IMG/VR virus record: IMGVR_UViG_3300009104_001827
Location: 124,001 to 188,000 of that record
Direction: 5' to 3' (one strand)
Length of the DNA stretch: 64,000 bases
Shown here: positions 1 through 64,000 of the stretch, piece by piece
How the letters are laid out: each line of letters opens with the position of its first letter
Numbering within the stretch: the stretch's first letter is position 1
Position numbers and translations under genes: made by a program
The notes under the pieces: generated by a model
What the model was told of the DNA's origin: nothing
Seen by the model: the letters and a program-made list of their open reading frames with translations, nothing else
Databases searched by the model: none

Positions 1-384
1 TCTATTGTGGTCCAAAGTATTGTGTTGACTCTCCTCCACCACCGTTTGTCCCAAAATTTGTCAAATGCCCATATGTCTTCTGCCCCCACATAAACATCGG
101 GACGCTCTTCCTCGATAATTGAGTCGATTGTGAGGTGTCCATATCCGGCTTTGTTTTTATTATTCCCGGAATTTTCGTTGTAGTCTTCGGGAAAGGTTCC
201 TACGCACTTCCATGGAAAAAGCTCTAGTGCGGGTGAGTTTTTTTTAATTCCATTCGCAACCTCGACAACTTCATATTTGTCCGTATTGTAAAGGTAGGTC
301 AGTACGTTTCTTGCATTCTTGCCAAACCCCGAAAGCACTCTTGAGCAATTACTGTGAAAGAGTATTTTTTTTTTTTTTAGACAT
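1..384 (-). CDS. Glycosyltransferase-like (GT-B) protein, N-terminal part; runs off window end; frame interrupted by A14 tract
   Basis: ATG at 384 overlaps upstream TAA (TAATG). Frame from 365 to 1 is open: ILFHSNCSRVLSGFGKNARNVL...IIEEERPDVYVGAEDIW, typical of phage GT4-like N-termini. With 14 A the ATG frame stops at 351-349; 13 A would join them. Confidence 0.6.
365..378 (-). repeat. A14 homopolymer (T14 on + strand) just after start codon
   Basis: Counted directly: T at 365-378. Confidence 0.9.
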
Positions 385-920
385 TAAAACGGGGCTTTAT
401 CTTCGCTCCGCGCCTCAGTCTTCTCTTCCGCATGTTTCTTAGATTTGTTTTTTGAGGCCGTAAATAATTCATTAAGGTATCGCTTAAAAAGGCATTTGAG
501 CGTCTCCACTTCGCCGGGCTCCAGGGGGAGTCTAAAAACTTGGTTGCCGTTTCTGGTTAAAACTATCCCGAAGGCGGGAACGGTTAATGATCCGTCTTTA
601 GTTTTTACTTGCTTGTCCCACGGGGTTAATTTAATGGAGGTAGAATTTTCTTCGAAGGTGTGGTAGGTGCTGTACTCGTATCTACCATTAAATGCTGATA
701 TAATACCTCCTATTTCCCACTCATTGAATTTAATGTTTATGTTCTTGTTTGTGTCGCCCCTGTTGTTTGAAAAATTGGCTGTTTTCGTCTTGTCGTCCCA
801 GCTGAATTGTTGTATCGCGCTAACGTAAAGAGCGGGAAGCCCTTTGCTCCCCGGCCCTACGCTAAAATTGAATGCGCAACCCGTATTTTTGCTATTCGGC
901 TTGTATAGGCTGAGGTTCAT
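384..920 (-). CDS. Hypothetical protein, possibly Whirly/PC4-like ssDNA-binding, with SSB-like PF tail
   Basis: 178 aa; beta-strand pattern KNINIKFNEWEIGGII / FRLPLEPGEVETL resembles Whirly repeats; ends EDKAPF. Confidence 0.45.
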   Translation of the reverse strand: MNLSLYKPNSKNTGCAFNFSVGPGSKGLPALYVSAIQQFSWDDKTKTANFSNNRGDTNKNINIKFNEWEIGGIISAFNGRYEYSTYHTFEENSTSIKLTPWDKQVKTKDGSLTVPAFGIVLTRNGNQVFRLPLEPGEVETLKCLFKRYLNELFTASKNKSKKHAEEKTEARSEDKAPF

Positions 921-1833
921 CTTCTTGAAGTGCTACGTTTTTAATGAGGAAGGGGAATTCTTTTTCAAATAAAGATTTTCCTTTACCTCCTTTTTTTACT
1001 TTAAGTCCGGAAGACTCTACTGGTAAATTTTCTATCTCTTCAAACGTGGGCATTTTTGCCTTGGGGTCTAGGGCCCAAAGTAAGGCGTTTTCGTCTGCCC
1101 ATTTCTTCATTCTGCGAATTGGAACAATTAAATTAAAATTCTCTCCAGCTCCTCTTACTAGCATTCCTACATAGGTTCCGCTTTGTAGATATACTCCACC
1201 CCCGCTAGAGCCCGGAAAAGCTGTAACCGTCGTCTGGTCGAACTCGACCTTGCCCTCAACCCTTCCTACTTGAGAGACGATTCCCGTAGTCATGCTGTTT
1301 GCTCCCATTTGACCCAAGAGGGATCCTACGTGAAACAATTGAGTTCCGATCGGGACGATAGCTTCATCTTCATTAAGGTAGAACTTAGCCCCTGCCTTGC
1401 CGTAATTTTTAGCCCGAACCATAAGGAGCGCCAAGTCGTGCCCGTGCTCGTAGTCGCTATACTTAATAACTTTCGCGTCCATTTTCATTTCCCCCACCCT
1501 TCTTCCGTCCTCTACTAATTCCTTGACGATTTGGGCGTCATTGAATTCAATAACCTTCACTGAAGATCCGGACTCGTCAACAACCGTCCTAATGTTTCTA
1601 AGGATATCTACTACGTGCGCAGCGGTCCATACGAAAGTTACGCTTTCTCCTTCTATTTGCCTTGTTATTAAAACTCCGGAGCCTTCCGATTTTCTATAGT
1701 CTCCTTCTGCTTTAATTGTTACGGATATATCCTGCAGGTGTTGCGCTGTTTCTTTTTTATTTACGGCTTTATCTTCCCCTGAAAGGGGAAGGGCTAGCCC
1801 TATGGTTAGTAATGCTAGTGATAGTTTATTCAT
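892..1833 (-). CDS. Secreted trypsin-like serine protease (S1)
   Basis: Signal peptide; catalytic motifs TAAHV, DLALL, GSSGGG. Confidence 0.9.
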   Translation of the reverse strand: MNKLSLALLTIGLALPLSGEDKAVNKKETAQHLQDISVTIKAEGDYRKSEGSGVLITRQIEGESVTFVWTAAHVVDILRNIRTVVDESGSSVKVIEFNDAQIVKELVEDGRRVGEMKMDAKVIKYSDYEHGHDLALLMVRAKNYGKAGAKFYLNEDEAIVPIGTQLFHVGSLLGQMGANSMTTGIVSQVGRVEGKVEFDQTTVTAFPGSSGGGVYLQSGTYVGMLVRGAGENFNLIVPIRRMKKWADENALLWALDPKAKMPTFEEIENLPVESSGLKVKKGGKGKSLFEKEFPFLIKNVALQEDEPQPIQAE

Positions 1834-1839
1834 TATAGT

Positions 1840-1868
1840 ATAATAACATTGTGGTTTATAAATGTCAA
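1840..1868 (-). promoter_or_regulatory. sigma70-type promoter for protease gene
   Basis: TTGACA (1868-1863), 17 bp, TATTAT (1845-1840); ATG 6 nt after -10. Confidence 0.7.
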
Positions 1869-1872
1869 CCTT

Positions 1873-4314
1873 TTATTGACAACTTTCGCAGGTTTCTCCA
1901 TTTTTCATAGCTTCTATACTGCAAGCCGTGGCCTCTGGGTCTCCGTCTGAAGTTGCTTTTTCAATTTTACTTGCAGCCCTGTTTCTTAGGTAGTATGTTG
2001 TTTTTAGTCCTGACTCCCAGCATTTTACGTATATATCATTTAGATACTTTAGAGAGGTGCCCTTGTTGTATAAATTAAAACTTATTGATTGATCCATCCA
2101 TTTCTGTCTTGTTGCGTTACATTCAATTAATTTAAACATGTCTCTATCGAAAACTGTTTTATATTTATCTTTGATCCATGTCGGAATTTCGCCATTAAGT
2201 AAGGATAAATCTCCATCTACGCTCTTTATTAGATTTGCCATCTCCGGGCCCCATAAGCCTTCGGATTTCATGTCTCTTACAAAGTGTTCATTTGCAATAT
2301 AAAAATTTCCGCTCTTGTTTTCATAAACAAATAAAACCGAGAAGTTGGGCTCAATGCTTTGCTCTACGCCGTTGATATAGCCAATTGTTGCAGTGGGGGC
2401 AATCGCCATGACGTTTGAATTTCTCATTCCGTGGTTCGATACAGACTCCCTTGTTTCCTCCCAGTTGAAATTCGTCTTATGCGTCTTCCTCTTTCCTCTA
2501 TACTCTTGCAGGTTGTTCCAGCTGTCTAAAGGTAGTATGTTTTGGTCCCAGAGCGACCCCATGTAGGATTTATAGGCCCCTTTTTCTTTTGCTAAATCAC
2601 TACTTGCCTGAATGGCGTTTTTGCTATAAAATTCAAATAACTTATCGTTGAAGGCTAGCGCCTCTTCGGAGTCTATTTTGATATTTAATTTATGTAAAAC
2701 GTCATGAAGGCCCATAAGTCCTAGCCCTATGGGTCGATGTTGCATATTGGAGTTCTTCGCTTCCGCTGTAGGGTAAAAGTTAAGATCGATAACGTTGTCC
2801 AGCATGCGGACTGCTTTGTGGATGCTGTTTCCTAGGTCGGTCCAGTTGATGTCTGCACCGGTAGATTCTCCGTTCTCATCCCAAAATTCTCTTACATGAT
2901 TATATAAATTAATCGAGCCCAAATTACAGACAGCTGTTTCCCCGATCTCAGTTTTTTCGCCCTTATGATATTGGGAGGCTTTTGTGTGAAGAGTTATTTC
3001 TGTGCAAAGATTAGAGCTATGTACGGCCCCTTCGTGTTGATTTGTATACCGAATGTTGCAAGGGTCCTTAAAGGTATTCCATGGGTGTGAGGTTTCGAAT
3101 AGGACCTTTAGCATTTTCTTCCAAAGCTCTTTGGCTTGTACCTTCCTGAAGTTGTTAATCTCTCCGGCTTCCGCCTTTCTGGAGTAAAGTTCATATTTTT
3201 TATCAAAAGCCTCACCAAAGATATCATGTAGGTCTGGGCACTCCCTTGGGTCGAACATATACCAGTCTTCTCCAGCCTGAGCCTTTCTCATGAATATGTC
3301 TGGGATCCAAGATGCCGTGTTCATGTCGTGGCACCTGAGTCTGTCGTCCCCTGTGTTTCTTCTTAGGTTTAGGAAGTCTTCGAAGTCTAAATGCCACGGT
3401 TCTAGATACGCACAGCCTGCTCCAGGCCGCTTCCCTCCTTGGTTCACTGCTATAAGTAAATCGTTATATATCTTTAGCCATGGAATTAATCCGCTAGAGA
3501 CTCCGTTTGTTCCAGAGATGTGTGAGCCCGTGGACCTAAATGGGGTAACATCGAGTCCGAGCCCTCCTGCAAATTTAGACTTGCGAGCCTCTTGCCATGC
3601 CCCGTCAAAGATTCCATCTATCGAGTCGTCAAAGGTGTTTAAATAACAGGAACTTAATTGTGAATGAGATGTCCCGCTATTAAATAATGTCGGCGTTGAC
3701 GGGGTATAACGCATGCGACTCATGAGGTTGTAGAACTCGATTGCCGAAGCTTCCTTATCGTCTTCGTTTATCGCCAGTCCCATAGCTACCCTCATCCAAA
3801 ATCCCTGGGGAGATTCCATGATCTTGTCGTCTTGGCGAATGAAATACCTATCGTGTAAAGTTTTTAGCCCTAAATATTTAAAAGACAAATCTCTTGCGGG
3901 CTCCAGGGACTCCGAGAGCTTTTTGAGATCGAAGCTTAGTAGTCTTTTGTCGAACCTGTTGTTTTTTACCAATAGCTTTATGTTTTGAATAAAGGTTTTT
4001 CGATACTGGAGATCTAATATGTCGGAGTCTACCCCTTCCCTGAAAACTTCTTTATAGAGACAATTTAATAGTAATCTTGACGCCGCAAAGGAGTAGTTTG
4101 GTTCCTTGAATATCTTGTCTCTAGCAGAAAGAATTAGTGCCTGATCTATTTCTGTGGTGGGGATCTTGTTGTATAATTGTAGTTGTGCATCCAACACTAT
4201 TTCGCTAGCGGAAACATCTGAAAGATCTTCGCAGGCTCTCTCTGCGCAGACATTGATTTTGTCTACGTTAAAGCCTTCGAGTCTTCCGTTTCTTTTTTTT
4301 ACTTGTATGTCCAT
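1873..4314 (-). CDS. nrdA: Ribonucleotide reductase alpha subunit with ATP cone
   Basis: N-terminal VKKRNG ATP cone, QLSSCY, SSNLCTEI, AIAPTA, GLKTTYYLR, C-terminal CxxC. Confidence 0.97.
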   Translation of the reverse strand: MDIQVKKRNGRLEGFNVDKINVCAERACEDLSDVSASEIVLDAQLQLYNKIPTTEIDQALILSARDKIFKEPNYSFAASRLLLNCLYKEVFREGVDSDILDLQYRKTFIQNIKLLVKNNRFDKRLLSFDLKKLSESLEPARDLSFKYLGLKTLHDRYFIRQDDKIMESPQGFWMRVAMGLAINEDDKEASAIEFYNLMSRMRYTPSTPTLFNSGTSHSQLSSCYLNTFDDSIDGIFDGAWQEARKSKFAGGLGLDVTPFRSTGSHISGTNGVSSGLIPWLKIYNDLLIAVNQGGKRPGAGCAYLEPWHLDFEDFLNLRRNTGDDRLRCHDMNTASWIPDIFMRKAQAGEDWYMFDPRECPDLHDIFGEAFDKKYELYSRKAEAGEINNFRKVQAKELWKKMLKVLFETSHPWNTFKDPCNIRYTNQHEGAVHSSNLCTEITLHTKASQYHKGEKTEIGETAVCNLGSINLYNHVREFWDENGESTGADINWTDLGNSIHKAVRMLDNVIDLNFYPTAEAKNSNMQHRPIGLGLMGLHDVLHKLNIKIDSEEALAFNDKLFEFYSKNAIQASSDLAKEKGAYKSYMGSLWDQNILPLDSWNNLQEYRGKRKTHKTNFNWEETRESVSNHGMRNSNVMAIAPTATIGYINGVEQSIEPNFSVLFVYENKSGNFYIANEHFVRDMKSEGLWGPEMANLIKSVDGDLSLLNGEIPTWIKDKYKTVFDRDMFKLIECNATRQKWMDQSISFNLYNKGTSLKYLNDIYVKCWESGLKTTYYLRNRAASKIEKATSDGDPEATACSIEAMKNGETCESCQ

Positions 4315-4329
4315 TTTGGGATGTTTAGT

Positions 4330-4358
4330 AGTTTAACATGAGGGCGCGCTTATTGCAA
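4330..4358 (-). promoter_or_regulatory. sigma70-type promoter for nrdA
   Basis: TTGCAA (4358-4353), 17 bp, TAAACT (4335-4330). Confidence 0.55.
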
Positions 4359-4384
4359 GTAAAATATCAACAACTTATTCACAA

Positions 4385-5200
4385 TTATAAGTTTTTTATA
4401 TCCTGAACCCACCCGTCTTCTTTTGTTGTTAAGCGCCTGTATTTTCTGTAGCTGGCGGTCCATATGGATCCTGGCATTTTTGCTATAGGCAATACATCGA
4501 AATTTTCCTTCATGATTTTTTTGGACTTATACTCCTTAGGTTCAACGTTGACCGCCTTTAACAATGCGTGGCAAATTAATTGCTCTGGAAACCTGAACCT
4601 GCACTTCTCGGACGTGGTCGACAAAAACTCCGCTAACTTAAAGCCGTCCTTTAGGCTTCTTGTTCTACCTCCGATGATATGATCCGACGGGTGAAACTTC
4701 TCCGCAGAGTCTTTTCGGAAGTAAATGTCCGAAGTGAGGAATTTTCCGATAAAATCGGCGCTTATAAGCTTTCTGTAAAATACATCTAGCGCTGGAAATA
4801 TTTCGTCAGATCTGGTTTTGATAGAAAGATAGCCGGTCGCTCGCTTGAGCCCGTTGTGGGTTGTGTGATTTTGATAAGCCCATGGATTCGGCCCTCTTTT
4901 TGAATTGTTGTTTTTGTACCGAGATAAATTGTTGTAATCATTTTGTTCGATATGGACCAGCGGATCTTCGACAAAGTCTTTGATAATGCCCGTGTCGTCG
5001 TCGCTCCAGTGGGAGATTACTAAATTGCCATACTCCTTGTACTTGGTGTCTTTAATTAGCTTAAGATAGTGAGGGATGGACTCGTTCATTCTTTTATGGA
5101 GTGGGCCCTGTACAATAATGGATAGTGAGCACTCTAATCTTTTAAACCTAATGAGTAGATCCTTTAGAAAGTTTACCTCCCAAGACTGATTGTTGACCAT
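4385..5200 (-). CDS. WavE-like LPS/glycan biosynthesis protein
   Basis: SIIVQGP, VISHW, IKTRSDE motifs resemble WavE; sits in sugar cluster. Confidence 0.6.
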   Translation of the reverse strand: MVNNQSWEVNFLKDLLIRFKRLECSLSIIVQGPLHKRMNESIPHYLKLIKDTKYKEYGNLVISHWSDDDTGIIKDFVEDPLVHIEQNDYNNLSRYKNNNSKRGPNPWAYQNHTTHNGLKRATGYLSIKTRSDEIFPALDVFYRKLISADFIGKFLTSDIYFRKDSAEKFHPSDHIIGGRTRSLKDGFKLAEFLSTTSEKCRFRFPEQLICHALLKAVNVEPKEYKSKKIMKENFDVLPIAKMPGSIWTASYRKYRRLTTKEDGWVQDIKNL

Positions 5201-5206
5201 GATAAT

Positions 5207-5629
5207 TTACACTAAAAAGTCCGAGCAAACTCCAAAGCAGGATTGAAATTTCATATACTTTGCATTGGAAGATACTATTACTGACTTTTCGCACACCTTT
5301 TGATGTGGATACGTCCATATGTAACCTTTTGATGTTAAGGTATATGCGTCATTTTCATGCCAGAAAACATTTAAATTTACTATGTTGGACAATAATGATA
5401 ATGCCCCTATGTTTTTACAGTGAATCCAGAGGTGTTGATGGTTTCGCAAGAGGAAGTCTACGTCGCTCTCGTATTGTGGCTCATCATGTCCGAAGTATAT
5501 TCCGTCTAACGCCCAAACGTCCACCTCTGCATCATACCCACGCTTAAACGCCCTCTCCAGGTAATCTGGGGAATTCTCGTCCTTGGCATTCTTGCCGTCA
5601 ATGTTGCCTCTGTGTGCTATTAGCTTCAT
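5207..5629 (-). CDS. Small GDPD/PLC-like phosphodiesterase
   Basis: MKLIAHRGN, ENS, EVDVW, GHD, WIHCKN, GVCSD. Confidence 0.75.
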   Translation of the reverse strand: MKLIAHRGNIDGKNAKDENSPDYLERAFKRGYDAEVDVWALDGIYFGHDEPQYESDVDFLLRNHQHLWIHCKNIGALSLLSNIVNLNVFWHENDAYTLTSKGYIWTYPHQKVCEKSVIVSSNAKYMKFQSCFGVCSDFLV

Positions 5630-6995
5630 AATGTCTGAGGAAGTAGTCTAGGTCCTCTGGCGTCCCTAGTCCCCACATTTGGGATTCGTCAATTTCGTAT
5701 ATTTTAACTTTCTCCTTATTTAAAATACACTCGTTATATGTGGGGCAAACATAAAATTCGCCATTCGTCCTGATGTTTTTATCAATCATCTGTTTTGCTG
5801 CTCTAACGTAATTCTCTCCTCTTCTGAAATAATATACCCCCACCGTTGCGTGCTCGCTTATCGGCTGCTTTTCTGCCACCCTTGTTACCATTCCGTCGCT
5901 CCCAACTTCTGCGTAACTCCATTTGGGGTGGGTCGATGGAAAGGTTAATATCCCTCCGTCGATGTTGTCCCCTGTCATCGAGTACATAAACTGATTACTA
6001 TCCCAGTCTAAGTACTGGTCGGAGTTTGCTATTAGCAACGGCTCCTCGTTGTTTATGAGGTCTTCCGCGAGAAGTGTTGTGCATGCCGCCCCTTCCGTTA
6101 CTCCGTCGACTTGCACAATTTCACAATTAGGAGCTATTAGGTTTAGCGTGTGCTTTAATGCGTATTTTTCGAAATGCTCTTTTTGCACTATAAAGATAAA
6201 TTTAGCATTAATATTAAGGCTTTCCGTTACGAGCTGTATCATCGGCTTGCCTTTGACGTCTATTAGTGGCTTGGGGAAAGTATATCCCGCTTTTTCGAAA
6301 CGAGTTCCCGCTCCTGCCATAGGTATTAAAACATTCATGTTTTTGCCTTCCCATTTTGTTTGCTCTCCTTCTTTGAGGTTGAGCTTGTTGAGGTGTGTTG
6401 TGATTTTTTCATATGTTAAATCTTCGGGGTCGGTTACCGCGCACAGGTTTGCCCCAGAGTCTGCAACCGCTTTTCTTCCCGTATTGGAGTCTTCAATGAT
6501 TAGAGTCTTTTTTGCCGGAACGCCTGACTGTATCATTATCCTGTAATACATTTCGGGGTTTGGTTTTGCTCTTAAGACGTCCTCGTTGGAGTATATGTAA
6601 TCGAAGTAATTCAATATACCTTTGTTATGTAACGCACATATTACGCTTGCTCGTATTGAGTTTGACGCTAGCCCTATTTTATATCCCTTTTCTTTTAGTT
6701 TATGTAATATGAGGTCGAGTTTGAGGTCTTTTTTATATTCCTCCATTAGGGCTATTGTTGCTCTTTGTTTTCGTTCCCAGATATCGTCGTATAAAGATTC
6801 TGGTAGGCCCTTGTTTTTGGTTAATAGTTTTAGCTTTTGCGTTGTAGGTAGCCCGTCGTATGTCGAGAGGTGCTCTTCCTTGGAAATCTTGTATTTTGGG
6901 TAGTGGTTGAATAGTACGGAGTTAAGAGACCTGTAATGTAGTTCCCTTGAGTCTATTAATACTCCATCTAGATCAAATATAATTAGTTCAATCAT
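5598..6995 (-). CDS. HAD phosphatase fused to sugar-phosphate nucleotidyltransferase
   Basis: FDLDGVL, KPNP, IEDS (HAD); LIPMAGAGTRF, PKPLI, GLGTPEDL (NTP transferase). Confidence 0.9.
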   Translation of the reverse strand: MIELIIFDLDGVLIDSRELHYRSLNSVLFNHYPKYKISKEEHLSTYDGLPTTQKLKLLTKNKGLPESLYDDIWERKQRATIALMEEYKKDLKLDLILHKLKEKGYKIGLASNSIRASVICALHNKGILNYFDYIYSNEDVLRAKPNPEMYYRIMIQSGVPAKKTLIIEDSNTGRKAVADSGANLCAVTDPEDLTYEKITTHLNKLNLKEGEQTKWEGKNMNVLIPMAGAGTRFEKAGYTFPKPLIDVKGKPMIQLVTESLNINAKFIFIVQKEHFEKYALKHTLNLIAPNCEIVQVDGVTEGAACTTLLAEDLINNEEPLLIANSDQYLDWDSNQFMYSMTGDNIDGGILTFPSTHPKWSYAEVGSDGMVTRVAEKQPISEHATVGVYYFRRGENYVRAAKQMIDKNIRTNGEFYVCPTYNECILNKEKVKIYEIDESQMWGLGTPEDLDYFLRHYEANSTQRQH

Positions 6996-7740
6996 GTCTT
7001 GCTAGTTTTATTCTTATATTACCAAAATTATTTGAACCCGTCAATTGTTTATATCTGCAATTATTTAGATTCAGGTGGGTTGTGAATACCGACTCAGGCA
7101 CCTTGAGCATATACTCGGGGTAGCCTTCGTCCCAGAGAAAATGTATGGCCTCTCTGATTTTATTTGACGCACACATGTACTTCTCCATTTCCTTCGGCGG
7201 GCCAATGGCCAGCTGGTCGTTGACCTGGTTCGGTAGTGATGCCTTGTCGTAAACAAAGCTAAAGGCGAACTCCTTCTTTAATTCTTCTTCATGATTATAA
7301 ATATTATTACTTTCAAAATATGGTAGTCTAATCAATTTATTTTTAATGCAATCTTCTATTTCGTGTTTTTTTATTTGCTCTAATACTAATATGTCTGGTC
7401 TTAATCTTATTATTAAATCGTATTTAATTTTATTACTTCTTGAATATGAATTGTATAGCCTGTTGCATGAGTGCATGTTGTATAGCATTGGCAACAATCC
7501 CGGACTTATGTCTTGGGAGCAATCGGAGATTAGGTTTTTTATGGCTGGTTTTGTTTCTTCGTAGTTTGAAATATTTATTTTTTTTGGTTTATAGTAATTA
7601 GAGAAATGCTTGTAGTCCTCATCGTCCCACGTTGAAAGGAAGATGTCTGGCTTGAGCGGCCCAACTACGTTCTGAACGACCGAGTCTGCGCAGGACTTCC
7701 ACTCGTCTAGTTTTCCGCTGAAGCATAATGCTATTTTCAT
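6988..7740 (-). CDS. Putative glycosyltransferase-like protein
   Basis: MKIALCFSG, DIFLSTW, YDLIIRLRPD, NDQLAIG, PE: common phage/capsule-locus family. Confidence 0.55.
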   Translation of the reverse strand: MKIALCFSGKLDEWKSCADSVVQNVVGPLKPDIFLSTWDDEDYKHFSNYYKPKKINISNYEETKPAIKNLISDCSQDISPGLLPMLYNMHSCNRLYNSYSRSNKIKYDLIIRLRPDILVLEQIKKHEIEDCIKNKLIRLPYFESNNIYNHEEELKKEFAFSFVYDKASLPNQVNDQLAIGPPKEMEKYMCASNKIREAIHFLWDEGYPEYMLKVPESVFTTHLNLNNCRYKQLTGSNNFGNIRIKLARHD

Positions 7741-8666
7741 TAACTCTGGTACTCCCTCTTCAATAGAGTGTTATTTATGTCATTGGCGCCAAATTGTGGC
7801 GCTATAAAAAAGTTGTCTGTATTTATTAGGTTGTTCATGCAATTCTTCATGTAGTTGGCGTTGTATTCTAGAGGAAAGAAGAGCTGCGGGAATATCAGCC
7901 ATCTAATTTGATGTGCATACGTAACTACATGAGGTTTTGGCGACTCCCTTGCCCAGCACAATGTGGGCTTATTGAAAGTGTATCCCAAGTACTTGATTCC
8001 TGAATCAATTCCAAAAATACCAGAGCAATCCTTGACGAGGCTTATTACTTCCGTTAGTGTTCCTTCAAAGATGTTCACCCCCGCCCCTGTATTTACGACA
8101 GTTTCTATAAAGCTCCTTGTTGATGGGGTGCTCAGGATGAAAAGCTTGAAGTCTTGCGCTAGCTCCGAGATGAACGCATGTAAGTATTCCTCGCTCATTC
8201 TGTGGCCATTCGCTAGATTATCTGAAGCAAGCTGAAGGACTAGGTAGTCTCCGCAATGATCGCCGTCCGGTATTTTGTTTGTGGGAGGAGGGAATGAATA
8301 AAAATATCTTTGCCAGTCGAAGTCGTACGACATCCAATCTAGTGCGTCTATATGCAGGTCATAAAGCCTGTCGTAACTCTCCATGAGTTCATATTGATCC
8401 TTGATTGTGTTCTGTATGCTCTGAGGGCGATTCTCTAACCCAAACTGGGACTTCATCATGTAATCTTTATTTTCTCGATTAAGCAGGAAGACATTGTCGT
8501 AATAATTAAAAAGATAGGTTAGCGCCGAAGACTGTATTATTTCACCTTGAGTTTCAGAGAATAAGTCCAAACGAGCCTTCGGGTATTCATTCAGAATACC
8601 ACGCACAAACCTATTCCCTAATAGGTGGTCACCTATGCCGCCCTCCAGTCTAATGGCAATTTTCAT
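7740..8666 (-). CDS. GT9 (heptosyltransferase-like) glycosyltransferase
   Basis: RLEGGIGDHL N-terminus; FGIDSGIKYL...NKPT C-terminal motif. Confidence 0.7.
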   Translation of the reverse strand: MKIAIRLEGGIGDHLLGNRFVRGILNEYPKARLDLFSETQGEIIQSSALTYLFNYYDNVFLLNRENKDYMMKSQFGLENRPQSIQNTIKDQYELMESYDRLYDLHIDALDWMSYDFDWQRYFYSFPPPTNKIPDGDHCGDYLVLQLASDNLANGHRMSEEYLHAFISELAQDFKLFILSTPSTRSFIETVVNTGAGVNIFEGTLTEVISLVKDCSGIFGIDSGIKYLGYTFNKPTLCWARESPKPHVVTYAHQIRWLIFPQLFFPLEYNANYMKNCMNNLINTDNFFIAPQFGANDINNTLLKREYQS

Positions 8667-8982
8667 CTCTCACCCTTTCTCCTTTTATATAGATATTATT
8701 TCGGTCCTTCACAAAGGTGAGAAGCTCTGTGGAGGTCGCCCCATTAAGGTTGCTTCGCTGTAAGTGACCGCTACCCACCAATCTCTTAAGGCTGTCTGCA
8801 AGCTTGCTTAAGGATATGCCCCCTAAATCCTTGCACATCCTTAACCTGTTGAGATAGATCGGGCGGCCATGGGATCCTTTCGAGCATAAATACATATATA
8901 CCAATATGTCGGTTGGGATTATTCTCTTTGAAATCACATCTAGGTAGATCTCCCTTGGTATTGTTATGAATTTCTGATTCAT
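8650..8982 (-). CDS. Winged helix-turn-helix DNA-binding protein
   Basis: DILVYMYL...LCKDLGGISLSKLADSLKRLVGSGHL-like wHTH pattern. Confidence 0.55.
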   Translation of the reverse strand: MNQKFITIPREIYLDVISKRIIPTDILVYMYLCSKGSHGRPIYLNRLRMCKDLGGISLSKLADSLKRLVGSGHLQRSNLNGATSTELLTFVKDRNNIYIKGERVRDENCH

Positions 8983-8988
8983 CTAAAA

Positions 8989-9017
8989 ATAATAACATTT
9001 CTCCTGCTCGATGTCAA
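8989..9017 (-). promoter_or_regulatory. sigma70-type promoter for wHTH/sugar operon
   Basis: TTGACA (9017-9012), 17 bp, TATTAT (8994-8989); ATG 6 nt after -10. Confidence 0.7.
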
Positions 9018-9060
9018 GCCCGTTTGGATTTTCGAACGCCAACGTGTGATTTTTCAAACA

Positions 9061-9112
9061 CCTATTAATCTAAATATTTATTATATATCTATACCCTATA
9101 TTAGTATTAGAT
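9061..9112. other. AT-rich stretch in divergent intergenic region
   Basis: Almost G-free AT-rich run between two divergent promoters. Confidence 0.5.
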
Positions 9113-9131
9113 TCCCCCTGAAAGAAAACTC

Positions 9132-9160
9132 TTGACTTTTCACATTTGGTGTGCTATGAT
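9132..9160 (+). promoter_or_regulatory. sigma70-type promoter (extended -10)
   Basis: TTGACT, 17 bp, TGnTATGAT; ATG 10 nt downstream. Confidence 0.75.
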
Positions 9161-9170
9161 TTAAGCCTAA

Positions 9171-9467
9171 ATGATTAAACCAGAAAACGATAAAGAGAAA
9201 TTCTTTTACATTCAGAACGGAAACTGGAGCTCTGTCGTCTCCGCAGAGGATAGAAGCTTCGCTTTAAAGAAGGCCTTTAATGAATGTTTAAAAGAGAAGG
9301 ACGCACACTTCATCTCCCCAATAGTCACCGTACTTGATATTGATATCTGTACCAAGGAATTGGCTTTGGAGGATGCCCTGAAGTTTATCCCCGTATTCGA
9401 AGCAGCCGAAGAAGCAGGGGAGGAAGACTTGTCGAAGTCTTTAAGAAGTATTTTTAGGGGTGATTAA
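9171..9467 (+). CDS. Hypothetical protein
   Basis: First ORF after promoter; overlaps next gene. Confidence 0.75.
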   Translation: MIKPENDKEKFFYIQNGNWSSVVSAEDRSFALKKAFNECLKEKDAHFISPIVTVLDIDICTKELALEDALKFIPVFEAAEEAGEEDLSKSLRSIFRGD

Positions 9468-10014
9468 AGTGATCGGTATTAGCGGACCAGCGAGGGCAGG
9501 CAAAGATACCCTTTTTGAGGTATTGGATGATTTATTTGAAACCGTAAATCTTACAAGACTTGCTTTTGCCGACGCACTTAAGGCAGAATGTGACGACTTC
9601 CTAAAAACTCACACAGGAATCTCAGCCTTTACGTCAGACACCGCAGAGAAGGAGATCATAAGACCCTTTTTAGTAGCTTACGGCAGTAAGGTTCGAAGAA
9701 AAATGAACCCTCGCTGCTGGATTGAATGTATAGAAAAATCAATAAAGGAAAATAAAAAAGATACGATATATGTCTTGACTGATGTCAGGTATCCCAATGA
9801 GCTCGACTGGATAGAAGGACAAGGCGGGCTCTCTATACATGTATCAAGAGACGGCGTTCTTCCCGCGAACAGTGAAGAGGAGATTAACGACCCCATATTA
9901 AGGTCTAGGTCTAAGTTAAGCATCTCCGTCCCGACGTTTCAACAAAACTATTTCAACCAATGCAAAGAAACGATACAAAAAAAGATTCCAAGAAAACTGA
10001 TAACGAGCTTATAG
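9460..10014 (+). CDS. Deoxynucleoside monophosphate kinase
   Basis: IGISGPARAGKDT P-loop, AFADALK, TDVRYPNE. Confidence 0.9.
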   Translation: MIKVIGISGPARAGKDTLFEVLDDLFETVNLTRLAFADALKAECDDFLKTHTGISAFTSDTAEKEIIRPFLVAYGSKVRRKMNPRCWIECIEKSIKENKKDTIYVLTDVRYPNELDWIEGQGGLSIHVSRDGVLPANSEEEINDPILRSRSKLSISVPTFQQNYFNQCKETIQKKIPRKLITSL

Positions 10015-10586
10015 CTCAAATTAAAGGGGGGAACCACAAAGAACCCCTCCGAGAACTGACCGAGCGGCACACCCCACTCTATATATCGGTAATACATAAT
10101 CTCGCAAAAAGATTCTGCAATTGGAGTACAGCCCAAGACGTAATAGCAGACAAGGACTATGTAGTCTTTAGAGCGGCAGAGAAATATGACTCCACGAGGA
10201 ATACAAAATTCTCAACATTCCTAGCTAATGAAGCAAAGTGGGCATTTTTAAACAAGACACAAAAGGAAAAAAGGTTCAACAAGCACCTACTTATATCAGA
10301 TGACGGCCAATTCGAGTTCGTGGCGCCCCTTGAAGAATTCAACTCCAACGCGCCAACAGATACACTGGACTATATTTTTACGACCCTCAACGAACACCCC
10401 GACGAGAGGGTGGGAGATATATATAGACTGAGATATAAATCCGGGAAAAAGAACAAAGTCATGCCCTGGTATATGGTCGGCAACGAGATGAACCTCAGCG
10501 CCCAAGGCTGCATAAATATTCACAACAAAGCTCTCAATTACATTAAAGATAAACTAACCAAGGAAGGAATACTCAATGTTAAATAG
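9960..10586 (+). CDS. Sigma70-family RNA polymerase sigma factor
   Basis: Region 2 (AAEKYDSTRNTKFSTF) and region 4 HTH (VGNEMNLSAQGCINIHNKAL). Confidence 0.85.
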   Translation: MQRNDTKKDSKKTDNELIAQIKGGNHKEPLRELTERHTPLYISVIHNLAKRFCNWSTAQDVIADKDYVVFRAAEKYDSTRNTKFSTFLANEAKWAFLNKTQKEKRFNKHLLISDDGQFEFVAPLEEFNSNAPTDTLDYIFTTLNEHPDERVGDIYRLRYKSGKKNKVMPWYMVGNEMNLSAQGCINIHNKALNYIKDKLTKEGILNVK

Positions 10587-10953
10587 ATATAACGCAATGG
10601 GAAATCTCACTAGAGACCCCGAAATAGTAGATGTATCAGACCAACACAAGGTTTGTAAATTCAGCATCGCAATTAATAACCCAATCAAGAAGACCGTCCT
10701 CTATATGGACGTTGAAGCTTGGAACAGAACGGCGGAAAATTGCCAAAAATACCTTACTAAAGGGTCCGCAGTAGCTGTAGATGGAAGGCTTGACTCCAAA
10801 AAGTGGACCACCGACAGCGGGCAAAATCGCTCGAAAATTTTCTGCGTAGCGGATAACGTGCATTTCGTCAGGCTAAAAAATCAAGACGAAGAGCAACCAG
10901 CAGGAACAGCGAACGCAGGGGAAGAAGAGGAAGAGGAAGAGGTTCCATTTTAA
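10576..10953 (+). CDS. ssb: Single-stranded DNA-binding protein
   Basis: GNLTRDPE, VAVDGRL OB fold; acidic tail EEEEEEVPF. Confidence 0.95.
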   Translation: MLNRYNAMGNLTRDPEIVDVSDQHKVCKFSIAINNPIKKTVLYMDVEAWNRTAENCQKYLTKGSAVAVDGRLDSKKWTTDSGQNRSKIFCVADNVHFVRLKNQDEEQPAGTANAGEEEEEEEVPF

Positions 10954-12035
10954 TGCCTCAACTAAATGTAAAATGCCCTATAAATAAATTATCCTTCGGA
11001 AACGTTTCAGTTAATATACTGAGAGAGCTCTTCAAGAAGGGGGTTGATGCGTGTGTATTTCCCACTGGCCAACCAGACCTGTCTAGCTATGACCAAGCCT
11101 CAAAGGAGTTCTACGAATGGTTAAGGAGCGCTATGGCTCGGCGTCTTACAGATGTCGACCGAAGTAATCCCACCTTAAATATTTGGCATATAAACGGAAG
11201 TGAGAACAAAATCTCAGACAAAAATACACTCTTAACGTTTCACGAAACCGGCCACCCTACGCCAGAAGAACTAAATTTAGCAAAACTATACGACAAGGTT
11301 TGCTTTGGCAGCAATTACGCAAGAGAGGCCTTTCAAGATTGCGGAGCCACAAATGTCACAAATGTCCCTATGGGATTAGACCCCGACTTATCCTGTCTCC
11401 CACAAAAGAAATCTAGCGACAATATTCATTTTGGGCTAATGGGAAAATGGGAAAGAAGAAAGCATACGTCAAAAATTATAAAATGCTGGGCAAAAACATA
11501 CGGTAACAACAATCGCTATGAATTATCATGCTGCGTAGGGAATAGTTTCCTTGAAGAAAGCCAGCTCGAATCCGCCAAACTAGAAGCCTTGGGGTCCCGG
11601 GAATTTAGCAATATTAACTTCCTTCCGTGGCTTCCAAAAAACTCCCAAGTTAACGACTTCATCAACTCAATAGACGTAGACCTCAGTGGCATGAGCGGAG
11701 CGGAGGGCTGGAACCTTCCAGCGTTCAACGCGACCGCACTAGGAAAATGGAGCATAGTACTGGACTGTACATCCCACAAAGATTGGGCCACGGAAGGGAA
11801 TTGCATCCTAATAAGCCCTTCAGGAACGGAAAGCATAGAAGACGGAATCTTCTTTACCAAAGAGTCCCCATTCAACAGGGGTGTTAAATTTACATTCAAC
11901 GAAGACTCCCTAATCAAGGCCATGGAGCTAGCGGAGCATAAATGCAAAACAGAAAACACCAAAGGGAAAGAACTCGCAACTCAATTCACCTACTCAAACA
12001 CTGTAGATAAATTACTGGATATTTGCTTCTCATAG
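10953..12035 (+). CDS. GT4-family glycosyltransferase
   Basis: GKWERRKH, AEGWNLPAFNATALGK GT-B motifs. Confidence 0.8.
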   Translation: MPQLNVKCPINKLSFGNVSVNILRELFKKGVDACVFPTGQPDLSSYDQASKEFYEWLRSAMARRLTDVDRSNPTLNIWHINGSENKISDKNTLLTFHETGHPTPEELNLAKLYDKVCFGSNYAREAFQDCGATNVTNVPMGLDPDLSCLPQKKSSDNIHFGLMGKWERRKHTSKIIKCWAKTYGNNNRYELSCCVGNSFLEESQLESAKLEALGSREFSNINFLPWLPKNSQVNDFINSIDVDLSGMSGAEGWNLPAFNATALGKWSIVLDCTSHKDWATEGNCILISPSGTESIEDGIFFTKESPFNRGVKFTFNEDSLIKAMELAEHKCKTENTKGKELATQFTYSNTVDKLLDICFS

Positions 12036-12040
12036 TGTAT
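12035..12040 (+). promoter_or_regulatory. GTGTA-box (putative phage late promoter)
   Basis: GTGTAT 11 nt before ATG 12052; one of many copies. Confidence 0.55.
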
Positions 12041-12051
12041 ATAATATATAC

Positions 12052-12390
12052 ATGCCACTATACACTTTTGAACATCCGGAAACGGGGGAACATCAAGATG
12101 TTTTATTCGGAATGAATGATGACAAAAGCTACGTAGACAGCGAGGGAACTTCCTGGATTAGGGTTTGGCACTCCCCCCAAGCGACAGTAGACGCCAACAT
12201 AGACCCATTCTCCTCAAGTCAATACCTTGAGAAAACCAACACGAGGGGAACGATGGGAGACCTTCAGGAGCGCAGCAGGGAACTGAGTGAAAAGCGCGCG
12301 AGCAAGCTGGGCTACGACCCAATTAAGAAGAAATACTTCGAGGAATATTCAAAAAAAAGAAACGGCATCAAGCATCACTTAGACACATAA
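12052..12390 (+). CDS. FmdB-like small protein (zinc-ribbon Cys absent)
   Basis: MPLYTFEHPETG start resembles the FmdB MPxYxYxC pattern without Cys. Confidence 0.5.
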   Translation: MPLYTFEHPETGEHQDVLFGMNDDKSYVDSEGTSWIRVWHSPQATVDANIDPFSSSQYLEKTNTRGTMGDLQERSRELSEKRASKLGYDPIKKKYFEEYSKKRNGIKHHLDT

Positions 12391-12412
12391 TAGAGGCAAC
12401 CAGCCTCAATAG

Positions 12413-12418
12413 GTGTAA
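12413..12418 (+). promoter_or_regulatory. GTGTA-box
   Basis: GTGTAA 8 nt before ATG 12427, preceded by hairpin GAGGC-AACCA-GCCTC (12393-12407). Confidence 0.55.
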
Positions 12419-12426
12419 TAGAGGGT

Positions 12427-14340
12427 ATGCCGGACTTCAAAGACAACCCTCTTTTCAATGACCAAATAAGAAAATTCGTTGGGGCAGTACCCAACGTTTC
12501 CTTTGATTATATCTGGGATGAATCATTAGCTAAGTGGGTTCCCAGCAAAGGGGTAAGCGTCACAATTGATGACGTGGATCTAGACATAGACCTAGAGGAC
12601 GAGGTGACCCACGGACTACTTGCAATCACCAATGCTAAACTTGATACAATAAATACAAGTCTTAGTAATCTGGACTCAGACTCCTCAGACGAAACGACGC
12701 ACGCACTACTGACCCTAAACAACACTAAACTTGACGCAATAAACTCAAAACTAGAAAACCTAGATTCCTCAGACGAAACCACACACAACCTACTTACGCT
12801 CACAAATACAAAACTGGACCTTTCCAATACAAAGTCCGACCTGACCAATGTCAAGCTGGATTCTGCAAACACCAAGCTAGATTCCGCAAACACCAAGCTA
12901 GATTCCGCAAACACCAAGCTTGCCAGCCTAGAAGACCTCACAGAGCATACTCACGTAATGCTCAATCAGAACCACACTCACCTGCAAAACGTAAAATCCG
13001 CAGTAGACTCATTAAAGTCGGCGAACCAGGCAGACGCCTTACTTTTAAGAACAATCCAAACCGCAGCAGACGTTAAACTCGGAGAGATAAAGGGAATCAA
13101 CACCAGCATATTGACTGAAAGCGAAGAGGCTAACGTAAACCTCCTAAATATCGCCTCAACAAACTCAGGCATCCTAGATTCCTCGGAGGACCTAGAGGTC
13201 TTAGTTGGAACTTCAAACACCTTACTAGGAGAGGTCAAGCAGGCAGTGGAAGACCTAGAACTCAACATTGCTGGCGACGCAGAAACGCATAGAATACTTT
13301 CAGGAATTTCCGGCCAAGATAAATCACATTATTTTGAAAACGAAGAGCTGCTTAGATATATAAACGACGCAAACGAGGACACCAACCTCTCCTTACAAGA
13401 ACTAAAAGGAAACTATCGAGACCTGACTTTTCATGTTAGGAAATTTGAAGAAGAAACAATAATACAAGAGTGTCCAGACGAAACTTTTTCACCCAACCTA
13501 AGCGACCCCAGGAGTTTCCCCGACAGGGTTCACAACAAAGCCACAACCAACGGGAGAATCAACGACTCAACCACTAAAGAAATAAACCAAGTCCCAATAG
13601 TTGCTGAAGGCTTCAACAAAGATGTCGCAGAAAGACATGAAGTGTTCGACGAAGCTATGCCATTTTCTATAAAAATGGAGAGCTACAAAGGGTCCTCATC
13701 CGGATACCATTCAATATACCCCTTCGACAAGCGATTGGGTCTCGATGACAAAATTACAATCTACAACGACAGCCCATACCCCTTCGACATCAGCTTCAGA
13801 GGAGGAGACAAAACAACTCTTGCGGAAGGATTTTCCATGGAGCTATCCAAGGAAGAAGCTGCCCAAGCTTCGGTGAAAAGAGATTATACAATATCTGGCT
13901 TCGAAATAAGATACTCCATAGAGAGAATGTATACCCCTGAAAATAATTACTATGATCCAGAAACCGATAAATACCCAATCAACAGGCAACAAACCCACTC
14001 TAGGTTAGGGGTAGACGGAATACTTGCGGATGCACAATATATATATTTAAGATTTGAGGAGACATGGAAAAGGACAGCAATAGCAAGTTGGGCAACATGC
14101 GTTTTCAGAACCGCTTCATCCGCAAAAATACACTACTTCGAGCCCTATACTACAGCAAGCCATCTTTACGTCAACACTCTCGACGGCCTGAAAAGAATTG
14201 CGATTGCCGACTGGATTACATGCGAGCGCGTTCCACTAGAATGCCACAATAATATCTGGGCCGACAATAATTATCTATATGCTAAAACTAAATCCAATTG
14301 GAGAAAGTTTCCACTAGCAACTGATTATGAAAATATCTAA
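12427..14340 (+). CDS. Putative virion fibre-like protein (coiled coil plus C-terminal triple repeat)
   Basis: Heptad NTKLD repeats; three YLY...WKR..L..W-like units at C-terminus. Confidence 0.55.
   Translation: MPDFKDNPLFNDQIRKFVGAVPNVSFDYIWDESLAKWVPSKGVSVTIDDVDLDIDLEDEVTHGLLAITNAKLDTINTSLSNLDSDSSDETTHALLTLNNTKLDAINSKLENLDSSDETTHNLLTLTNTKLDLSNTKSDLTNVKLDSANTKLDSANTKLDSANTKLASLEDLTEHTHVMLNQNHTHLQNVKSAVDSLKSANQADALLLRTIQTAADVKLGEIKGINTSILTESEEANVNLLNIASTNSGILDSSEDLEVLVGTSNTLLGEVKQAVEDLELNIAGDAETHRILSGISGQDKSHYFENEELLRYINDANEDTNLSLQELKGNYRDLTFHVRKFEEETIIQECPDETFSPNLSDPRSFPDRVHNKATTNGRINDSTTKEINQVPIVAEGFNKDVAERHEVFDEAMPFSIKMESYKGSSSGYHSIYPFDKRLGLDDKITIYNDSPYPFDISFRGGDKTTLAEGFSMELSKEEAAQASVKRDYTISGFEIRYSIERMYTPENNYYDPETDKYPINRQQTHSRLGVDGILADAQYIYLRFEETWKRTAIASWATCVFRTASSAKIHYFEPYTTASHLYVNTLDGLKRIAIADWITCERVPLECHNNIWADNNYLYAKTKSNWRKFPLATDYENI
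12859..12921 (+). repeat. 3 x 21-bp tandem repeat (DSANTKL)
   Basis: GATT(C)(T/C)GCAAACACCAAGCT(A/T) three times. Confidence 0.95.
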
Positions 14341-15052
14341 ATTTAAAGAAATCGACACTTACGAAAACGCGCTCCACCAGGAAAATGTTGAAGAAGCCCT
14401 TGAGTCCATAAAAACGCAGGACCAAGAGTTGCACAATTCTACTACCGCACAAATACAGAACCTTCACGACGCCAGCTCCGCGCAATCACTAAACCAGCAC
14501 ACGGCAATCGCAGATGACCTAGACGAAGTAAAGTCTATACTTAGCGGGATCAAGCCAAGATCTTCCCGCACGAAAATATTCAACCAAAAGATAGATGAAA
14601 ATTTCATCATACTAGAAACTACCGATGAATTGATGAGGCCGCCGGACCAATGCGAAGATATTTTTAATCCAGCAACAGCGCTAAAAGAGGTTAACCAGTT
14701 TTTTGTTTTAGAAGAAAATATAGACGAGGAGCACTGCGCACAAAGAAAATTCAACTTCGATACAGACGCTAAGTATGCGATCCGAATGGACACCTATTCT
14801 GGGGATGCAGACGGATTCTACAACGTATACGGGCACCTTGAAAATAATAGCTCAGATATATTTTTAATCAACGACACCCTATACAAGCTAGAACTCCGGC
14901 TCGATGAAGTCAACGAGAGAGTGCAGCTCGAAGACGGCTTCAATTTAAGCTTTAATGATTTAGAAAAAGACAACATTCTATCATTTAAAAGAAACCATAC
15001 AATATCGGGCTATACTTTCAAATATATAATAGAAGGAAAAGCAAACTCTTAG
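14327..15052 (+). CDS. Hypothetical protein, partly paralogous to middle of upstream gene
   Basis: Acidic; TKIFNQKIDENFII vs TFHVRKFEEETII resemblance; coupled by overlap. Confidence 0.7.
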   Translation: MKISKFKEIDTYENALHQENVEEALESIKTQDQELHNSTTAQIQNLHDASSAQSLNQHTAIADDLDEVKSILSGIKPRSSRTKIFNQKIDENFIILETTDELMRPPDQCEDIFNPATALKEVNQFFVLEENIDEEHCAQRKFNFDTDAKYAIRMDTYSGDADGFYNVYGHLENNSSDIFLINDTLYKLELRLDEVNERVQLEDGFNLSFNDLEKDNILSFKRNHTISGYTFKYIIEGKANS

Positions 15053-15736
15053 ATGAAAATCTCCAGCAATAAAAGCCTAATCAAGGAAATAGCCCCAGGG
15101 GTATTCTCAATAGGGAACAACCCCTTTGCTCCAGCCTTCCTGCTGGACGCCAACACCCAGAAAGCTTCTGTGTCTGGAGTAGAAGTTGTGCTAGATGGAG
15201 ACCTCCAGCATCTCTTTGACGAACTTAATTTAGTTGACGAAAAACACACGACCGACATTCAGACGAACGCAGACGCAATCTCCAGTGAAGCCACAAGAGC
15301 GAATACGGCGGAGTCCGCGATTCAGTCCGAAGTGGACCAGAACAGCTCCAAGCTGGCAAATATTGAAGATAATGCCACCGCCGATCAGACTAGCGAAGAG
15401 ATTAAAGCTTCGTACGAAGCCAACGCAGATACTAACGAATTCTCCGACATCAACAAATCCAAGCTAGACGGCATCGAGGATAATGCCAACAATTACGTTC
15501 ACCCAAATCATTCCGGAGAAGTTTCGTCCACCTCAGACGGGGCAACAATTATATCCGACAATGTAGTGGATGAGGCCAACCTCAAGGTTTCCAATCCTCC
15601 ATCTGATGGCTATATGCTTACAGCGCAATCCAGCGCATCAGGCGGATTAGTCTGGGTATCTCCCACAACCGGGGGCGGGCTATCGGAGGCAGAAGTGAAG
15701 GCTATAGCCTTCAGGTCGGCGATTATTTTTGGCTAA
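15053..15736 (+). CDS. Tail-fibre-like protein
   Basis: KLANIEDNATADQT / KLDGIEDNANNYVHP repeats typical of phage fibre shafts. Confidence 0.65.
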   Translation: MKISSNKSLIKEIAPGVFSIGNNPFAPAFLLDANTQKASVSGVEVVLDGDLQHLFDELNLVDEKHTTDIQTNADAISSEATRANTAESAIQSEVDQNSSKLANIEDNATADQTSEEIKASYEANADTNEFSDINKSKLDGIEDNANNYVHPNHSGEVSSTSDGATIISDNVVDEANLKVSNPPSDGYMLTAQSSASGGLVWVSPTTGGGLSEAEVKAIAFRSAIIFG

Positions 15737-16198
15737 TCAAAGAGCCTTCACCAAAACATGAACTATGCCGCCCGTTTCCTTTACGGTGTCACTAAGAAAC
15801 AGGTCAAACCCGGTGTTGGTTATATTTTTGACGACCGTAGAGTAAAACAACACATCGTCCCCATCAGGCGGCTCGTATTGCACAAAAACCGACGGAGGAG
15901 TATCAAAGGTGGTTCCAAACGGTATTGTCGCAGACTCAAAGTTCAACGGAACGTCATACTTGATGGACACCTCTCTTTTTTGTCCCGCCAGAGCTTTCCA
16001 AACCAATTCCCCGCTACCATCATGGTCTGAAATATAAAACTGCCCCTGAGCATCAGAAGCTAAAGCTCCCTCAAAAGGAGGCGTTGCATTGTCCAAGAAC
16101 GAAGAATCAACCTTCTGAACCTTAAGCGGCATTGCCGCCAATAAATTACCTAATTGAGCCTGAACGTTTTGTAAACTCATATCACAAAGACTCCTCAA
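15737..16198 (-). CDS. Virion protein with H-type-lectin-like C-terminal domain
   Basis: FGTTFDTPPSVFV...KNITNTGFDL pattern. Confidence 0.55.
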   Translation of the reverse strand: MRSLCDMSLQNVQAQLGNLLAAMPLKVQKVDSSFLDNATPPFEGALASDAQGQFYISDHDGSGELVWKALAGQKREVSIKYDVPLNFESATIPFGTTFDTPPSVFVQYEPPDGDDVLFYSTVVKNITNTGFDLFLSDTVKETGGIVHVLVKAL

Positions 16199-18089
16199 TT
16201 GTTACGGTAACATCCAATATGTTGCCTGCATTAGTTATAACCTGATTATCTATAATCAATTCACTATCATTAACTATACCGAACCCTGCTTCCAAATTAG
16301 ACGTGCCGTCTTGTTTCGGGGTAGTAATCCCTGCGTCATACGGAATAGAAAATGTATTACCCCCAGCTGGTGTCGCGGTAGCGGTTAGCTTAGAAGTATT
16401 ATATACATCTACTCCCAAGTCAACCGCCAGGTAATCCGGAGCAAGGATTGTTACAGACCTTTGGTCAAAACCTCGCACAGTACCCGTATCATCCCGCTGA
16501 AAGGTTTCTCCGATTAACTTCTCCCCCTCGAAGCTTATCGTAAATTGCCCCCGAGGAGTGTCATCGGATATTAAAATCTGGAACGAGAAAGACGTATTAC
16601 TATTCTTGGAAATTGCCCCAACTGTTATATTTGGATCGGAGACAGAAAGTATAGAAAGAGATTCAAGGGGTTCACCCACACTAACATTAACGTTACTATA
16701 CTGAGCCCCAGCAGAAGAAGAACGAAATGTGTTCGGGGAAAAGTTAACCGACGGAACGGTTCCCTCGGACTGAATCTGTATAGAGGACGTTGAAGAGGAA
16801 GCGCTCCTGCCGTTCGACTGCTTAAAAACAGAAACGCTCATTGTCCCACTGGTGTAATTACTCGCATTTTCTCCGGAGACCACAAATGGACCAGAATTAA
16901 TATCAGCAGGTATTGTTACAAATTTCAAAACATAACTTTTTGAATAATTATGGTTATCAAAATTGGAAGCAGTAACATTAACATCAACGCTCTCTCCTGT
17001 ATTATTTATTATATTATTGGAGTTGGGGTAGCTAAAACTAAGAGAGACAGAAGGGGCTGAATTATTTGTTATAATATCATTGTCAGCAGCATAAGATTGA
17101 GATTGGTTGCCTGTTATATCCTGAACAGTTACGTTAAAACTCTTCGCCTGAACACTATTCGATGCGCCGCCGATAGTAACATTAAACTCGTAGTCATAAG
17201 TGCCGTCTCCGTTGTCATTAAAGTTAGGATTGTTAACAGTCTTTGATTGAAGGGCTCCGCCCGAAACAACAATCTTGCCGATCTCTTTTGAGGACTTAAC
17301 GTACACCCTTGCGGTATCGCCATTTTTAGCCTCGGTCTGTGAATGAGACTGATTGCCGTCGTGTGCATTAAACGAGGTCTGCCCGTAAAAAGTTCCAGTA
17401 TCCGTTCGGTTTACAAACTTTGCTTCAAGGACCTGGGGAGGAGTATCCTTCTCAAGAGAAAGGTAAGTCTGCCTGCCTCCGTTTTTAAATAAATATGTTG
17501 TAGGCACTGAACAGTCCAGCCTAAGCGTAGTATTAAAAGAATAGCCGTTGCTATTTGTTGACAACTGAGAAAAATCAACATCCTGATACTGAGGGTCTTC
17601 GCCGCTAACAGCATAACTTATGGAAGGCTTGAACGTCTGAGCATCTCCCCTTTCTACCAACAACTTAACATCTACCTGATCACTAGCGGTTTTGACCTTT
17701 CTTACTACAGCCCCACTGAACTCAGACTCCAAGATTTCCTCGACCCCGCCAACAGCGGTTACGTTAGTTACAAAAATCGGCCCGGTATTTATCCCCCCAG
17801 ACGACTCCCCAGAGGAACCGCCAGCGTCAGACCCAACAATATCCCCAACAACAATTTGGTCAAAATAACCAACCTGCCCCCTAAATATATGCCCGCTTAT
17901 ATCTCCACTCTCAGACGTAAAGTCTACTATCTGAGAGATTCTCGTATCGCCAATAACCGTCAGATCACCCTGAACGGTTAGATTATCCTGAAAATCCTTA
18001 TGACCAAAGACGTCCTCGTCGCCCGAAAGGCTCACGAAGGTCCCTAAGGTGCCCTCCCCAAAAGGATTTTTCTGGATAAATTCAGCCAT
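16182..18089 (-). CDS. Ser/Thr-rich beta-sandwich (Ig-like) virion protein
   Basis: 635 aa, S/T/N/G rich; VTVQDITGN, APSVSLS Ig-like strands. Confidence 0.55.
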   Translation of the reverse strand: MAEFIQKNPFGEGTLGTFVSLSGDEDVFGHKDFQDNLTVQGDLTVIGDTRISQIVDFTSESGDISGHIFRGQVGYFDQIVVGDIVGSDAGGSSGESSGGINTGPIFVTNVTAVGGVEEILESEFSGAVVRKVKTASDQVDVKLLVERGDAQTFKPSISYAVSGEDPQYQDVDFSQLSTNSNGYSFNTTLRLDCSVPTTYLFKNGGRQTYLSLEKDTPPQVLEAKFVNRTDTGTFYGQTSFNAHDGNQSHSQTEAKNGDTARVYVKSSKEIGKIVVSGGALQSKTVNNPNFNDNGDGTYDYEFNVTIGGASNSVQAKSFNVTVQDITGNQSQSYAADNDIITNNSAPSVSLSFSYPNSNNIINNTGESVDVNVTASNFDNHNYSKSYVLKFVTIPADINSGPFVVSGENASNYTSGTMSVSVFKQSNGRSASSSTSSIQIQSEGTVPSVNFSPNTFRSSSAGAQYSNVNVSVGEPLESLSILSVSDPNITVGAISKNSNTSFSFQILISDDTPRGQFTISFEGEKLIGETFQRDDTGTVRGFDQRSVTILAPDYLAVDLGVDVYNTSKLTATATPAGGNTFSIPYDAGITTPKQDGTSNLEAGFGIVNDSELIIDNQVITNAGNILDVTVTIEESL

Positions 18090-18580
18090 TAGAAATCAGT
18101 AAATGTAGCAGTTGCGGTTACTCTTCCCCCTACCTGCGAAGACGCGCCTATACTTTCGTTATGGTTTAGTAAAAACTTCTCCCCGCCAAACATAAAAGTT
18201 TGGCCAGGTGGAATATATAATTCGGACACAACCTTTGATTGGTTTCCTGGATCAACATCCTTGCGAATGGTTACGTCGCTCCACACTGCTGGCGCAGACC
18301 CAGGAACGTCTGCTGGACTTGACTCAGATATAGCTTGCCACGCCTTAGAATCATGCCTCACACGGTCATCGATTCCATACACGCCGCCATTACCCCCGTC
18401 GGCAGCCCACGGACTTAGGTCCGCAGGATTGAACCCTATCGCCTGAGCGACAAAAAGATCAATAGTTTCTCCCTCTGTGGTAGTGTTACAGAAATATATT
18501 CCTAAGTTTGCGTATTTTTGGCTGCTGGGTGCGGAAATAATTTCTGTATATTCATTACTTACTACTATATTTTTAATCAT
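18089..18580 (-). CDS. Small structural protein with inserted CBM5/12-like module
   Basis: Internal YGIDDRVRHDSKAWQA...VPGSAPAVW segment. Confidence 0.55.
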   Translation of the reverse strand: MIKNIVVSNEYTEIISAPSSQKYANLGIYFCNTTTEGETIDLFVAQAIGFNPADLSPWAADGGNGGVYGIDDRVRHDSKAWQAISESSPADVPGSAPAVWSDVTIRKDVDPGNQSKVVSELYIPPGQTFMFGGEKFLLNHNESIGASSQVGGRVTATATFTDF

Positions 18581-20624
18581 CTTCTGCCCTCTGCTGACTA
18601 TGATAGTATAGGGCTGACGGGTATATCGCCAGCTCCTTGTCTCCGCTAATGCTTAATATCTCTGGGAGAATATCAAGCCCCTCTATATTGGAGTTGTCGC
18701 TAATACAAGCCTCCGCTATAGATTCCCACTCGTCCAAGCCACGGGAGCACACGATTGACTCGCATAACTCCCCGGCCAACTCTGTTTGTTTTTTAGTTAG
18801 TCTCTTTTTCTTGCTTTGTGCCCGCAGCCCTCTTTTAATAAAGGAGCTCAAGCTCTCGATCTTATAAACTATCTCTTGGATATCCTTTCGGCTTACCTTT
18901 TCGCTAGCTGCTCGCTGTTGAGGAATTCCTCTAGTGCCTGCAGGCCTACCCACCTCATTGGGCGTGCTTGGCTGGCCTCCAGATGGTTGCGTAGGAGTTT
19001 TCTGCTCGGATATTCTCTCCTTTAGATCGCGCTCCTCCTCTGCTCCGGGAGCCTCAACTGCGGGAATTCCTCCAACCAGGGGATTGTATAACCCCTTCTT
19101 CCTCTCCTCGGAGAATATCTCTTGGGCTTCCTTTAGCTCACTTGAAGGCGGATATATTCCAGTTTTAATAGCGTCAATGCCTTGCTCTGGAGTGAGTATG
19201 CCCAGTTCAAGCAGCCTAGTAGCCACCCTTTGCAACTGCGCCTCATCCTTAATGTCTATCTCCTCGAATTTAGCTTTGGGATATTGCCTAAACCCTAGAT
19301 TCTGGCAGACCATCTTGATCTGTTTTTGGAGAAAATCATTCAAGAAAGCGTTTCTAGATTCCTTAAGGCGTTCAAGGAATATTTCTGCCTTGACCTGCGT
19401 ATTACTATAACGCTCGTCACCAACAATTATATTCTGAAGGCCCTCCCTAATATCTTGATTGACAATTTGATACTTGTCCGGACCCACAACCTTTCTTAGA
19501 TCAGGAATAATGAAGTCGGCCTTAGTGGTATAATCTCCAACAAGAACTCTTCCCACACTCTCGTTCTGAAATAGGCTTTGCATTGCCTCAAGGTTGCGGG
19601 GGTTTATTCCTCCGTCGTCAGGCTTGGCTCCCATGGTAATTAATAGAATGACATTTTCAATTGTCCGGCATATAGCTTGGTCAATCTTCTTGAGTTCTAT
19701 TTTATAATTAATATCATCCAGCACAGGGTAACCAAACGGAACCGCAAACGGCTCATAGTCTTGCTTCTTATAGAATGAATAAACTAATTTTTCAGGATCA
19801 AGGGATATCTCAACACCCTCCTTCATATAGGATCCGTCCTTAATTTTTTTCTTTAGGTCAGAATCCAAGGATTCAAAAACCTGCTCGTCATAGTCCGTTT
19901 TAGGATTCGCCAACCTCTCCAGGTCGTACTCAGAGAGAATCTTAAAATACTGCCCCTCACTAAATGAGGTGGACCGCGCGGCAGTTATATCGTATGGATT
20001 CAAAAAGATATACTTCAACGGAATCCCGCCAGGGGAGATTCCTCCGTAAACCTTGCTCATTTTAGCGAAGTCCTCTGCTGTGAACTTGCCATCAACTCGG
20101 TACATGAAAACATTACCAGATCTGTAATACTCGCGAAAATATTGATCTCTAACCGTCCATAGGTTAATCTTATCAAACCACTTATATACAAAGTCCCTTG
20201 ATTTTTGGTTGCCTCCCTCAAGGTGGATATTAGAATTAGCAAATTCAGACATAATGTCTATTGCATTTCTAAATATTGATATATTGGCGTAAGCCTTCTG
20301 GCACAGCTCTATAGCATTTCTAACGGAGACGCCGTCCGAACTAAACTCGAACGGGAGAAGTCCAGACTCTATATTAGAGAGCCTTTTCTTCTTGTCTCTT
20401 TTATATATACTATTCCTTCTTCTTGGATCACTTAAGGACTCCCCTTCGTTCCTGGCGGCTGAAGTTGTCGATTTAAATGACCCAAGAGTTTCTTCGGTAT
20501 AATAATTTTCCCCAGCAAATATTGGTGGAAGAAAATCCTGGTCCAGATTTTGACCAGTCTCACTTGGAGGCTTGTTAAACTGATCCCAGTACGAAGATTT
20601 CTTGGTATATTTTCGCTTTTTCAC
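18573..20624 (-). CDS. Portal protein
   Basis: About 680 aa; AYANISIFRNAIDIMSEF, YFREYYRSGNVF, AVPFGYPVL; likely start GTG 20624, 10 nt after a GTGTAA box (ORF track extends to 20687). Confidence 0.8.
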   Translation of the reverse strand: MKKRKYTKKSSYWDQFNKPPSETGQNLDQDFLPPIFAGENYYTEETLGSFKSTTSAARNEGESLSDPRRRNSIYKRDKKKRLSNIESGLLPFEFSSDGVSVRNAIELCQKAYANISIFRNAIDIMSEFANSNIHLEGGNQKSRDFVYKWFDKINLWTVRDQYFREYYRSGNVFMYRVDGKFTAEDFAKMSKVYGGISPGGIPLKYIFLNPYDITAARSTSFSEGQYFKILSEYDLERLANPKTDYDEQVFESLDSDLKKKIKDGSYMKEGVEISLDPEKLVYSFYKKQDYEPFAVPFGYPVLDDINYKIELKKIDQAICRTIENVILLITMGAKPDDGGINPRNLEAMQSLFQNESVGRVLVGDYTTKADFIIPDLRKVVGPDKYQIVNQDIREGLQNIIVGDERYSNTQVKAEIFLERLKESRNAFLNDFLQKQIKMVCQNLGFRQYPKAKFEEIDIKDEAQLQRVATRLLELGILTPEQGIDAIKTGIYPPSSELKEAQEIFSEERKKGLYNPLVGGIPAVEAPGAEEERDLKERISEQKTPTQPSGGQPSTPNEVGRPAGTRGIPQQRAASEKVSRKDIQEIVYKIESLSSFIKRGLRAQSKKKRLTKKQTELAGELCESIVCSRGLDEWESIAEACISDNSNIEGLDILPEILSISGDKELAIYPSALYYHSQQRAEDD

Positions 20625-20634
20625 GATGATTACT

Positions 20635-20640
20635 TTACAC
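20635..20640 (-). promoter_or_regulatory. GTGTA-box upstream of portal
   Basis: TTACAC on + strand. Confidence 0.55.
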
Positions 20641-20650
20641 CTATAATAAC

Positions 20651-20691
20651 CCAAAGTCGGCCAAAAGTCTAAAAGTCGACTTTTCAACTTT
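20651..20691. repeat. Clustered AAAGTC direct and inverted repeats
   Basis: AAAGTC at 20653, 20664, 20672; palindrome AAAAGTCGACTTTT 20671-20684. Confidence 0.7.
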
Positions 20692-20771
20692 CACAACACC
20701 CTCGCTTTCAGTAATTAATGAAAAAAATGTCTATAAAAAACTTACATTCCAAAGAACCTCCCCCGAAAGGG

Positions 20772-20777
20772 GTGTAA
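20772..20777 (+). promoter_or_regulatory. GTGTA-box upstream of DUF2827 pair
   Basis: GTGTAA 9 nt before ATG 20787, abutting CCCC-GAAA-GGGG hairpin. Confidence 0.55.
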
Positions 20778-20786
20778 ATAAGCTCA

Positions 20787-21926
20787 ATGAGGGTAGCAAT
20801 CACAGCAACACTAGACTACAGTTTTTTCTCCAACGGGCTAATTCAGAATATTATATCCCTATATGAATTACTAGAGAAGTGTGGATTCAAGGTTTCCCTG
20901 CTTGATTTCGGAGACAAAAGCAGAAGTGGCTCGACCCATGCCCATAATAAACTAAACAAGAAAAATATATTGCGCTGGGGCGAATTCACCAGGAAGCAAC
21001 AGCACTTTGATTTAGTTATATGCGCAGGAGTATCCCTCGATGAAAACTTAAAAGATTCGCTAACCAAAGCCAACCCCAAAATAAAAACAGTGGGAGTACA
21101 TTACGGCAATAATTTAATTAACCTGATGTGCGAATGGTTTTCAAAAGTCCCGCCCAAAAGGATTTCCGGGCACCCCGACTGCCCCCCGATGAAGCTTAGG
21201 CATGAAAAACTATACGAAGAAACGTGGATCTCGGAACATTATCTTTTCGCAAAAGAATTTTATGAATACACAGACGAAAGCCCGGTCCGCACAATGCCCT
21301 ATATATGGAGCCCCAGTTTTATTGAAGGGGAGGCAATAGACCACGGAATTAATATAAACTATATTCCAGTCAAGAAACCCAACTTAGCCGTGGTCGAGCC
21401 TAATATAAATATATCAAAAAGCTTTTTAATTCCGATGCTCGCAATTTCAAGCGTCCTAGAATCCAGCCCAGACATATTTGAACATGCATGTATTTACGGA
21501 TCGGATTCCTTTTTTAGGAACAGAGAGTTCCTTAAGGAATGGATACACGACTGCACGTCGCTCGGAGAAAACAAAGACCGATTCACATTCTTCCCCAGGA
21601 AGCCCATTCCAGGCATTATGCACGTGAAAAATCCAGCAATAATAAGCCACCAACACTTAAATGAATTAAACTACACACACCTAGAAGCCCTGTTTTGCGG
21701 TTACCCATTAATACATAATTCTCCCCCATTTAAAGAGTTTGGATATTTCTACGAAGGCTTCAACCTTCTGGAAGCCGCAGAAAAAATAAAAGAAGCAATA
21801 GAACAGCACAACGACAACCTTTCAGCATACTTAGAAAAAGGGAAAGAAGCCGCCTGGAAGTACAGTCCTGAAAATCGAAGCAATATTGAGTGCACTAAGA
21901 AGCTGGTACTAGATTTGTTTAAATGA
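20787..21926 (+). CDS. DUF2827-family putative glycosyltransferase
   Basis: SNGLIQN, VVEPNINISK..LIPML, ISHQHLNELNY..LEAL..GYPLIHNS, GYFY. Confidence 0.8.
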   Translation: MRVAITATLDYSFFSNGLIQNIISLYELLEKCGFKVSLLDFGDKSRSGSTHAHNKLNKKNILRWGEFTRKQQHFDLVICAGVSLDENLKDSLTKANPKIKTVGVHYGNNLINLMCEWFSKVPPKRISGHPDCPPMKLRHEKLYEETWISEHYLFAKEFYEYTDESPVRTMPYIWSPSFIEGEAIDHGININYIPVKKPNLAVVEPNINISKSFLIPMLAISSVLESSPDIFEHACIYGSDSFFRNREFLKEWIHDCTSLGENKDRFTFFPRKPIPGIMHVKNPAIISHQHLNELNYTHLEALFCGYPLIHNSPPFKEFGYFYEGFNLLEAAEKIKEAIEQHNDNLSAYLEKGKEAAWKYSPENRSNIECTKKLVLDLFK

Positions 21927-22996
21927 ATATTGCAATAACGAGCCTACTCCACAGAAACCCGTGGAAATCAAGACAGAAGCAGTCAGCCGTCAACCTATAT
22001 GATTGTCTTCAAAACTTAGGTTGTAAAGTTTTTTACATAACCCCTTCAACGGATTACCAAAATTTCAACAAAGACCACGTCGGCTACCCAGAGCGGGCTA
22101 TGACAAACAAGGGTGCACCCAAGGTAGATATACTGATCATCCACGGCTACGTTCCCTCGGAAAAATTCTTTAATGAATTTTTCAAAGTAAACAAAAAAAC
22201 CAAAATCATTCACAACTATCTCGAAAACCCACTTGAAGAACTCTCTTGCGGACTGTCCTCCAAAGAAAAATTAAATATTTCAAAATTCACCGAAGAGCTC
22301 TGGCTGCCACCCCACCACATAAGTAAAAAAAACCTAATGGAGTCACTCCACCCTTCGGGTTGCGAGGCAAAAGAGTCTCCTTACTTATGGAGTTCATTTT
22401 TCATAGATGAAGCGTCTCGACAAAAAAAGGGAAGAACCCTACGGTTTAACAAAGACAGGGCCGGGGGAATATCAATCCTAGAGCCAAACATCTCCTATAT
22501 AAAAAATTTCATCATTCCCATTTTAGCTAGCGAAAAAGCAAATCTCAAAAGCCCGGAGGCGATCAATACAGTAAGCGTCTTCAACACGCAACACCTTAAA
22601 AACACAGAATTTTTGCATTCGATTACCTCAGGAATGTCGATAAACAAACAAAAAAAACTCTATTTAAGCAACAACTGGGAAGCTCCAGACATATATAGCC
22701 GTTGCGGACAACACATAATTTCCCACCAAGTAGACAGCGAACTTAATTATCAGCACCTAGAAGCCCTATACTTGGACCTTCCGCTTATACATAATTCAAA
22801 AACAATATCATCCACGGGGTATTATTACAAAGATAGCGAAATAGAGCTTGCAGCAAACCAGTTAATAAATTCCATCCTTCACCACACGAACAACTTAGGA
22901 GAATACAGAAACGCCTCAAGGGAGCTAATCTCTATCTTCTCCCCAGGAAACAAGCGAAACCTGGACATATATGCCAGCTTGATTTTTGAAAAATAA
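21923..22996 (+). CDS. DUF2827-family paralog
   Basis: ILEPNISYIKNFIIPI, ISHQVDSELNYQHLEALYLDLPLIHNS, GYYY; ATGA overlap. Confidence 0.75.
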   Translation: MNIAITSLLHRNPWKSRQKQSAVNLYDCLQNLGCKVFYITPSTDYQNFNKDHVGYPERAMTNKGAPKVDILIIHGYVPSEKFFNEFFKVNKKTKIIHNYLENPLEELSCGLSSKEKLNISKFTEELWLPPHHISKKNLMESLHPSGCEAKESPYLWSSFFIDEASRQKKGRTLRFNKDRAGGISILEPNISYIKNFIIPILASEKANLKSPEAINTVSVFNTQHLKNTEFLHSITSGMSINKQKKLYLSNNWEAPDIYSRCGQHIISHQVDSELNYQHLEALYLDLPLIHNSKTISSTGYYYKDSEIELAANQLINSILHHTNNLGEYRNASRELISIFSPGNKRNLDIYASLIFEK

Positions 22997-23038
22997 AAGT
23001 TCCCACAACTTGATTTCCGAATGTAACTATAGACAACT

Positions 23039-23686
23039 ATGGCAAAGAAAATACTTGCCGAGGAGTTCAGCCTAAATAGTTACGATCTAAAATTAGACGG
23101 CAACAATAAGTTGCAGTTCAATAGCGTAACACAAGCTGACGCAACAGACATTAGTTCTATCGATACTCGTGTCTCTAAAGAAACATCCCTAAGGGACTCA
23201 AAGGTTAAAAGCATTGACACTCGTGTTTCCACGGAAGTCTCAACCAGAGGAAAAAAAATCGACAGCCTCGATATTAGAGTTTCTCTTGAAACCTCTACCA
23301 GAGGAAAAAATATCGACAGCCTCGACACTAGAGTTTCTCTTGAAACCTCTAATCGTGGAGTGGCAATCAACAGCATCGACACAAGGGTGTCTTCAGACAT
23401 CAAAAGTCTCGACGAGCGCTTGACGGACGAAGAAAATACGACGAAGATTTTAGCGAATCAAGACGTAACGAACGGCGCTTCAAGCCAAGCAGTAAGCCTT
23501 GTCGGCCTTGGATTTGTAGAAAATTCGGAACCAGTGGTCGTTGGAATGCTTCGAAGCACCGACTCCGACGATCCTATCGTTGCTTGCATGCTCTCAGGAG
23601 CCGCATCGCACTCAACTGCAACATTCTTGTTCTCAGACGAGATTCCTTCCAATAATTATAAGTTAGACGTTATCCTAACAAGATAA
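23039..23686 (+). CDS. Short fibre-like protein with 18-aa S(I/L)DTRVS repeats
   Basis: Five repeats, then small beta-rich C-terminal domain. Confidence 0.65.
   Translation: MAKKILAEEFSLNSYDLKLDGNNKLQFNSVTQADATDISSIDTRVSKETSLRDSKVKSIDTRVSTEVSTRGKKIDSLDIRVSLETSTRGKNIDSLDTRVSLETSNRGVAINSIDTRVSSDIKSLDERLTDEENTTKILANQDVTNGASSQAVSLVGLGFVENSEPVVVGMLRSTDSDDPIVACMLSGAASHSTATFLFSDEIPSNNYKLDVILTR
23156..23422 (+). repeat. 54-bp (18-aa) tandem repeats
   Basis: ATCGACAGCCTCGA units at 23258 and 23312, variant ATCAACAGCATCGA at 23366. Confidence 0.9.
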
Positions 23687-23698
23687 CCTTAAGTTTCA

Positions 23699-24976
23699 AT
23701 GGCCAGTAAAATACTAGCAGAGGAACTTCAGTCGGGCTCTTATAGCCTGAGTACTAACGAAAGTAACGGAGGGACAGATATAGGCGCTATCGAAGAATTC
23801 GACAGCACCTCAGCCTACTCCGCTAACGATAAAGTTAAATACCGCCCTAACGCCAGCACGGCATATTCCGTATACAAAATCAATTACGACATGCCCGCAG
23901 ACAAGCTTCCCGCAAATGCGCCGGAGGCTGACGAATGGACCGGAGCTAACACCTATGACGCAGACTCGGCGTACTCCGCAGGAGACAAAGTCAACTACTT
24001 AGGAAGAGGCTATATGGCTCACGCTGATCATGACGCAAGTAACCACAACATTTCGAACGCTGCCCACTGGGGGCTGGCGAGCGCAATGTTTACCAACATT
24101 ACCTTGCGTATAGATGGGTTTAACGATGGAGATATTGCCGATACACGGACAGTTGAAAGTCTTAACGTTAGAATTGCGAATGAAGAATCAGCGGACGGCG
24201 TAGCCAAGGAGGTATTCTCCACAGAAGATGGCTTCGCAACAAATAAGACCAGCATCGACGTACGGGTTGCGCTCGAAAAGACCACTCGCGAAAGTGAGGT
24301 CAGCAGTACAGAGGACGACATCGAAGCTGAGAAAACCGCTCGCGAAAGTGAGGTCAGCAGTACAGACGACGACGTCGAATCCGTCACGAGCAATCGTGGC
24401 AGCAAAGTGACCTCGGTCGATAACCGGTGGTCATCCGAAGTGTCAACATGGAATTCTTCCCTTTCTGAAGAAGAGGGTACAATGACGTACATCGAGGGCA
24501 TTCCCTTGACTAAGCCTGACTCAAGCCCCAGCAATGGGACAACCTTAGGGTCTGGATCTGACGACTACTCAATCAACGCTGACGGGAACGTGGTTACTAT
24601 CACCTATCCCTCCAGGACCTTTGGGGTAGATCCAACCAGCCTTACCGCCTTCGATGATGAAGGAACTTACGTCAAAGGCGACCAGGTTTCCTACGACAGC
24701 AAGTCATGGCAGGCCCTAAGCGACCATGACGGATCACAAGGAACCACTCTCGATAACCCAGGCGACACCGCCGGGGAATGGGAAAACATCACCAATAAAA
24801 CGGTTCCCGCCGCAGTTGCATCCTTAAGGATGACTGCCGCTGGGTTCGCCGCAGGTGCACCAATGCTTATGTGCATGGGGCAAGGAACCCCTACAGCGAC
24901 ACAGGCAAGCTTTGTTCTTTCGGCCGCGCCGGAAGAAGACAGCCACTACGTGATGGATGTAGCAGTTGCTATGTAA
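23699..24976 (+). CDS. Fibre/adhesin-like paralog with three CBM5/12-like modules and 18-aa repeats
   Basis: N-terminus MASKILAEE like upstream MAKKILAEE; Y..GD.V.Y modules; 54-bp duplication at 24281/24335. Confidence 0.65.
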   Translation: MASKILAEELQSGSYSLSTNESNGGTDIGAIEEFDSTSAYSANDKVKYRPNASTAYSVYKINYDMPADKLPANAPEADEWTGANTYDADSAYSAGDKVNYLGRGYMAHADHDASNHNISNAAHWGLASAMFTNITLRIDGFNDGDIADTRTVESLNVRIANEESADGVAKEVFSTEDGFATNKTSIDVRVALEKTTRESEVSSTEDDIEAEKTARESEVSSTDDDVESVTSNRGSKVTSVDNRWSSEVSTWNSSLSEEEGTMTYIEGIPLTKPDSSPSNGTTLGSGSDDYSINADGNVVTITYPSRTFGVDPTSLTAFDDEGTYVKGDQVSYDSKSWQALSDHDGSQGTTLDNPGDTAGEWENITNKTVPAAVASLRMTAAGFAAGAPMLMCMGQGTPTATQASFVLSAAPEEDSHYVMDVAVAM

Positions 24977-25017
24977 TAGTCTCACTAATTAGAATATAAT
25001 TAAATTCTAACATTTTT

Positions 25018-25042
25018 AGCCCCCCATTGGGGGGCTTTTTTT
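25018..25042 (+). terminator. Rho-independent terminator
   Basis: AGCCCCCC-ATT-GGGGGGCT followed by T-run. Confidence 0.85.
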
Positions 25043-25056
25043 GTGTAAACCCAACC

Positions 25057-25710
25057 ATGGGCATATTTGACATTTTCCGCAATTGGCAAAAAAATGAGCT
25101 CGGCCAGTTCTCCGAGAAGAAGGGACAAAAGAAAAAGAGCAAGAAATCCTCAAGCATAGACCCCGAAAAAGCAAAGATCATGCGAAAACTCAAACATAAA
25201 TCGAAATACCTTGAGCTAGAATACGAGGAAGCGAAAGAGATTCTAGAGATCGCTAAAACCGAATTCTTTACAAGCATACAAGAGTATTGCCAAGCCAACC
25301 CCGAGGCAAAGAACCCTCTTTGTCCCGTCGAGCCCAACAAGAAAAAAGACAAAACAGACATGGATTTCCCCGACGAACTAAAAACAATCTATCGTGAAAT
25401 AATTAAAGCGACACACCCAGACCACCACCAAGAGGGTGACGAAGAGGAGCTAACAGAAACATTGATTAGCGCAACACACGCAAAACAAGAAAACAAAATA
25501 GAAGACCTAATCAATATATCCTTCGACCTAGATATTGATATATCAAACATTAGCCTAGACCTTATAGAGGAAGTGGAAAAGGGTTTAAGAAAAAAAGAAA
25601 TTAAAATAAAGAAAATGAGAAAAAATAATGCGGTAGTTTGGTATTATGCTCCGCCGGACCAACGGAAAATATTTATCGAACGCATTTGCCCCATTAAAAA
25701 AGAAGAATAA
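25057..25710 (+). CDS. Protein with J-domain-like HPD segment
   Basis: LKTIYREIIKATHPDH; start ATG 25057, 8 nt after GTGTAA (25043-25048). Confidence 0.6.
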   Translation: MGIFDIFRNWQKNELGQFSEKKGQKKKSKKSSSIDPEKAKIMRKLKHKSKYLELEYEEAKEILEIAKTEFFTSIQEYCQANPEAKNPLCPVEPNKKKDKTDMDFPDELKTIYREIIKATHPDHHQEGDEEELTETLISATHAKQENKIEDLINISFDLDIDISNISLDLIEEVEKGLRKKEIKIKKMRKNNAVVWYYAPPDQRKIFIERICPIKKEE

Positions 25711-25716
25711 TTTGCC

Positions 25717-25745
25717 TTGACATTTATTCCATTTAATGCTAGAAT
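25717..25745 (+). promoter_or_regulatory. sigma70-type promoter for nrdB
   Basis: TTGACA, 17 bp, TGnTAGAAT; GTG 6 nt downstream. Confidence 0.8.
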
Positions 25746-25751
25746 CAACGC

Positions 25752-26765
25752 GTGAATGACAAAACAGGAGAACTTTTAAGCGACAATATCGCTGGAGTGA
25801 ACAGGATCTTGCCCCATAAACACAAGTACGCCTGGGATCTCTTTATAACTAGCTGCGCCAACAACTGGATGCCTACAGAAATATCCATGCAGGGCGACAT
25901 ACAACAATGGAAAAATGACGAAATCACAGAAGATGAAAAACTCCTCGTCAAGAGGTGCCTCGGATTTTTTGCTGGAAGCGAGTCTTTGGTTGGGAATAAC
26001 CTGCTGCTTTCTGCTTTCAGATTTGTTACGGACGCTGAGTGTCGCCAGTATATTTTGCGCCAGGCTTTCGAGGAAAGCCTTCACAACCTTACTGTCGTTT
26101 ATATATGCGACAGCCTGGACCTGGACATTGAAGAGGTTTTTACTGCCTACGAAACAATCCCAAGCATTAAAGCAAAGGACGATTTCCTCCTAGAAATTAC
26201 AACCGACATCACAAGGCAGGAACTTAACTACAAAACAAAAGAAGGCAAACAGGAAATACTCAGAAACCTTCTTACTTATTATATAATTTGCGAAGGAACC
26301 TTCTTTTTTAGCGGATTTGCCATGATGCTCGCACTAGGCAGGCAAAATAAACTCCAGGGGATATCCGATCAAATAAAATATACTCTAAGGGACGAAAGTT
26401 CCCATATTGCGTTTGGTGTTTATTTAATAAACACAATCATAGAGCAGAATCCCGGAATCTGGACTAAGGCAATACAAGAGGAATTCGTAGACCACATGAA
26501 AAAGGCTGTGGACCTGGAGATTGCATATGCTCACGACGTATTGCCTACGGGCATTTTGGGTCTCAACGCAGAAATGTTCATTGACTACATGCATTACATA
26601 GGCAATCGGCGACTGGAAGCTATCGGCTTAGACTATCGGTTTCCCGGAGACAAGAACCCATTCCCCTGGCTAGGAGAGGTAGTAGACGTGCAGGCTATGG
26701 GCAATTTCTTCGAAAGAAGGGTCAGAGAATACCAGCAGGCAGGAACGCTTGAAGATGATTTTTAG
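25752..26765 (+). CDS. nrdB: Ribonucleotide reductase beta subunit, class Ic-like
   Basis: NNWMPTEI, GSESLVGNN, EESLHNLTV, EGTFF, RDESSH, GNFFERRVREY. Confidence 0.95.
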   Translation: MNDKTGELLSDNIAGVNRILPHKHKYAWDLFITSCANNWMPTEISMQGDIQQWKNDEITEDEKLLVKRCLGFFAGSESLVGNNLLLSAFRFVTDAECRQYILRQAFEESLHNLTVVYICDSLDLDIEEVFTAYETIPSIKAKDDFLLEITTDITRQELNYKTKEGKQEILRNLLTYYIICEGTFFFSGFAMMLALGRQNKLQGISDQIKYTLRDESSHIAFGVYLINTIIEQNPGIWTKAIQEEFVDHMKKAVDLEIAYAHDVLPTGILGLNAEMFIDYMHYIGNRRLEAIGLDYRFPGDKNPFPWLGEVVDVQAMGNFFERRVREYQQAGTLEDDF

Positions 26766-26804
26766 TTAGACAAAAAAGGCATCAAGGTGTATATAACATA
26801 CATC

Positions 26805-27263
26805 ATGAGTCACATAGATTACCCCAATAATAACAACCCCAACAATTCGCCCGCGCCCAATTACTCAAGCCAATCGGCGTTTGTTCCCGGGCTTGCTAAA
26901 GGTGACAGGGGTTACTACGGTAACGATAATGGAGGGGCTTATTCAAACTCAAACAGCGCAATAGCTCTTTTTGCGGCCGTGCAAAACCTAACCGCTGGAG
27001 ATCACTCCCCCCCAGGAAGCAAATTAAACGAATGGTTGGACGTCACGAATTCCGACACATGGGCCGACATTGGGATTGCGCCCCCAGCCAACTGGAGAGA
27101 GGTTACCCCTACGTATAGCCATACAACAAACTACCCCCCGGCGACATTAGTTCAGTACGTTGAGTCCAGAGGCAAAACTGGATGGTTCGATAGGGACGAA
27201 AACGGAAACCTAGTTACTAGACTTCTTAAAAACAAGCCCGCAAACTCAAACTTAAAAATATGA
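26805..27263 (+). CDS. Hypothetical protein
   Basis: ATG 26805 lies 12 nt after GTGTAT (26787-26792); N/P-rich N-terminus. Confidence 0.7.
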   Translation: MSHIDYPNNNNPNNSPAPNYSSQSAFVPGLAKGDRGYYGNDNGGAYSNSNSAIALFAAVQNLTAGDHSPPGSKLNEWLDVTNSDTWADIGIAPPANWREVTPTYSHTTNYPPATLVQYVESRGKTGWFDRDENGNLVTRLLKNKPANSNLKI

Positions 27264-29233
27264 TTTTTTCATTTGGATATTTAATTTCAGCGCTAGCAAT
27301 TTCCGGAATTGCTGCATATTTCAGCGTTGTTGGGCTGGCAACCATTTTTCCCGGGGCAATCGGAGCTGTCATAATCATGGGGGGAGTACTTGAAATAGGA
27401 AAAATCATAACGGCCATCTGGTTACATAGAAACTGGAAGACAGCACCACTTCTAATTAGAAGCTACCTTTGTTTTGCGGTATTTACGCTCATGGGAATTA
27501 CTAGTATGGGAATCTTTGGTTTTCTCTCTAAGGCCCACATAGAGCACCAGGTTACAACCGAAAAGACCCAGGCCCTCGCAGCCCAAGTAGAAAATAAAAT
27601 ATCACGAGAGAAAGACTACATAGCCAGGCAAAAAGAATATATTGAAAACCTTGAGTCCAGAACAAGCGAGAGCGCCTCTGACATTCGCATCGACATTGAT
27701 CAAGAAAACGCCAGAATTGCAGACATCACCGAGCAAATGAATAAGGATATAGCATTCGAACAGGGAAGGATTGATGCCGCGAACAAAAAGATTGCAGAGA
27801 TGAAAGCTGAACTTGCAGAGCTAGAAGATAAGGCCGGAGGACTATTCAGCAATAAAAAGAAAAAAGTAGAAGAACTCAAGGCCCTCCAAAAGGAGCCACT
27901 AGAAAGTCTGGCCTCAGAGATAGCGACATACAATAAAAACATCACAGATTTTAGATCCGAAGCCCAAGCGGCTATAAAGAAAATCGAAGATAAAAAAGAC
28001 GCCTTCAGACAAAAAACCGAAGTAAAAGGCGAAAGCTTGGCGCCGGAAATAGAAGAGCACAGTAGAAATATAGCGGCAGCATATAATAAAATAGATGACC
28101 TTGAAAAGGAAAAGTTCAATTATCAAGATAACGCAAAAAATCTCGAGGCAGAGGTTGGTCCCGTTAAATACGTCGCAGAACTAATTGCTGACCTTACGGG
28201 AGTTGAATTCGATATATCCCAGGCAGTCAGAATAGTCATTGTTATCTTAATTTTTGTCTTTGATCCGCTAGCTATCCTCCTGGTTATCGCTGCCAACATC
28301 AGTATAGCCAAGCATTTTCCGCAACATACTAAAGAACTTAAATCCCTTCAGTCTGAAGTCGACAAGCTAGATTCCCTAAAGCTGGAACTCAACGAAAAGA
28401 ATGACGAAATCACAAAAGAAAAAGAACGTCTAGCGTCGGAAGAACACGCGCTTTCTAAAGAGGAAAAAAGAATAGAGAAAGACCTCTGCATGGCGGGAGA
28501 AGTTCTCTTGGCGCTTAAAACAGACATTGACAACCAAACGCAAAAAAAAGAAGACATAAACAAGGATATCCTTGCTGCAAAAAACTCCCTCAAGGAACTT
28601 AAGTCTAACGCCGATAAAGCCAAATCAGACCTTTCCCAGCAGGAGCAGGAAATAAAGGCCAAGTCCAAGGCTATGGCAAACAAAACTCAAAAATTAAAAG
28701 AAGACAAAGCCGCCGCCATTAAGGCTGAGGCAAAAATTAACGCCATTACAGCGAGCACAGAATCCCAGCAGAAAGAATACCAGTCCAAGATAGACGGACT
28801 GCAAGAAACAATCGATGAGCTCATGGCAAGCAAACTCAACATAAAAGAAGAAAAGCTTCAACTAGAAAAAGAGCGCGACGCAATCAAGGCAGACATAAAG
28901 ATTCAACGAGACCTAATTTCCTCACTAGAGAAAACCTATAAAAAGGCATCCAAGACAGGAGGGATTAAAGACGCTTTCTCTAACTACGACCTCTATGAAG
29001 TCGTCACAAACATGGAAGACGGCAACAAATTACTATCGATCAAAGACTCAAGGGAGCGCGTACATCAGTTCATTATCCCCACCATGTATGCAAAGGTAAC
29101 GCACGAATACTTCCATCGCGTGGTAGAGTCGCTAGAATCAATTTTGGACCCCGACGATCTACCACACGAATACGCAATAGAGATTGCAAAATACATTAGA
29201 GGCCCACGCCCGAAATATAAATGCTTGACTTAA
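27260..29233 (+). CDS. Membrane protein with long coiled coils
   Basis: Three N-terminal TM helices (AAYFSVVGL, GGVLEIGK), coiled coil, TM IFVFDPLAI, second coiled coil. Confidence 0.75.
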   Translation: MIFSFGYLISALAISGIAAYFSVVGLATIFPGAIGAVIIMGGVLEIGKIITAIWLHRNWKTAPLLIRSYLCFAVFTLMGITSMGIFGFLSKAHIEHQVTTEKTQALAAQVENKISREKDYIARQKEYIENLESRTSESASDIRIDIDQENARIADITEQMNKDIAFEQGRIDAANKKIAEMKAELAELEDKAGGLFSNKKKKVEELKALQKEPLESLASEIATYNKNITDFRSEAQAAIKKIEDKKDAFRQKTEVKGESLAPEIEEHSRNIAAAYNKIDDLEKEKFNYQDNAKNLEAEVGPVKYVAELIADLTGVEFDISQAVRIVIVILIFVFDPLAILLVIAANISIAKHFPQHTKELKSLQSEVDKLDSLKLELNEKNDEITKEKERLASEEHALSKEEKRIEKDLCMAGEVLLALKTDIDNQTQKKEDINKDILAAKNSLKELKSNADKAKSDLSQQEQEIKAKSKAMANKTQKLKEDKAAAIKAEAKINAITASTESQQKEYQSKIDGLQETIDELMASKLNIKEEKLQLEKERDAIKADIKIQRDLISSLEKTYKKASKTGGIKDAFSNYDLYEVVTNMEDGNKLLSIKDSRERVHQFIIPTMYAKVTHEYFHRVVESLESILDPDDLPHEYAIEIAKYIRGPRPKYKCLT

Positions 29234-29253
29234 TTTAAAAAATAAGCTAAACT
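29225..29253 (+). promoter_or_regulatory. sigma70-type promoter
   Basis: TTGACT, 17 bp, TAAACT; GTG 6 nt downstream. Confidence 0.7.
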
Positions 29254-29259
29254 ATAACG

Positions 29260-29589
29260 GTGAATAAAAAGAAGGTTCTAGAGAGGCTATTACCAAAATC
29301 AAGCCTCACTTCTCGCGGAGACTACTTCAAGCAATACGCAATCTTTAACTCTCTATTTAAAAAATACAACAATGAGAGGTTTTGGTCTGTGGTAAATTTC
29401 GGAGATAAACTAACAAGTCTTTATTTTTTCAAAACCCCATTCGGAGGAGAACTTCTCTTAAAAAAATACCAAGAGTTCTGCTATAGGCCCAAGGGCAAGG
29501 ATCAAAAGTATTCCCTTGGAAAAAAATCCGGCAAAGATGTTTCAATCCCAATAGTCAACAAAACAACCCGAAAGTTTCTTAATGAGTAA
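29260..29589 (+). CDS. Hypothetical basic protein
   Basis: Lys-rich 109 aa; coupled to recA. Confidence 0.7.
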   Translation: MNKKKVLERLLPKSSLTSRGDYFKQYAIFNSLFKKYNNERFWSVVNFGDKLTSLYFFKTPFGGELLLKKYQEFCYRPKGKDQKYSLGKKSGKDVSIPIVNKTTRKFLNE

Positions 29590-30679
29590 AGTAACCGCAC
29601 TAAACCAGATACAATCGTTTCTGGACGATAAAAATAATAAAAAATACCACTTCAACAACTTTGAAGAATTGGACTACAAAATTCCATCTGGAAGCCTAAA
29701 CCTAGATATAGCACTGGGAGGAGGGCTAACGTCTGGCGCACATAGGTTTACAGGAGTTAATGAGGGAGGAAAAACAAGCTGCGCACTCTCCTTCGCAAGG
29801 AACTTCCAGAACTTATTTGAAAAAGACGGAATGGTAATCGTGATTAAAAGCGAGGGCCGCCTAAGTAAAAGCCTACTAGATCGCAGCGGCATAGACACAT
29901 CTCCCTCGAAATTTTTTGTATTAGACTGCAATATATTTGAAAAAGTATTTGAACTTATACGGGACCTAGTTTACAATAACGAAGAAAATAAGAGGTATAT
30001 GTTTATAGTGGACAGCGTTGATGCCCTTTGTAGGATTAACGATATAGATAAATCTTTCGATGAGCCAGAACAGGTCGCCGGAGGAGCTCTTATTACTTCG
30101 GTCTTTCTAAAAAAAATGGTACTCCCAATAAGTAAAATGGGGCATACCCTAATCCTTACTTCTCAAGTAAGAGTGGAGGTTTCAACCAATCCTTACGCAT
30201 CAAGGGGAGGGCCAAAGGTTAAACAGGCGGGCGGAAACGCGATCAAACATTATGCTAATTTTATTCTTGAATTCGAAGAAAGATACAATTCAGATATAAT
30301 GTTCACAAACCCCTCTGCATCAAAACTAGAAGACAAAGGGGACCCAATAGGTCATTATTGCAAGATTCGATTTCGCAAAAGCGTTAATGAAAAAACTGGG
30401 GCTCAAGTTAGGTATCCCATTAAATATGGAAGAACGGACGGAAACTCTGTCTGGAAGGAAAGGGAAATCGCAGACATGATGTTTGTTTTTCAAATGGCAA
30501 TAAAGAAAGGCGCATGGATATCCTTCTCAGAGGACCTCGTAAAAGAACTTGAGTTAAATGAAATTGAACACGAAGCCAAATTCCAAGGTGAACAAAAGTT
30601 CTTACAATACCTTGAATCCAATGAAAAGCTTTGTGATTTCCTCTACGAAGAGTTCAAGAAATTTAGCAATGCGATTTAA
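29582..30679 (+). CDS. recA: RecA/UvsX-like recombinase
   Basis: IPSGSLNLDIALGGG, GVNEGGKT Walker A, IVDSV, GGNAIKHYA. Confidence 0.93.
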   Translation: MSKVTALNQIQSFLDDKNNKKYHFNNFEELDYKIPSGSLNLDIALGGGLTSGAHRFTGVNEGGKTSCALSFARNFQNLFEKDGMVIVIKSEGRLSKSLLDRSGIDTSPSKFFVLDCNIFEKVFELIRDLVYNNEENKRYMFIVDSVDALCRINDIDKSFDEPEQVAGGALITSVFLKKMVLPISKMGHTLILTSQVRVEVSTNPYASRGGPKVKQAGGNAIKHYANFILEFEERYNSDIMFTNPSASKLEDKGDPIGHYCKIRFRKSVNEKTGAQVRYPIKYGRTDGNSVWKEREIADMMFVFQMAIKKGAWISFSEDLVKELELNEIEHEAKFQGEQKFLQYLESNEKLCDFLYEEFKKFSNAI

Positions 30680-31076
30680 AACCATCCAAGGGTCTCTTAA
30701 AAGGCTATCCAAGCCTCACAAATACATAATTGACTGGGAAAAAGAAAGCAGAAGCAAACTACAATTCCAAGTCAAACAATTACTGAAGAAACACTGGAAG
30801 TCTCATGTGGTTTTCGAAGAATTTCCAGTCGCAGGAACCAAAATGTCCCTCGACTTTTATAATGCAAACAAGAAAATAGCGATAGAGGTCCAGGGGAAAC
30901 AACACACAAATTACACCCCTCACTTCCACGGCGGCAACCAAGCAAACTTCCTATCCCAAAAGAGAAGGGATTATCATAAAAAAATCTTTTGCGAAAAAAA
31001 CGAAATTAAACTTATTGAGATACATGAAGGAGAAGATATTGGGGAAAAACTTATCAAAAGTGTATTATATAAATAA
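30669..31076 (+). CDS. DUF559/Vsr-like endonuclease
   Basis: FEEFPV..SLDFY...IAIEVQGKQH, RDYHK; start ATG 30669 preferred. Confidence 0.75.
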   Translation: MRFKTIQGSLKRLSKPHKYIIDWEKESRSKLQFQVKQLLKKHWKSHVVFEEFPVAGTKMSLDFYNANKKIAIEVQGKQHTNYTPHFHGGNQANFLSQKRRDYHKKIFCEKNEIKLIEIHEGEDIGEKLIKSVLYK

Positions 31077-31342
31077 TGAGCAACGAGGATTTAAACCCTA
31101 ACGCACTACCCGAATTCCAAATGCCAAGGAATTTATTAAATCAAATCTATGAATTCACAGGCTCCACGGAGCAAAACAAAGGATTCATTCTTGGCTTTGT
31201 GGACCAAACAGGATCTCCTCAGATAATCTCACATGCATCTTCGCCTATTATTGAAATGGGAATCAGGAAGGCTGTCGAAGAATATTTATCTGAGTTTGGC
31301 GGCATAGTTTTGCCGGGAGTGGACCCAGAAGAGCAAGAGTAA
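31076..31342 (+). CDS. Hypothetical protein
   Basis: TAATG coupling; GTGTAT at 31060-31065. Confidence 0.7.
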   Translation: MSNEDLNPNALPEFQMPRNLLNQIYEFTGSTEQNKGFILGFVDQTGSPQIISHASSPIIEMGIRKAVEEYLSEFGGIVLPGVDPEEQE

Positions 31343-31347
31343 AAATC

Positions 31348-31376
31348 TTGACACAGGGCCCACTTTGTGATACCAT
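31348..31376 (+). promoter_or_regulatory. sigma70-type promoter for helicase operon
   Basis: TTGACA, 17 bp, TGnTACCAT; ATG 10 nt downstream. Confidence 0.75.
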
Positions 31377-31386
31377 ATAAAACAAT

Positions 31387-32907
31387 ATGATTTATTCCTA
31401 TGAATGCGAGCAACAATTACTTGCCGGCTTAATAAAACATCCAAAAATTTATTCAGAGATTGCCACCTTCATTTCCGAAGAGGACTTCTTCAGTCAATCC
31501 AGCCTAGTTAACAAAACTATTTTTTGCGTCCTAAGACAGTCCCTTAGCGCAGGAGAGCAAATAGATGAAGTGATCCTCTCCGAAAGGGTTCAGTCGCTCG
31601 GAATATCATTTGAGGACAACCTAAACCTCTCGGACTATATCAAGGCTCTTGCAATGAGAAAAGTTTCTGCGTCTTCCCTTATGGACACCGCTAGAGAGCT
31701 AAAGAAACTAACCGTCAAGCGAGGACTGTGCGACGCGGCAACGGATATTGTTGAAAAAATAACAGCCCTACCCAATACCACTCCTTACGACGAAATCGTA
31801 CAGTCCGCAGATCAAATTTATAACGATAAAATTAATCTATATCAAGAGGGGTCTGACGCCCCCGAAAATATTTTTGAAGAAATGGAGCAAACCATAGAGG
31901 CTAGAGGGAACGATCCCGTATCCGAATTTGGTTTCTTGGGTCCCCACGACTCCATAAACAATCTTTATGGATCACTCCTTAGGCCTGGAAACATCACTGT
32001 CCTTGTCGCTCGCTCAGGGGTGGGCAAAACCCAGTTTTGCATGGACTTCTGCACAAAAACCTCTGCAAAATACGACAACCTTACAGTGCTCCATCTAGAC
32101 AATGGGGAAATGAGTAAAGAAGAAATCATGAATCGACAGTGTGCCTCCATGTCTGACGTTCCGCTAAACTTGCTTGAGACGGGACAATGGAGACAAGCCG
32201 GAGCTGAGACGGTCAAAAAAGTAAGAGACACATTCAAGAAAATCAAAAACATGAAATTCTTCTACTATAACGTCGGGGGAATGTCTGTGGACAGCATGAT
32301 AAATACGGTTAGAAGGTTTTACTATTCTAGCGTCGGAAGAGGAAACAAGATGATATTAAGTTTTGATTATATTAAAACTACCTTTGAAAAATTTAACACC
32401 AAATCGGAATGGCAAGTTGTAGGAGAAATGGTAGATAAGTTTAAACGCCTAGTTCAAAAAGATATAGTATTCGAAGGAGAACCCATGATAGCCATGATGA
32501 CTAGTGTTCAAAGCAATCGGGCAGGCATTGTCGGAAACAGGAACTCAGACGCTTTAGTTGAAGATGAAAGCATAGTCTCCCTATCGGACCGCATCATACA
32601 ATTCTCCTCCCACCTCCTCAGTCTCAGGCAAAAAACCACAGACGAACTTCAAACTGAGCCCGCAGGATTCGGCTCGCATAGGCTTACATGCCTCAAGCAT
32701 AGACACTTAGGTCCAGAAGTGTATCGAGCGCTCAACCCCATTGAGCTCCCAGATGGATCAAAAAAGAAAAACTTCATCAATCTTGAAATATCAAACTTCA
32801 ACATAACAGACAAGGGAGATCTTCAGGACATGTCAGATCATATGCTGTTAAATAACGTAGAACTCGAACCCGACAACAACTTCTTTCGTGCGCCAGAAAT
32901 ATCATGA
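31387..32907 (+). CDS. dnaB: Replicative DNA helicase
   Basis: ARSGVGKT Walker A, DNGEMSKEE, FDYIK, SVQSNR. Confidence 0.93.
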   Translation: MIYSYECEQQLLAGLIKHPKIYSEIATFISEEDFFSQSSLVNKTIFCVLRQSLSAGEQIDEVILSERVQSLGISFEDNLNLSDYIKALAMRKVSASSLMDTARELKKLTVKRGLCDAATDIVEKITALPNTTPYDEIVQSADQIYNDKINLYQEGSDAPENIFEEMEQTIEARGNDPVSEFGFLGPHDSINNLYGSLLRPGNITVLVARSGVGKTQFCMDFCTKTSAKYDNLTVLHLDNGEMSKEEIMNRQCASMSDVPLNLLETGQWRQAGAETVKKVRDTFKKIKNMKFFYYNVGGMSVDSMINTVRRFYYSSVGRGNKMILSFDYIKTTFEKFNTKSEWQVVGEMVDKFKRLVQKDIVFEGEPMIAMMTSVQSNRAGIVGNRNSDALVEDESIVSLSDRIIQFSSHLLSLRQKTTDELQTEPAGFGSHRLTCLKHRHLGPEVYRALNPIELPDGSKKKNFINLEISNFNITDKGDLQDMSDHMLLNNVELEPDNNFFRAPEIS

Positions 32908-33950
32908 GCCCATCAAAAATACAAGAAACGCTTATATCCTTGGGGTACAAGCTCTCAGACAGAGGGGTGTACTGGCAGACCAACGCCGTATTCAGGAACG
33001 GAGACAACCAAACCGCGCTACAAATATACAAAAACACTGGAGTCTGGAAGGACTACGTTCAGGACACCGCCTTCTCCCCCTTCAAGAGGCTGATTGAGGC
33101 TACGCTCGGGACTAACGATAAAAGCGTTGTAGATAAATATATCAACGATGAGGATGCCGGCCTACTCTATCTAAAAAAAACCACCGCAGCACCAAAGATA
33201 GAAATGGAAGAAATCTACGGAGACGATATGCTAGAGAGGCTACTTCCTCATTATAAATTTTATAACAACAAAGGTATATCCACTGAAATTTTACAAGAAC
33301 TTAAGGGCGGTCTCGCGACCTCGGGCCAACTCAATCAAAGATTTGTTTTTCCTATTTTCAATGATTTAAACCAAATCCATGGATTCTCCGGCAGGGATAT
33401 GTTAGCGAACCCAAGCAAGAGCAGACCAAAATGGAAACACATAGGAAAGAAGAAGAATTGGATTTACCCATTTTACGCAAGCGACAAAACAAAGGAAGCC
33501 ATAAGCGCTAGCAGAACAGTAATACTGGTCGAAAGCATAGGGGACGCATTAAACCTAAAAGAAAACTCCATTGACAATTGCCTAGTTGCCTTCGGTCTCA
33601 ATCTCTCAGGAAAACTGATATGCCACTTAGTATCGCTATCTTTAGATCAAATTGTGATTGCCTTTAACAACGACTCCGACAAGGCAGACAACAGAGGGCT
33701 AACTGCGGCGGTCAAGAGTTACCTTACCCTCCTACAAGTATTTGAAGCCGATAAAATCAAAATCTGCCTGCCGACGAAAAACGATTTTGGAGATATGAAT
33801 AAAGACGACTTTGCCGAGTGGAAGGCAAAAGCCAAGAATGTCACGAACGTCGATCAAAAACCGAACATCATAAACCTTATATCTGAGCTTGCCCCTCAGG
33901 GCAAGATTCCCAAAAAGCTACTTGCACGAAAAAAACTTTTAGAAAAATGA
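32904..33950 (+). CDS. DNA primase (TOPRIM)
   Basis: RFVFPI, GFSGR, KWKH, LVESIGDA, AFNND, NDFG. Confidence 0.88.
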   Translation: MSPSKIQETLISLGYKLSDRGVYWQTNAVFRNGDNQTALQIYKNTGVWKDYVQDTAFSPFKRLIEATLGTNDKSVVDKYINDEDAGLLYLKKTTAAPKIEMEEIYGDDMLERLLPHYKFYNNKGISTEILQELKGGLATSGQLNQRFVFPIFNDLNQIHGFSGRDMLANPSKSRPKWKHIGKKKNWIYPFYASDKTKEAISASRTVILVESIGDALNLKENSIDNCLVAFGLNLSGKLICHLVSLSLDQIVIAFNNDSDKADNRGLTAAVKSYLTLLQVFEADKIKICLPTKNDFGDMNKDDFAEWKAKAKNVTNVDQKPNIINLISELAPQGKIPKKLLARKKLLEK

Positions 33951-35020
33951 GCGCCAAGAAGGTATATCTCTCAGCCAGCAGAATTAAGACCGCACAACAA
34001 TGCTCTTGGACCTATTGGTGCAAATATATCCTTAAACTGCCAGACAAATCCAACGACGGCGCCAGCAAGGGGTGGATCTGTCATTTAATTTTTGAGGTGC
34101 TTGGAAGAAAAGATCGAAACGACATTTTAAATCTAATACTCTCCGATGGCTCAATATGGGGCGTTCCGGCTATCGAACGTCTAGTACTATACCACGCCAA
34201 AAGATTAAACGTTAACACCGACGAACACCTCGGAGAGATCGACAGGATGATACTAAACGGCCTCAATTACGACTTTGGCGGGCAGCACAAGCCGGGACTA
34301 GAAAAAGAATTCTCCGAAAAAGACTTCCAACTTTCAGTGGACGAGGAAGGCATTAAGTATAACATAAGAGGCTTCATAGACAAGCTATTCCTCTACGAAG
34401 ATAAGCGGGCTATAATTAGGGACTTTAAAACCAGTAAGCAAAAATTCAAAGGGAAAGAGCTTACGGACAACATGCAGGACCTAATGTATTGCCTCGCCGT
34501 AAAAAAGATGTTTCCAGAATACAAGAGCGTATCAGAATTTCTTTTTCTTAAATTCGATCTAGATCGAGATTTATTCGGGAGCCCCGGCACAGGAGTAATC
34601 AGGATGGACGATATTAGCGATGACGCCCTAGAGGGGTTTGAGTATGAATTAACAGAAATCCAAAAATACCTAGAAACGTTTGACTCAAGCAAGGCCACCA
34701 GCAATTTTGCGGGGGCACAAGATTACCCCAAGGATGGAACCTTTGGCGGGCCGCTAGCGTGCGGGAAAGATGGATTTAAAAAGTGCAAAGGAGAGAACGT
34801 GCTAGATTCCTCCGGAAACCCAATTAAAGCCTTCATATGTGCCTTCAGGAAGCCCTTTAAGTATTATTCTCTTGTAGACGAAGGGGGGAATATTAAAAAA
34901 AGTGTATTTATTGATGACCTCGAAGGACTAAAGGAGTCCGCACTCGAAGGAGAAACTATCAAGGAAAAAGAATATGAAGGATGCCCATACTGGAAAAGAA
35001 AAGACAGGGGAGAACTATGA
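33947..35020 (+). CDS. PD-(D/E)XK nuclease (RecB/Cas4-like)
   Basis: LSASRI..QQC, RGFIDKL, RDFKTSK, QDLMY, C-terminal CPYW. Confidence 0.85.
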   Translation: MSAKKVYLSASRIKTAQQCSWTYWCKYILKLPDKSNDGASKGWICHLIFEVLGRKDRNDILNLILSDGSIWGVPAIERLVLYHAKRLNVNTDEHLGEIDRMILNGLNYDFGGQHKPGLEKEFSEKDFQLSVDEEGIKYNIRGFIDKLFLYEDKRAIIRDFKTSKQKFKGKELTDNMQDLMYCLAVKKMFPEYKSVSEFLFLKFDLDRDLFGSPGTGVIRMDDISDDALEGFEYELTEIQKYLETFDSSKATSNFAGAQDYPKDGTFGGPLACGKDGFKKCKGENVLDSSGNPIKAFICAFRKPFKYYSLVDEGGNIKKSVFIDDLEGLKESALEGETIKEKEYEGCPYWKRKDRGEL

Positions 35021-35420
35021 ACAAGCCCCTTATGTTGGCACCGCGCTCCTATTCAAGAACCTTATTCTTTTAGCAAAAAGAATAGAGATATGTCCACATA
35101 CAAAAGAACGAGTCAAATACGGCGGGTATTGGTCGATTTTTTGCGGAGCAGTAGAAGAAAATGAAGCCCACTATATCGCTGCACACAGAGAGGTCTTCGA
35201 GGAGACTGGCCTAAATCTAGATAAAAAAATGTTTGTGCATCAAGAATTAGTTGAAGACCTACGCCTATATACTTATGAACTTGATGAAATGGTCCACCCT
35301 ACATTGAATTACGAACACACAGAGTGGGGGTATTTCAAAATAGATCAAATCAAAATAAGCCCCACCCCAATAGACGAAAAAATTGCGGAGAGGATACAGG
35401 GCTTCAGGCGGTCTGTGTAA
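34974..35420 (+). CDS. NUDIX hydrolase
   Basis: GAVEENEAHYIAAHREVFEETGL Nudix box; start uncertain. Confidence 0.88.
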   Translation: MKDAHTGKEKTGENYEQAPYVGTALLFKNLILLAKRIEICPHTKERVKYGGYWSIFCGAVEENEAHYIAAHREVFEETGLNLDKKMFVHQELVEDLRLYTYELDEMVHPTLNYEHTEWGYFKIDQIKISPTPIDEKIAERIQGFRRSV

Positions 35421-35429
35421 TTATAAATA

Positions 35430-36704
35430 ATGAAAAGGAGAACCTTTATAGAGGTTGGCGCAGCAACTGGAATTGGCAGTCTCACCTTGCCCCAATTGCT
35501 TGCGTCAAATAAAAGAGCACTTAATGATAATAAATCGATTATCGTTGTTTGGATGAATGGAGGGCCGTCACATCACGAAACCTTTGACCCTAAACCATAC
35601 GCACCCCAACCATTCAAGGGGCACTTTGAGGCGATCCCTACAGTTGCAGACGGGATACAGCTCCCCGAGCATCTAGTTAAGTGCGCGGACTGCATGGACA
35701 AATGGGCCATAATTAAGGGGCTATACCACGACAACAACAACCATAGCTCTGCGCATGAAATTATGCACTCTGGCTACAAAGCCAAGGAGCCTAATCAGCA
35801 ACAAAATTTTTACCCCAGCATAGGATCAACAATTGCGGAACATGCCAAGAGAGACGGCGAAGTTCCCCCATATGTTGTTATCCCCAACCACAGCAGAGGA
35901 ACTCGTCCCGGATATTTGCCTCATGAATTCGGGCCTTATGAAACAAAGACTCGCCCTTCTTCTAGCGAAACATACAAAGACACGAATTTCACACTCAACG
36001 AATCACTAACCATTAATAGAGTTGACAATAGAGGAGATTTATTAAAATCCTTCGATAACTTTAGGTCGGTTTTAGATAAATCTGGAATGACGAAGTCCAT
36101 TGATGAATTCAACATAAAAGCTCAAGGACTACTTACTAGCGGGCAAGCAGCAAAGGCCTTCGATATTGAAAAAGAATCTACATTCACAAAAGATTTGTAT
36201 GGCCCAGGATTCGGCCGTGATTTACTACTCGCAAGGCGCTTAGTTGAAAACGGCGTAAAAATGGTTACCGTAAAAACTCCCTTTGGCTGGGACACTCATC
36301 AAGCGAGCGACAAAAGCATGGGAAACAAGAACCTGCCCCAGTTCGACGTGGCGTTTAGCGCGTTAATTAACGACCTTCATTCCAGAGGCATGATGGAAGA
36401 CGTTATGGTTGTAGCTTGGGGTGAATTCGGTAGAACCCCAAAGATTAATGCCAATGGAGGCAGAGACCATTGGTCTCGCTCAATGGCTGCCGCCATCGCA
36501 GGAGGAAAGGTGAGCGGGGGCGTTGTCGCCGGAGAAAGCGACAAAACTGGCTCAGAGCCCATAACAGGAATAACCCCTCCAGACGTACTAGTTACGCTTT
36601 ATGACCACATGGGAATAAACCCAAAACACAATTACTATGATCACAGCGGGAGACCTCACCCAATAATTAACTCAGGTAGAATACTTACAGAATTATTCGT
36701 ATAA
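35430..36704 (+). CDS. DUF1501-family protein with Tat signal
   Basis: MKRRTFI Tat motif; MNGGPSHHETFDPKP, GWDTH, WGEFGRTPKINANGGRDHW; GTGTAA at 35415-35420. Confidence 0.9.
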   Translation: MKRRTFIEVGAATGIGSLTLPQLLASNKRALNDNKSIIVVWMNGGPSHHETFDPKPYAPQPFKGHFEAIPTVADGIQLPEHLVKCADCMDKWAIIKGLYHDNNNHSSAHEIMHSGYKAKEPNQQQNFYPSIGSTIAEHAKRDGEVPPYVVIPNHSRGTRPGYLPHEFGPYETKTRPSSSETYKDTNFTLNESLTINRVDNRGDLLKSFDNFRSVLDKSGMTKSIDEFNIKAQGLLTSGQAAKAFDIEKESTFTKDLYGPGFGRDLLLARRLVENGVKMVTVKTPFGWDTHQASDKSMGNKNLPQFDVAFSALINDLHSRGMMEDVMVVAWGEFGRTPKINANGGRDHWSRSMAAAIAGGKVSGGVVAGESDKTGSEPITGITPPDVLVTLYDHMGINPKHNYYDHSGRPHPIINSGRILTELFV

Positions 36705-36713
36705 TATAAACAA

Positions 36714-38678
36714 ATGAAAAATAAAAAACTCAAACAACTATCCATTATTAATTTAATTATAGGATATATAACATTAATGCTATTTAGCTTATTAGTAATA
36801 CTGAACCAACCGACAGAATTGATGGCTGAAGATCAAGACCTTACAGTGGTCAAGGCTTCTGACGAAGATAAAACGGAAGCCCTAGAGCCGCCAGACGAAG
36901 TTAGCGCAAAAGAAAAAGAAATAATCTATATAGACGGGCACCCAACAACATATATTAGAGACAATAGTATAGGCGTAGATAGGCTATCAGGTGTAATTAT
37001 TGATAACGTACCCAACAGACTGGTCGAAAGGGACGACCTAAGGGGTAATATCGCGATAGCAAGAGACACTAGAAATGAAAACCTATTAATAGATAGGCGC
37101 GATAATATAATTATTGATGAAACAATTGATAGACACAATTATAGCAATAGGACTGGCGCTAGCGTCGGTGATAGGCTATATGGGGTTCGTAATAACTCTT
37201 TTGTTGATAATAAAAACAATAGAAGAGATCGGTTGGTTGAAGACATTGATGCTGGAATTCTAGATAGGAGGCTAAATGAGGCAAACCCCTTCGAGGAAAA
37301 CACTGAAGAAGTCGGCGAAGACTTTGGATTAGACGGAAACGATTTCGCTGGAGTTACGCTAGCAGAAGACGATGAAGGTGAGTTAGATTTTGATATTGAC
37401 GATTTCAAAAATGCAGAAATGGGCTCAAAAGGCTACGGAGTCGATAAAGGAAACCTGTACGCCTACAACTACCCCAGCCAGGGCGTTGGAGCTGGTATTG
37501 GAAATGCCGGTGTTGGCGCCGCAGCAGGATTTGCGGGCATTGGCGCCGGAGTTGGACAGGCAGTACTCAACGGAGAAACCGTCCCTACCCTAGGAGGAGT
37601 AGGAACATCTCCCATCATTCCCGGCAATCTGGAAGTTACCCCCGAAAACGACAGAGACGGAGATGGGCTTCCCGCCTCAGTTGAATCTCAAATTGGAACC
37701 AACCCAAACAATGCCGATACAGATGGTGACGGCCTAAGCGATGGAGACGAAGTGTTTAGCTATTCTAACCCCCTAGATAAAACAAGCACCCCCCTCGATT
37801 CCGGCTCGGCTCCCCTCCCCCAATTTGGCGGGGTTGGCGGCTTAGTCAGTGGAGCAGGATCAGGTGTTGCGGCCGGCTTGGTAACCGGCATGGTTAAGAA
37901 GCAACTCGGAATTGGAATTGCCCCCAAGGGGTGCGCCGAGTGCGGAGGTGAGTGCAAAGGGCACGGACACGGGCACGGACACGGAAAGCACGAATACGAT
38001 TTGCCGCCCGATGGAGCGTTGCACATTATGATCCATGTCGACGGAAGTGGGAGTATTCTCGCAACCAGGCGCCAGCTGGACATCATGAAGGACACTCTTA
38101 TGAAGGACGCGCTACTTCCCTACTATAATAATGACGAGTCTCTATACAATAAGAGGGTGACCATTATAGATAACTCGGGAGAACGAACGCTGAGATTCTA
38201 TACGGAAGCAGCAAAGAAAGACAATGTTCTAGCGATTGCGTTCCAAGATGAAGCGGCCCCCGATTATCACCTACCCAATTTTAATAAGACCCCACAAAAT
38301 GCGTATAGCGCAGACTTGGGCAAGCTTAGATCGAACCTGAACGGATACGGCGGATTATACAGAGGCATAATGTTCCAAGTGGACAGGGGACGCACTTTTG
38401 CAAAGTCGTTCAAGGAGCTTGTCGAGTGCGCGTGGAATGGAGAGGGGTACCTGGAAAAACCGGGGACGAACCTCAAGAAGTATCACAGAGACAACAACCT
38501 GCACAATATCAAGAATAAGAACGGAATCGTTTTCAGTGATGAGTATCACGCGAAGTCTGAGGGTGATCCACAATACTATTTGGACTTGATCTTCAAGGCT
38601 TCGAAACGAGTGGGTCTGGACCTTCAAGCAAAGGGCGCTGGACTTACGGACGGTAAATATAACCAAAAGATTGATTGA
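36714..38678 (+). CDS. Exported protein with Ca-binding DxDxDG repeats, His-rich linker and vWA-like domain
   Basis: N-terminal hydrophobic anchor; DRDGDG/DTDGDG; CAECGGECKGHGHGHGHGKH; VDGSGS MIDAS-like motif. Confidence 0.65.
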   Translation: MKNKKLKQLSIINLIIGYITLMLFSLLVILNQPTELMAEDQDLTVVKASDEDKTEALEPPDEVSAKEKEIIYIDGHPTTYIRDNSIGVDRLSGVIIDNVPNRLVERDDLRGNIAIARDTRNENLLIDRRDNIIIDETIDRHNYSNRTGASVGDRLYGVRNNSFVDNKNNRRDRLVEDIDAGILDRRLNEANPFEENTEEVGEDFGLDGNDFAGVTLAEDDEGELDFDIDDFKNAEMGSKGYGVDKGNLYAYNYPSQGVGAGIGNAGVGAAAGFAGIGAGVGQAVLNGETVPTLGGVGTSPIIPGNLEVTPENDRDGDGLPASVESQIGTNPNNADTDGDGLSDGDEVFSYSNPLDKTSTPLDSGSAPLPQFGGVGGLVSGAGSGVAAGLVTGMVKKQLGIGIAPKGCAECGGECKGHGHGHGHGKHEYDLPPDGALHIMIHVDGSGSILATRRQLDIMKDTLMKDALLPYYNNDESLYNKRVTIIDNSGERTLRFYTEAAKKDNVLAIAFQDEAAPDYHLPNFNKTPQNAYSADLGKLRSNLNGYGGLYRGIMFQVDRGRTFAKSFKELVECAWNGEGYLEKPGTNLKKYHRDNNLHNIKNKNGIVFSDEYHAKSEGDPQYYLDLIFKASKRVGLDLQAKGAGLTDGKYNQKID

Positions 38679-38703
38679 CTTTTTGCCTCCCCGACAACAC
38701 AAT
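38675..38703 (+). promoter_or_regulatory. sigma70-type promoter for clpP
   Basis: TTGACT, 17 bp, CACAAT; ATG 38711. Confidence 0.5.
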
Positions 38704-38710
38704 ATATTGT

Positions 38711-39448
38711 ATGTCAAACAAAAGTAAGGACCGAACACCAGAAGAGATAGAGGCTAATGTCGAAAAATTAAAAGCCGAAGCATCAAAAGCTCAGGCTGAA
38801 GCTCGGAAAGTTATAGCTGAAGCGGATACCGCAGAGACAAGAGCTCAAAAGGAAAGGTTTGAGTTCGAAAGGTATCAGGAAGAAAGAAAAAAAAGGCTTT
38901 CCGTTGATAGGGAAAATCGCGTATATCGATTCAGTGGTGGGGTAGATAAATCCTCAGTTGAAAAATGCAGAGACGCCCTAACTGAATGGTCGAGATGCTC
39001 TCCAGGGTGTGATATAGAAATTGTATTTGCCTCCCCTGGCGGAGGAATAACTGCGGGGTTTGAATTATTTGACTACATCCAGCAATTAAGATTTGCGGGT
39101 CACAAAATCACAACAGGATCTTTAGGTATGGCTGCATCTATGGCGGGCATATTGCTTCAAGCTGGCGAACATCGCTGGATTGGGCACCAATCTTGGATAC
39201 TAATACATCGGGCAGCCTTTGGGGCCATTGGTAAAACTTTTGAAATTGAAGATGAGGTGGAATTAATTAAAAGAATTGAAGAAAGGATAATTGAAATTTT
39301 CACCTCTAGATCAAATCTTACAAAATTAAAAATTAAAAGAAATTGGAACAGAAAAGATTGGTGGATAAATGCAGACGAAGCGCTAGACATGGGTCTTGTT
39401 GACGAAGTTAGAGGCAAACTGCCAGAGGGAAAAAACATCGGCGGCTAG
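38711..39448 (+). CDS. clpP: ClpP-family serine protease
   Basis: SPGG, GMAASMA (Ser), ILIHR (His), DWWINADEALDMGLVD (Asp); coiled-coil N-terminal extension. Confidence 0.88.
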   Translation: MSNKSKDRTPEEIEANVEKLKAEASKAQAEARKVIAEADTAETRAQKERFEFERYQEERKKRLSVDRENRVYRFSGGVDKSSVEKCRDALTEWSRCSPGCDIEIVFASPGGGITAGFELFDYIQQLRFAGHKITTGSLGMAASMAGILLQAGEHRWIGHQSWILIHRAAFGAIGKTFEIEDEVELIKRIEERIIEIFTSRSNLTKLKIKRNWNRKDWWINADEALDMGLVDEVRGKLPEGKNIGG

Positions 39449-39544
39449 CGGACGATTCCGTTCTAAAGTCCATTCCTAAAACACACGCCCCAGCAGACAG
39501 GGGCAACAAAAGCCAAGGTTTCCTCACCTAGACATACATTAACC

Positions 39545-39573
39545 TTGACAATTAAGCTTAAATCGGGTAGACT
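39545..39573 (+). promoter_or_regulatory. sigma70-type promoter for polymerase operon
   Basis: TTGACA, 17 bp, TAGACT. Confidence 0.7.
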
Positions 39574-39592
39574 ATATACAATTCCGATTAAG

Positions 39593-40318
39593 ATGATTCC
39601 TCTATTTACTTCTCACTACAGCATTGGCAAAAGCATATTAACGCTCGACCACCCAGACAAGCAAACCGAGGGCGGCTCAACCAGCGTATTTAGTATCGCT
39701 CAAAAGAACAACCTAAAAGAAATATTTTTGGTAGAAAACTCACTGACCGGATTTCCTCAGGCGCTCACGATATCAGCGGAGCTAGGAATACAGTTATGCT
39801 TCGGCCTTTTGCTCAAAATCTGCGAGCAAGACCATAAGATTATCGTCTTCGCAAAAAACTCAAAAGGATGCAAAAGATTAAATCAAATATACAGCGAAGC
39901 GTTCGCGGGAGATAAAGAATGTATCTCAACCGAAAACTTAAAAAAATTCTGGAACAGTAAGGAGCTTATGCTCTGCATACCGTTTTACGACTCTTTTATA
40001 TATAAAAATATAATGACGTTTGACAGTTGCACGCCAGACCTGTCCGCGTTCAGTCCGCTATTTTTTCTCGAAGAAAACAACCTACCTTTTGACAATCTCG
40101 TTCGCCAGAAGGTCGAAGCATATGCCGAATCAAGAGGGCATGACACGCAGTTAGTTAAATCCATTTACTACGAAAACCAAGAAGACGCAGAAGCCTTGCA
40201 GGTCTATAAATGCATATGCAGCAGAAGGTTCGGAAAGAGCTCTCTGTCAAAACCGAATCTAGACCACTTCGGAAGTGATGAATTTAGCTTCGAGAGCCTA
40301 CTTAAGAAGAAAAAATGA
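39593..40318 (+). CDS. Stand-alone PHP domain of DNA polymerase III alpha
   Basis: SHYSIGKS, IIVFAKNSKG..RL match DnaE PHP; metal ligands look degenerate. Confidence 0.8.
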   Translation: MIPLFTSHYSIGKSILTLDHPDKQTEGGSTSVFSIAQKNNLKEIFLVENSLTGFPQALTISAELGIQLCFGLLLKICEQDHKIIVFAKNSKGCKRLNQIYSEAFAGDKECISTENLKKFWNSKELMLCIPFYDSFIYKNIMTFDSCTPDLSAFSPLFFLEENNLPFDNLVRQKVEAYAESRGHDTQLVKSIYYENQEDAEALQVYKCICSRRFGKSSLSKPNLDHFGSDEFSFESLLKKKK

Positions 40319-40827
40319 AATACAAGCTATACAATTCAGGGAAAACCTTCCTTGACAGATCCCCTATTTCAGGCAGGGGCGTTTTCGCCTCTGAACCCTT
40401 TCGCAGGGGAGAACTCATAGAGCAATGCCATTTCATTATACCAGAACAAGATAAAGGCGGCAGAGATAAGGAACTCTTGAGATACATGTTTGCCATAACC
40501 AATGAAGAATCAATAAAATCCTCCAAGGAAACATTCCTTAAGATTTTTCTAGGAAATCTAATCGACAACAAGAAGGACGCGGGCAGCGAGCGCTCACAAG
40601 CAATAAAGAACTGCGTTGAGCTTGGATATAAATCGCTAGACAAACTATTCGATTCGGCAGTTGTACTCGGAAACGGAATGATATTTAATCATTCAGACAA
40701 ACCAAATATTGATTATTGTTTTAATGAAGACGACTTCTGCTTCGACTATAATGCATCTAAAGATATACAACAAAACGAAGAGCTCGTAATTAATTACGGC
40801 AACCCAGAAAGGGGAGATATAAAATGA
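40315..40827 (+). CDS. SET-domain protein-lysine methyltransferase
   Basis: SPISGRGVFA, IFNHSDKPN, DIQQNEELVINYG. Confidence 0.88.
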   Translation: MKYKLYNSGKTFLDRSPISGRGVFASEPFRRGELIEQCHFIIPEQDKGGRDKELLRYMFAITNEESIKSSKETFLKIFLGNLIDNKKDAGSERSQAIKNCVELGYKSLDKLFDSAVVLGNGMIFNHSDKPNIDYCFNEDDFCFDYNASKDIQQNEELVINYGNPERGDIK

Positions 40828-41465
40828 AAGAATCGCTATTAAGATTTAAAGACAAACAGAAATATCTTATTTTTGATTATGAAACCTGCAACCTCAACCT
40901 CATGTCAAAAGATAATAAACCTTGGCAGCTTGCATTTCTTTTAGTTCAGGGCAATAAAATATTAGACAAAGCCGACTACATACTCTCTTGGCCAGACATC
41001 AACGTCTCTAAAGACGCAGCCAGAATAACAGGCTTTTCCTACGCCAAGTATAATAAGAGAAAAAGCTGCCCGCTGAAGGCGTTAGATCACTTCGAAAAAT
41101 ATTTATACGATAAAAAAATCCTAACCGTCGGACACAACATACTCGGATTCGACTTATATATCCACAATATCCACCGCAAGCTTTGCGGGAAAACCTCCGA
41201 CTACTCATATATAGAAAATACGCTAGACACCGTGTGCCTTGGGAGGGCTATTAAAGCGGGTATAAAGAGGCAGAAGGGGACAGACCTACTATCGTGGCAG
41301 TATAGGCTATTAAACCACCGCCAAAAAGGCCTGAAGGTAACACTAAAGCAATGCTGCAAGGACTACGGAATAAACTACAATCCGGAAAAATTGCATGATG
41401 CGCTTTACGACATAGAGAAAAACAACGAAGTATTTCAAAAAATGCTATGGGAGGTGGAGGTATGA
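40824..41465 (+). CDS. dnaQ: DEDDh 3'-5' exonuclease (epsilon-like)
   Basis: FDYET, GHNILGFD, LHDALYD. Confidence 0.88.
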   Translation: MKESLLRFKDKQKYLIFDYETCNLNLMSKDNKPWQLAFLLVQGNKILDKADYILSWPDINVSKDAARITGFSYAKYNKRKSCPLKALDHFEKYLYDKKILTVGHNILGFDLYIHNIHRKLCGKTSDYSYIENTLDTVCLGRAIKAGIKRQKGTDLLSWQYRLLNHRQKGLKVTLKQCCKDYGINYNPEKLHDALYDIEKNNEVFQKMLWEVEV

Positions 41466-44017
41466 TATCCAACTTCAAAAAATACAAAGACTGCATGCCC
41501 CCAGGTGTACTGCTTCCGAATATTAAGATCAATAAGAAATATTACGACGAGCTCGAAATCCCGAGCGATTCATCCAATTTCGACTTCCTTAGACACTTAT
41601 GCCTAAAGGGAGTAAAAGAAAAAAATATTAACAAGAAAAACGATGACGAAAAGCAGACCTATTATTCTAGAGCAAAAATGGAACTCAAAATCCTTGACGA
41701 GCTTGGGTTTATCGACTACATTTTACTTAACTGGGATATTCTTGAGTATTGTCATAATAACAATATTCCTACTGGGCCTGGCCGTGGCTCGGCGGCTGGC
41801 TCGCTTGTTCTATATCTGATAGGCGTAACAAAAATAGATCCGGTAGAACATAATCTCTTTTTTGAGAGATTTGTCTCTAAAAGCAGGGCAAAATCCACAG
41901 AACATAAGGGAGTAAAATACCTTGACGGAGGACTACTGGCGGATATTGACAATGATATAGCCTACGAGCATAGGCAAGAAGTAATAAAATACATCGAGGG
42001 AAAACACCCAAATAGCACTGCAAAGATATTAACTTTAAATACGCTTAGCAGCAAACTCTGCCTTAGGGAATGCGGGAAAATAGTAGGAGAATTAGACGAG
42101 CAGGAAATTTCACTAATTACGGACGAGATTCCTAAGCAATTTGGCAAAGTAGACCCTCTTAGCGATTCCTATAATAAAAGCGAAAAAATTAAGGAATGGG
42201 CCGACGCCAATCCGCGCATATTCGGTGTTGCGAAAAAACTTGAAAACCTGAACAAGAACACGGGAGTTCATCCCTCCGGCATCGCAATTGCCGCAGAAAA
42301 TATCTCAAACATATGCCCAATACAAAAGACGAAAGACGGAAGCCTTATTACCGGGTACGATATGAATTGGGTTTCAGAATTAATGGTTAAATTCGACATA
42401 CTCGGACTTCGAACATTAAGCGTTATCAATACGACCTGCAAGCGAGTGGGCATATCGGCTGAGGACATAGACATAAATGACGAAGGGGTCTATCTCCCGT
42501 TGCAAGACCTTCGCCACCCTCATGGGCTTTTCCAAATTGAGGCAGATACAGACTATAAGGTTTGCAAGAAAATTCAGCCCAAAAATATAGAAGAGCTGAG
42601 CGCAGTACTGGCAATCGCTCGCCCAGGTGCATTGGACTTCTTAGATAATTATCACAATCACGTTTCCACGGGCAACTTCCAAAGCATACATCCCTTCTTC
42701 GACGACATCCTCTCGCACACCGGCGGCATCCCACTGTATCAGGAGCAGTTAATGCAAATGGCCGTAAAGGTTGGATTCACGCTTGACGAATCGGAGCAAA
42801 TAAGAAGAATAGTGGGTAAAAAGAAAATCAAAGAAATGCCGATATGGAAAGAAAAAATTAAAGATAAAATATCCGAAAACGGAGTTGATAAAGAAGCCGG
42901 AGACGTCCTATGGAGAGTGGCAGAAGATAGCGCAAACTATTCGTTCAACAAGAGTCACTCAATCGCATACTCCACTCTATCAGCCTGGACAACATATCTA
43001 AAATTCAAACACCCCCAACAGTTCTTCTTGTCATTGCTTCAGATGACTAGATTTGAGCCCTGCCCTCAAGACGAGATTGGCAAAATCAGTCAAGAGCTAT
43101 CTTCTTTTGGCATTAAACTATTGCCTCCAAATTTGGCAAAGTCAAAAATGGACTTCTCGATAGAGGGTCCAGATATACGCTATGGATTAAATAGCATTAA
43201 GGGAATTAGCGAAAAGTCGCTTAAGTCTTTAATGGAATTCAGAAAAGAGAGCGGAACCTCAAAATATGACATGTTCATGTCTGCCAAGCAGGCCGGACTG
43301 AATATAGGTACGGTTTGCGCCCTCATCCAGGCCGGAGCTCTCTCCAATTACAACGGCAGCAGGCCGCTGCTAGTATTGGAGGCTCAAGTATTCAACTCCC
43401 TGACAGAGAGGGAGAAAAGAAACTTTGTCGAACTAGGCCCAAAGTTTGAGTATAGATTGCTAGATTCTATAGTCCACGCAAGAGACAACGATCTTGTCGG
43501 GGACGACGGGAGACCCCTCTTTAAGGAGTCTAGATTTCAGACCTTCAAGAAAAAGTACGAGCCCTATAAGCAAATTTACATAAAAAATAGCAAGTCTCAG
43601 AGTTTCGCAGACTGGTATTTTGAGAATCAGCTATTAGGATATTCTTATAGCCAAAACCTAAGGTCTGTATTCTCAAGAAAACCTGAAACATTTGTAAATT
43701 ATAGCGACTACGAATTAATGGGCAAGAATTCCGCAGGAAGAATTATAGGGATGGTGCAGGATTCTTTTGTGAGGACCAGTAGAAGCGGAAATAAGTATAT
43801 GAAAATTGAAATTGCAGACGAGAGAGGAGTATTTCAATGCATGCTATGCAATAGTCGAAGAGGTAACAGGCTGGACGAATTCTTGGAAGACAACGACGTT
43901 CCAGATAAAAACAGTATAGTAATTGCCTATGGCTCCAAAGGGGAAGACGCCTTCTTTCTGGAAGACATGAAAATTATGGATGAGCAAATTTACATGAAGC
44001 TCGCAGACCTCAAATAG
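41462..44017 (+). CDS. dnaE: DNA polymerase III alpha catalytic core lacking PHP
   Basis: GPGRGSAAGSL, DIDND, GVHPSG, KFDILGL, YQEQLM, SFNKSHS, C-terminal OB fold; ATGA overlap at 41462. Confidence 0.95.
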   Translation: MISNFKKYKDCMPPGVLLPNIKINKKYYDELEIPSDSSNFDFLRHLCLKGVKEKNINKKNDDEKQTYYSRAKMELKILDELGFIDYILLNWDILEYCHNNNIPTGPGRGSAAGSLVLYLIGVTKIDPVEHNLFFERFVSKSRAKSTEHKGVKYLDGGLLADIDNDIAYEHRQEVIKYIEGKHPNSTAKILTLNTLSSKLCLRECGKIVGELDEQEISLITDEIPKQFGKVDPLSDSYNKSEKIKEWADANPRIFGVAKKLENLNKNTGVHPSGIAIAAENISNICPIQKTKDGSLITGYDMNWVSELMVKFDILGLRTLSVINTTCKRVGISAEDIDINDEGVYLPLQDLRHPHGLFQIEADTDYKVCKKIQPKNIEELSAVLAIARPGALDFLDNYHNHVSTGNFQSIHPFFDDILSHTGGIPLYQEQLMQMAVKVGFTLDESEQIRRIVGKKKIKEMPIWKEKIKDKISENGVDKEAGDVLWRVAEDSANYSFNKSHSIAYSTLSAWTTYLKFKHPQQFFLSLLQMTRFEPCPQDEIGKISQELSSFGIKLLPPNLAKSKMDFSIEGPDIRYGLNSIKGISEKSLKSLMEFRKESGTSKYDMFMSAKQAGLNIGTVCALIQAGALSNYNGSRPLLVLEAQVFNSLTEREKRNFVELGPKFEYRLLDSIVHARDNDLVGDDGRPLFKESRFQTFKKKYEPYKQIYIKNSKSQSFADWYFENQLLGYSYSQNLRSVFSRKPETFVNYSDYELMGKNSAGRIIGMVQDSFVRTSRSGNKYMKIEIADERGVFQCMLCNSRRGNRLDEFLEDNDVPDKNSIVIAYGSKGEDAFFLEDMKIMDEQIYMKLADLK

Positions 44018-44028
44018 TGTAAGTTATC

Positions 44029-46557
44029 ATGATGGAGCACAAACCAAACTTTACCCCCAGAGCGCAGAGGGCAATAGAAATATCAAAAAAAACCGCCAAA
44101 GACATGGGCTCGAAGACCGTTGCGCTCGAGCATCTTTTCCTGGGCATACTGCACCTCAAAGCAGGAGTAATCCACGAAGTGCTCTTGGGAGTGGGAATCA
44201 GCCCTGCTAATCTTATTACTGCCATTTCCAATAGAATAAAGGAAGAGGCAGTCTTCCACGCCTCTGAAGACACTCCCGAATTTGATCCAAAATTCAAGCA
44301 GGTACTAGAAATAGCTGCACTAATTAGCAAAAATTTTGGGCATGATTATGTAGGGATAGAGCACATGCTTTTAGCAATGCTAAAATATGACGGTTCTCCG
44401 ATTAATGAGTATTTCAAACTCCTCGACATACCCGAAGATCTGATTATTGAACAAATTAAAAACTATTTTCAGCTTACAGTGCCGGAGGTCCCGATCATAG
44501 GAGGGTTCCACCCTTTCTTTATAAATCCCCAAGGAAACCCCCAGAACCAAGCAGGGGCAGAGCCCTCCCAGAGTAAGCCCCGGCGCCAAACGATGATCGA
44601 TAAGTACGGGGTTAATTATGTGGAAATGGCGGCAGATAATAAATTTGACGAAATAATAGGAAAAGAATCCGAAATCCTGGAGGTATGTGAAATTTTATGC
44701 AGGAGAATAAAAAACAACCCAGTACTCCTGGGAGACCCTGGCGTTGGGAAGACTGCAATCGTAGAGGGCCTCGCGCAGTCTATAGTAAAAAGCTCCGCAC
44801 CAGAACACCTGCTTGATAAGCAGATATACGGGATAGATCTAGCCTCTATGATTGCGGGAACCAAATACAGGGGGCAATTTGAAGAAAGGCTCAAAGGAAT
44901 GCTTGAAGAAGCGATAGAAGACGATAGGATAATTTTATTCATTGACGAGCTGCACACCTTAGTCGGCGCTGGCAGCGCAGAAGGAACAATGGATGCGGCA
45001 AACATATTAAAACCCCTCCTTTCAAAAGGAGCCATAAGATGCATTGGAGCGACAACAAACAAAGAATACAAAAAAAGCATACTTAAAGACGGTGCGCTTG
45101 ATCGAAGATTTCAGCCCGTAACATGCAGGCAACCAAGCGAAAAGGAAACCCTAGAGATACTTAAGGGGGTAAAACATAAATATGAGGAATTCCATTACGT
45201 AGACTACGACCAAGAGTGCCTTAAGCTCATAGTAGATTTGGCAGCAAGATACATTCCGTCAAAGCAATTCCCTGACAAAGCGCTAGACATATTAGATCAA
45301 GTAGGCGCAAAAGTAAAAATAAAATCTTTTGTCCGGCCTAAGAAAAGCAAGGCAATGGAGCTAGAACTGGAAGACCTCATGAGAGAAGAAGATATCCTAC
45401 GAGGTCAAGGAATAGATTGCTCAGGAGTAAACAAAAAACAAGAAGACCTTCTAGAAAAATACTCAAAGTCCCTGCAGAACTGGGCAAACAAAAACTTTAA
45501 AAACAGAAAACGAATAAGGCCTCAGGATATTTACAGAACCGTCTCCCAACTCACCAACGTGCCCATGGCAGAACTCTCAAGGACTGACGCCCAGAGATTT
45601 CTCAACCTTGAAGATAAAATGAAATCAAAGATTATTGGGCAAGACCATGCGGTCGCGACAATCTGCAAAGCAATACTACGCTCAAAATCTGGACTCAGAA
45701 ATGAGAGCAAACCAATCGGCAGCTTTCTGCTTCTAGGTCAGACCGGTTTGGGTAAAACCTATACCGCAAAAACGATAGCCTCATCCCTTTTTGGGAGTAG
45801 TTCTGAAATAATTGCGGTAGACATGAGCGAGTATTCTGAAAAAATTTCCAGCACAAGACTATCGGGCGCTGCACCAGGCTACGTTGGCTACGAAGAGGGT
45901 TCCGCGCTAATAGACAAAATCACAAAAAACCCATATAGCGTAGTATTATTTGATGAAATAGAAAAGGCACACCCAGACGTAATCCAGTCTCTACTACAGG
46001 TCCTCGAGGAGGGTAGATTAACAGACGGACTAGGAAGGGTTGGCGATTTTACAAATAGCATAATTATCCTAACAGGCAACATAGGCTCGGAAATTGCCGG
46101 ACAGGGCGGTAGTATGGGATTCGCAGCAGCAGAAGACCAGCATTCTATTATTGTTGACAAAATTACCGAAAAGGCGAGCCAAGCACTTAGGCCAGAGTTT
46201 GTAAACAGGATAACAGAAGTTATAGTTTTTAATTCATTTAGTAAAGAAGATTTTTCCAAGATATTAAACTTAGAGCTCAAACCATTAAGGAAGAAACTCA
46301 AGGAAAGAGACATATCCCTACGCATAGGAAAGAATCTAAGAAGTTCAATTATAGAGAAAACTCAAGATTCAAACTATGGCGCCAGGCCTGTAGCAAGAAT
46401 AATTCAAAAAGAAATAGAGGACGAACTGGCTGAACTCCTAATTAACGGGAAGCTCAAAGACGGCGAAAAAATCTCTTTCACTGGGTCCGTCGGAGAAGTA
46501 AGTTATTCCATTACGGCAAAACCGGCTTCTGAGGATCAAACGCCTCCTCTTCCTTAA
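44029..46557 (+). CDS. clpC: ClpC/ClpA-type Hsp100 AAA+ ATPase
   Basis: Clp N-domain, GDPGVGKT, FIDELH, short M domain, GQTGLGKT, FDEIEKAH, SMGF loop. Confidence 0.9.
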   Translation: MMEHKPNFTPRAQRAIEISKKTAKDMGSKTVALEHLFLGILHLKAGVIHEVLLGVGISPANLITAISNRIKEEAVFHASEDTPEFDPKFKQVLEIAALISKNFGHDYVGIEHMLLAMLKYDGSPINEYFKLLDIPEDLIIEQIKNYFQLTVPEVPIIGGFHPFFINPQGNPQNQAGAEPSQSKPRRQTMIDKYGVNYVEMAADNKFDEIIGKESEILEVCEILCRRIKNNPVLLGDPGVGKTAIVEGLAQSIVKSSAPEHLLDKQIYGIDLASMIAGTKYRGQFEERLKGMLEEAIEDDRIILFIDELHTLVGAGSAEGTMDAANILKPLLSKGAIRCIGATTNKEYKKSILKDGALDRRFQPVTCRQPSEKETLEILKGVKHKYEEFHYVDYDQECLKLIVDLAARYIPSKQFPDKALDILDQVGAKVKIKSFVRPKKSKAMELELEDLMREEDILRGQGIDCSGVNKKQEDLLEKYSKSLQNWANKNFKNRKRIRPQDIYRTVSQLTNVPMAELSRTDAQRFLNLEDKMKSKIIGQDHAVATICKAILRSKSGLRNESKPIGSFLLLGQTGLGKTYTAKTIASSLFGSSSEIIAVDMSEYSEKISSTRLSGAAPGYVGYEEGSALIDKITKNPYSVVLFDEIEKAHPDVIQSLLQVLEEGRLTDGLGRVGDFTNSIIILTGNIGSEIAGQGGSMGFAAAEDQHSIIVDKITEKASQALRPEFVNRITEVIVFNSFSKEDFSKILNLELKPLRKKLKERDISLRIGKNLRSSIIEKTQDSNYGARPVARIIQKEIEDELAELLINGKLKDGEKISFTGSVGEVSYSITAKPASEDQTPPLP

Positions 46558-47056
46558 CCATAGGATCTTCAAATTTTTCCCCAGGATTCTCGGTGGCCTC
46601 TTCCGGGGCGTCGTTAAAGATTAACATGCACGCCATAAATCTATCGCTCTGCTCGGGGTATCTCTGCTTCATGTTTGGGTCCGTTATACATCTCCCCATA
46701 AATCCGTCGCCGGATTCTCCCTCAGATGGGGTGGGGTATCGCTTGTCTTCATTAGATAAAAAGTTATTCTTGTCCTTTTGCTCCTCTTCGTCTGTTGACG
46801 GCAACTCTGGAGCTGGCGCAGAGGGGTAGAGCTTTTCGTACTCTACGAACTTAAAGGCCTCTTCTATCTGGTCATAAGAAGTCATGATCCTTTGTTGCAC
46901 CCAGTCTTCCAAAACATCGCCATCCTGCAAGAGCTCAAATAGGCCCTGCGCGCATTTTGCAATTTGATACAACTGAGATTTGTACATCCGAATGGAGTTC
47001 GAGTCCTCCGCCTCAGACTCCATTCTGGAGAATTTAATATCCTCTAGATCATTCAT
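46511..47056 (-). CDS. Hypothetical head-associated protein
   Basis: SQLYQIA..LEDWVQQRI and PTP...FMGRC...RFMAC motifs; GTGTAA 9 nt upstream. Confidence 0.55.
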   Translation of the reverse strand: MNDLEDIKFSRMESEAEDSNSIRMYKSQLYQIAKCAQGLFELLQDGDVLEDWVQQRIMTSYDQIEEAFKFVEYEKLYPSAPAPELPSTDEEEQKDKNNFLSNEDKRYPTPSEGESGDGFMGRCITDPNMKQRYPEQSDRFMACMLIFNDAPEEATENPGEKFEDPMVKEEEAFDPQKPVLP

Positions 47057-47078
47057 CCTATTTAATTACACCAAAAAA

Positions 47079-47540
47079 TTAAGCCGGAGCGTCATCGCCT
47101 GAAATTTGTCCAGGCCTCGCGGCATACATATTATAACTATGTACCAGTGCATCCAGTTTTTGCTGAGTGTGAGAAATTAAGCTTCTGTAGTTTTTTGCTA
47201 TTTCGCTTTTATTTGTGCGGGTGATAACCGAATCCCCTTCTCTGATAGTATGGAAATCCAACTCCCCTTGAGATCCATCAACAAGCCTAAGCACATTCCT
47301 GCTCTGTCGCCTATAGTATTGAAGCAAATACATTTCCCTAAGGATAGATTTTTCCTCCTGAAGAATAAGAGATAAATCCGTTAACTCGAAATTTGTATTT
47401 ATGAGGGTGTTGAGCTCCCCCAAGTGAGCCTCAAGCCATGCAGTAATTAATGCTATTTCCGCTGCACGTTCTTCCGCAGACTCCGAGAAACATAATTCCG
47501 AGTCATAAATTTGCGTTGCCAGATCAGATAAAGCGGACAC
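47079..47540 (-). CDS. Putative head-tail connector/adaptor
   Basis: Helical 153 aa, TIREGDSVITR; downstream of capsid. Confidence 0.4.
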   Translation of the reverse strand: MSALSDLATQIYDSELCFSESAEERAAEIALITAWLEAHLGELNTLINTNFELTDLSLILQEEKSILREMYLLQYYRRQSRNVLRLVDGSQGELDFHTIREGDSVITRTNKSEIAKNYRSLISHTQQKLDALVHSYNMYAARPGQISGDDAPA

Positions 47541-47545
47541 TATGG

Positions 47546-48007
47546 CTATTCCTCCAGAATTTCGATAAGCTTTTTATGCTTGGGGTTATTTGGGTCAAGC
47601 TCAAACGGTGGCCCATTATCAATTACAACATTTGTGCCAAGATTCTCAGACTTAAAAGCCTTTGTGAGTTTGTTTTTCAAGATTGTCCTATTCCCCGAAG
47701 GAAAAACCCCTGCGCGCACAGCAACCTCCTGGAGTTCGGTCAGACTCATTCCCGCCATATTCTCCTCAAATATCCTGGCGTCATTCGTTCCGTACGGATT
47801 GCTCTTTCTTACCTCCAGAATCTCCTCTAGCTTTTTAACGTACTCTAAGTTCTGCTCGTACGTTTTTCCTGTGGTTTGATTTAAATCTTTTAATTCCGGC
47901 TTCCTGGCGGCCTTGGCGGCCTTAGCTCGCTTAGCTGGCTTAACCCCTCGGGCGGGCTTACCCTTACTAGAGGCAGCTCTCTTCTTGTTTGTTTTTTTAG
48001 TACTCAT
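47546..48007 (-). CDS. Hypothetical protein with basic N-terminus
   Basis: K/A-rich histone-like N-terminus; SD AAGGAAG. Confidence 0.7.
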   Translation of the reverse strand: MSTKKTNKKRAASSKGKPARGVKPAKRAKAAKAARKPELKDLNQTTGKTYEQNLEYVKKLEEILEVRKSNPYGTNDARIFEENMAGMSLTELQEVAVRAGVFPSGNRTILKNKLTKAFKSENLGTNVVIDNGPPFELDPNNPKHKKLIEILEE

Positions 48008-48062
48008 ACTTCCTTATACCTTTCTTAGGAGATACACATATATATGGTGTGCGTGAAAAACA

Positions 48063-48091
48063 AAAAAATCCACCCATAAGGTGGATTTTTT
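48063..48091. terminator. Bidirectional intrinsic terminator after major capsid gene
   Basis: AAAAAATCCACC-CATAA-GGTGGATTTTTT. Confidence 0.85.
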
Positions 48092-48116
48092 GTTTAAAAA
48101 CTAAGGTTTTAAAGCC

Positions 48117-49298
48117 TTATACAATTATGCCTGTGAGAACCTTGTCGTCAAGGATCATGCGACCCTCTTCGATAGCGCCATAGTAACCAATCTTTTGTGA
48201 TCGGGATACCCATTGGTCGTCAACGACGAGATCGAACTCAGAACCACTTTCCGCGTCGGTTGCGACAGCGCGAAGCATGGATTCCTTGGATAGATCGATA
48301 CCGAGGCAGATTTCCTCTTTGTCTCCGTCGAACGTTTCGTCGGTGGCGTTTTTAACATCAGCATCGCCGACTCCGCCATCGCCGTGCTTGTCCCAGTCCT
48401 TATCGCCAGAAGCAGTGTCAAACACTGTGTTCCACTTTTGCTCCTTACCCATTTCGTTGATTTCCATGATGGAAACACCATAGAACTCAGGAATGCCAGC
48501 GGAATTAAAGATCTTATCTCTAAAGCTGTCGGTTCCAGCAATGTCTCCGCCGCCCGCGATTTTACCGCCGCCGCCATCAGAATGAGTTACATTACTTCTT
48601 GTGTTAATTGGGTTATAAGCCAATCCACGCAGTTCCTCAACGATTTCGGGAGAAACGATGAGGTCAGTAACCCCACGACCCCTGCGGTCGGCAGGAGTGC
48701 CTTTCGTCCACGAAGTGTTAATTCTCTTAGCGAGAGTAAACAGTTTGTTAAGGTCTGCCAAAAGGAAGCGATCCTTCGAATGCGACCGGAAGACATGCTT
48801 CAGTCCATTCGTTTCGGCATTGGCCAAGGCAGTCATAATCATAACCGCAGAAGTCTTCTCTTGCTTGAGAAGGATTTCCTGGGCAATTCTTGTAAATGTC
48901 TTACTAACGACATCAAGCCTGGAACGTTGAGCGAATCTCTTGTCAAAAGAAACCGCACTATCCAAACGATAGGTCGTAAATTTCATTTCCTGTTGGACAG
49001 GAGCCACGTGATTGGTCGGAAGGCCGCCAGGGGAGTTTTGACTCCAGATCTGGATGTAGTCTTCGTCTGTAATATCGTGGTAAAGGTCCAACGGAATACT
49101 AGCGTTGTCTTCAGAACCAAACTGAAGAGAGCTAAATAGGTTGCTCAGCGTAGGAGCCGTGTTAACGACTTCGGCCAAAAGAGGTCCGATGAAATCGCCG
49201 AGGGCCGCTTGGGCTTCATAAGCTACATCGCGGTTCTTGGAAGCCATAGCTTTAATAAGCTCGACTTGCTCTGGAGTTCTTTCGATTTTTATTTCCAT
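48117..49298 (-). CDS. Major capsid protein
   Basis: 393 aa in protease-decoration-capsid order; TDLIVSPEIVEELR, GYYGAIEEGRMILD; strong SD, terminator. Confidence 0.85.
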   Translation of the reverse strand: MEIKIERTPEQVELIKAMASKNRDVAYEAQAALGDFIGPLLAEVVNTAPTLSNLFSSLQFGSEDNASIPLDLYHDITDEDYIQIWSQNSPGGLPTNHVAPVQQEMKFTTYRLDSAVSFDKRFAQRSRLDVVSKTFTRIAQEILLKQEKTSAVMIMTALANAETNGLKHVFRSHSKDRFLLADLNKLFTLAKRINTSWTKGTPADRRGRGVTDLIVSPEIVEELRGLAYNPINTRSNVTHSDGGGGKIAGGGDIAGTDSFRDKIFNSAGIPEFYGVSIMEINEMGKEQKWNTVFDTASGDKDWDKHGDGGVGDADVKNATDETFDGDKEEICLGIDLSKESMLRAVATDAESGSEFDLVVDDQWVSRSQKIGYYGAIEEGRMILDDKVLTGIIV

Positions 49299-49316
49299 GT
49301 TGTTATTCTCCTCAAG

Positions 49317-49949
49317 TTAGAAAGAAATCTTGCAAAGCCACTTGGTTCCGTCCTCATTCTTGGCGATAATTCTGCCAACGTCACCCGCTGCGGCATCGTC
49401 GACCTTAAATAGGCCTTCCTTGCCAGCACCACCAACGGTAAGTCCCTTTCCAACTCCACCATCTCCATCTAGGGCGTCGTTCGTGAGAAGGACCATGCCT
49501 CTAGTTAGAATGGGAACAGTTTGTCCAGGAAGTACGCATTGAAGTTCGTCTTTCTTTACGGGATAACGAAGAAGATTTTCTCCGTTTTCGTCGTAAGCCA
49601 ATGTTTCCTTAAGTGTGATACCTAAAGCGGGGTTGCCCGCTGCAGATGATGCCTTAACGACATTCATATCATTCACTGGATACGCGTTATAACCAACATA
49701 GGCGCTCGAAGGTTCGTTGCCTAAGTATGCTCTAAACGGAGCTCCAGTACTCGCTAGGCCAGAGGGGAGATCACCTGGTAACTGGGCGTTATCTTCCGCC
49801 GCAACCACAACTCCCGAGTCCCAGTCTTTATCGGCAGTACCTCCTGGCACCAACGCTTGAAAGTTGGCCAGTCCGTCTACCTTCAACGAAAAGAGGTTAA
49901 TAACCTCGTGCTCGCTATAATCTCTGAATGGTTCTAATCTTTTTGCCAT
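49317..49949 (-). CDS. Capsid decoration/cement protein
   Basis: Immediately upstream of capsid; ALGITL, VPILTRG beta-tulip-like pattern. Confidence 0.6.
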   Translation of the reverse strand: MAKRLEPFRDYSEHEVINLFSLKVDGLANFQALVPGGTADKDWDSGVVVAAEDNAQLPGDLPSGLASTGAPFRAYLGNEPSSAYVGYNAYPVNDMNVVKASSAAGNPALGITLKETLAYDENGENLLRYPVKKDELQCVLPGQTVPILTRGMVLLTNDALDGDGGVGKGLTVGGAGKEGLFKVDDAAAGDVGRIIAKNEDGTKWLCKISF

Positions 49950-49967
49950 TATTTTATTCCTCTAAAA

Positions 49968-51554
49968 TTAATATGTCACCTTCACACTGTCCCGAAAAGC
50001 TTTCGCGAATCTCTCGCGGAGGCTCTCTTCAGTTTCAATGGATTCTCCATTGTTATTAGGAAGGCTTGCGTCTTCAGAAGTCGCTTGGTCGAGGGACTGC
50101 TCCACATCTGCGGTAGCCTCAGCCTCTTCAACAGCTTCTTCTTTAACGCTTTCTTCGGTAGTAGCCTTAGATTCCAATCTCTTGGTAACTTCGGCCTCGA
50201 TCTTGGCTTCCATTTCGTCGGCCAATTTTTGTAAATACTCTTTATTCTTTGTCTTGAATAATACCGCAAGCTTTTCTTGATATTCTGCGAAAGCTTCGTC
50301 GGCTAGATCCAGAGAAGAAACTTCCGATGCGACGATCTTCTTGTCTTCGCTGTCAAGCTCATACAATTCCTCAATCGCCTCCATACGGGAATCAAATCTC
50401 GCACGCGCTTCTCTTTCAGCATTCTCTTCCTCGAGACCTTCTAGCTTGGTTTCGGTTTCGGTAAGCTTCTCCTGAAGTTCCGAGAGTGTTTTTGCCAGCT
50501 CATCTTTCTGAGTCTGGGCTTCGGCTTGGTCAGCTTTTGCTTGTTCGATCTGGTCGACATACTCTTGGCTTTTCTCGCGAATGGCGTCATGAAAAACCTT
50601 AGTAATGTTGGCAATAGCTTCATCCGAAAAGTCCTTCGCAGCCGCCTTTTCAGAAAGGAGCTGTTCAATATCTTTTAATAGTTCTTGCTTTTCCATAGTA
50701 TTAAGAAAAAATTCGTGGTCAGATTGTATTACATTAGTGGATTCTAAATGAGAACTTTTTTCTTTATCAGTATAATGCTCCCTAACGCGTTGATCGTCAA
50801 CTTTTTCTTTATCCTCCGCCAAAGATTCTTTAGTTAGGACTCCAGTAACATCTGCTGCGGGGGTATTAGTGAACCCTATCCCCAAGGGGTATATCTCACC
50901 AACAATAAGCCTATTGACCTTTTGCCCATCTTCAAGTTCGCCGCTACCACCAAATGATTTTAAATGAGGGGTCAAGGCTTCCACCTCAGCAGGATCAGTA
51001 ATAACCTCCGAGTCCCCAATGTTACCGTTGCCGACGGCAACAGCAAATTCGTTAAAGCCTATCTCCCAACTTGCGGAAACACTATTATATGATTCGCTTT
51101 CAGGATCAGAAGAAGCGAGCAGTACATCCGCAAACTCCGGCGACGCAGTCTTATATACTACTGCCCCCAAAGATATGTTGAACGGATCGCTTGAGCTTGC
51201 ATCCACTTCGCTTAAGATTTCTCCCTCACCCTTGTACTCGGAAAACTCTGCAGACACGATATGGCCAACGATATTGTCCTTTTGGTGTTCTATGTTTGTG
51301 GGCTTATGAATAAAATAATCCTTAATTGCCATCGCCGACATAGTGTCAATCCCATCCCCGTTTTGATTAAATTTATTAACCACCGCAGCATTAAATGCCA
51401 CACCGACCAGATCGATATTTCTGTCTAGATCTATACTATCCGGAATTAATTCCTTAAGGGGCTCAAGCGATGCAGTCGAAATATTCATGTCCTCAACAAC
51501 AGAAGAGGCAGTAACAACGCTTTTGAATTTTGCAGTATATTTAAATTTTTCCAT
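49968..51554 (-). CDS. Prohead protease fused to scaffold
   Basis: NQNGDG, KPTNIEH, SASWEI, GIGFTNTPA; acidic coiled-coil C-terminal half. Confidence 0.85.
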   Translation of the reverse strand: MEKFKYTAKFKSVVTASSVVEDMNISTASLEPLKELIPDSIDLDRNIDLVGVAFNAAVVNKFNQNGDGIDTMSAMAIKDYFIHKPTNIEHQKDNIVGHIVSAEFSEYKGEGEILSEVDASSSDPFNISLGAVVYKTASPEFADVLLASSDPESESYNSVSASWEIGFNEFAVAVGNGNIGDSEVITDPAEVEALTPHLKSFGGSGELEDGQKVNRLIVGEIYPLGIGFTNTPAADVTGVLTKESLAEDKEKVDDQRVREHYTDKEKSSHLESTNVIQSDHEFFLNTMEKQELLKDIEQLLSEKAAAKDFSDEAIANITKVFHDAIREKSQEYVDQIEQAKADQAEAQTQKDELAKTLSELQEKLTETETKLEGLEEENAEREARARFDSRMEAIEELYELDSEDKKIVASEVSSLDLADEAFAEYQEKLAVLFKTKNKEYLQKLADEMEAKIEAEVTKRLESKATTEESVKEEAVEEAEATADVEQSLDQATSEDASLPNNNGESIETEESLRERFAKAFRDSVKVTY

Positions 51555-51599
51555 AACTCTTTAGAATAATCTTACACTTATTATATTTCTTCGAGAAAA

Positions 51600-53471
51600 C
51601 TACCCGATAAACATCGGAGTAAAAGTAGATTGGACATTATCTGCCTCAAGCTCCGTCATATCATAATATATCTTAATCATCCAATTACCAAGTACTAACG
51701 CAGAATACGAGTCTTTCCTTGCTTTCTCGGGCCCGCTTTGCCTTCGCAGGTTGTCCGGAAGATCAAAGGTTTGCGTCCCTTGTGGAGAAGTCTTGATTTG
51801 GATTAGTGCGCATTCGGATTTAGTAAGATCTACCATATCGGTTTGATGCTCCACAAAGTCTATCATTTTTGCGGAGTCAGATTGCCGGGATTCAGACTCT
51901 GCAGTTCTTAAGAATTTGATTTTCTTAATTGGAATCTTCTTCCTCCTTTGCTCATGATACGCGTCATCCGTGGCCCTTGCGCCGAACCATATACGCTTAT
52001 GATCGAAATTCGCTTGAAGTAATTCGTTGGCTATGCGAATCCATGATGAACTAGGTTTTCTTAAATAACAAATTACATTAGCTTCCGGATCGTACTCTCT
52101 CTTCGCCGCGAGCAAATCATCCCGGTAATCTTCTTGCTTATCAAAATTAGGGCTCATAAGTCCAATCTTTCTCTTTTTCTTCTTAAACACACTACTTTCA
52201 TTTACGGCATTAATAAACTGAAGCCCGCCATTATAATCCCCAACTATGCAAACTATGTTAAAATTACTTAATATATAATCAAAATAATCTATATGTTGCT
52301 TTAGATTTGTTCCGGACAGCGCATATCCATGGACCATAGTGCCCAATCTTTTATTGTCGTCTAGTTTAAATACCGTCATAGCAAAGTCGTCAGAACTTTC
52401 CGACTCGGCCCAGCTGGGGTCAAACGCTAAAAGGTACTTTGCCCCAACCTCCCCTTTTACCTCAACTGAAGGGGAGCCTCCATCCGAAACAGTACATTCA
52501 GACATCCTTGAAGTTTTAAAGTATCCGCTGCTGTCGTCTGTAAATATGGCTCCGAACTCTCGCTCAAACTGACTATGGCTCATTGAGCTTTTTGCTTGAT
52601 TAATGAGATTCTGATCATATAGTTGCAACGGGGCGCAATCGTAACTGAATTGCATGATCGTTCTAGCCGCATTATCCCGCTCGACATCTTCAGATAGGAT
52701 TAGATCCTCAAATTGACTATACAGTTTATACATATACTCAAATTTATAAGAAGCGGAGGATAACATGATTAGCTTATTGTTGGGCCACTGATGCCGGTCT
52801 TCCTCCTTCATTTTCCCTTCCTCTATTAAGCTGGTCTCTAACTTATACAGGTCGTCTCTTTGCGTTGGGTTTTCTACAACAGAAAGAAAGGGAACTATAA
52901 CTTCATTATAAATCCTCTCAGGCATAAGGGCAAACTCATCGATTATAATCCTATGAAACCTAAAGCCCCGAAGCTTTTCTCCGTCTCCCAAGGGAAGGGC
53001 TCGAATCCTAGAGTCTCCTATCTCCATAAGCCACTCATCATTACTCTTGGATTTCCTTGTGATACATTGCGCCAGCAAAGCTGCTTCGGGCTTAGAGGCA
53101 ATATCTTCAATTTTCTTAAATATCATTTTCGCCTGCCGAAAAGACTTCGAAAGTATTCCAATTTCAACCCCTTGGTTCATTATGGCGTCTAGAAATGCAA
53201 ATATTCCTGTAGTAAAAGATTTTGACATCCCCCGGGACCAAACCCCCATAAAGTAATCGGTTTCAAACATGGCCTTGATTGCGGCGTGTTGAAAAGGAAA
53301 AAGTTTTATTCCTGAAAGTAGATCTGTAGCAAAAGTTACGTTTTCCCTTAGAAATTTATACAAGAGTATCCTCGCCTCTCGCTCCTCAATGAAACCCTTT
53401 TTATCTAAAAGAATTTCATTAATATGAGGCCCCTTACTCTTTTTAAGTTGCTTTCCCGTTTCCCAGCTCAT
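51600..53471 (-). CDS. terL: Terminase large subunit
   Basis: WSRGMSKS Walker A, LRGFRF..IIDEF Walker B, AFDPSW..DDFA, KDSYSA nuclease. Confidence 0.92.
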   Translation of the reverse strand: MSWETGKQLKKSKGPHINEILLDKKGFIEEREARILLYKFLRENVTFATDLLSGIKLFPFQHAAIKAMFETDYFMGVWSRGMSKSFTTGIFAFLDAIMNQGVEIGILSKSFRQAKMIFKKIEDIASKPEAALLAQCITRKSKSNDEWLMEIGDSRIRALPLGDGEKLRGFRFHRIIIDEFALMPERIYNEVIVPFLSVVENPTQRDDLYKLETSLIEEGKMKEEDRHQWPNNKLIMLSSASYKFEYMYKLYSQFEDLILSEDVERDNAARTIMQFSYDCAPLQLYDQNLINQAKSSMSHSQFEREFGAIFTDDSSGYFKTSRMSECTVSDGGSPSVEVKGEVGAKYLLAFDPSWAESESSDDFAMTVFKLDDNKRLGTMVHGYALSGTNLKQHIDYFDYILSNFNIVCIVGDYNGGLQFINAVNESSVFKKKKRKIGLMSPNFDKQEDYRDDLLAAKREYDPEANVICYLRKPSSSWIRIANELLQANFDHKRIWFGARATDDAYHEQRRKKIPIKKIKFLRTAESESRQSDSAKMIDFVEHQTDMVDLTKSECALIQIKTSPQGTQTFDLPDNLRRQSGPEKARKDSYSALVLGNWMIKIYYDMTELEADNVQSTFTPMFIG

Positions 53472-54378
53472 TTTTATCTATATAGTATTGTAAGTCTACG
53501 CCCCACAGCGCCTCTCCTAGTTTTAATATTTTTGGAATAATTAACTCCGAGGCCTCCCTGCTCCCGGAAAAAACGAATTGACATGTGTCAGCAAAATCAT
53601 GAGCCAAAACCCTCATGTTATGATAAATAAATTTAAGATTAGTCGAATGCGGGCCCCACCTGTTCTTTTTGTAAATTTCATTAATGGAGCTTTCTGTTAT
53701 AATAAACAAATAACAATCCATATCCCTTGCTCGCTCGAGCTCTCTCCTGAATCGGTCTAAATTATTTACGCTCAATGTCCCAATGAAGTCCCCTGCGCTT
53801 TTTCGGTCGATATAGGTATAGTCATAATCACTTCCTGCTGCGGTATAGTCTCCGAAGTCAAGTTTCATTACGTCTGAATTACGGAAGCTCAGTGGCTTTT
53901 GTTCTCTTGTGTCAATAAAAATCTTAATATCATCAAGATCGACATCCCCAAACTCACAGGGAAGCCTTTTAGAAAATAAGGGGTCCACTCCAGCCTTCTG
54001 ACAGGCCTGAGTATAGCTCCCAAAGTGATCGACATAAGTATCCACATCAGGAAGTTCAGCCAACCTTAACTCTACATGAGAAGGACCCCGCACAAGCTTT
54101 TTGTCACTTATCCTCTCCCGAAGCAACTTCAGAATATATTCCCCCACCTCCTTTTTTTCGTGAGACTTGCACCACTTAATTAATTGAGCCCTGCTATCAA
54201 AATCCTTACGGAAGTAGTCTTTTTTATTTTTAAACGGCAATGGCTCCCCTGTTAATTTATTCAATTTAGGAAAATACTTAGTATAATATTCGGCCATATT
54301 GGTGCCGTGTTGCTTAAGGTGACAATGAAGTCCCTTTTCGGAGGTAAAACCCTTGTCGCATATTTTACAATTAATCAT
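53443..54378 (-). CDS. C2H2 zinc finger plus ERCC4/XPF-type nuclease
   Basis: CKIC...HLKQH; IDTREQ, GDY, DRKSAGD, RFRRELER. Confidence 0.8.
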   Translation of the reverse strand: MINCKICDKGFTSEKGLHCHLKQHGTNMAEYYTKYFPKLNKLTGEPLPFKNKKDYFRKDFDSRAQLIKWCKSHEKKEVGEYILKLLRERISDKKLVRGPSHVELRLAELPDVDTYVDHFGSYTQACQKAGVDPLFSKRLPCEFGDVDLDDIKIFIDTREQKPLSFRNSDVMKLDFGDYTAAGSDYDYTYIDRKSAGDFIGTLSVNNLDRFRRELERARDMDCYLFIITESSINEIYKKNRWGPHSTNLKFIYHNMRVLAHDFADTCQFVFSGSREASELIIPKILKLGEALWGVDLQYYIDKNELGNGKAT

Positions 54379-55046
54379 AACTCTACATCATATACTTTAA
54401 GGTTTTCCGCAGGCATCCTCCTCCGTTTCCCAAAGTATCCCAACCTTTGCCCTAGCCAAAAGACAATCAACGCGACCCTTGGAACCTTGAATATTTTTCC
54501 ATCAGAATTCGTCACAGTTGGGACCTGGGAGTGCAATACCCGAGCAAGTAAGGTCCTCTCCATATCGACCATTTTACAGTCTTTAATTGAAATATTTCTC
54601 ACCATCGGCCTATTCACATCATCGTAATCCGTCCAATTTCCCAAGTCAACACATGCCCCATCCCACCATTTTGAATAATCATTTATAAATTTACAATTCA
54701 ATATAGAGATGTCCCTCGCGCCACCCTTTATGGTAATATGTTGTTTTGTGTTAGTTGATATAAATTCACAATTAACAAATTGAATATTTCCGCCCCGGAC
54801 AATATCAACGCAGTCCTCCGTTCCCCCAATGATTTTTGAATCAGCAATATAAACATCATAGCAAAAAGACAGCTTAAGCCCCTCGTCGCCCTTGCTTCCG
54901 TCTATCACACAATCTCGAATTTCATAAGCAAGAGGATCCCTCCCTGGTCTCCACGAAAGCCCTAAAGCGGAAGTGTCATTAAATTTATCAACCCCCTTGG
55001 AGTGGCAATAAAATTTTTGTCCGAATATTTCTTTAGTAAACATCAC
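54375..55046 (-). CDS. Right-handed parallel beta-helix protein
   Basis: IRDCVIDG, IADSKIIGG.EDCVDI, FVNCEF, ILNCKF repeats. Confidence 0.7.
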   Translation of the reverse strand: MMFTKEIFGQKFYCHSKGVDKFNDTSALGLSWRPGRDPLAYEIRDCVIDGSKGDEGLKLSFCYDVYIADSKIIGGTEDCVDIVRGGNIQFVNCEFISTNTKQHITIKGGARDISILNCKFINDYSKWWDGACVDLGNWTDYDDVNRPMVRNISIKDCKMVDMERTLLARVLHSQVPTVTNSDGKIFKVPRVALIVFWLGQRLGYFGKRRRMPAENLKVYDVEL

Positions 55047-56101
55047 AGGGAATCAGACTTTGATATTCCAAGAACTCTAGCTTTCCAATCTGGCATTTTT
55101 TCCAGCTCATCCATTTCGTTGCTAATGAGCTTTTGTTGCATTTGAGCCATCTTTAACATGATACCCCTTTCCTCTTCCTCCTGAAACAGCTGCACTAGGT
55201 TAAGTATGCTTGCGTTCTTTGAAACCTGGCTTGCTATTCTTTTGGATCTGTCGCCCTGAAGCTTGGAGATTAAGGATTCCATTCTTTTTTCGCATTGATT
55301 GTATTCTTCGCTTTTTGTTTTTAGGATTTCAGTCAACCTAATGGTCATGTCTTGCTGCTCCTCCGCTTCATCAAACATTCTATTGAGTTTGTCCATTGCG
55401 CTTTGAATTCTTTTTAAATGGATATAATCCATACAAACATTAATATACAGATTTATTTCGTCCGTGGTAAGATCCGGCTTATCCCAGGTAGCCCTAACAA
55501 ATTCTGCCTCAAACAAATTGCGGTCCTCAAGGCCCGTGTAAGTTTCAATTACCTGAAGAAACCGTGGTGCAGACATAAACTTCCTTAAAGCCTCTATGCA
55601 TCGTTTGTATTGCACCGTCATTTTATCCTCGGAAATTTCGACGCCGACGCAATCCTGAATTTTCTTCATTATTTTGCTATCTGCCTTCGGAGGGGAATAT
55701 TTAATGTTCATTGCGGTTTCATTTTTAGGAACATCTAAACCTTCCTCGTGAATAAAATCATGAACCGCCCAGAACTCTTTGCTCATGTGTTTTATTTCTG
55801 CCCCGGCAAATACGAGCCTTGCTAACGCCACGCTACTCACATCTGCGGCGGAGTTGTTTCGAATAAATTCCTTTTGCTCCTCTGTGAGCTGGATATCATC
55901 TTTTTTGCTAATGTGCCGAGTAGAATAGTCAATCCCCGCTTCCTTCATGAATTTTCTAACAAGTCGCCCCTCCCTTGTTCTGCCGTCAAGGGAGTCGTCC
56001 ATAAAAACGTCTCTAGTTAATTTGGACAAATCTCCAATTATTGGAGCATTCTCTTTAATAAATGCCTTTTGATCTTCCGTAAGCTCCGGCAGCGGTTTCA
56101 T
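55043..56101 (-). CDS. Hypothetical protein, possible terminase small subunit
   Basis: Two LTE(D/E)QK.FI helical repeats plus coiled coil; upstream of terL. Confidence 0.4.
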   Translation of the reverse strand: MKPLPELTEDQKAFIKENAPIIGDLSKLTRDVFMDDSLDGRTREGRLVRKFMKEAGIDYSTRHISKKDDIQLTEEQKEFIRNNSAADVSSVALARLVFAGAEIKHMSKEFWAVHDFIHEEGLDVPKNETAMNIKYSPPKADSKIMKKIQDCVGVEISEDKMTVQYKRCIEALRKFMSAPRFLQVIETYTGLEDRNLFEAEFVRATWDKPDLTTDEINLYINVCMDYIHLKRIQSAMDKLNRMFDEAEEQQDMTIRLTEILKTKSEEYNQCEKRMESLISKLQGDRSKRIASQVSKNASILNLVQLFQEEEERGIMLKMAQMQQKLISNEMDELEKMPDWKARVLGISKSDSL

Positions 56102-56897
56102 ATATAATAATTTCTCCTTTATCTAAAATAGACGCAGCCTTGTCTTTGAAAATTTTCTTTAAATTTTTCAATTGCTTATAGCCTGCTTTTCGACCCCTTT
56201 CGCTCGTCTTATACCCCATCACCTTAGCGACTTCCTCTTCATCCATATGTTGGACGTAAAGCATATCGTAAACCTTGTATTGCTTCTCGGGCAACGCCTC
56301 TTTCATTGCCTTCGCTAATTTACCCGCAGCCTCCTCAATGTCGACTTGAGTATCCTGTATGGAGCCAACCTCATGAGTGTGATGTTCTATGGTGACAGCC
56401 ATCTTAATGTCATAGGCTGCCTTCTTAGTTTTGCTCCACTTTAAATACAATGGGCACTCGCTATCCTGTAGCCCGCTTGAGGTGAAGCCGCACAAACTGC
56501 CCGGGGTTATTCCTGGATCCTTCCCGGATCTGGACTGATTAAAAGGGCAATTAAGGCAAGGTCGGACAAAATTAGAATAGTTATTACGCAAAATATTTTT
56601 CATTTGATTAGTAATAATCTTATTGATCCACGGCCCTAGTGGGCGGCTCTGATCCCATTGGTCCCATTTTTTAAAAATATGAGCGCGTATAATTTGCTCT
56701 ACATCCTCAAAATCAAACCAGGACAGGGAGTCCAAAAACCACTTGCCCCGTCGCTTTCTTATCTCCAGATTAATGTCTTCGAATTTATCCTCAAAAGAGA
56801 ACTGGGGAGCTTCACCATCAAGATCCTTGTCTTTTGGAGGTTTTTCTTCTTTTTCTTTGTCTTTTTTTCTTGGGCGCTTCATTGGACGAATCTTCAA
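56055..56897 (-). CDS. Second sigma70-like factor with Cys4 insertion
   Basis: FEDVEQIIRAHIFKKW..W...PWINKII..QMKN (region 2), LPEKQYKVY..EEEVAKVMG (region 4); start may be 56882. Confidence 0.75.
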   Translation of the reverse strand: MKIRPMKRPRKKDKEKEEKPPKDKDLDGEAPQFSFEDKFEDINLEIRKRRGKWFLDSLSWFDFEDVEQIIRAHIFKKWDQWDQSRPLGPWINKIITNQMKNILRNNYSNFVRPCLNCPFNQSRSGKDPGITPGSLCGFTSSGLQDSECPLYLKWSKTKKAAYDIKMAVTIEHHTHEVGSIQDTQVDIEEAAGKLAKAMKEALPEKQYKVYDMLYVQHMDEEEVAKVMGYKTSERGRKAGYKQLKNLKKIFKDKAASILDKGEIIIYETAAGAYGRSKGIY

Positions 56898-57207
56898 CCG
56901 TTGCTTCCTCTATAGGGGGCAACAGGTCCCCTAAGCTTATCTTTCTATTCCCCAAGCCTCCTGAGGATACTTTACATTTAAAATCCCCTATTGTTGGGAC
57001 TTCGTATATATCTGTACCATCCAGCTCGTCCGAGCTCTCTTGGCGAAGGCGGTCGCCTTGCTTATTCTTTGCTCGAGAAACCGTTGTCCTTGGTTTAGTT
57101 GAGTCGCCTTTGCTTGACAACAATTCTCCGCACTCCCCACAAAATTTAGGGACATCCATTGAGTATAGGTTTTTATGTCCACATGACTGACAATAAGTAA
57201 ACGGCAT
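56818..57207 (-). CDS. Double zinc-ribbon protein
   Basis: CQSCG...FCGECG. Confidence 0.7.
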   Translation of the reverse strand: MPFTYCQSCGHKNLYSMDVPKFCGECGELLSSKGDSTKPRTTVSRAKNKQGDRLRQESSDELDGTDIYEVPTIGDFKCKVSSGGLGNRKISLGDLLPPIEEATVEDSSNEAPKKKRQRKRRKTSKRQGS

Positions 57208-57242
57208 ATACTATATATAAGGCTTTTTTGTTAAAAAATCTA

Positions 57243-57839
57243 CTATATTAAATACCCAGCGATTAGCTTTGCCTGGTTTTGCATAAACTCTTCCGTCGTC
57301 ATGCCCTCCACATCCCCAGGAAATGCTTCGATTTTTGAGATATAATCCACGCCCAATATTCCGATAACCTTACCATTTAAAGTCGTAATCGGAACATTAT
57401 AAATTGCCTGCACACCCTTAGAGTTCAACAAGGACCTGAAACCGCTGTCTCGAATTTCATTAATATCCAAGCAAGAAAAAGACCCAACCGAGACTAATTC
57501 CGTAATATATTCGCTATAGTTAGAAACCCTATGATCTTGAGAATGAATACATTCAGAGCTTATCCCCGCCTCCACAGTTTCGTGCGTACAGCTAAATTTT
57601 TGCTGGCCTCTTCCGGAAAAAAAATGCCCTCCATTATGAAATTCTAGAACGTAAGCCCTACCGGAGAACATCATCTGCTTAGTATACTTCAGTGCCGTAT
57701 TAACGTTAGATCCCGCCCTTACGTGCCCCTCTACCGTATTCTTGTGGCGCTCAGACCATTTCTTTTTCGCCCAAACCCCAACTAAGGTAGCAACAGAAGA
57801 CACGATAGTGGCAATGGCTGTGAGCAATTCAGTTTCCAT
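57243..57839 (-). CDS. N-terminal TM plus GAF-like domain (holin-T-like topology)
   Basis: TM 5-23; RAYVLEFHNG, VPITTLNGKVIGILGVDY GAF strands; GTGTAA 9 nt upstream. Confidence 0.6.
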   Translation of the reverse strand: METELLTAIATIVSSVATLVGVWAKKKWSERHKNTVEGHVRAGSNVNTALKYTKQMMFSGRAYVLEFHNGGHFFSGRGQQKFSCTHETVEAGISSECIHSQDHRVSNYSEYITELVSVGSFSCLDINEIRDSGFRSLLNSKGVQAIYNVPITTLNGKVIGILGVDYISKIEAFPGDVEGMTTEEFMQNQAKLIAGYLI

Positions 57840-57844
57840 AATAT

Positions 57845-58159
57845 TTATTTACACTTACAAACTCCATTAATGCGCTGCTTTCTGTATACAAACGCAGATC
57901 CGAAAGTACATATAATAACCGCTAATACAATCCATCCTAACCCAGATGTAGGCTGATCGGTATTAATTGATACAGAATTTGAATAGTACTCCTCCCTGTT
58001 TATTGTCCCATTTTTATCTGTATCAACAGCTTCGAATGACTCTACTACATTTGGCACCGGAGCGGACGGTGCGGCGTTTCGACTTTTAAATATCTTCGGG
58101 CCACTACAGCCAGTGCTCATAAATATTAACAATATTAATAATATAATTTTATTCATCAT
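57845..58159 (-). CDS. Lipoprotein with EF-hand and C-terminal TM
   Basis: Lipobox STGC, DTDKNGTINREE, TM GLGWIVLAVIICTFGSAFVY. Confidence 0.7.
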   Translation of the reverse strand: MMNKIILLILLIFMSTGCSGPKIFKSRNAAPSAPVPNVVESFEAVDTDKNGTINREEYYSNSVSINTDQPTSGLGWIVLAVIICTFGSAFVYRKQRINGVCKCK

Positions 58160-58590
58160 CTCCTCCTACTGGGTATTGCATAAAAACCTACGACCATAAA
58201 GCATAGGTCTAAAAACGAAGAAAGCATAAGCCCCCCCGTAAGCCTCACTACATGAAAGTCCTCTCCTCCAAAAAACCAAGAAAATATACCCCACCTAGTG
58301 TTTTCGCCCTTAGGGACAATAACATCATAACTAATATTTGGATTGTGAGCATAAAACAACATTAAATAACATAAAGTAAATGTTATAGACATAAATAATA
58401 TTCGTCTAGTTATTTTTACGAACGGATCCTTTGCTTGGGCGGCTTGACTTTTAATAGCCGCTTCAATCATCTTCTCATCCCTTGCGGCCAGCATGAGCTG
58501 ATCTTGTCGCTTCTGCTCAAGCCAGGCGTTCAAGATGTTTGCTCCTATCTTGATTCCGGCGCCCAGAATAGTATTTAGAATTGCGCCCAT
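58156..58590 (-). CDS. Membrane protein, holin-like
   Basis: Start ATG 58590 by TAATG overlap; DPFVKITRR then TMs, C-terminal VVGFY. Confidence 0.55.
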   Translation of the reverse strand: MGAILNTILGAGIKIGANILNAWLEQKRQDQLMLAARDEKMIEAAIKSQAAQAKDPFVKITRRILFMSITFTLCYLMLFYAHNPNISYDVIVPKGENTRWGIFSWFFGGEDFHVVRLTGGLMLSSFLDLCFMVVGFYAIPSRRR

Positions 58591-58772
58591 TATTTTTTGT
58601 TTTTCCCTAGGTCGGCAAGCCCCTGGCCCAAGATATAGGCTATCATGGGGGTCACAATAGTCGTGATATGATCCGCATCCCAGCCCCACCCGAAATGGTG
58701 ATTAAGCATAGGAACAGCGGTGGCCACTACGGCTGCCCAAAATTTCTTGCTGTGGTAGAATTGTTTTTCCAT
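58590..58772 (-). CDS. Small 2-TM holin-like protein
   Basis: SKKFWAAVV..., IAYILGQGLAD; SD GGAG. Confidence 0.65.
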   Translation of the reverse strand: MEKQFYHSKKFWAAVVATAVPMLNHHFGWGWDADHITTIVTPMIAYILGQGLADLGKNKK

Positions 58773-58793
58773 TATTTTTTCTCCTTATTAAAG

Positions 58794-59738
58794 TTACATT
58801 ATTTCTATAATGGCCCAAAGGGCCGTAATCGCCATTGCTGCAATAATTAAATATTTTTTATTAAACTTTTTCTTCTCAGGCTTTGGATCAGGTTCTGGAT
58901 CAGGTTCTGGATCAGGTTCTTTCTCCTCGGACTTAACGTCTAGATAATAGGGTCCGACGGCATTAATGATCGCATCCCGATATAAAGAATCCTCCATGAA
59001 AAAGTACCCTTTGTTCCCGAACCATCGCCCCCAGCTATTTTGAAACTCCCAATATAGCTTCCCGTCAATCTCCTTCCAGCCAATCATCGACACTGCATGC
59101 CCACCGACAACTTCGGAGGACAAAAACTTATCAGAATTCACAACGCCCGTGCTGTCGGTTTGAAAAAAATGCCTTCTGACCTTAATCGACGTCCATAGAG
59201 GCTCTTTTAATAAAGCCGACTTAATCCGGTCTGTATCTCCCTTGGGAATTACATAGTATCCATTAATCTTATACTTAAGCGCGTTCTCCGGAGCCTCAGG
59301 AGACATGGGCGCCCCCTCCTTGCGGAGGTCTGGCCAATATTTCTCTTCGCAGCACCCTTCTTTGACCAGCCCCTTGCATGCGCCACGGATGGTCGTGCCG
59401 GAATAATCTTCTCCCGGCCAAGGGTCATATAATTGCCCTTTTTTATAAATCCACATAGCACTAGGCTCCTTGTCCTTGAATTCTTCCGTCGAACCGTAAA
59501 CAACGCGGCCGCTGTGGCCAACGCAAGACCCAATTGACCCTTGGTTCTTGACGCGAGGCGTAAGGTCGCGCCTGGAAAACTCCTTTAGATCAACCTCTCT
59601 GGCTCGCCATATCCTTGAAGTGATCCAGTCTCTGGAATCAACGGGGGCATCAGGCACGTTTAATTTACATCTTCCGAAATATTTAGCTCTAGCTTTTTGC
59701 GCTATCCAACTTCCCGATAATATATTTAAGTATTTCAC
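58794..59738 (-). CDS. Papain-like (C1) cysteine protease with C-terminal membrane anchor
   Basis: NQGSIGSCV (Cys), GGHAV (His), QNSWG (Asn); PEPD linker, basic residues, TM; alternative start GTG 59657. Confidence 0.88.
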   Translation of the reverse strand: MKYLNILSGSWIAQKARAKYFGRCKLNVPDAPVDSRDWITSRIWRAREVDLKEFSRRDLTPRVKNQGSIGSCVGHSGRVVYGSTEEFKDKEPSAMWIYKKGQLYDPWPGEDYSGTTIRGACKGLVKEGCCEEKYWPDLRKEGAPMSPEAPENALKYKINGYYVIPKGDTDRIKSALLKEPLWTSIKVRRHFFQTDSTGVVNSDKFLSSEVVGGHAVSMIGWKEIDGKLYWEFQNSWGRWFGNKGYFFMEDSLYRDAIINAVGPYYLDVKSEEKEPDPEPDPEPDPKPEKKKFNKKYLIIAAMAITALWAIIEIM

Positions 59739-60402
59739 TTCTCAGTATGTCCTCTTTTCCAAATCTAAATGCATGTATACCTCTCTTTACACTTTCCCTG
59801 TCGTTAAACAGGTCAAACATGGCCGGAAATCCACTCTTTCCATTGATGTCGCTCTGCATAAAGTCTCCACAAATAAACAATTTGCAATTCTCCCCAATTC
59901 TAGTGACAAGCGTCGTAAGCTCCTTATAGGTAAAGTTTTGAGCTTCATCTGCAATTACGATCTTATCCTTCCAGTTTGCTCCTCTAAGATAATTTATCGG
60001 CATTGCAGAAATTCTGCCACTTTCAAGCATTTCCCTTTTGGCAGTATTGTTTTTAGGAAGCATTTCATAAAGCTTGTCCTCCAGTGGCGCCATATAGGGA
60101 TTGAATTTTTCATCTATATCCCCAGGCAAGGCCCCAAGCCCCTTTTCTGCGCTCTCAATGACTGTGCGGACATATAGTAAATCCATCTTATCTGACGCAC
60201 TCAAAAGCCTCAACGCAGAATAAACTGCCATATAAGTTTTAGTGGAGCCCGCCGGTCCGGCGACAAACATTATCTTAGTATCATCGTTGAACGCGATAGA
60301 CAAAAACCTTTTCTGCCTATCCGTCAACCTTAGTGAATGGATATGAACGCTTTGTGCCAATTGTGGGATAACAAAATTTTTTTTAGACTTATCGTGAGCC
60401 AT
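59689..60402 (-). CDS. phoH: PhoH-family ATPase
   Basis: GPAGSTKT, YLRGANW, DEAQN, GDFMQSD. Confidence 0.93.
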   Translation of the reverse strand: MAHDKSKKNFVIPQLAQSVHIHSLRLTDRQKRFLSIAFNDDTKIMFVAGPAGSTKTYMAVYSALRLLSASDKMDLLYVRTVIESAEKGLGALPGDIDEKFNPYMAPLEDKLYEMLPKNNTAKREMLESGRISAMPINYLRGANWKDKIVIADEAQNFTYKELTTLVTRIGENCKLFICGDFMQSDINGKSGFPAMFDLFNDRESVKRGIHAFRFGKEDILRSEILKYIIGKLDSAKS

Positions 60403-60454
60403 TAGCTATATATGTATATACACACTACAGAACGATAAAGTGTACTTATATATA

Positions 60455-60661
60455 ATGAAAGATACCAGAGATATACTGAGCTACCTCAGCAATAATCTTA
60501 ATGGGTACGAATCTACCACTTGGCTTAAAGCGGAAAATGATCTTCTCGACGGGCTCTCGCCCGCAGATATGATACTTGACGGCGAGGCGAGAAGGGTTGG
60601 TAGGATTTTGCCGAAAGAGATAAAGAGAATTAAAGCTAAGAAAAAACAGAAGAAGGCTTAG
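60455..60661 (+). CDS. Orphan MbcA/ParS/Xre (DUF2384)-like antitoxin domain
   Basis: TWLKAENDLLDGLSPADMI..GEARRV; own GTGTAC box 60440-60445. Confidence 0.7.
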   Translation: MKDTRDILSYLSNNLNGYESTTWLKAENDLLDGLSPADMILDGEARRVGRILPKEIKRIKAKKKQKKA

Positions 60662-61376
60662 GCATTAGTTCCTTAGGCCAATATTCGCTCAGATCTAGAG
60701 CGGATTTGAAGCCTGTGGGCGAATGAAGAGGAGCCTTCCTGATTCTGGCAATTATGCCCGGCTTCTGGGCGAATGGTATATTTTCATCTTTCCTAATTTC
60801 TGAAATAGATAGCTCCGCATATAAATCTATTAGACGGTCCCATTGCTTGTGCATGGATTCAGCCTTGCTTAAAAATTTTTCAATTAATAATTCCTTGGGA
60901 ACATTTATAAAAATTTCACTACAAATCAAATCGTCTATTAGATGATTTAGCGGCACCCCCTCAGGAATAGAGCTTTCACCGGAGAAAAATTCTATTGCGG
61001 TAACCTTATGCTTGTCATCGAGATCTTTAATTATGCCCCTGCCAAATGGGTTGGCTTCAAGAATAAACCGATCGACCTGCCCCCGCACCCACTCCTTAGA
61101 CGGTTGACATTCGCCGTATATGAGCTGCCCAGGTCGAACGCCGTCGGGGTTCTCAAAGAGCACCCCCGTGATTTCCGCTTCGTTCTCTATTTTGACAACC
61201 CTTTTTCTGAAAAATTCATAGCAGGCAAAAAAGCTAAATTCTTTATGTCTGGCCTGCCCCTGAGGAATTAATCTCGTGCAGTTTGAAAACAGTCCCCGGG
61301 TAATGAAGCCTGCTTTTGATAGAAAATGCACCTCTACTACGGTGTTGCTCAGAGCTCCATATAATATGTTATCCAT
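60636..61376 (-). CDS. Hypothetical protein
   Basis: 246 aa; VVEVHF..K.G...CT weakly SH3/WYL-like. Confidence 0.6.
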   Translation of the reverse strand: MDNILYGALSNTVVEVHFLSKAGFITRGLFSNCTRLIPQGQARHKEFSFFACYEFFRKRVVKIENEAEITGVLFENPDGVRPGQLIYGECQPSKEWVRGQVDRFILEANPFGRGIIKDLDDKHKVTAIEFFSGESSIPEGVPLNHLIDDLICSEIFINVPKELLIEKFLSKAESMHKQWDRLIDLYAELSISEIRKDENIPFAQKPGIIARIRKAPLHSPTGFKSALDLSEYWPKELMPKPSSVFS

Positions 61377-61386
61377 AATTGTATTA

Positions 61387-64000
61387 TTAGTCAGTATCTA
61401 CTTTATTACCAGTATCTTCCCAGGAATCTTTCCATTTTGCAGACCCCAGTATCGACAGGAAAAGTTCCCCGTTGGGAATTATGGTTCCACCAGGAAGGGC
61501 ATTCCCTATCTTCTCTTCCCATGAATCACATATTCCGCGCATTCTAGCCAGGCATTGCGAGTGCGCAGCCCCACCGATGTAAATCACTTCGCAATCACCA
61601 TCTACGCCTGCGGCCCCATATTTATCGCAGTATTCAGTTGTGATTTCAATTAGGTCTGCGTCCGTAAATCCCGGATGGCCTTTATATGGGCCGCCGGGTT
61701 GAAAAGTGTTGCTATCACTATAATTCGATGCGACCTGCGGATTTCTAGCGAAAGCTTCAGCCTCCTCTTGGGTGTCAAAATAATCGTTGGGAAATATTGA
61801 CATTGTTCCCGCTAAATTACTGCCCTCCCGGACGCCAGCGGCGCCTTGGTGTTTAGAATTATCATGTGATCCGTCGTAATCATCAAAACCAACAACAGGT
61901 AATTTAAAAGTTCCACCCCCACTCTTTACCCACCAAGGGGGGATATGCTCACCGTCCACGTGGGGAAGAGAGTGGTTAGTATACGGAAATACCGAGTCAC
62001 CCACTGGCGTACCCCCCCAACGGCCGTCAGGATTATAAGCATTCCACGGGTTCGAGGCGCCGACAACATACGAAGTTCCGGCACCAAGATGGGTAGTGAA
62101 TTCATCGGACGAATTTAACCTAAGAAACGCCTGACATTCGTAAAGCTCCCCCTTCCACCAAGCCCGGTCCCCCGGGTAATATTGCGTTCGCGGAGTCATC
62201 GTGACGTATATGTCAGCATTATCTCCCGCGCCCTCAGGTTTCCCTCCTTCACTTAGTTCCCAGCCTCCATAATCCCAAATTCTCTCGAGATTTATATTCT
62301 CCCATAGCCAATTTCTTCCAGCAACCCATTTTCTCGTCTTATGATCGTACCAGGAAAACCCTAGTTTCTCCCTTTCTTTTGCCCTGCGTATCACCCAGTT
62401 TATCGCCGCATCGCGCGAAGCAAACATTTTAGACCCCCTACAGGTTATTGATACATCCTCAGAGTCATAAATATCCGTAGAGCCTTTCAGTATGTTGTCG
62501 CTTCCTGCTTCTGCGTTTATGTACCATTTAGTAAGCTCCTGCTTGTTTCCGGAATCTAGGTAGCTCTCTGAATAAAACGCGCCCTTCGCTCCAGTCAATA
62601 GCCAGCCCAGGGAATCCCCATTTTCACCAATGTATTCCCACTTGTTATTTGCTCCGCCAGGAGCATCATCTCCTGTTCCGTAGCCAGATGCACTTCCCCC
62701 TTCCTCATTAAATCTCCACACCTTCCAAACGCCGCCGTCTTGGGTTTTTACTAAATCCCCCCTATAGTAGCCGGGCGGGGAATATGGACGCACCTGACAG
62801 CCGCCCCATGCCCCCGGTTCTAAGTTGTTGCCGAAACCCCAACCCGACATTTGAAGGGAGGGGTGGAGCTTTCTAAGTAATCGTTCCCATGACTTTTTTC
62901 TTAAAAGGGGCTGGTCATAAGCCTCACCCAACCACATCGGGCCATTCGAGGAATCCGGAAGGAACTGGTTGGTGACTTTCTTCGCTCCGGACCAGTCCAC
63001 CTTACCAAAAGCGTCCCCCACCTCAGTTGGGGGTGTGTTTATCGACGAATTTGCGCCCGCATCCACGTCCGCTTGCGTGGCAATACGATAGTCTCCCCAC
63101 ATCATCGGATGGTCCTCAGCACCCCCCATCGTTGACTCCCCGGGTACGTTGCGATATATGGGGTCCAACACGGTAGGAGATAATCCATCACTGATCTTGT
63201 CGTCATATTCCTCCTGCCACCTAGATTTACTTTCGCTAGGCGGGGGAAAGGGCTCGTAGGAGCCCAAATGCCAAAAGGCATAAATTGCGCAGGTATCCCA
63301 CGCAGCTCCCACACCATGACTGCCGCAATTTTTAGCCAAGAACAGATCTCCATCAGACAATATTACGTCTCCCGCGCAGTGAGGAAGGCTGGCGTTAGTA
63401 TAAGCGCTTCTATATAAGCTTTCTCCTAGTGGTCCAGATCCAGCAGGTTGGGCGGCAGTTCCAGGCTCGCTCGCGTAATACGGCCGATACATCGCAGGCA
63501 AACCATTAGTCATAGTTTCCCAGTCGGCTGCAGACACTCTTCCATATTCCCCCCACGTCGGCCTCCAGTCGAACATTCTCCAGGGATGAAAGAACATTAT
63601 GGAATTGTAAACATTAAAAAGACCCCAATCGTGGCCAACTTGACCACCGTACCAAAGGGCATCTGCACTAAGAACATTCCATCCGCTTTTCTTGGCGATA
63701 AAAGAGGAATCTCCGCGATGCTCCAATTCGCCAATACCCAAACCTAGTTCGCTGGTCCCCGATGCGAAGTTCAGCATGTATTGCCTAATCGAGTCACCGG
63801 CACCCGTGGGCCAATACCCATTGGGCAAGTCAAAAGTCCACTCCTCCCACTCCTCCCCAAACTCATCGACCCAATCGTCAATAGTCTCGTGAAGCTCGCC
63901 ATTGACCCACTCCCGATCCCACCCAGGGAAAACCACGGTATATCTCTTGCCCAGTTCAATATCTTTCGCCCATATTATTTCCGGGGCATAAATCGTCGAT
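61387..64000 (-). CDS. Large Gly/Trp-rich putative virion protein, 5'-truncated
   Basis: Frame stays open from 63936 to the window end (STIYAPEIIWAKD...); CBM-like YYRGDLV and YYPGDRAW modules. Confidence 0.7.
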   Translation of the reverse strand, partial: STIYAPEIIWAKDIELGKRYTVVFPGWDREWVNGELHETIDDWVDEFGEEWEEWTFDLPNGYWPTGAGDSIRQYMLNFASGTSELGLGIGELEHRGDSSFIAKKSGWNVLSADALWYGGQVGHDWGLFNVYNSIMFFHPWRMFDWRPTWGEYGRVSAADWETMTNGLPAMYRPYYASEPGTAAQPAGSGPLGESLYRSAYTNASLPHCAGDVILSDGDLFLAKNCGSHGVGAAWDTCAIYAFWHLGSYEPFPPPSESKSRWQEEYDDKISDGLSPTVLDPIYRNVPGESTMGGAEDHPMMWGDYRIATQADVDAGANSSINTPPTEVGDAFGKVDWSGAKKVTNQFLPDSSNGPMWLGEAYDQPLLRKKSWERLLRKLHPSLQMSGWGFGNNLEPGAWGGCQVRPYSPPGYYRGDLVKTQDGGVWKVWRFNEEGGSASGYGTGDDAPGGANNKWEYIGENGDSLGWLLTGAKGAFYSESYLDSGNKQELTKWYINAEAGSDNILKGSTDIYDSEDVSITCRGSKMFASRDAAINWVIRRAKEREKLGFSWYDHKTRKWVAGRNWLWENINLERIWDYGGWELSEGGKPEGAGDNADIYVTMTPRTQYYPGDRAWWKGELYECQAFLRLNSSDEFTTHLGAGTSYVVGASNPWNAYNPDGRWGGTPVGDSVFPYTNHSLPHVDGEHIPPWWVKSGGGTFKLPVVGFDDYDGSHDNSKHQGAAGVREGSNLAGTMSIFPNDYFDTQEEAEAFARNPQVASNYSDSNTFQPGGPYKGHPGFTDADLIEITTEYCDKYGAAGVDGDCEVIYIGGAAHSQCLARMRGICDSWEEKIGNALPGGTIIPNGELFLSILGSAKWKDSWEDTGNKVDTD

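What the first reader, a model, noticed from the sequence alone, without database searches (positions are those of the whole stretch)
5207..60445. Genome-wide GTGTA box just upstream of start codons: candidate phage late promoter giving near-leaderless mRNA
Seen: GTGTA(A/T/C) on the coding strand 6-12 nt before starts at 5207, 12035, 12413, 20635, 20772, 25043, 26787, 31060, 35415, 44017, 47066, 57849 and 60440, and 15-24 nt before at 48032, 51572 and 60418. Most of these genes lack a Shine-Dalgarno, and several boxes abut hairpins (12393, 20761, 25018). Inference: a single-box promoter read by a phage sigma, analogous in logic to T4 late promoters but with a different sequence.
Basis: partly seen in the sequence, partly recalled or inferred. 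Interest (0 to 1): 0.7.

Follow-up and report, generated by a model that had tools for sequence, protein, structure and literature searches.

The report
Start-codon-locked GTGTA phage promoter box
An uncultured 211-kb marine phage and its many relatives keep an invariant five-base box, GTGTA, exactly 9-10 bases before the start codons of some 40 genes; it is most likely a one-box promoter read by a phage sigma factor, giving messenger RNAs with almost no leader.

Summary
All 16 listed boxes are there. In the window, 16 of 39 GTGTA lie 7-25 nt before a start on the coding strand (0.4 expected). Genome-wide GTGTA is the most start-enriched specific pentamer (32/105, 16.7x), yet the most under-represented pentamer overall.

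The spacing peaks sharply at 9-10 nt in this genome and in two relatives fetched whole. No one-mismatch variant is enriched. In 42 distinct relatives the box is invariant in one intergenic spacer.

Coding regions avoid GTGTA on both strands, the antisense strand most, so the signal acts on DNA. With the start codon's A as +1, the box occupies -15..-11. That is the register of this phage's sigma-70-type early promoters, which are also locked to start codons.

Marine metatranscriptome contigs show an off/on boundary at the box before the capsid operon, and ends within 1-3 nt of start codons. There is no -35 box. The phage has two sigma-family genes and no detectable RNA polymerase gene.

Closest known: the single-element tAATGTAtA promoters of phiEco32 gp36. 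Not shown: exact start sites, which sigma reads the box, timing, host. A new variant of a known kind.

The parts
5208..5212 (-). GTGTA box, 7 nt before ATG of gene 4385..5200 (271 aa)
12035..12039 (+). GTGTA box overlapping the stop of the upstream gene, 12 nt before ATG of 12052..12390 (112 aa; weak hit to a transcriptional regulator)
12413..12417 (+). GTGTA box just after a short hairpin (12393-12407), 9 nt before ATG of 12427..14340 (637 aa)
20636..20640 (-). GTGTA box, 11 nt before the GTG start (20624) of 18573..20624 (683 aa). Preceded by three phased GACTTT(T) repeats at 20641-20680. A metatranscriptome contig ends at 20627-20629.
20772..20776 (+). GTGTA box, divergent partner of the box at 20636; 10 nt before ATG of 20787..21926 (379 aa)
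25018..25042 (+). Intrinsic terminator (8-bp G+C stem plus T7) that ends the highly expressed 23039..24976 transcript and runs directly into box 25043
25043..25047 (+). GTGTA box, 9 nt before ATG of 25057..25710 (217 aa). The terminator-plus-box arrangement is conserved in relative G002.
26787..26791 (+). GTGTA box, 13 nt before ATG of 26805..27263 (152 aa)
31060..31064 (+). GTGTA box inside the 3' end of the upstream gene, 11 nt before ATG of 31076..31342 (88 aa). Conserved before the orthologue in G001 and G002.
35415..35419 (+). GTGTA box inside the 3' end of the upstream gene, 10 nt before ATG of 35430..36704 (424 aa)
44017..44021 (+). GTGTA box overlapping the DnaE stop codon, 7 nt before the first and 10 nt before the second ATG of the ClpB gene (to 46557). 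Conserved in G001 and G002.
47067..47071 (-). GTGTA box, 10 nt before ATG of 46511..47056 (181 aa)
48033..48037 (-). GTGTA box, 25 nt before ATG of 47546..48007 (153 aa); the leader carries an SD-like GGTATAAGGAAG. A metatranscriptome contig reaches 48031.
48063..48091 (-). Strong intrinsic terminator (13-bp stem) after the capsid operon, upstream of box 48033
51573..51577 (-). GTGTA box in the 45-nt spacer between the terminase and the three-gene 528/210/393-aa operon (taken to be the capsid operon from its position next to the terminase), 18 nt before ATG 51554. Invariant in 42 distinct relatives. Transcript depth goes from 0 to 95 here.
57850..57854 (-). GTGTA box, 10 nt before ATG of 57243..57839 (198 aa), heading the gene row that holds the 280-aa sigma and the terminase
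60419..60423 (-). GTGTA box, 16 nt before ATG of the PhoH-like gene 59689..60402; back to back with box 60440
60440..60444 (+). GTGTA box, 10 nt before ATG of 60455..60661 (68 aa)
9960..10586 (+). Sigma-70-family gene (208 aa; region 2 only by Pfam), third gene of an operon behind the early-type promoter at 9132-9160. Candidate reader of the box. Poorly conserved.
56055..56897 (-). ECF-like sigma gene (280 aa from TTG; probably 275 aa from ATG 56882) with sigma2 and sigma4-like domains and a conserved four-cysteine insert. Conserved at 52-95% identity next to the terminase throughout the clade. Candidate reader of the box.

Best explanation
GTGTA is the only conserved element of a one-box middle/late promoter class of this phage clade.

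Proposed mechanism. Host core RNA polymerase carrying a phage sigma-70-family protein binds the box as the upstream half of a -10-type element: GTG at -15..-13, T at -12, A at -11. The reading sigma is either the conserved ECF-like 280-aa protein or the early-expressed 208-aa protein. The polymerase melts the A/T-rich 9-10 bp that follow and starts at, or 1-3 nt before, the A of the start codon. The mRNA is then leaderless or nearly so and needs no Shine-Dalgarno. Where the box lies 16-25 nt upstream, the longer leader tends to carry its own SD-like sequence.

The early genes work the same way with a different promoter: A-tract, TTGACA, 17 nt, TAnnnT, 6 nt, ATG.

Shown: the statistics, geometry, conservation, two-strand avoidance and transcript boundaries. 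Inferred: the sigma assignment, the exact start sites, the timing.
For: Enrichment and spacing lock.

Stringency: no one-mismatch variant is enriched in any of three genomes.

Conservation. The same two start-locked signals appear in G000, G001 and G002: TGACA ending 29 nt and GTGTA ending 9-10 nt before ATG. Boxes are kept before orthologous genes. The box is invariant in 42 distinct terminase-downstream spacers whose neighbouring bases vary.

Geometry: the early hexamer-to-ATG distance peaks at 6 nt, so a box-to-ATG distance of 10 puts the box's TA at -12/-11.

DNA-level signal. GTGTA/TACAC is the most under-represented pentamer (observed/expected 0.49, rank 1 of 1024). Against synonymous-codon shuffles, coding DNA has 21 sense copies against 55 +/- 7 and 32 antisense copies against 113 +/- 10; both relatives show the same.

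Promoter-like placement: back-to-back boxes (TACAC upstream of 8 of 67 boxes, 0.7 expected) and A/T tracts or terminator T-tracts directly upstream.

Transcripts. In run X1 (99.5% identical strain) depth is 0 over the terminase and 95 from 51554 on. One contig ends at 20627-20629, 7-9 nt after box A20636. Contigs at depth 95-100 end within 1 nt of the start-codon A at 51554 and 23039.

SD-like sequences occur only with long spacers.

Two phage sigma genes; no beta/beta' genes and no T7-like RNA polymerase hit.

Precedent: phiEco32 gp36 promoters have the single element tAATGTAtA, start 6-8 bp downstream and lack a -35 box (PMC8948821). That places the start 9-11 nt after the A of TGTA, the same distance as here.
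Against: There is no nucleotide-resolution 5'-end mapping. Only assembled metatranscriptome contigs were available, and their ends lie 2, 7-9 and 19-21 nt after three boxes. The contig reaching 48031, 2 nt after box 48033, overshoots the predicted start by about 8 nt unless there is read-through or a second promoter.

The most abundant transcript of the second stretch (23040-25026, depth 100.7) starts at an ATG with no exact box upstream; it has only ATGTA, 13 nt before.

Boxes 20772 and 25043 were silent in that sample.

The 280-aa sigma has a sigma4-like domain, yet no -35 element was found. It also sits in a gene row headed by a box itself. The 208-aa sigma is poorly conserved (32% identity to G001) while the box is invariant.

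Many transcription-unit heads carry neither promoter type.

The host is unknown.
Confidence: 0.6

Rival explanations
1. Initiator-type promoter. An unrecognised phage RNA polymerase, or a strongly modified host enzyme, starts within or right after GTGTA, giving 9-14-nt leaders without SD. This would resemble the short start-site-proximal promoters of phiKZ/AR9 non-virion polymerases.
For: A contig reaches 48031, only 2 nt after box 48033, beyond a strong terminator and with an uncovered gap upstream. There is no -35 element. Most genes of this phage have no recognisable family, so a divergent polymerase could be hidden among them.
Against: No beta/beta' or T7-like polymerase domains were found. 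The T7-like control was silent, so that result is weak. The giant ORF carries RCC1 and CBM5/12 domains, not a polymerase. A 2-nt-sharp box-to-ATG spacing has no reason under this model, whereas it equals the early -10 geometry. The A/T-rich stretch lies downstream of the box, where a -10-type element would melt.
Confidence: 0.12
2. Extended -10-like promoter read by the host's primary sigma after a phage protein disables -35 recognition, as gp39 does for the middle/late promoters of Thermus phage P23-45. The phage sigmas would serve other promoters.
For: The box contains TG next to a TA and lacks a -35 element. The early promoters show that the host enzyme is used. The precedent is in PMC3950348.
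Against: TG abuts TA, without the one-base gap of TGnTAnnnT. No T is conserved at the -7 position. All five bases are invariant, including the first G. Two phage sigma genes would be left without a visible promoter class.
Confidence: 0.12
3. An RNA-level signal in the 5' leader: a substitute ribosome-binding site, or a processing or regulator-binding site that acts on translation.
For: The 9-10-nt distance from the start codon is in the range of SD spacing. Half of the boxes precede tightly packed inner genes. These genes lack SD.
Against: An RNA signal would not be purged from the antisense strand of genes, which is depleted 3.5-fold. Boxes at 16-25 nt carry their own SD-like sequence. The depth goes from 0 to 95 at box 51573, which is a transcript boundary. 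At least two contigs end downstream of the box, so the box is absent from those RNAs.
Confidence: 0.06
4. Operator for a phage repressor or activator that sits beside an unrecognised core promoter.
For: The box is short and invariant. At one promoter (box 20636) there are additional phased GACTTT repeats that look like regulator sites.
Against: No second conserved element exists that could be the core promoter. The box is asymmetric and strictly oriented. Its position equals that of a -10 element.
Confidence: 0.05

Closest known systems
phiEco32 gp36-dependent middle/late promoters (single element tAATGTAtA; PMC8948821)
   Same: One short, highly conserved element with a TGTA core flanked by A/T and no -35 box. 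It is read by a phage-encoded ECF-like sigma on host core polymerase. The start lies 6-8 bp after the element, 9-11 nt after the A of TGTA, which is the distance from the box to the ATG here. gp36 and the window's 280-aa sigma both hit phrog_1740.
   Different: The core here is GTGTA, and ATGTA is not enriched. Direct BLASTP and hhalign between the two sigmas are not significant. The 280-aa sigma has a sigma4-like domain and a four-cysteine insert, whereas gp36 is reported to lack region 4. Here the promoter is locked to the start codon (leaderless), and there are about 40 copies in a 211-kb genome against six mapped promoters in phiEco32.
T4-type late promoters (TATAAATA at -10; gp55, gp33 and the gp45 clamp; PMC2988020)
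   Same: A -10-only promoter for late genes read by a phage sigma-family protein on host core polymerase.
   Different: The sequence differs. T4 late mRNAs have leaders with SD. Homologues of gp55, gp33 and gp45 were not looked for specifically.
Extended -10 middle/late promoters of Thermus phage P23-45 (PMC3950348), and -10 boxes adjacent to ORFs in Deinococcus-Thermus (PMC12340547)
   Same: A switch from -35/-10 early promoters to -10-only later promoters. A -10 element placed directly before the ORF gives leaderless mRNA.
   Different: Those are read by the host's primary sigma and keep the TAnnnT hexamer. Here only GTGTA is conserved, and the phage brings its own sigmas.
-10 elements of ECF sigma factors (own knowledge: short CGT-type cores such as CGTA or CGTC)
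   Same: A short G/T-rich -10 core ending in TA. The best fold and family matches of the 280-aa protein are ECF sigmas.
   Different: ECF promoters depend on a strong -35 (AAC) element. None is present here.

Membership tests
Core promoter element (-10 type) of a sigma-70-family holoenzyme | Oriented element upstream of transcription units, selected against elsewhere in the DNA | tested here: met
   16.7x enrichment before starts on the coding strand. Back-to-back boxes occur in divergent spacers. GTGTA is the most under-represented pentamer and is depleted on both strands of coding DNA.
Core promoter element (-10 type) of a sigma-70-family holoenzyme | Fixed distance to the transcription start (TA at about -12/-11) | tested here: inconclusive
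   The box-to-ATG spacing of 9-10 nt equals the early hexamer geometry. Only contig ends were available, lying 2, 7-9 and 19-21 nt after three boxes.
Core promoter element (-10 type) of a sigma-70-family holoenzyme | Bound and melted by a sigma factor on core RNA polymerase | not testable with these tools
   Two candidate sigma genes were found.
phiEco32 gp36-type single-element promoter | Single conserved element without a -35 box | tested here: met
   The position matrix of 43 sites and the k-mer search upstream of 67 sites find no second box.
phiEco32 gp36-type single-element promoter | Consensus tAATGTAtA | tested here: not met
   Only the TGTA core and the A/T flanks are shared. ATGTA shows no enrichment at 9-10 nt (1.0x).
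phiEco32 gp36-type single-element promoter | Cognate sigma is a gp36 homologue without region 4 | tested here: inconclusive
   Both proteins hit phrog_1740 (E 6e-6 and 2e-45). BLASTP gives E 1.7 and hhalign a probability of 0.1%. The 280-aa model has a sigma4-like domain.
T4-type late promoter | TATAAATA box at -10 | tested here: not met
   The conserved element is GTGTA. Positions downstream of it are only A/T-rich.
T4-type late promoter | gp55/gp33/gp45 machinery | not tested
   No specific search was made. The two sigma genes hit generic sigma families only.
Extended -10 promoter of the primary sigma | TG one base upstream of a TAnnnT hexamer | tested here: not met
   TG abuts TA, and no T is conserved four bases after the TA.
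Leaderless mRNA | 5' end at or within a few nt of the start codon | tested here: inconclusive
   Metatranscriptome contigs end at 51554 (the A of the ATG), at 23040 (second base of the ATG) and at 20627-20629 (3-5 nt before the GTG). Contig ends are not mapped 5' ends.
Leaderless mRNA | No Shine-Dalgarno, with the promoter -10 directly before the ORF | tested here: met
   SD-like 4-mers occur in 2 of 70 short-spacer leaders. Both promoter classes are start-locked in three genomes.

The most novel reading that the evidence does not exclude
A large, cosmopolitan and uncultured clade of marine jumbo phages runs both its early and its later gene expression almost entirely through leaderless mRNAs, by locking two promoter classes to start codons. 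The later class would be defined by an invariant 5-bp box, GTGTA, read without any -35 contact by a previously undescribed viral sigma family: ECF-like, with a conserved four-cysteine insert, and widespread among viral proteins in the ESM Atlas. That would be a new sigma-promoter pair and a phage-wide translation strategy not described for marine phages.
Probability: 0.4. Interest if true: 0.75.

Novelty: new variant of a known kind. Interest (0 to 1): 0.6.

Why it matters
It gives a simple, testable regulatory code for a phage lineage in which nearly every structural and regulatory protein is an orphan. The lineage has at least 596 related contigs in IMG/VR and is expressed in marine metatranscriptomes.

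The box marks transcription-unit starts and true start codons, which improves annotation. It corrected several over-extended ORFs here, such as 25027 to 25057 and 26787 to 26805.

It pairs a minimal 5-bp promoter with candidate sigmas that can be tested in vitro. It also extends the link between -10-only promoters and leaderless translation, known from Thermus and Deinococcus systems, to marine phages.

The genome-wide purging of the box from both strands shows cleanly how strongly a short promoter signal can shape a genome's composition.

Tried and rejected
**Cultured relatives.** Megablast of 20 kb found none. tblastn of the terminase found at best 27% identity, to Bacillus phages.

**Function of box-preceded genes.** PHROGs gave almost no hits; only PhoH and a weak regulator.

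**Host.** ClpB homologues are about 40% identical across many phyla. A 'moraphage' paper (PMC12619734) could not be tied to this clade. The tmRNA tag is only a lead.

**Nucleotide-level start sites.**
- Only Logan contigs of RNA runs were available, and both read-laying runs are used.
- The look-up of encoding contigs returned what appear to be DNA metagenome contigs; none gave a transcript end.

**Third promoter class for box-less genes.** No further start-locked pentamer exists in any of the three genomes. Relatives of the highly expressed 425-aa gene were too few to compare.

**Degenerate boxes.** One-mismatch variants are not enriched.

**Phage RNA polymerase.** None was found.

**Specific homology of either sigma to phiEco32 gp36.** Not significant.

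**G002 and the 208-aa sigma.** G002 lacks that sigma, but it also lacks the whole homologous 60-140-kb region, so it is incomplete and nothing follows.

**Literature.** No paper links GTGTA to a phage promoter.

**Not run.** Complex prediction of sigma with DNA was not run, because that tool gives no verdict for DNA partners.

Full report
**What the window is.** The window is bases 124001-188000 of a single 211,117-bp IMG/VR virus record (source record). CheckV rates the record complete. It encodes ribonucleotide reductase, a DnaE-type polymerase, ClpB, a T4-type terminase and a PhoH-like protein, while most other proteins match no family. No cultured relative was found. At least 596 related contigs exist in IMG/VR, with terminase identity of 72-100%. 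Marine metatranscriptomes hold the phage.

**The observation.**
- GTGTA as a word is rare: 39 in the window against 60.5 +/- 8 in shuffles.
- Sixteen of the 39 lie 7-25 nt before a start codon on the coding strand, against 0.4 expected (P 4e-22).
- With my own ORF calls for the whole genome, 32 of 105 occurrences fall in the 38 nt before starts (16.7-fold, P 6e-30). Of all 1024 pentamers only AAAAA, a composition effect at 4.3-fold, has a lower P.
- After correcting over-extended starts, about 43 sites are start-proximal.
- Their position matrix reads t/a, A, A/G, GTGTA, A/T, then A/T-rich sequence. Nothing is conserved at a -35-like distance. The only upstream enrichments are A/T tracts and TACAC, the partner box of divergent pairs (8 of 67 sites against 0.7 expected).

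**Spacing and stringency.** The number of bases between the box and the ATG peaks at 9-10: 19 sites in this genome, 10 in G001 and 15 in G002. Twelve permuted control pentamers are flat at about 0.4% per distance. Scanning every pentamer at every distance from called starts leaves two start-locked signals in all three genomes.
- TGACA ending 29 nt before the ATG. This is the -35 box of an early promoter class built as A-tract, TTGACA, 17 nt, TAnnnT, 6 nt, ATG.
- GTGTA ending 9-10 nt before the ATG.

No one-mismatch variant of GTGTA is enriched. The two classes never occur before the same gene.

**Conservation.** Two relatives were fetched whole: G001 (194.5 kb, 35% G+C) and G002 (125.7 kb, incomplete).
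- Both show the same box at the same spacing.
- Boxes precede orthologues of the 683-, 528-, 379-, 217-, 198-, 153- and 88-aa genes, of PhoH and of ClpB in one or both of these genomes.
- The spacer between the terminase and the next gene holds a GTGTA in all 61 related loci that could be scored, which give 42 distinct sequences. The bases just beside and after the box vary, and the box is mostly 9-12 nt from the start.

**DNA-level or RNA-level signal.** GTGTA/TACAC is the most under-represented of all pentamers in this genome (observed/expected 0.49, rank 1 of 1024), even counting the functional copies. I compared coding regions with shuffles that keep each protein and its codon usage.
- Sense strand: 21 observed against 55 +/- 7.
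- Antisense strand: 32 observed against 113 +/- 10.
- Both relatives behave the same way.

A ribosome-binding or RNA-processing signal would not be purged from the antisense strand. A promoter would.

**Geometry.** In the early class the TAnnnT hexamer ends 6 nt before the ATG. Its A is therefore at -11 if transcription starts at the A of the ATG, which is the leaderless arrangement.
- A box-to-ATG distance of 10 puts the TA of GTGTA at -12/-11 and GTG at -15..-13. A distance of 9 shifts this by one base.
- The A/T-rich stretch lies where the bubble would open.
- Short-spacer leaders almost never hold SD-like 4-mers (2 of 70), whereas long-spacer leaders often do (8 of 31; P 0.001).

**Transcript evidence.** Only assembled contigs of RNA runs were available.
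- In run X1, whose strain is 99.5% identical, one contig of depth 95 covers the three-gene 528/210/393-aa operon. I take this to be the capsid operon from its position next to the terminase; none of its proteins matches a family. The contig stops at 51552 plus two unaligned letters, that is at the A of the ATG at 51554. The terminase side has depth 0. A strong promoter therefore lies in the 45-nt spacer, whose only conserved element is the box.
- A contig ends at 20627-20629, which is 7-9 nt after box A20636 and 3-5 nt before the GTG start.
- A contig of depth 100.7 begins at 23040, the second base of an ATG, and ends in the terminator at 25018-25042. This transcript has no exact box upstream, only ATGTA 13 nt before the ATG.
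- A contig reaches 48031, 2 nt after box 48033 and beyond the 13-bp-stem terminator at 48063-48091. This does not fit a start 9-10 nt after the box unless there is read-through or a second promoter.
- Boxes 20772 and 25043 were silent in this sample.

These data support transcript starts at or near start codons and a promoter at box 51573. They do not fix the distance from box to start.

**Who reads it.**
- No beta/beta' genes were found. A T7-like polymerase search found nothing, but its control was silent. The 6589-aa ORF carries RCC1 and CBM5/12 repeats.
- Two sigma-70-family genes lie in the window.
- The 208-aa protein (9960..10586) sits in an operon behind an early promoter at 9132-9160. 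Its timing makes it the natural trigger. It is poorly conserved: 32% identity to G001 and a single IMG/VR relative.
- The 280-aa ECF-like protein (56055..56897) is conserved at 52-95% identity beside the terminase throughout the clade, with a nearly invariant region 2 and a four-cysteine insert.
- Its predicted structure has sigma2 and sigma4-like domains, and every one of the 50 listed PDB fold matches is a sigma factor (best E 2e-3). It belongs to a large family whose nearest ESM Atlas clusters are all viral.
- Its conservation matches the invariance of the box, but it lies in a gene row headed by a box itself.

A cascade is plausible: host sigma, then the 208-aa sigma, then box promoters including the 280-aa sigma gene. 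This is not shown.

**Comparison with known systems.**
- The closest is phiEco32. Its gp36 holoenzyme uses the single element tAATGTAtA, starts 6-8 bp downstream and has no -35 box (PMC8948821). The TGTA core, the A/T flanks and the distance from TGTA to the start all match. The first G, the start-codon lock and the sigma do not. Both sigmas hit phrog_1740, but direct comparisons are not significant.
- T4 late promoters share only the logic (PMC2988020).
- P23-45 extended -10 promoters (PMC3950348) and -10 boxes adjacent to ORFs in Deinococcus-Thermus (PMC12340547) share the -10-only and leaderless features, but they keep a TAnnnT hexamer and use the host sigma.
- Full-text searches found no paper linking GTGTA to a phage promoter.

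**Verdict.** It is a new variant of a known kind. The direct tests are 5'-end mapping and in vitro transcription with each sigma.

Noticed in passing
window 1840-1868(-), 8989-9017(-), 9132-9160(+), 25717-25745(+), 29225-29253(+), 31348-31376(+); dozens more at genome 3-62 kb: A second, more conspicuous promoter class: A-tract, TTGAC(A/T), 17 nt, TAnnnT, then exactly 6 nt to the ATG or GTG. This implies leaderless early mRNAs. Many of these genes begin ATGATTAA (M-I-K). The class is start-locked in all three genomes.
   Followed up: partly
genome 55016-55391(-), outside the window (L105:317-692): Phage-encoded one-piece tmRNA (Rfam RF00023, 128 bits) with the tag ANNIVRFEDFTACGEELALAA. From memory, tags starting ANNIV are typical of cyanobacteria, so this is a host lead only. 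Four tRNA genes lie at 36.8-37.2 and 50.2 kb.
   Followed up: partly
window 20641-20680(-): Three phased GACTTT(T) repeats, about 9-11 bp apart, lie directly upstream of the box of the 683-aa gene. Three or four such repeats occur at the orthologous promoter in G001, G002 and many IMG/VR relatives. Possibly a gene-specific regulator site or a bent-DNA element.
   Followed up: no
window 23039-24976(+): Two paralogous genes (215 and 425 aa, with similar N-termini MAKKILAEE and MASKILAEE) form the most abundant transcript of that stretch in a marine metatranscriptome (depth 100.7). It starts at the ATG and ends at the terminator, with no exact GTGTA box or TTGACA promoter upstream. The genes evolve fast; only a near-identical IMG/VR contig was found.
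   Followed up: partly
window 61387-64000(-), continuing to genome 205156: A giant ORF of 6589 aa with RCC1-type repeats and a CBM5/12 module. Probably a fibre or adhesin-like virion protein; no polymerase domains.
   Followed up: partly
window 56055-56897(-): The ECF-like sigma carries four invariant cysteines (C109, C112, C131, C143 of the 275-aa form) in a low-confidence insert between the sigma2 and sigma4-like domains. This suggests a zinc-binding module unusual for sigma factors.
   Followed up: no
window 48340-48600(-), 3' third of the 393-aa gene 48117..49298: Metatranscriptome strains differ strongly here: 26 substitutions and 3 indels in 380 nt, and one contig replaces 87 nt with 51 other letters. 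The rest of the operon is 99.5% identical, so this is a hypervariable patch in a highly expressed, probably capsid, protein.
   Followed up: no
whole genomes G000, G001, G002: Other strongly avoided words: CCGG is completely absent from G001, and CACGT/ACGTG is depleted in G000 (0.5) and G002 (0.2). These look like restriction-site avoidance that differs between relatives.
   Followed up: no
window 36714-38678(+): A 654-aa protein with bacterial thrombospondin type-3 (calcium-binding) repeats.
   Followed up: no

What the first reader, a model, noticed from the sequence alone, without database searches (positions are those of the whole stretch)
20772..25042. Candidate dedicated fibre-glycosylation system: tandem DUF2827 GTs plus two Ser/Thr-rich 18-aa-repeat fibres
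Seen: a self-contained unit from GTGTA box to terminator, with two DUF2827 paralogs followed by two paralogous proteins (MA.KILAEE start) carrying S(I/L)DTRVS.E.S.R repeats. Established: DUF2827 is an uncharacterised family described from Burkholderia; 18 = 7+11 periodicity fits trimeric coiled-coil stalks. Inference: a GT pair (catalytic plus partner) O-glycosylates repeat serines on virion fibres, much as bacteria glycosylate adhesins. I know of no described phage example.
Basis: partly seen in the sequence, partly recalled or inferred. Interest (0 to 1): 0.75.

Follow-up and report, generated by a model that had tools for sequence, protein, structure and literature searches.

The report
Phage fibre-glycosylation cassette (DUF2827 pair)
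An uncultivated 211-kb marine phage carries two paired sugar-transferase genes of an uncharacterised family right beside two serine/threonine-rich coiled-coil fibre genes, and the same arrangement in dozens of distant phages suggests, without proving it, that these phages coat their own fibres with sugars.

Summary
Window 20787-24976 encodes two DUF2827 paralogs (A, B) and then two paralogous fibre proteins (C, D). A GTGTAAA box lies at 20772 and a strong terminator at 25018-25036. A is predicted with high confidence to have a GT-B glycosyltransferase fold. A and B are predicted to form a heterodimer (ipSAE 0.74; best control 0.02).

C is predicted as a small N-terminal beta domain, one 100-residue helix made of the 18-residue repeats, and a beta knob that weakly resembles phage fibre tips.

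The link between transferase and fibre goes beyond this genome. Of 63 IMG/VR phage loci with DUF2827, 58 carry at least two copies. In 36, a homologous S/T-rich repeat fibre follows on the same strand. In 28 of those 36, known glycan-building enzymes (GT2, GT25, GT32, GT34, sulfo- and methyltransferases) sit between pair and fibre. A 2026 preprint independently reports DUF2827 copies beside bacterial trimeric autotransporter adhesins.

No glycan, acceptor or donor is shown. Some DUF2827 genes sit in other contexts, including what looks like a DNA-modification island. Phage virion glycosylation is already known from mycobacteriophages. Verdict: a well-supported but unproven candidate, a new variant of a known kind.

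The parts
20760..20772 (.). G+C hairpin (CCCCCGAAAGGGG) in the divergent intergenic region between the portal-like gene and gene A
   Evidence: Read directly. Listed as a terminator-like site on the minus strand.
20772..20778 (+). GTGTAAA box, 8 nt upstream of the ATG of A; candidate promoter or initiation element
   Evidence: Genome-wide, 10 of 17 copies lie 5-9 nt before a start codon, against a median of 8% for composition-matched 7-mers.
20787..21926 (+). Gene A: DUF2827 protein (379 aa) with predicted GT-B glycosyltransferase fold; keeps all family-conserved residues
   Evidence: Pfam PF10933, 182.8 bits. AF2 pLDDT 92.2, pTM 0.91. Foldseek PDB top matches are MshA, BshA, PimB', T4 AGT, GtfA and SdgB. 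ESM Atlas neighbours are GT4 enzymes at TM 0.63-0.71. Residue conservation.
21923..22996 (+). Gene B: second DUF2827 paralog (357 aa). It keeps the C-domain (presumed donor-site) motifs, but the N-domain motifs are degenerate (N16S, G17R, G107E, R271N in A numbering). Predicted partner of A.
   Evidence: Pfam, 155.4 bits. 27% identity to A. Belongs to the monophyletic 'second-position' clade, support 0.993. Residues. Predicted A-B complex: ipSAE 0.74, best control 0.02.
23021..23027 (+). Degenerate box ATGTAAC, 11 nt before the ATG of C; possible separate promoter for C-D (inference)
   Evidence: Sequence. The RNA contig in run X9 begins at 23040.
23039..23686 (+). Gene C: fibre protein (215 aa) with an N-terminal beta domain (residues 9-31), one long helix (35-134) and a C-terminal beta knob (135-214)
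   Evidence: AF2 pLDDT 88.5. The knob weakly resembles pyocin and tailspike tips and H-type lectin. Sixteen homologues found. Covered by RNA contigs.
23156..23425 (+). 18-residue repeat array of C (residues 40-129, five units) with consensus S-[LI]-D-T-R-V-S-x-E-x-S-x-R. S+T is 30% over the slightly longer stalk, residues 38-133.
   Evidence: A 54-bp tandem duplication lies at 23239-23351.
23699..24976 (+). Gene D: larger paralogous fibre (425 aa) with the same N-terminal start, CBM5/12-like modules, a degenerate 18-residue stalk and the same C-terminal knob family
   Evidence: BLASTP against C. Pfam CBM_5_12, E 7e-10, two stretches, best at residues 318-361. C-terminal HMM hit, E 3e-4.
24251..24466 (+). 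Degenerate 18-residue repeats of D (residues 185-256, four units)
25018..25043 (+). Intrinsic terminator (8-bp stem, 7 G-C pairs, loop of 3, T run). The next gene's GTGTAAA box follows immediately at 25043-25049.
   Evidence: The RNA contig ends at 25026, inside the hairpin.

Best explanation
The locus is a phage-encoded protein glycosylation cassette. A and B are cytoplasmic GT-B glycosyltransferases of the DUF2827 family that work as a heterodimer. In this clade A is probably the active enzyme. B is probably a partly degenerate partner, or else a second-step transferase. Using host nucleotide sugars, they would O-glycosylate serines and threonines exposed on the long helical, probably trimeric, coiled-coil stalks of the two fibre proteins C and D encoded just downstream. 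These fibres would then be mounted on the virion by their small N-terminal domain and display a lectin-like knob.

This window holds the minimal version: the pair plus its substrates. Related phages insert further glycosyl-, sulfo- and methyltransferases between pair and fibre, which would lengthen and decorate the glycan.

Shown here: the gene order and its conservation, the GT-B fold, the helical stalk, and the presence of C-D in RNA libraries.
Predicted in silico only: the A-B heterodimer.
Inferred: that the fibre is the acceptor, that the linkage is to Ser/Thr, that the stalk is a trimer, that the fibre sits on the virion, and what the sugar is.
For: 1. Family and fold. Both genes are full-length DUF2827. 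The AF2 model of A has pLDDT 92.2, and every top PDB match is a GT-B transferase, mostly retaining GT4 enzymes. The list includes the adhesin O-glycosyltransferases GtfA (4pqg, 5e9t) and SdgB (7vfo). ESM Atlas gives GT4 neighbours at TM 0.63-0.71.

2. The pair.
- 58 of 63 IMG/VR phage loci have at least two DUF2827 ORFs; in 46 they overlap or lie within 30 bp.
- All second-position copies form one clade with support 0.993.
- Both types keep the C-domain motifs E204, N206, K211, N295, Y296, E300, H310, N311 and S312.
- Predicted A-B complex: ipSAE 0.74 (runs 0.74, 0.76, 0.59) against a best control of 0.02. That mark was reached by 58 of 80 solved complexes and 2 of 110 mismatched pairs.

3. 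Linkage to fibres.
- In the 211-kb genome the fibre N- and C-terminal HMMs hit only C and D, which lie directly after the pair.
- A homologous fibre (same N-terminal domain, S/T-rich periodic stalk, same C-terminal knob) lies 13-4026 bp downstream on the same strand in 36 of 63 phage loci. Most of the other 27 loci end too soon or have their flank filled by large further ORFs, some resembling the glycan enzymes typed.
- In the sampled loci the intervening genes are GT25, GT2, GT32-like, GT34, exostosin-like, Sulfotransfer_2 and methyltransferases.
- A different phage type (L015, L044) has DUF2827 beside an 18-period 'SLETRLAAEE' coiled coil.
- DUF2827 loci on contigs assigned to cyanobacterial and other bacterial MAGs/SAGs lie beside proteins with 28-36% S+T. 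One of these proteins (L090) has a weak YadA-anchor match.
- A preprint reports 327 DUF2827 genes, often in 2-3 successive copies, next to trimeric autotransporter adhesins (10.64898/2026.01.22.700529).

4. Substrate-like features.
- The stalk is 30% S+T, against a genome median of 12%.
- Serine at repeat position 1 is present in all 90 distinct units, although the anchor pattern used to collect them allowed S or T.
- An 'S-hydrophobic-D/N' core recurs in every stalk variant across clades.

5. Fibre nature.
- AF2 gives one helix over residues 35-134 and a beta knob.
- Repeat periods of 14, 18, 22, 25 and 36, and a 7-residue insertion in P0031, fit heptad/hendecad coiled coils.
- The same stalk is fused to a virion structural, head-decoration-like domain in P0036 (phrog_1731, E 1e-23).
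- The neighbours are portal-like and fibre-like genes.

6. Rival acceptors. The genome has no thymidylate-synthase/hydroxymethylase family gene.
Against: - There is no direct evidence of any glycan on C or D.
- Gene adjacency within related phages is partly inherited synteny, not independent co-occurrence.
- Fold matches do not distinguish protein-modifying transferases from those acting on small molecules, lipids or DNA. The best matches (MshA, BshA, PimB') act on small molecules or lipids, and T4 DNA alpha-glucosyltransferase scores as well as GtfA or SdgB.
- Some DUF2827 genes lie in other contexts. One is a solo copy after a thymidylate-synthase-family gene, near a DNA methyltransferase and two carbamoyltransferases. 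Another is a pair followed by a Cys-rich VWA lipoprotein. The genome's own third copy has no fibre neighbour.
- L011 and L012 have only the A-type gene before the fibre, so the pair is not obligatory there.
- Fibres with the same repeats exist without any transferase gene in the 14-kb contigs held (L107-L109).
- The heterodimer score could reflect a family homodimer interface. A-A was not tested, and the alignments used were my own rather than the calibrated ones.
- Serines in a coiled coil are also explained by structure alone.
Confidence: 0.55

Rival explanations
1. The DUF2827 pair, and the extra enzymes in relatives, build or modify a non-protein glycan during infection. Candidates are host envelope polysaccharide or LPS, or a soluble or lipid acceptor, for example for superinfection exclusion or receptor masking. 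On this reading the fibre genes are only neighbours in a variable structural and accessory region.
For: The closest solved structures are GT4 enzymes acting on small molecules, lipids or polysaccharides (MshA, BshA, PimB', glycogen synthase). The intervening genes in relatives (GT25 'LPS biosynthesis', GT2, sulfotransferases) are typical of polysaccharide pathways. A DUF2827 gene lies in a cell-surface sugar island on a contig assigned to Prochlorococcus (L092). The third copy and L098 have no fibre neighbour.
Against: Order and orientation are conserved (pair, then tailoring enzymes, then fibre, then J-like gene) across phages whose transferases are only about 30% identical. The fibre gene is directly adjacent (13-37 bp) in eight loci. 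Independent associations exist with S/T-rich fibrous proteins in bacteria. The genome has no nucleotide-sugar synthesis genes. I did not look for a flippase, polymerase or priming transferase.
Confidence: 0.2
2. A and B glycosylate phage DNA (hypermodified bases), as T4 alpha- and beta-glucosyltransferases do, to evade restriction.
For: T4 AGT is among the structural matches (1y8z, 1xv5, TMq 0.59). An AGT cluster appears among ESM Atlas feature hits. In L096 and L097 a solo DUF2827 follows a Thymidylat_synt-family gene near a DNA methyltransferase and carbamoyltransferases. This locus lies next to ribonucleotide reductase.
Against: The 211-kb genome (CheckV estimate 100% complete) has no PF00303 family gene that could make hydroxymethyl pyrimidines. 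Sulfo- and methyltransferases, GT25 and GT34 in the homologous islands of relatives are not expected for DNA modification. The link to fibre genes would be left unexplained.
Confidence: 0.08
3. There is no functional coupling. Transferase genes and repeat-fibre genes simply share a recombination-prone accessory hot spot beside the portal and structural module, and the serine-rich repeats are purely structural.
For: The island's content is highly variable. Assemblies break inside the repeats. Fibres with these repeats occur without nearby transferases (L107-L109). A-type occurs alone in L011 and L012.
Against: A hot spot would not keep the same two orthologous DUF2827 genes in the same order at its upstream edge and the same fibre family at its downstream edge in 36 loci. 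The theme also recurs with unrelated GT4 genes near a fibre with the same repeats (L106) and with bacterial adhesins.
Confidence: 0.12

Closest known systems
SdgB/SdgA glycosylation of staphylococcal Ser-Asp-repeat adhesins (PMC3794999, PMC8561734)
   Same: SdgA and SdgB are two GT-B transferases that O-glycosylate serines of a long repeat region in fibrous surface adhesins. The two are said to be tandem paralogs beside the adhesin genes; that detail is from my own knowledge, not read in these papers. SdgB (7vfo) is among the fold matches. The phage repeats also carry an invariant Ser close to Asp (S-x-D).
   Different: There is no detectable sequence homology; similarity is at fold level only, with 10-15% identity. 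SD repeats are disordered dipeptide runs, whereas the phage stalk is a helical 18-residue repeat. By my own knowledge SdgB and SdgA act one after the other; here a heterodimer is predicted. The host is a bacterium, not a virus.
GtfA/GtfB with serine-rich repeat adhesins of Gram-positive bacteria (PMC6973325, PMC5207161; structure 5e9t)
   Same: A GT-B catalytic subunit works with a GT-B-like partner as a complex. Both are encoded in the adhesin locus, and further transferases in the cluster extend the glycan in a strain-specific way. The phage island mirrors this: a constant pair, variable tailoring enzymes and the substrate gene. GtfA is among the fold matches.
   Different: GtfA belongs to GT4 and has a DUF1975 insertion, whereas DUF2827 is a separate sequence family. 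There is no accessory Sec system here. The phage stalk is about 30% S+T, less than in SRRPs (own knowledge).
DUF2827 genes next to trimeric autotransporter adhesins (bioRxiv 10.64898/2026.01.22.700529)
   Same: [quoted passage not shown] The same glycosyltransferase role is proposed but untested.
   Different: The neighbours here are phage fibres with no YadA anchor, signal peptide or head domains. The preprint covers Burkholderia, Veillonellales and Pasteurellales and does not mention viruses.
Mycobacteriophage virion glycosylation (Freeman et al. 2023, PMC10527164, cited in PMC12619734)
   Same: Phage-encoded glycosyltransferases near structural genes modify virion proteins.
   Different: The targets there are the C-termini of capsid and tail-tube subunits, not fibres. 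The transferases are of other families, and the hosts are actinobacteria. In that system the glycans were shown experimentally.
T4 alpha-glucosyltransferase (DNA hmC glucosylation)
   Same: A phage-encoded GT-B enzyme with comparable fold similarity (1y8z, TMq 0.59).
   Different: It needs hydroxymethylated DNA, and no hydroxymethylase-family gene is present in this genome. It has no paired paralog and no link to fibres.

Membership tests
Pfam DUF2827 (PF10933) | Full-length match to the family profile above the gathering score | tested here: met
   A scores 182.8 bits (profile positions 13-357 of 362) and B 155.4 bits (14-361 of 362), against a cut-off of 25. The third copy elsewhere in the genome scores 126.6 bits.
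Pfam DUF2827 (PF10933) | Family-conserved residues: NGLxQN loop, G107-N108, E204/N206/K211, R271, N295-Y296, E300, H310-N311-S312, G319-Y320-x-Y322 | tested here: met
   A keeps all of them. B keeps the C-domain set but has S16, R17, E107 and N271, so the feature is fully met for A and only partly for B.
GT-B fold glycosyltransferases | Two Rossmann-like domains with an inter-domain cleft | tested here: met
   AF2 pLDDT 92.2, pTM 0.91. At least 500 PDB matches at E<=0.001; all 50 listed are GT-B, with TMq up to 0.62. ESM Atlas TM 0.63-0.71 to GT4 clusters.
CAZy GT4-like / Pfam Glycos_transf_1 | Sequence-level membership (profile match) | tested here: not met
   DUF2827 is the only Pfam hit. 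A family profile finds no solved relative by sequence; the best E-value is 0.039 and the hit is unrelated.
GT-B fold glycosyltransferases | Transfer of a sugar from an activated donor to an acceptor | not testable with these tools
   Needs an enzyme assay.
Two-transferase adhesin O-glycosylation systems (GtfA/GtfB, SdgB/SdgA) | Two GT-B genes encoded beside the gene of a repeat-rich fibrous substrate | tested here: met
   Conserved in 36 of 63 phage loci.
Two-transferase adhesin O-glycosylation systems (GtfA/GtfB, SdgB/SdgA) | Physical complex of the two transferases (GtfA/GtfB type) | tested here: inconclusive
   The prediction passes the mark (ipSAE 0.74, best control 0.02). It is a model only, and A-A was not tested.
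Two-transferase adhesin O-glycosylation systems (GtfA/GtfB, SdgB/SdgA) | O-linked sugars on repeat serines or threonines of the neighbouring protein | not testable with these tools
   Needs glycopeptide mass spectrometry.
DUF2827 with trimeric autotransporter adhesin loci | The neighbour is a trimeric autotransporter (YadA-like anchor) | tested here: not met
   C and D have no YadA_anchor or other autotransporter domain. Only the bacterial-MAG locus L090 shows a weak anchor match (E 0.005).
Phage DNA glycosyltransferase systems (T4 AGT/BGT type) | The genome encodes a pyrimidine hydroxymethylase (thymidylate synthase family) to make the acceptor base | tested here: not met
   No PF00303 match in the 211-kb genome. 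The control search found it in 10 of 14 reference genomes.
Trimeric coiled-coil phage fibres | Long helix with heptad/hendecad periodicity and a distal beta knob | tested here: met
   Helix over residues 35-134 and beta domain over 135-214. Repeat periods 14, 18, 22, 25 and 36, and a +7 insertion. The knob gives weak matches to trimeric fibre tips and H-type lectin.
Trimeric coiled-coil phage fibres | Trimeric assembly and attachment to the virion | not tested

The most novel reading that the evidence does not exclude
DUF2827 pairs are the initiating protein O-glycosyltransferases of a widespread system that recognises an 'S-hydrophobic-D/N' motif on helical coiled-coil stalks. The system would be shared by marine phage fibres, giant-virus proteins and bacterial trimeric autotransporter adhesins. 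In phages, the variable set of tailoring enzymes placed between pair and fibre (glycosyl-, sulfo- and methyltransferases) would give each lineage its own glycan coat on its fibres, sometimes sulfated. That coat would be a fast-evolving layer of host recognition or protection that has gone unnoticed in ocean viruses.
Probability: 0.3. Interest if true: 0.85.

Novelty: new variant of a known kind. Interest (0 to 1): 0.66.

Why it matters
If true, it would assign a function to a domain of unknown function with about 950 sequence clusters. DUF2827 would be a protein glycosyltransferase for coiled-coil fibres in phages, giant viruses and bacterial adhesins.

It would extend phage virion glycosylation from mycobacteriophage capsids to the fibres of abundant uncultivated marine phages. 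It would also reveal a modular 'glycan island' whose varying enzyme content could diversify fibre surfaces without changing the fibre protein. That bears on host recognition, protease resistance and particle stickiness in sea water.

The cassette in this window is the minimal form, two enzymes and two substrates. That makes it a convenient system to test by co-expression.

Tried and rejected
- Searches of deposited phage genomes (megablast of the locus; tblastn of A and of the 635-aa neighbour) found nothing. No cultured relative is available, and the host remains unknown.
- A family profile against PDB sequences gave no relative.
- PHROGs has no family for A, B or D.
Narrower ones worked.
- The genome-contig scan returned only six loci, on contigs assigned to Prochlorococcus, Synechococcus, Sphingobacterium and an alphaproteobacterium. 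It returned no Burkholderia locus, so for the adhesin association I rely on the preprint plus one weak YadA-anchor case.
- The listing of cluster members gave no organism names.
- The reciprocal search starting from the fibre found few loci, and several begin inside the repeat array, so 'fibre implies transferase' could not be quantified.
- I considered that the 'moraphage' lineage (PMC12619734) might be this phage's group. I found no evidence either way.
- GTGTAAA as an over-represented word was rejected. Its positional bias before start codons was kept.

Full report
**What is there.** The window is part of a 211,117-bp IMG/VR virus record (positions 124001-188000), estimated complete. The same sequence is held by marine metagenomes. 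Between a divergently transcribed portal-like gene (weak match to phrog_16240) and a ribonucleotide reductase small-subunit gene lie four co-directional genes: A 20787-21926, B 21923-22996, C 23039-23686 and D 23699-24976.

A and B are full-length DUF2827 proteins, at 182.8 and 155.4 bits against a cut-off of 25. They are 27% identical. A third, more divergent copy lies about 100 kb away with no fibre neighbour.

C and D share the MA(K/S)KILAEE start, an 18-residue repeat stalk and a C-terminal domain. C has five clean repeat units and D four degenerate ones. D also carries CBM5/12-like modules.

A strong terminator closes the unit at 25018-25036. As a word it is not enriched in the window. 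Genome-wide, 10 of 17 copies sit 5-9 nt before a start codon, against a median of 8% for composition-matched words.

**What the transferases look like.** AlphaFold2 with an 86-sequence alignment gives A a confident model: pLDDT 92.2, pTM 0.91. All top Foldseek matches in the PDB are GT-B glycosyltransferases. They are mostly retaining GT4 enzymes (MshA, BshA, PimB', glycogen synthase), with TM-scores of 0.5-0.62 at 10-15% identity. The list also contains T4 DNA alpha-glucosyltransferase and the adhesin O-glycosyltransferases GtfA and SdgB. The ESM Atlas gives the same picture. By sequence the family stands alone: no other Pfam family matches, and there is no solved relative.

**The pair is a conserved unit.** An exhaustive search finds 949 clusters of relatives at E<=0.001. 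A scan of IMG/VR gave 96 relatives, of which 79 loci were kept.
- Of 63 non-redundant phage loci, 58 hold at least two DUF2827 ORFs. In 46 they overlap or lie within 30 bp.
- In a tree of 113 copies, every second-position copy, from this phage's close relatives and from phages only about 30% identical, falls in one clade with support 0.993. That clade also holds the genome's own third copy. First-position copies form separate, well-supported clades.
- Both types keep the C-terminal-domain motifs. Window B and its close orthologues have degenerated the N-domain NGLxQN loop and lost G107 and R271.
- A complex prediction of A with B scores ipSAE 0.74 (0.74, 0.76 and 0.59 in three runs) against a best control of 0.02. 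That mark was reached by 58 of 80 solved complexes and 2 of 110 mismatched pairs. The counts hold only roughly, because my own alignments were used.
- The interface is pseudo-symmetric, so a homodimer of either paralog cannot be excluded.
- L011 and L012 have only the A-type gene before the fibre.

**The fibres.** AlphaFold2 models C as a small N-terminal beta domain (residues 9-31), one uninterrupted helix (35-134, pLDDT about 90-97) that is the repeat array, and a C-terminal beta domain.
- The C-terminal knob gives weak but consistent matches to the distal domains of R-type pyocin fibres, cyanophage Pam1 and Sf6 tailspikes, and to the trimeric H-type lectin of Helix pomatia (E 0.02-0.1).
- Across homologues the stalk period is 14, 18, 22, 25 or 36 residues. 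One homologue has units spaced by 25 (18+7) residues. All of these are sums of 7 and 11, as expected for coiled coils.
- The number of units ranges from 3 to 17. Related assemblies often break or carry N runs inside the array.
- In another phage protein (P0036) the same stalk is fused to a virion structural, head-decoration-like domain (phrog_1731, E 1e-23).
- The stalk is 30% Ser+Thr against a genome median of 12%. Ser at repeat position 1 is invariant in 90 distinct units, although the anchor pattern allowed S or T. An 'S-hydrophobic-D/N' core recurs in all stalk variants.
- Trimer state and virion attachment were not tested.

**The link between transferases and fibres.**
- In the phage's own genome, HMMs of the fibre N- and C-terminal domains hit only C and D.
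- In close relatives, on contigs of up to 206 kb, the gene after the pair is again such a fibre.
- In the more distant phages the order is: pair, one to three further enzymes, a fibre starting MAK(I/V)F(S/R)TE with a highly periodic S/T-rich stalk (20-35% S+T) and the same knob, and then the same J-domain-like gene that follows D here.
- Pfam identifies the intervening enzymes in the sampled loci as GT25, GT2, GT32-like DXD, GT34, exostosin-like, Sulfotransfer_2 and methyltransferases.
- Overall, 36 of 63 loci show the fibre 13-4026 bp downstream on the same strand. Eight of these are directly adjacent (13-37 bp).
- Most of the other 27 loci end too early or have their flank filled by large further ORFs, some resembling the enzymes typed.

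Further cases point the same way. A different phage type has DUF2827 beside an 18-period 'SLETRLAAEE' coiled coil (L015 and L044). Contigs assigned to cyanobacterial and other bacterial MAGs and SAGs have DUF2827 beside proteins with 28-36% S+T; one of these proteins, in L090 (a MAG labelled Sphingobacterium), has a weak YadA-anchor match. A T4-like contig has a fibre with the same repeats near two tandem GT4 genes instead of DUF2827 (L106). [quoted passage not shown]

**Expression.** Marine metatranscriptome runs hold the locus. In run X9 one 1,988-nt contig of depth about 100 spans 23040-25026, from the start codon of C to the terminator hairpin. A and B are represented only by a 162-nt piece of depth 20. 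In run X6 all six pieces lie within C and D. These are assembled contigs from RNA libraries, so DNA carry-over is not excluded, but the ends coincide with gene and terminator boundaries. This suggests an abundant C-D transcript, as expected for structural genes, and much lower levels for the enzymes. A degenerate box (ATGTAAC) lies 11 nt before the ATG of C.

**Evidence against, and rivals.**
- Nothing here shows a glycan.
- Part of the co-occurrence is inherited synteny.
- Some DUF2827 genes sit elsewhere. One is a solo copy directly after a thymidylate-synthase-family gene, near a DNA methyltransferase and two carbamoyltransferases, which looks like a DNA hypermodification island. Another is a pair followed by a Cys-rich VWA lipoprotein.
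- For this phage the DNA reading is weakened by the absence of any PF00303 gene.
- The polysaccharide reading is weakened by the conserved placement of the fibre gene and by the lack of nucleotide-sugar genes. Neither rival is excluded.
- Fibres with these repeats also occur without a transferase gene in the 14-kb contigs held (L107-L109).

**Comparison with known systems.** Functionally the closest are the adhesin-dedicated O-glycosylation systems of Gram-positive bacteria. In one, GtfA/GtfB and further cluster transferases act on serine-rich repeat proteins (PMC6973325, PMC5207161). In the other, SdgB/SdgA act on Ser-Asp repeat adhesins (PMC3794999, PMC8561734). The closest by family is the DUF2827-autotransporter association. 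Phage virion glycosylation itself is already known from mycobacteriophages (Freeman et al. 2023, cited in PMC12619734), but there it uses other enzymes and targets capsid and tail tube.

This locus is a member of DUF2827 and of the GT-B fold class. It is not a sequence member of GT4, not an autotransporter locus, and not a T4-type DNA system. DUF2827 is mentioned in only two papers of the searched library, and neither concerns viruses.

**Verdict.** I put about 0.55 on fibre glycosylation by the A-B pair. I rate it a new variant of a known kind, with interest 0.66.

Noticed in passing
window 20772-20778(+), 25043-25049(+), 20640-20634(-), 5212-5206(-), 57854-57848(-); genome-wide: GTGTAAA lies at a fixed 5-9 nt before start codons (10 of 17 genome copies, against a median of 8% for composition-matched 7-mers). 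Two copies follow G+C hairpins. An RNA contig for gene C starts at its start codon. This could be a phage promoter element giving leaderless or near-leaderless mRNAs.
   Followed up: partly
window 25057-25710 (+): A 217-aa protein with an HPD motif and a weak DnaJ match (E 0.056) is the downstream neighbour of the fibre gene in the related phage loci examined. It may be a co-chaperone for fibre folding. No PHROG or Pfam family reaches threshold.
   Followed up: partly
G000:C1:45393-46412 (-) = L003:1474-2526, outside the window: A third DUF2827 copy of the 'second-position' type, with G and D in place of E293 and E300. It sits next to a MazE/AbrB-like gene and small secreted-looking proteins, with no fibre nearby.
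   Followed up: partly
window 10953-12035 (+): Another putative GT-B glycosyltransferase (phrog_2170, E 1e-14; weak Glycos_transf_1 match). It follows an SSB-like gene, and this arrangement is conserved in relatives (L020, L064).
   Followed up: no
window 12427-18580: A cluster of further fibre-like genes. They are a 637-aa protein with TNTKLDSAN heptad-like repeats, 241- and 227-aa coiled-coil proteins, a 635-aa fibre- or spike-like protein on the minus strand, and a 163-aa protein with a CBM5/12-like motif. None has a PHROG family.
   Followed up: partly
L096 and L097, 6586-9149: On a phage contig of about 300 kb, a solo DUF2827 directly follows a thymidylate-synthase-family gene and lies near an N6/N4 DNA methyltransferase and two carbamoyltransferases. 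This may be a DNA hypermodification island that uses a DUF2827 enzyme.
   Followed up: no
L070-L087 (giant-virus MAG contigs): In Nucleocytoviricota contigs a DUF2827 gene is followed by a 1200-1500-aa ORF that also contains a DUF2827 domain. An ESM Atlas cluster of 286 members combines DUF2827 with a DXD sugar-binding domain. Small S/T-rich ORFs lie nearby on the other strand.
   Followed up: no
L106:5814-12104: A different phage has a 912-aa fibre with the same SxDTRV repeats, then a PD-(D/E)XK nuclease, then two tandem GT4-family transferases. This may be a non-orthologous version of the same theme.
   Followed up: partly
L004, L006 (N runs); L005, L007, L008, L014, L101, L102, L104 (contig ends): Assemblies of related phages break or are scaffolded with Ns inside the fibre repeat arrays, and unit numbers range from 3 to 17. 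The arrays are length-variable and hard to assemble.
   Followed up: partly
window 22240-22465 (inside gene B): In DNA run X3 a 148.5-kb contig of a related strain matches the locus, except for a 224-bp segment of B that is the same length but diverged. This points to local mosaicism in the partner transferase.
   Followed up: no

What the first reader, a model, noticed from the sequence alone, without database searches (positions are those of the whole stretch)
35415..36704. Phage-borne DUF1501, a Planctomycete/Verrucomicrobia hallmark periplasmic family
Seen: intact Tat signal and family motifs, its own GTGTA box, placed within the replication region. Established: DUF1501 is massively expanded in PVC bacteria, is of unknown function and usually lies beside DUF1549/DUF1553 genes, which are absent here. 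Inference: a rare auxiliary gene acting in the host periplasm, and the best host indicator in the window.
Basis: partly seen in the sequence, partly recalled or inferred. Interest (0 to 1): 0.75.

Follow-up and report, generated by a model that had tools for sequence, protein, structure and literature searches.

The report
Jumbo-phage DUF1501 periplasmic enzyme gene
A 211-kb uncultured marine phage carries an intact, apparently transcribed copy of DUF1501, an unstudied enzyme typical of Planctomycetes and Verrucomicrobia; its relatives have taken such genes repeatedly from Verrucomicrobia, which points to the host and offers a way to study the enzyme.

Summary
Window 35430-36704 (+) is a full-length DUF1501 gene (Pfam E 1.5e-86). 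It has a twin-arginine-type N-terminus and a GTGTA box 15 nt upstream. It lies between replication genes of a complete 211-kb phage genome. Independent assemblies span both junctions, so it is not a chimera.

The gene is absent from 50,697 GenBank phages and from PHROGs, but it is not rare in uncultured phages:
- At least 489 IMG/VR stretches encode DUF1501.
- 12 of 18 relatives of this phage carry one, including both near-complete genomes.
- 6 relatives also carry the partner gene PSCyt2/PSD1 (DUF1549/DUF1553).

The window's copy ("type A") belongs to an old clade seen here only in phage or phage-sized contigs. It is at most 46% identical to any cellular protein and is more conserved than the neighbouring replication genes.

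Relatives carry a different copy ("type B") that is up to 90% identical to chromosomal genes of one Verrucomicrobiota order and was acquired more than once. This suggests a Verrucomicrobiota host. Type A alone indicates only PVC.

Best reading: a domesticated auxiliary gene for a Tat-exported periplasmic metallo-esterase. Its substrate is unknown.

The parts
35415..35419 (+). GTGTA box, 15 nt before the ATG. It overlaps the TAA stop of the upstream NUDIX gene. It belongs to a recurrent phage upstream motif, probably a promoter element of one temporal gene class.
   Evidence: Sequence. Enrichment of 30 of 231 ORFs against 2.1 expected, peaking at -14/-15. Conserved upstream of all 5 type-A orthologues. 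Metatranscriptome contigs begin at 35457 and none lies on 34300-35439.
35430..36704 (+). DUF1501 coding sequence, 424 aa ('type A'). It is a predicted alkaline-phosphatase-superfamily hydrolase.
   Evidence: Structure model with pLDDT 82.8 and pTM 0.83. Fold matches.
35430..35516 (+). N-terminal Tat-type signal, residues 1-29 (MKRRTFIEVGAATGIGSLTLPQLLASNKR). The twin arginine is at 35436-35441.
   Evidence: Read from the translation. RR is kept in 12 of 16 full-length type-A proteins; the others have RK (2), RQ (1) and KR (1). This segment has low pLDDT, as expected for a signal. The Pfam TAT_signal HMM is silent here.
35559..35597 (+). Motif GGPSHHETFDPKP (residues 44-56), directly after the first beta strand. 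G44, G45, P46, D53 and K55 are invariant.
   Evidence: Ser47 is replaced by Ala in some cellular homologues and in type-D phage copies, so it is unlikely to be a universal nucleophile.
36288..36299 (+). Motif WDTH (residues 287-290). W287, D288 and H290 are invariant. These are candidate metal ligands.
36420..36473 (+). Motifs GEFGRTP (residues 331-337) and GRDHW (residues 344-348). GEFG aligns with the GDHG/TDNG metal-binding motif of sulfatases. D346 and H347 are invariant.
36714..38678 (+). Downstream gene, 9 nt after the DUF1501 stop: a 654-aa protein with an N-terminal membrane anchor, bacterial TSP3 (calcium-binding) repeats and an HGHGHGHG run. It is probably co-transcribed. A functional link is not shown.
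   Evidence: A 60%-identical orthologue lies two genes after DUF1501 in L002. RNA contigs cover 36801-37700.
34974..35420 (+). Upstream NUDIX hydrolase gene, the last gene of the helicase-primase-nuclease-NUDIX block. Listed as context only.
   Evidence: A sigma-70-like promoter at 31348-31376 precedes the block.

Best explanation
The gene is a long-domesticated auxiliary gene of an uncultured, cosmopolitan marine jumbo-phage lineage.

Proposed mechanism, step by step:
1. It is transcribed from the phage's own GTGTA-box gene class. Shown: the box, its enrichment and its conservation. Suggested: RNA contigs start just after the box.
2. The product folds in the cytoplasm, probably with metal ions, and the host Tat system exports it to the periplasm. 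Inferred from the twin-arginine N-terminus.
3. In the periplasm it acts as a metal-dependent esterase of the alkaline-phosphatase superfamily. The fold is shown by prediction and fold search. The chemistry is inferred.
4. It adds to, or stands in for, the host's own DUF1501 activity during infection. Inferred.

The substrate is unknown. My best guess is a phospho- or sulfo-ester nutrient whose hydrolysis feeds synthesis of many 211-kb genomes.

Unlike most cellular copies, this one works without a phage-encoded PSCyt2/PSD1 partner, as do most members of its cellular sister clade.

The host is a PVC bacterium, most probably a low-GC marine member of the Verrucomicrobiota order from which close relatives of this phage have repeatedly taken DUF1501, sometimes together with PSCyt2/PSD1.
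For: Identity and integrity:
- Full-length PF07394 match.
- Invariant motifs are intact.

Phage context and no chimera:
- The record is a 211,117-bp virus record with a CheckV completeness estimate of 100%.
- Terminase, PolA, DnaB and RNR genes are present.
- Independent assemblies span the junctions.

Old and selected:
- The type-A clade (16-17 proteins, 58-100% identical) is monophyletic (100/100).
- It is sister (99/96) to a cellular clade that is at most 46% identical.
- An exhaustive HMMER search shows a gap from 64% to 42% identity.
- Between relatives the protein is 79-84% identical. The adjacent helicase, primase and nuclease are 44-71% identical.
- dN is 0.14-0.30 with synonymous sites saturated.
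- The GTGTA box is conserved at all 5 orthologues.

Lineage-wide trait:
- PF07394 is in 12 of 18 relatives and in 2 of 2 near-complete ones.
- In relative G007 a type-B copy lies just upstream of the same PHP-like gene-to-PolA block that follows, a few genes downstream, in the window.

Repeated capture from cells:
- Type-B phage copies are interleaved with cellular copies.
- One clade for the phage copies is rejected (AU p 3.6e-6).
- Identity to cellular copies is 88-90%.
- The cellular loci read PSCyt2/PSD1-DUF1501-PSCyt1.
- The phage PSCyt2/PSD1 is 73% identical to the cellular one.

Host phylum:
- NCBI labels the cellular copies Verrucomicrobiota or Opitutae.
- The LeuRS gene on a donor contig matches 38 of 201 sampled Verrucomicrobiota genomes at 59-65% identity, against 1 of 201 Planctomycetota at 53%.
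- The donor loci have GC 0.41-0.43, and the phage has 0.43.

Fold:
- Foldseek gives E about 3e-6 to sulfatases.
- Some type-B homologues also hit Pfam Phosphodiest.

Expression:
- Metatranscriptome contigs cover 35457-36647. None lies on the upstream 1.1 kb.
Against: - No activity, substrate, metal or localisation has been measured for any DUF1501 protein (PMC3542564; 10.1101/150078).
- The Tat call rests on a motif only. The Pfam TAT_signal HMM is silent. 4 of 16 type-A proteins lack a strict RR, and one has RQ.
- I could not read the model's coordinates, so the assignment of metal ligands is by motif alignment only (both weak). Ser47 is not conserved across DUF1501 types.
- The phage carries no PstS and no sulfatase that would point to phosphorus or sulfur scavenging.
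- The host is inferred from relatives whose terminase is only about 73-75% identical. Type A itself does not separate Verrucomicrobiota from Planctomycetota.
- The RNA evidence comes from assembled contigs of one run, 95-99% identical to the window. The tool warns that DNA can be present in RNA libraries.
Confidence: 0.6

Rival explanations
1. The phage enzyme does not work alone. It docks onto the host's PSCyt2/PSD1 and PSCyt1 (cytochrome-c-like) proteins and replaces a short-lived or limiting catalytic subunit of a periplasmic, possibly redox-coupled, machine. This would resemble cyanophage psbA replacing host D1.
For: - Cellular DUF1501 genes are usually paired with PSCyt/PSD1 genes (PMC3542564; 37 of 72 loci).
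- Six related phages carry PSCyt2/PSD1 next to their DUF1501.
- Repeated exchange with host genes is the pattern known for psbA (my own knowledge).
- The nearest cellular relatives P0022 and L017 do sit beside PSCyt2/PSD1.
Against: - 7 of 8 loci of the cellular sister clade have no PSCyt2/PSD1 neighbour and share no conserved neighbour at all.
- None of the four type-A phage records has the partner.
- Type A is at most 46% identical to any cellular copy, so an interface with a host partner would have had to be kept over a long divergence.
Confidence: 0.15
2. It is an envelope-acting enzyme rather than a metabolic one. From the periplasm it would remodel a phosphorylated or sulfated envelope or capsule component, either to block superinfection or to help lysis and release.
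For: - The alkaline-phosphatase superfamily includes envelope-modifying enzymes; LtaS and LtaP appear among the fold matches.
- The next gene encodes a membrane-anchored TSP3-repeat protein and appears in the same RNA library.
- The GTGTA class includes very large ORFs of 1,439, 1,649 and 3,032 aa that I did not annotate and only presume to be structural.
Against: - Relatives capture the host's own housekeeping copy nearly unchanged (88-90% identity), with its partner. That fits boosting a host function better than attacking the envelope.
- The protein has no membrane anchor or transferase-type transmembrane domain.
- LtaS-type matches rank below NPP and sulfatase matches.
Confidence: 0.12
3. 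It acts in the cytoplasm as an NPP-like nucleotide pyrophosphatase or phosphodiesterase. There it would reshape nucleotide pools or degrade nucleotide immune signals, and the N-terminal signal would be vestigial.
For: - The best structural matches are nucleotide pyrophosphatases/phosphodiesterases, including cGAMP-hydrolysing ENPP1.
- The gene sits among nucleotide and replication genes: NUDIX here, and RNR and dUTPase in relatives.
- The twin arginine is not strict in 4 of 16 orthologues.
Against: - The signal-like N-terminus, with its hydrophobic stretch and basic c-region, is kept in all full-length orthologues and in all four phage DUF1501 types.
- Cellular homologues are Tat-type proteins partnered with secreted PSCyt proteins.
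- Gene order around the gene is variable, so position is weak evidence.
Confidence: 0.1
4. It is an artefact or a passenger: host DNA joined to the phage by mis-assembly, or a recently picked-up gene with no function.
For: DUF1501 is a typically cellular family with no PHROG and no match in GenBank phages.
Against: - Independent assemblies from two studies span both junctions, and a second IMG/VR contig is identical.
- Orthologues lie among phage genes in at least four other records.
- A phage regulatory box is conserved upstream.
- Purifying selection is strong and there is no close cellular relative.
Confidence: 0.03

Closest known systems
Cellular DUF1501 proteins (PF07394) of Planctomycetota and Verrucomicrobiota, usually in PSCyt2/PSD1 (DUF1549/DUF1553)-DUF1501-PSCyt1 modules (Kamneva et al. 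2012, PMC3542564)
   Same: - Full-length family match and the same invariant motifs.
- Twin-arginine-type N-terminus and the same length class (about 420-460 aa).
- The phage clade nests inside the PVC radiation.
   Different: - It is encoded by a phage and sits under a phage upstream box.
- No partner gene exists anywhere in the genome.
- It is at most 46% identical to any cellular copy.
- It lacks the N-terminal extension with the 'GCxEF' motif found in the cellular sister clade.
- It has clade-specific substitutions: SHHETF against SQHETW, PSIGS against PSCGS, and NNNHSSAHE against DAGHSxGDQ.
Classical phage auxiliary metabolic genes exchanged with hosts (cyanophage psbA, pstS, phoA; marine-phage phoH). 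Comparison from my own knowledge.
   Same: - A host-type metabolic gene inside a lytic-type phage genome.
- It is conserved across a lineage and under purifying selection.
- Relatives show repeated host-to-phage capture.
- A phoH gene with the same GTGTA box is in this window.
   Different: - The gene family has no known function.
- The product is predicted to be exported.
- The hosts are PVC bacteria, for which I found very few phage reports and no report of DUF1501 in phages in the searchable literature.
Nucleotide pyrophosphatase/phosphodiesterases and PafA/SPAP-type alkaline phosphatases (bimetallo members of the alkaline-phosphatase superfamily)
   Same: - Several conserved Asp/His positions could build a metal site.
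- Some DUF1501 proteins give a secondary Pfam Phosphodiest hit.
   Different: - Sequence identity is 8-15%, and there is no sequence-level family match for the window protein.
- No Thr/Ser nucleophile could be placed.
- About 170 residues, including a long helical insert (about 188-260, partly low confidence), fall outside the shared core.
Formylglycine (S1) sulfatases
   Same: - GEFG aligns with the sulfatase GDHG/TDNG metal motif.
- Sulfatase genes lie near the cellular type-B loci.
   Different: - The protein sequence has no C/S-x-P-x-R formylglycine motif (read).
- There is no Pfam Sulfatase match.
- The His/Asn of the metal motif is replaced by Phe.

Membership tests
DUF1501 (Pfam PF07394) | Full-length match to the family profile above the curated cut-off | tested here: met
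   E 1.5e-86, 291.4 bits against a cut-off of 27. Protein residues 35-423 match model positions 2-390 of 390. Confirmed on the genome.
DUF1501 (Pfam PF07394) | Conserved family motifs (GGxxH..DPKP, WDTH, GEFGRTP, GRDHW) | tested here: met
   All are present. 40 columns are invariant across 52 phage and cellular homologues, among them D53, K55, H105, D288, H290, R335, D346 and H347.
DUF1501 (Pfam PF07394) | Neighbouring PSCyt2/PSD1 (DUF1549/DUF1553) gene. This is typical of the family but not defining. | tested here: not met
   None in the genome. It is present beside DUF1501 in 6 of 18 related phage records and in 37 of 72 cellular loci. It is absent in 7 of 8 loci of the nearest cellular clade.
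Tat (twin-arginine) exported proteins | N-terminal S/T-R-R-x-F-L-K-like motif, a moderately hydrophobic stretch, and a basic c-region | tested here: inconclusive
   The motif K-R-R-T-F-I-E, 17 uncharged residues and the c-region SNKR are present by reading. RR is kept in 12 of 16 orthologues. The Pfam TAT_signal HMM gave no hit on the first 40 residues, although it hit a type-D phage copy at E 0.012. No TatP- or SignalP-type predictor was available.
Alkaline-phosphatase superfamily | Core alpha/beta fold shared with NPP, alkaline phosphatase and sulfatases | tested here: met
   [not shown]
Alkaline-phosphatase superfamily | Metal-binding Asp/His set and a nucleophile at the N-terminus of a helix | tested here: inconclusive
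   Invariant Asp/His residues exist, and GEFG aligns weakly with the sulfatase metal motif (E 0.09-0.2). Model coordinates were not readable, so the geometry is untested. Ser47 is not conserved in other DUF1501 types. The metal-docking job was not folded.
Formylglycine sulfatases (Pfam PF00884, S1) | C/S-x-P-x-R formylglycine motif and a family profile match | tested here: not met
   The 424-aa sequence has no such motif. There is no PF00884 hit at E of 0.01 or better, and none in the genome.
Phage auxiliary metabolic gene | Host-type non-structural gene inside a bona fide phage genome, flanked by phage genes, and conserved | tested here: met
Phage auxiliary metabolic gene | Expressed during infection and altering host metabolism | not testable with these tools
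   The only hint is RNA-library contigs over the gene and none upstream.

The most novel reading that the evidence does not exclude
DUF1501, with or without PSCyt2/PSD1, may be to phages of PVC bacteria what psbA is to cyanophages. Under this reading it is the catalytic core of a rate-limiting periplasmic nutrient-acquisition machine. Several unrelated jumbo-phage lineages have captured it again and again: types A, B, C and D, in at least 489 IMG/VR stretches. The compact, partner-free type-A phage version would then be a minimal, self-sufficient form of the enzyme. It would give the first practical way to find the function of one of the largest uncharacterised PVC protein families. It would also assign hosts to cosmopolitan marine jumbo phages that have no cultured relative.
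Probability: 0.35. Interest if true: 0.8.

Novelty: new member of a known kind. Interest (0 to 1): 0.62.

Why it matters
DUF1501 is a very large family: 14,992 clusters at 50% identity matched at E of 0.001 or better, and single PVC genomes hold 42 to more than 150 copies. Its function has been unknown since it was first described.

Phages keep only genes that pay their way. This phage lineage keeps, replaces and re-acquires DUF1501, sometimes together with its partner. That is strong natural evidence that the enzyme limits something a large virus needs.

Three practical gains follow:
1. A small, partner-free, highly conserved version of the enzyme is available for biochemistry and structure work.
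2. Marine jumbo phages whose terminase is only about 27% identical to that of any deposited phage now have a host lead, pointing to one order of Verrucomicrobiota.
3. The GTGTA box is a candidate promoter signature for dissecting the gene timing of these phages.

I found no paper reporting a bona fide DUF1501 gene in a phage. The single mention is a weak CDD hit on a 61-aa Pseudomonas phage protein.

Tried and rejected
- PHROGs and NCBIfam gave no family for the protein.
- tblastn of type A and of type B against 50,697 GenBank phages found nothing.
- A profile search of PDB sequences, and hhalign against a cellular sulfatase, gave only a weak 33-36-residue match around GEFG.
- Complex prediction with two Zn ions was counted but not folded. 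It gives no evidence either way.
The second worked.
- The IMG/VR record flagged 'provirus' (G008) was read end to end for a host flank. None was seen.
- A 401-genome sample across Verrucomicrobiota found no type-B match at E of 1e-170 or better. The donor clade appeared only after narrowing to the order of the best LeuRS hit.
- dN/dS could not be given as a number because synonymous sites are saturated (pS 0.77-0.91).
- The sister-clade loci share no conserved neighbour that could hint at a function.
- The sigma-70 and terminator consensus scans around the gene did not exceed the shuffled controls.
- Rfam found nothing in the window, and the window holds no tRNA.
- Cluster look-ups for type D returned no organism names.
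- Rejected idea: that Ser47 of GGPSH is the nucleophile. It is Ala in some cellular homologues and in type D.
- Rejected idea: that the second DUF1501 of L003/L009 is type B. It is a third type, 47% identical to a Planctomycetota MAG protein.
Full report
WHAT IS THERE

The window is bases 124001-188000 of a single 211,117-bp virus record that CheckV rates as complete. Its GC content is 43%. The window encodes a large terminase, a family-A DNA polymerase, a DnaB-like helicase, a primase-like protein, a PD-(D/E)XK nuclease, NUDIX, ClpP, a ClpB-like ATPase, ribonucleotide reductase and PhoH.

The ORF 35430-36704 (+) encodes 424 aa. It matches Pfam DUF1501 end to end, with E 1.5e-86. It is the only DUF1501 gene in the genome, and no PSCyt2 or PSD1 gene was found.

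The N-terminus, MKRRTFIEVGAATGIGSLTLPQLLASNKR, reads as a twin-arginine signal. This is a reading of the motif only, because the Pfam TAT_signal HMM did not report it.

THE GTGTA BOX

GTGTA at 35415-35419 overlaps the stop codon of the NUDIX gene and lies 15 nt before the ATG. Across the genome, 30 of 231 ORFs have GTGTA within 40 nt upstream, against 2.1 expected. The positions peak at -14/-15, and the pentamer is otherwise scarce, with 105 copies on both strands.

A second enriched upstream word is CTTGACA, a sigma-70-like -35 element (16 observed against 0.9 expected).

The GTGTA class includes phoH, the ClpB-like gene and very large ORFs. All five type-A orthologues in divergent relatives keep the box. 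I take it to be a promoter element of a phage-specific gene class. That is an inference.

NOT A CHIMERA, AND PROBABLY EXPRESSED

Contigs from four marine runs of one study hold 100% of the sampled words of 34300-37700. A 148.5-kb contig from a different study spans the stretch in one piece with 73 differences. A separate IMG/VR contig of 49.9 kb is identical over 21 kb.

In a marine metatranscriptome run, contigs that are 95-99% identical cover 35457-36647 and 36801-37700. None lies on 34300-35439. This fits transcription starting at the box, but it comes from assembled contigs of one library.

THE WINDOW'S COPY BELONGS TO AN OLD PHAGE CLADE ('TYPE A')

A search of 5.8 billion proteins gives a tight group at 58-100% identity, on contigs up to 187 kb, and then a drop to 44-46%. 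An exhaustive HMMER search of 1.84 billion cluster representatives shows the same gap, from 64% to 42%.

In trees the type-A clade is monophyletic (100/100). It is sister (99/96) to a cellular clade.

Between related phages, DUF1501 is 79-84% identical. The flanking helicase, primase and nuclease are 44-71% identical. Synonymous sites are saturated while dN is 0.14-0.30. This is a selected, long-resident gene and not a recent passenger.

IT IS A LINEAGE TRAIT AND NOT A RARITY

The terminase has more than 600 relatives in IMG/VR, but it is only about 27% identical to the nearest deposited phage terminases.

Of 18 related records that could be searched, 12 carry DUF1501, including both that are at least 90% complete. 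Most of them carry a different subfamily, 'type B', which is 30-33% identical to the window's protein. In G007 the type-B gene lies just upstream of the same gene block (PHP-like gene to PolA) that follows a few genes after DUF1501 in the window.

One relative has type A, then an IscA/ErpA-like gene, then a third type, 'C'. Another has an HMA-domain gene close by. Six relatives carry a PSCyt2/PSD1 gene directly upstream of type B.

A scan of IMG/VR with a diverse alignment found 489 DUF1501-encoding stretches. 69 of the best 80 form a fourth group, 'type D'. Type D also sits in complete 178-243-kb genomes whose terminases are unrelated or only 27-30% identical to this one.

So DUF1501 is missing from isolate-based resources, yet it is recurrent in uncultured large phages.

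HOST

Type-B phage genes are interleaved with cellular genes in trees. A single phage clade is rejected (AU p 3.6e-6). I named that group after seeing a first tree, which weakens the test.

The cellular genes lie in PSCyt2/PSD1-DUF1501-PSCyt1 loci beside sulfatase, aminotransferase and LeuRS genes, on contigs up to 340 kb. NCBI labels them Verrucomicrobiota or Opitutae.

The LeuRS of one such contig finds 59-65% identical genes in 38 of 201 sampled Verrucomicrobiota genomes. It finds a comparable match in only 1 of 201 Planctomycetota genomes, at 53%.

Within the order of the best LeuRS hit, 9 of 201 genomes hold type B at 70-90% identity. The two best (90% and 87%) were checked: both have the cellular gene arrangement, at GC 0.425. 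The phage PSCyt2/PSD1 is 73% identical to the cellular one.

For the B-carrying relatives, this is good evidence of a Verrucomicrobiota host. For the window's phage the same host is an inference from kinship (terminase 73-75% identical) and from matching GC.

Type A by itself reaches only 44-46% identity in that same order and about 40-43% in Planctomycetota. Its sister clade mixes both phyla.

WHAT THE PROTEIN PROBABLY IS

An AlphaFold model built on 52 sequences has pLDDT 82.8 and pTM 0.83. Foldseek ranks sulfatases first, at E about 3e-6.

The motif GEFG aligns with the sulfatase metal motif. Invariant Asp/His residues (D53, H105, D288, H290, D346, H347) could form a metal site. There is no formylglycine motif and no Pfam Sulfatase match.

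I conclude that it is a metal-dependent esterase of the alkaline-phosphatase superfamily. I could not inspect the geometry or name the nucleophile, and Ser47 is ruled out as a universal one.

HOW IT MOST LIKELY WORKS

The steps are transcription from the phage's GTGTA-box class, folding and metal loading in the cytoplasm, Tat export, and hydrolysis of an anionic ester in the periplasm. This would supplement a host activity that limits phage production.

The repeated capture of nearly unchanged host copies by relatives argues for boosting a host function rather than for a new weapon.

A link to phosphorus or sulfur supply is plausible for a phage that must build many 211-kb genomes. It is unproven: the genome has no PstS and no sulfatase.

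The rival readings, listed with their odds in the Rival explanations section, are:
- dependence on host PSCyt partners;
- envelope remodelling;
- a cytoplasmic nucleotide-directed role;
- an artefact.

COMPARISON AND NOVELTY

It is a true member of DUF1501 and of the alkaline-phosphatase superfamily. It is not a formylglycine sulfatase. In kind it is an auxiliary metabolic gene.

The following appear to be new:
- this gene family in phages;
- the breadth of its carriage;
- the co-capture of its partner gene;
- the host lead.

I found no paper reporting these.

I score interest at 0.62. The finding is solid, and it gives a handle on an old unknown. The function itself remains inferred.

Noticed in passing
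G000:C1:55016-55391 (- strand; outside the window, same genome): The phage genome encodes a tmRNA with tag peptide ANNIVRFEDFTACGEELALAA. It also has four tRNAs: Leu-taa, Ser-gga and Thr-tgt at 36773-37239, and Arg-tct at 50188-50264 (ARAGORN).
   Followed up: no
whole genome; in the window for example 31348-31376 and 39545-39573: A second enriched upstream word is CTTGACA (16 ORFs against 0.9 expected), followed by a -10-like hexamer. It looks like a sigma-70-type early-promoter class, distinct from the GTGTA class.
   Followed up: partly
window 59689-60402 (-): A PhoH-like gene (Pfam E 5.5e-48) with a GTGTA box 21 nt upstream, so it belongs to the same upstream-motif class as DUF1501.
   Followed up: partly
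window 36714-38678 (+): A 654-aa protein with an N-terminal membrane anchor, glycine-rich stretches, bacterial thrombospondin-type-3 repeats, a CxxCxxxC-HGHGHGHG run and a C-terminal domain of about 230 aa with no family. It starts 9 nt after the DUF1501 stop, and a 60%-identical copy lies near DUF1501 in L002.
   Followed up: partly
window 38675-39448 (+) and 44029-46557 (+): The phage encodes its own ClpP protease and a ClpB/Clp-ATPase-like protein (PHROG 4871, E 6e-226). The latter has a GTGTA box.
   Followed up: no
window 20787-21926 (+) and 4385-5200 (-): A DUF2827 gene (E 1.2e-53) and a weak WavE-like gene (LPS synthesis; E 5e-4, below the cut-off). Both have GTGTA boxes and may be further envelope-related accessory genes.
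   Followed up: no
L189:6244-8388 (related phage record G007); also G006, G011, G014, G015, G016: Related phages carry a full PSCyt2/PSD1 (DUF1549/DUF1553) gene directly upstream of their DUF1501. It is 73% identical to a Verrucomicrobiota chromosomal copy and lacks about 110 internal residues of the cellular protein.
   Followed up: yes
L009:11284-11601 and L002:11869-12192: Small metal-handling genes lie beside DUF1501 in relatives. An IscA/ErpA-type Fe-S carrier sits between the type-A and type-C copies. An HMA (heavy-metal-associated) domain protein sits two genes after type A. Both hint at cofactor loading.
   Followed up: partly
L203-L274 (IMG/VR); records G019-G024: A fourth phage DUF1501 group ('type D', with GGxAxQE in place of GGPSH) is very abundant: 69 of the 80 best viral hits and at least 120 clusters at 90% identity. 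It occurs in complete 178-243-kb genomes of low GC (0.29-0.37) whose terminases are unrelated or only distantly related. Their hosts are unknown.
   Followed up: partly
L190:8907-9743 (record G003): Next to the type-B DUF1501, on the opposite strand, lies a 278-aa protein with an APS-kinase-like P-loop domain (E 8.5e-13) and a cytidylyltransferase-like part. It could be NadR-like. Any link to sulfur metabolism is unproven.
   Followed up: no
L013, L017, L030 (genome contigs records): Some MAG records that hold DUF1501 carry implausible organism names ('Klebsiella pneumoniae isolate HRSG-E1-bin-52', 'Akkermansia muciniphila isolate LH-...'). I did not trust these labels when reading the trees.
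   Followed up: no
alignment A2, N-termini: The cellular sister clade has a conserved N-terminal extension before the twin arginine (…IGCxEF(R/H)xxL…). All phage type-A proteins lack it.
   Followed up: no
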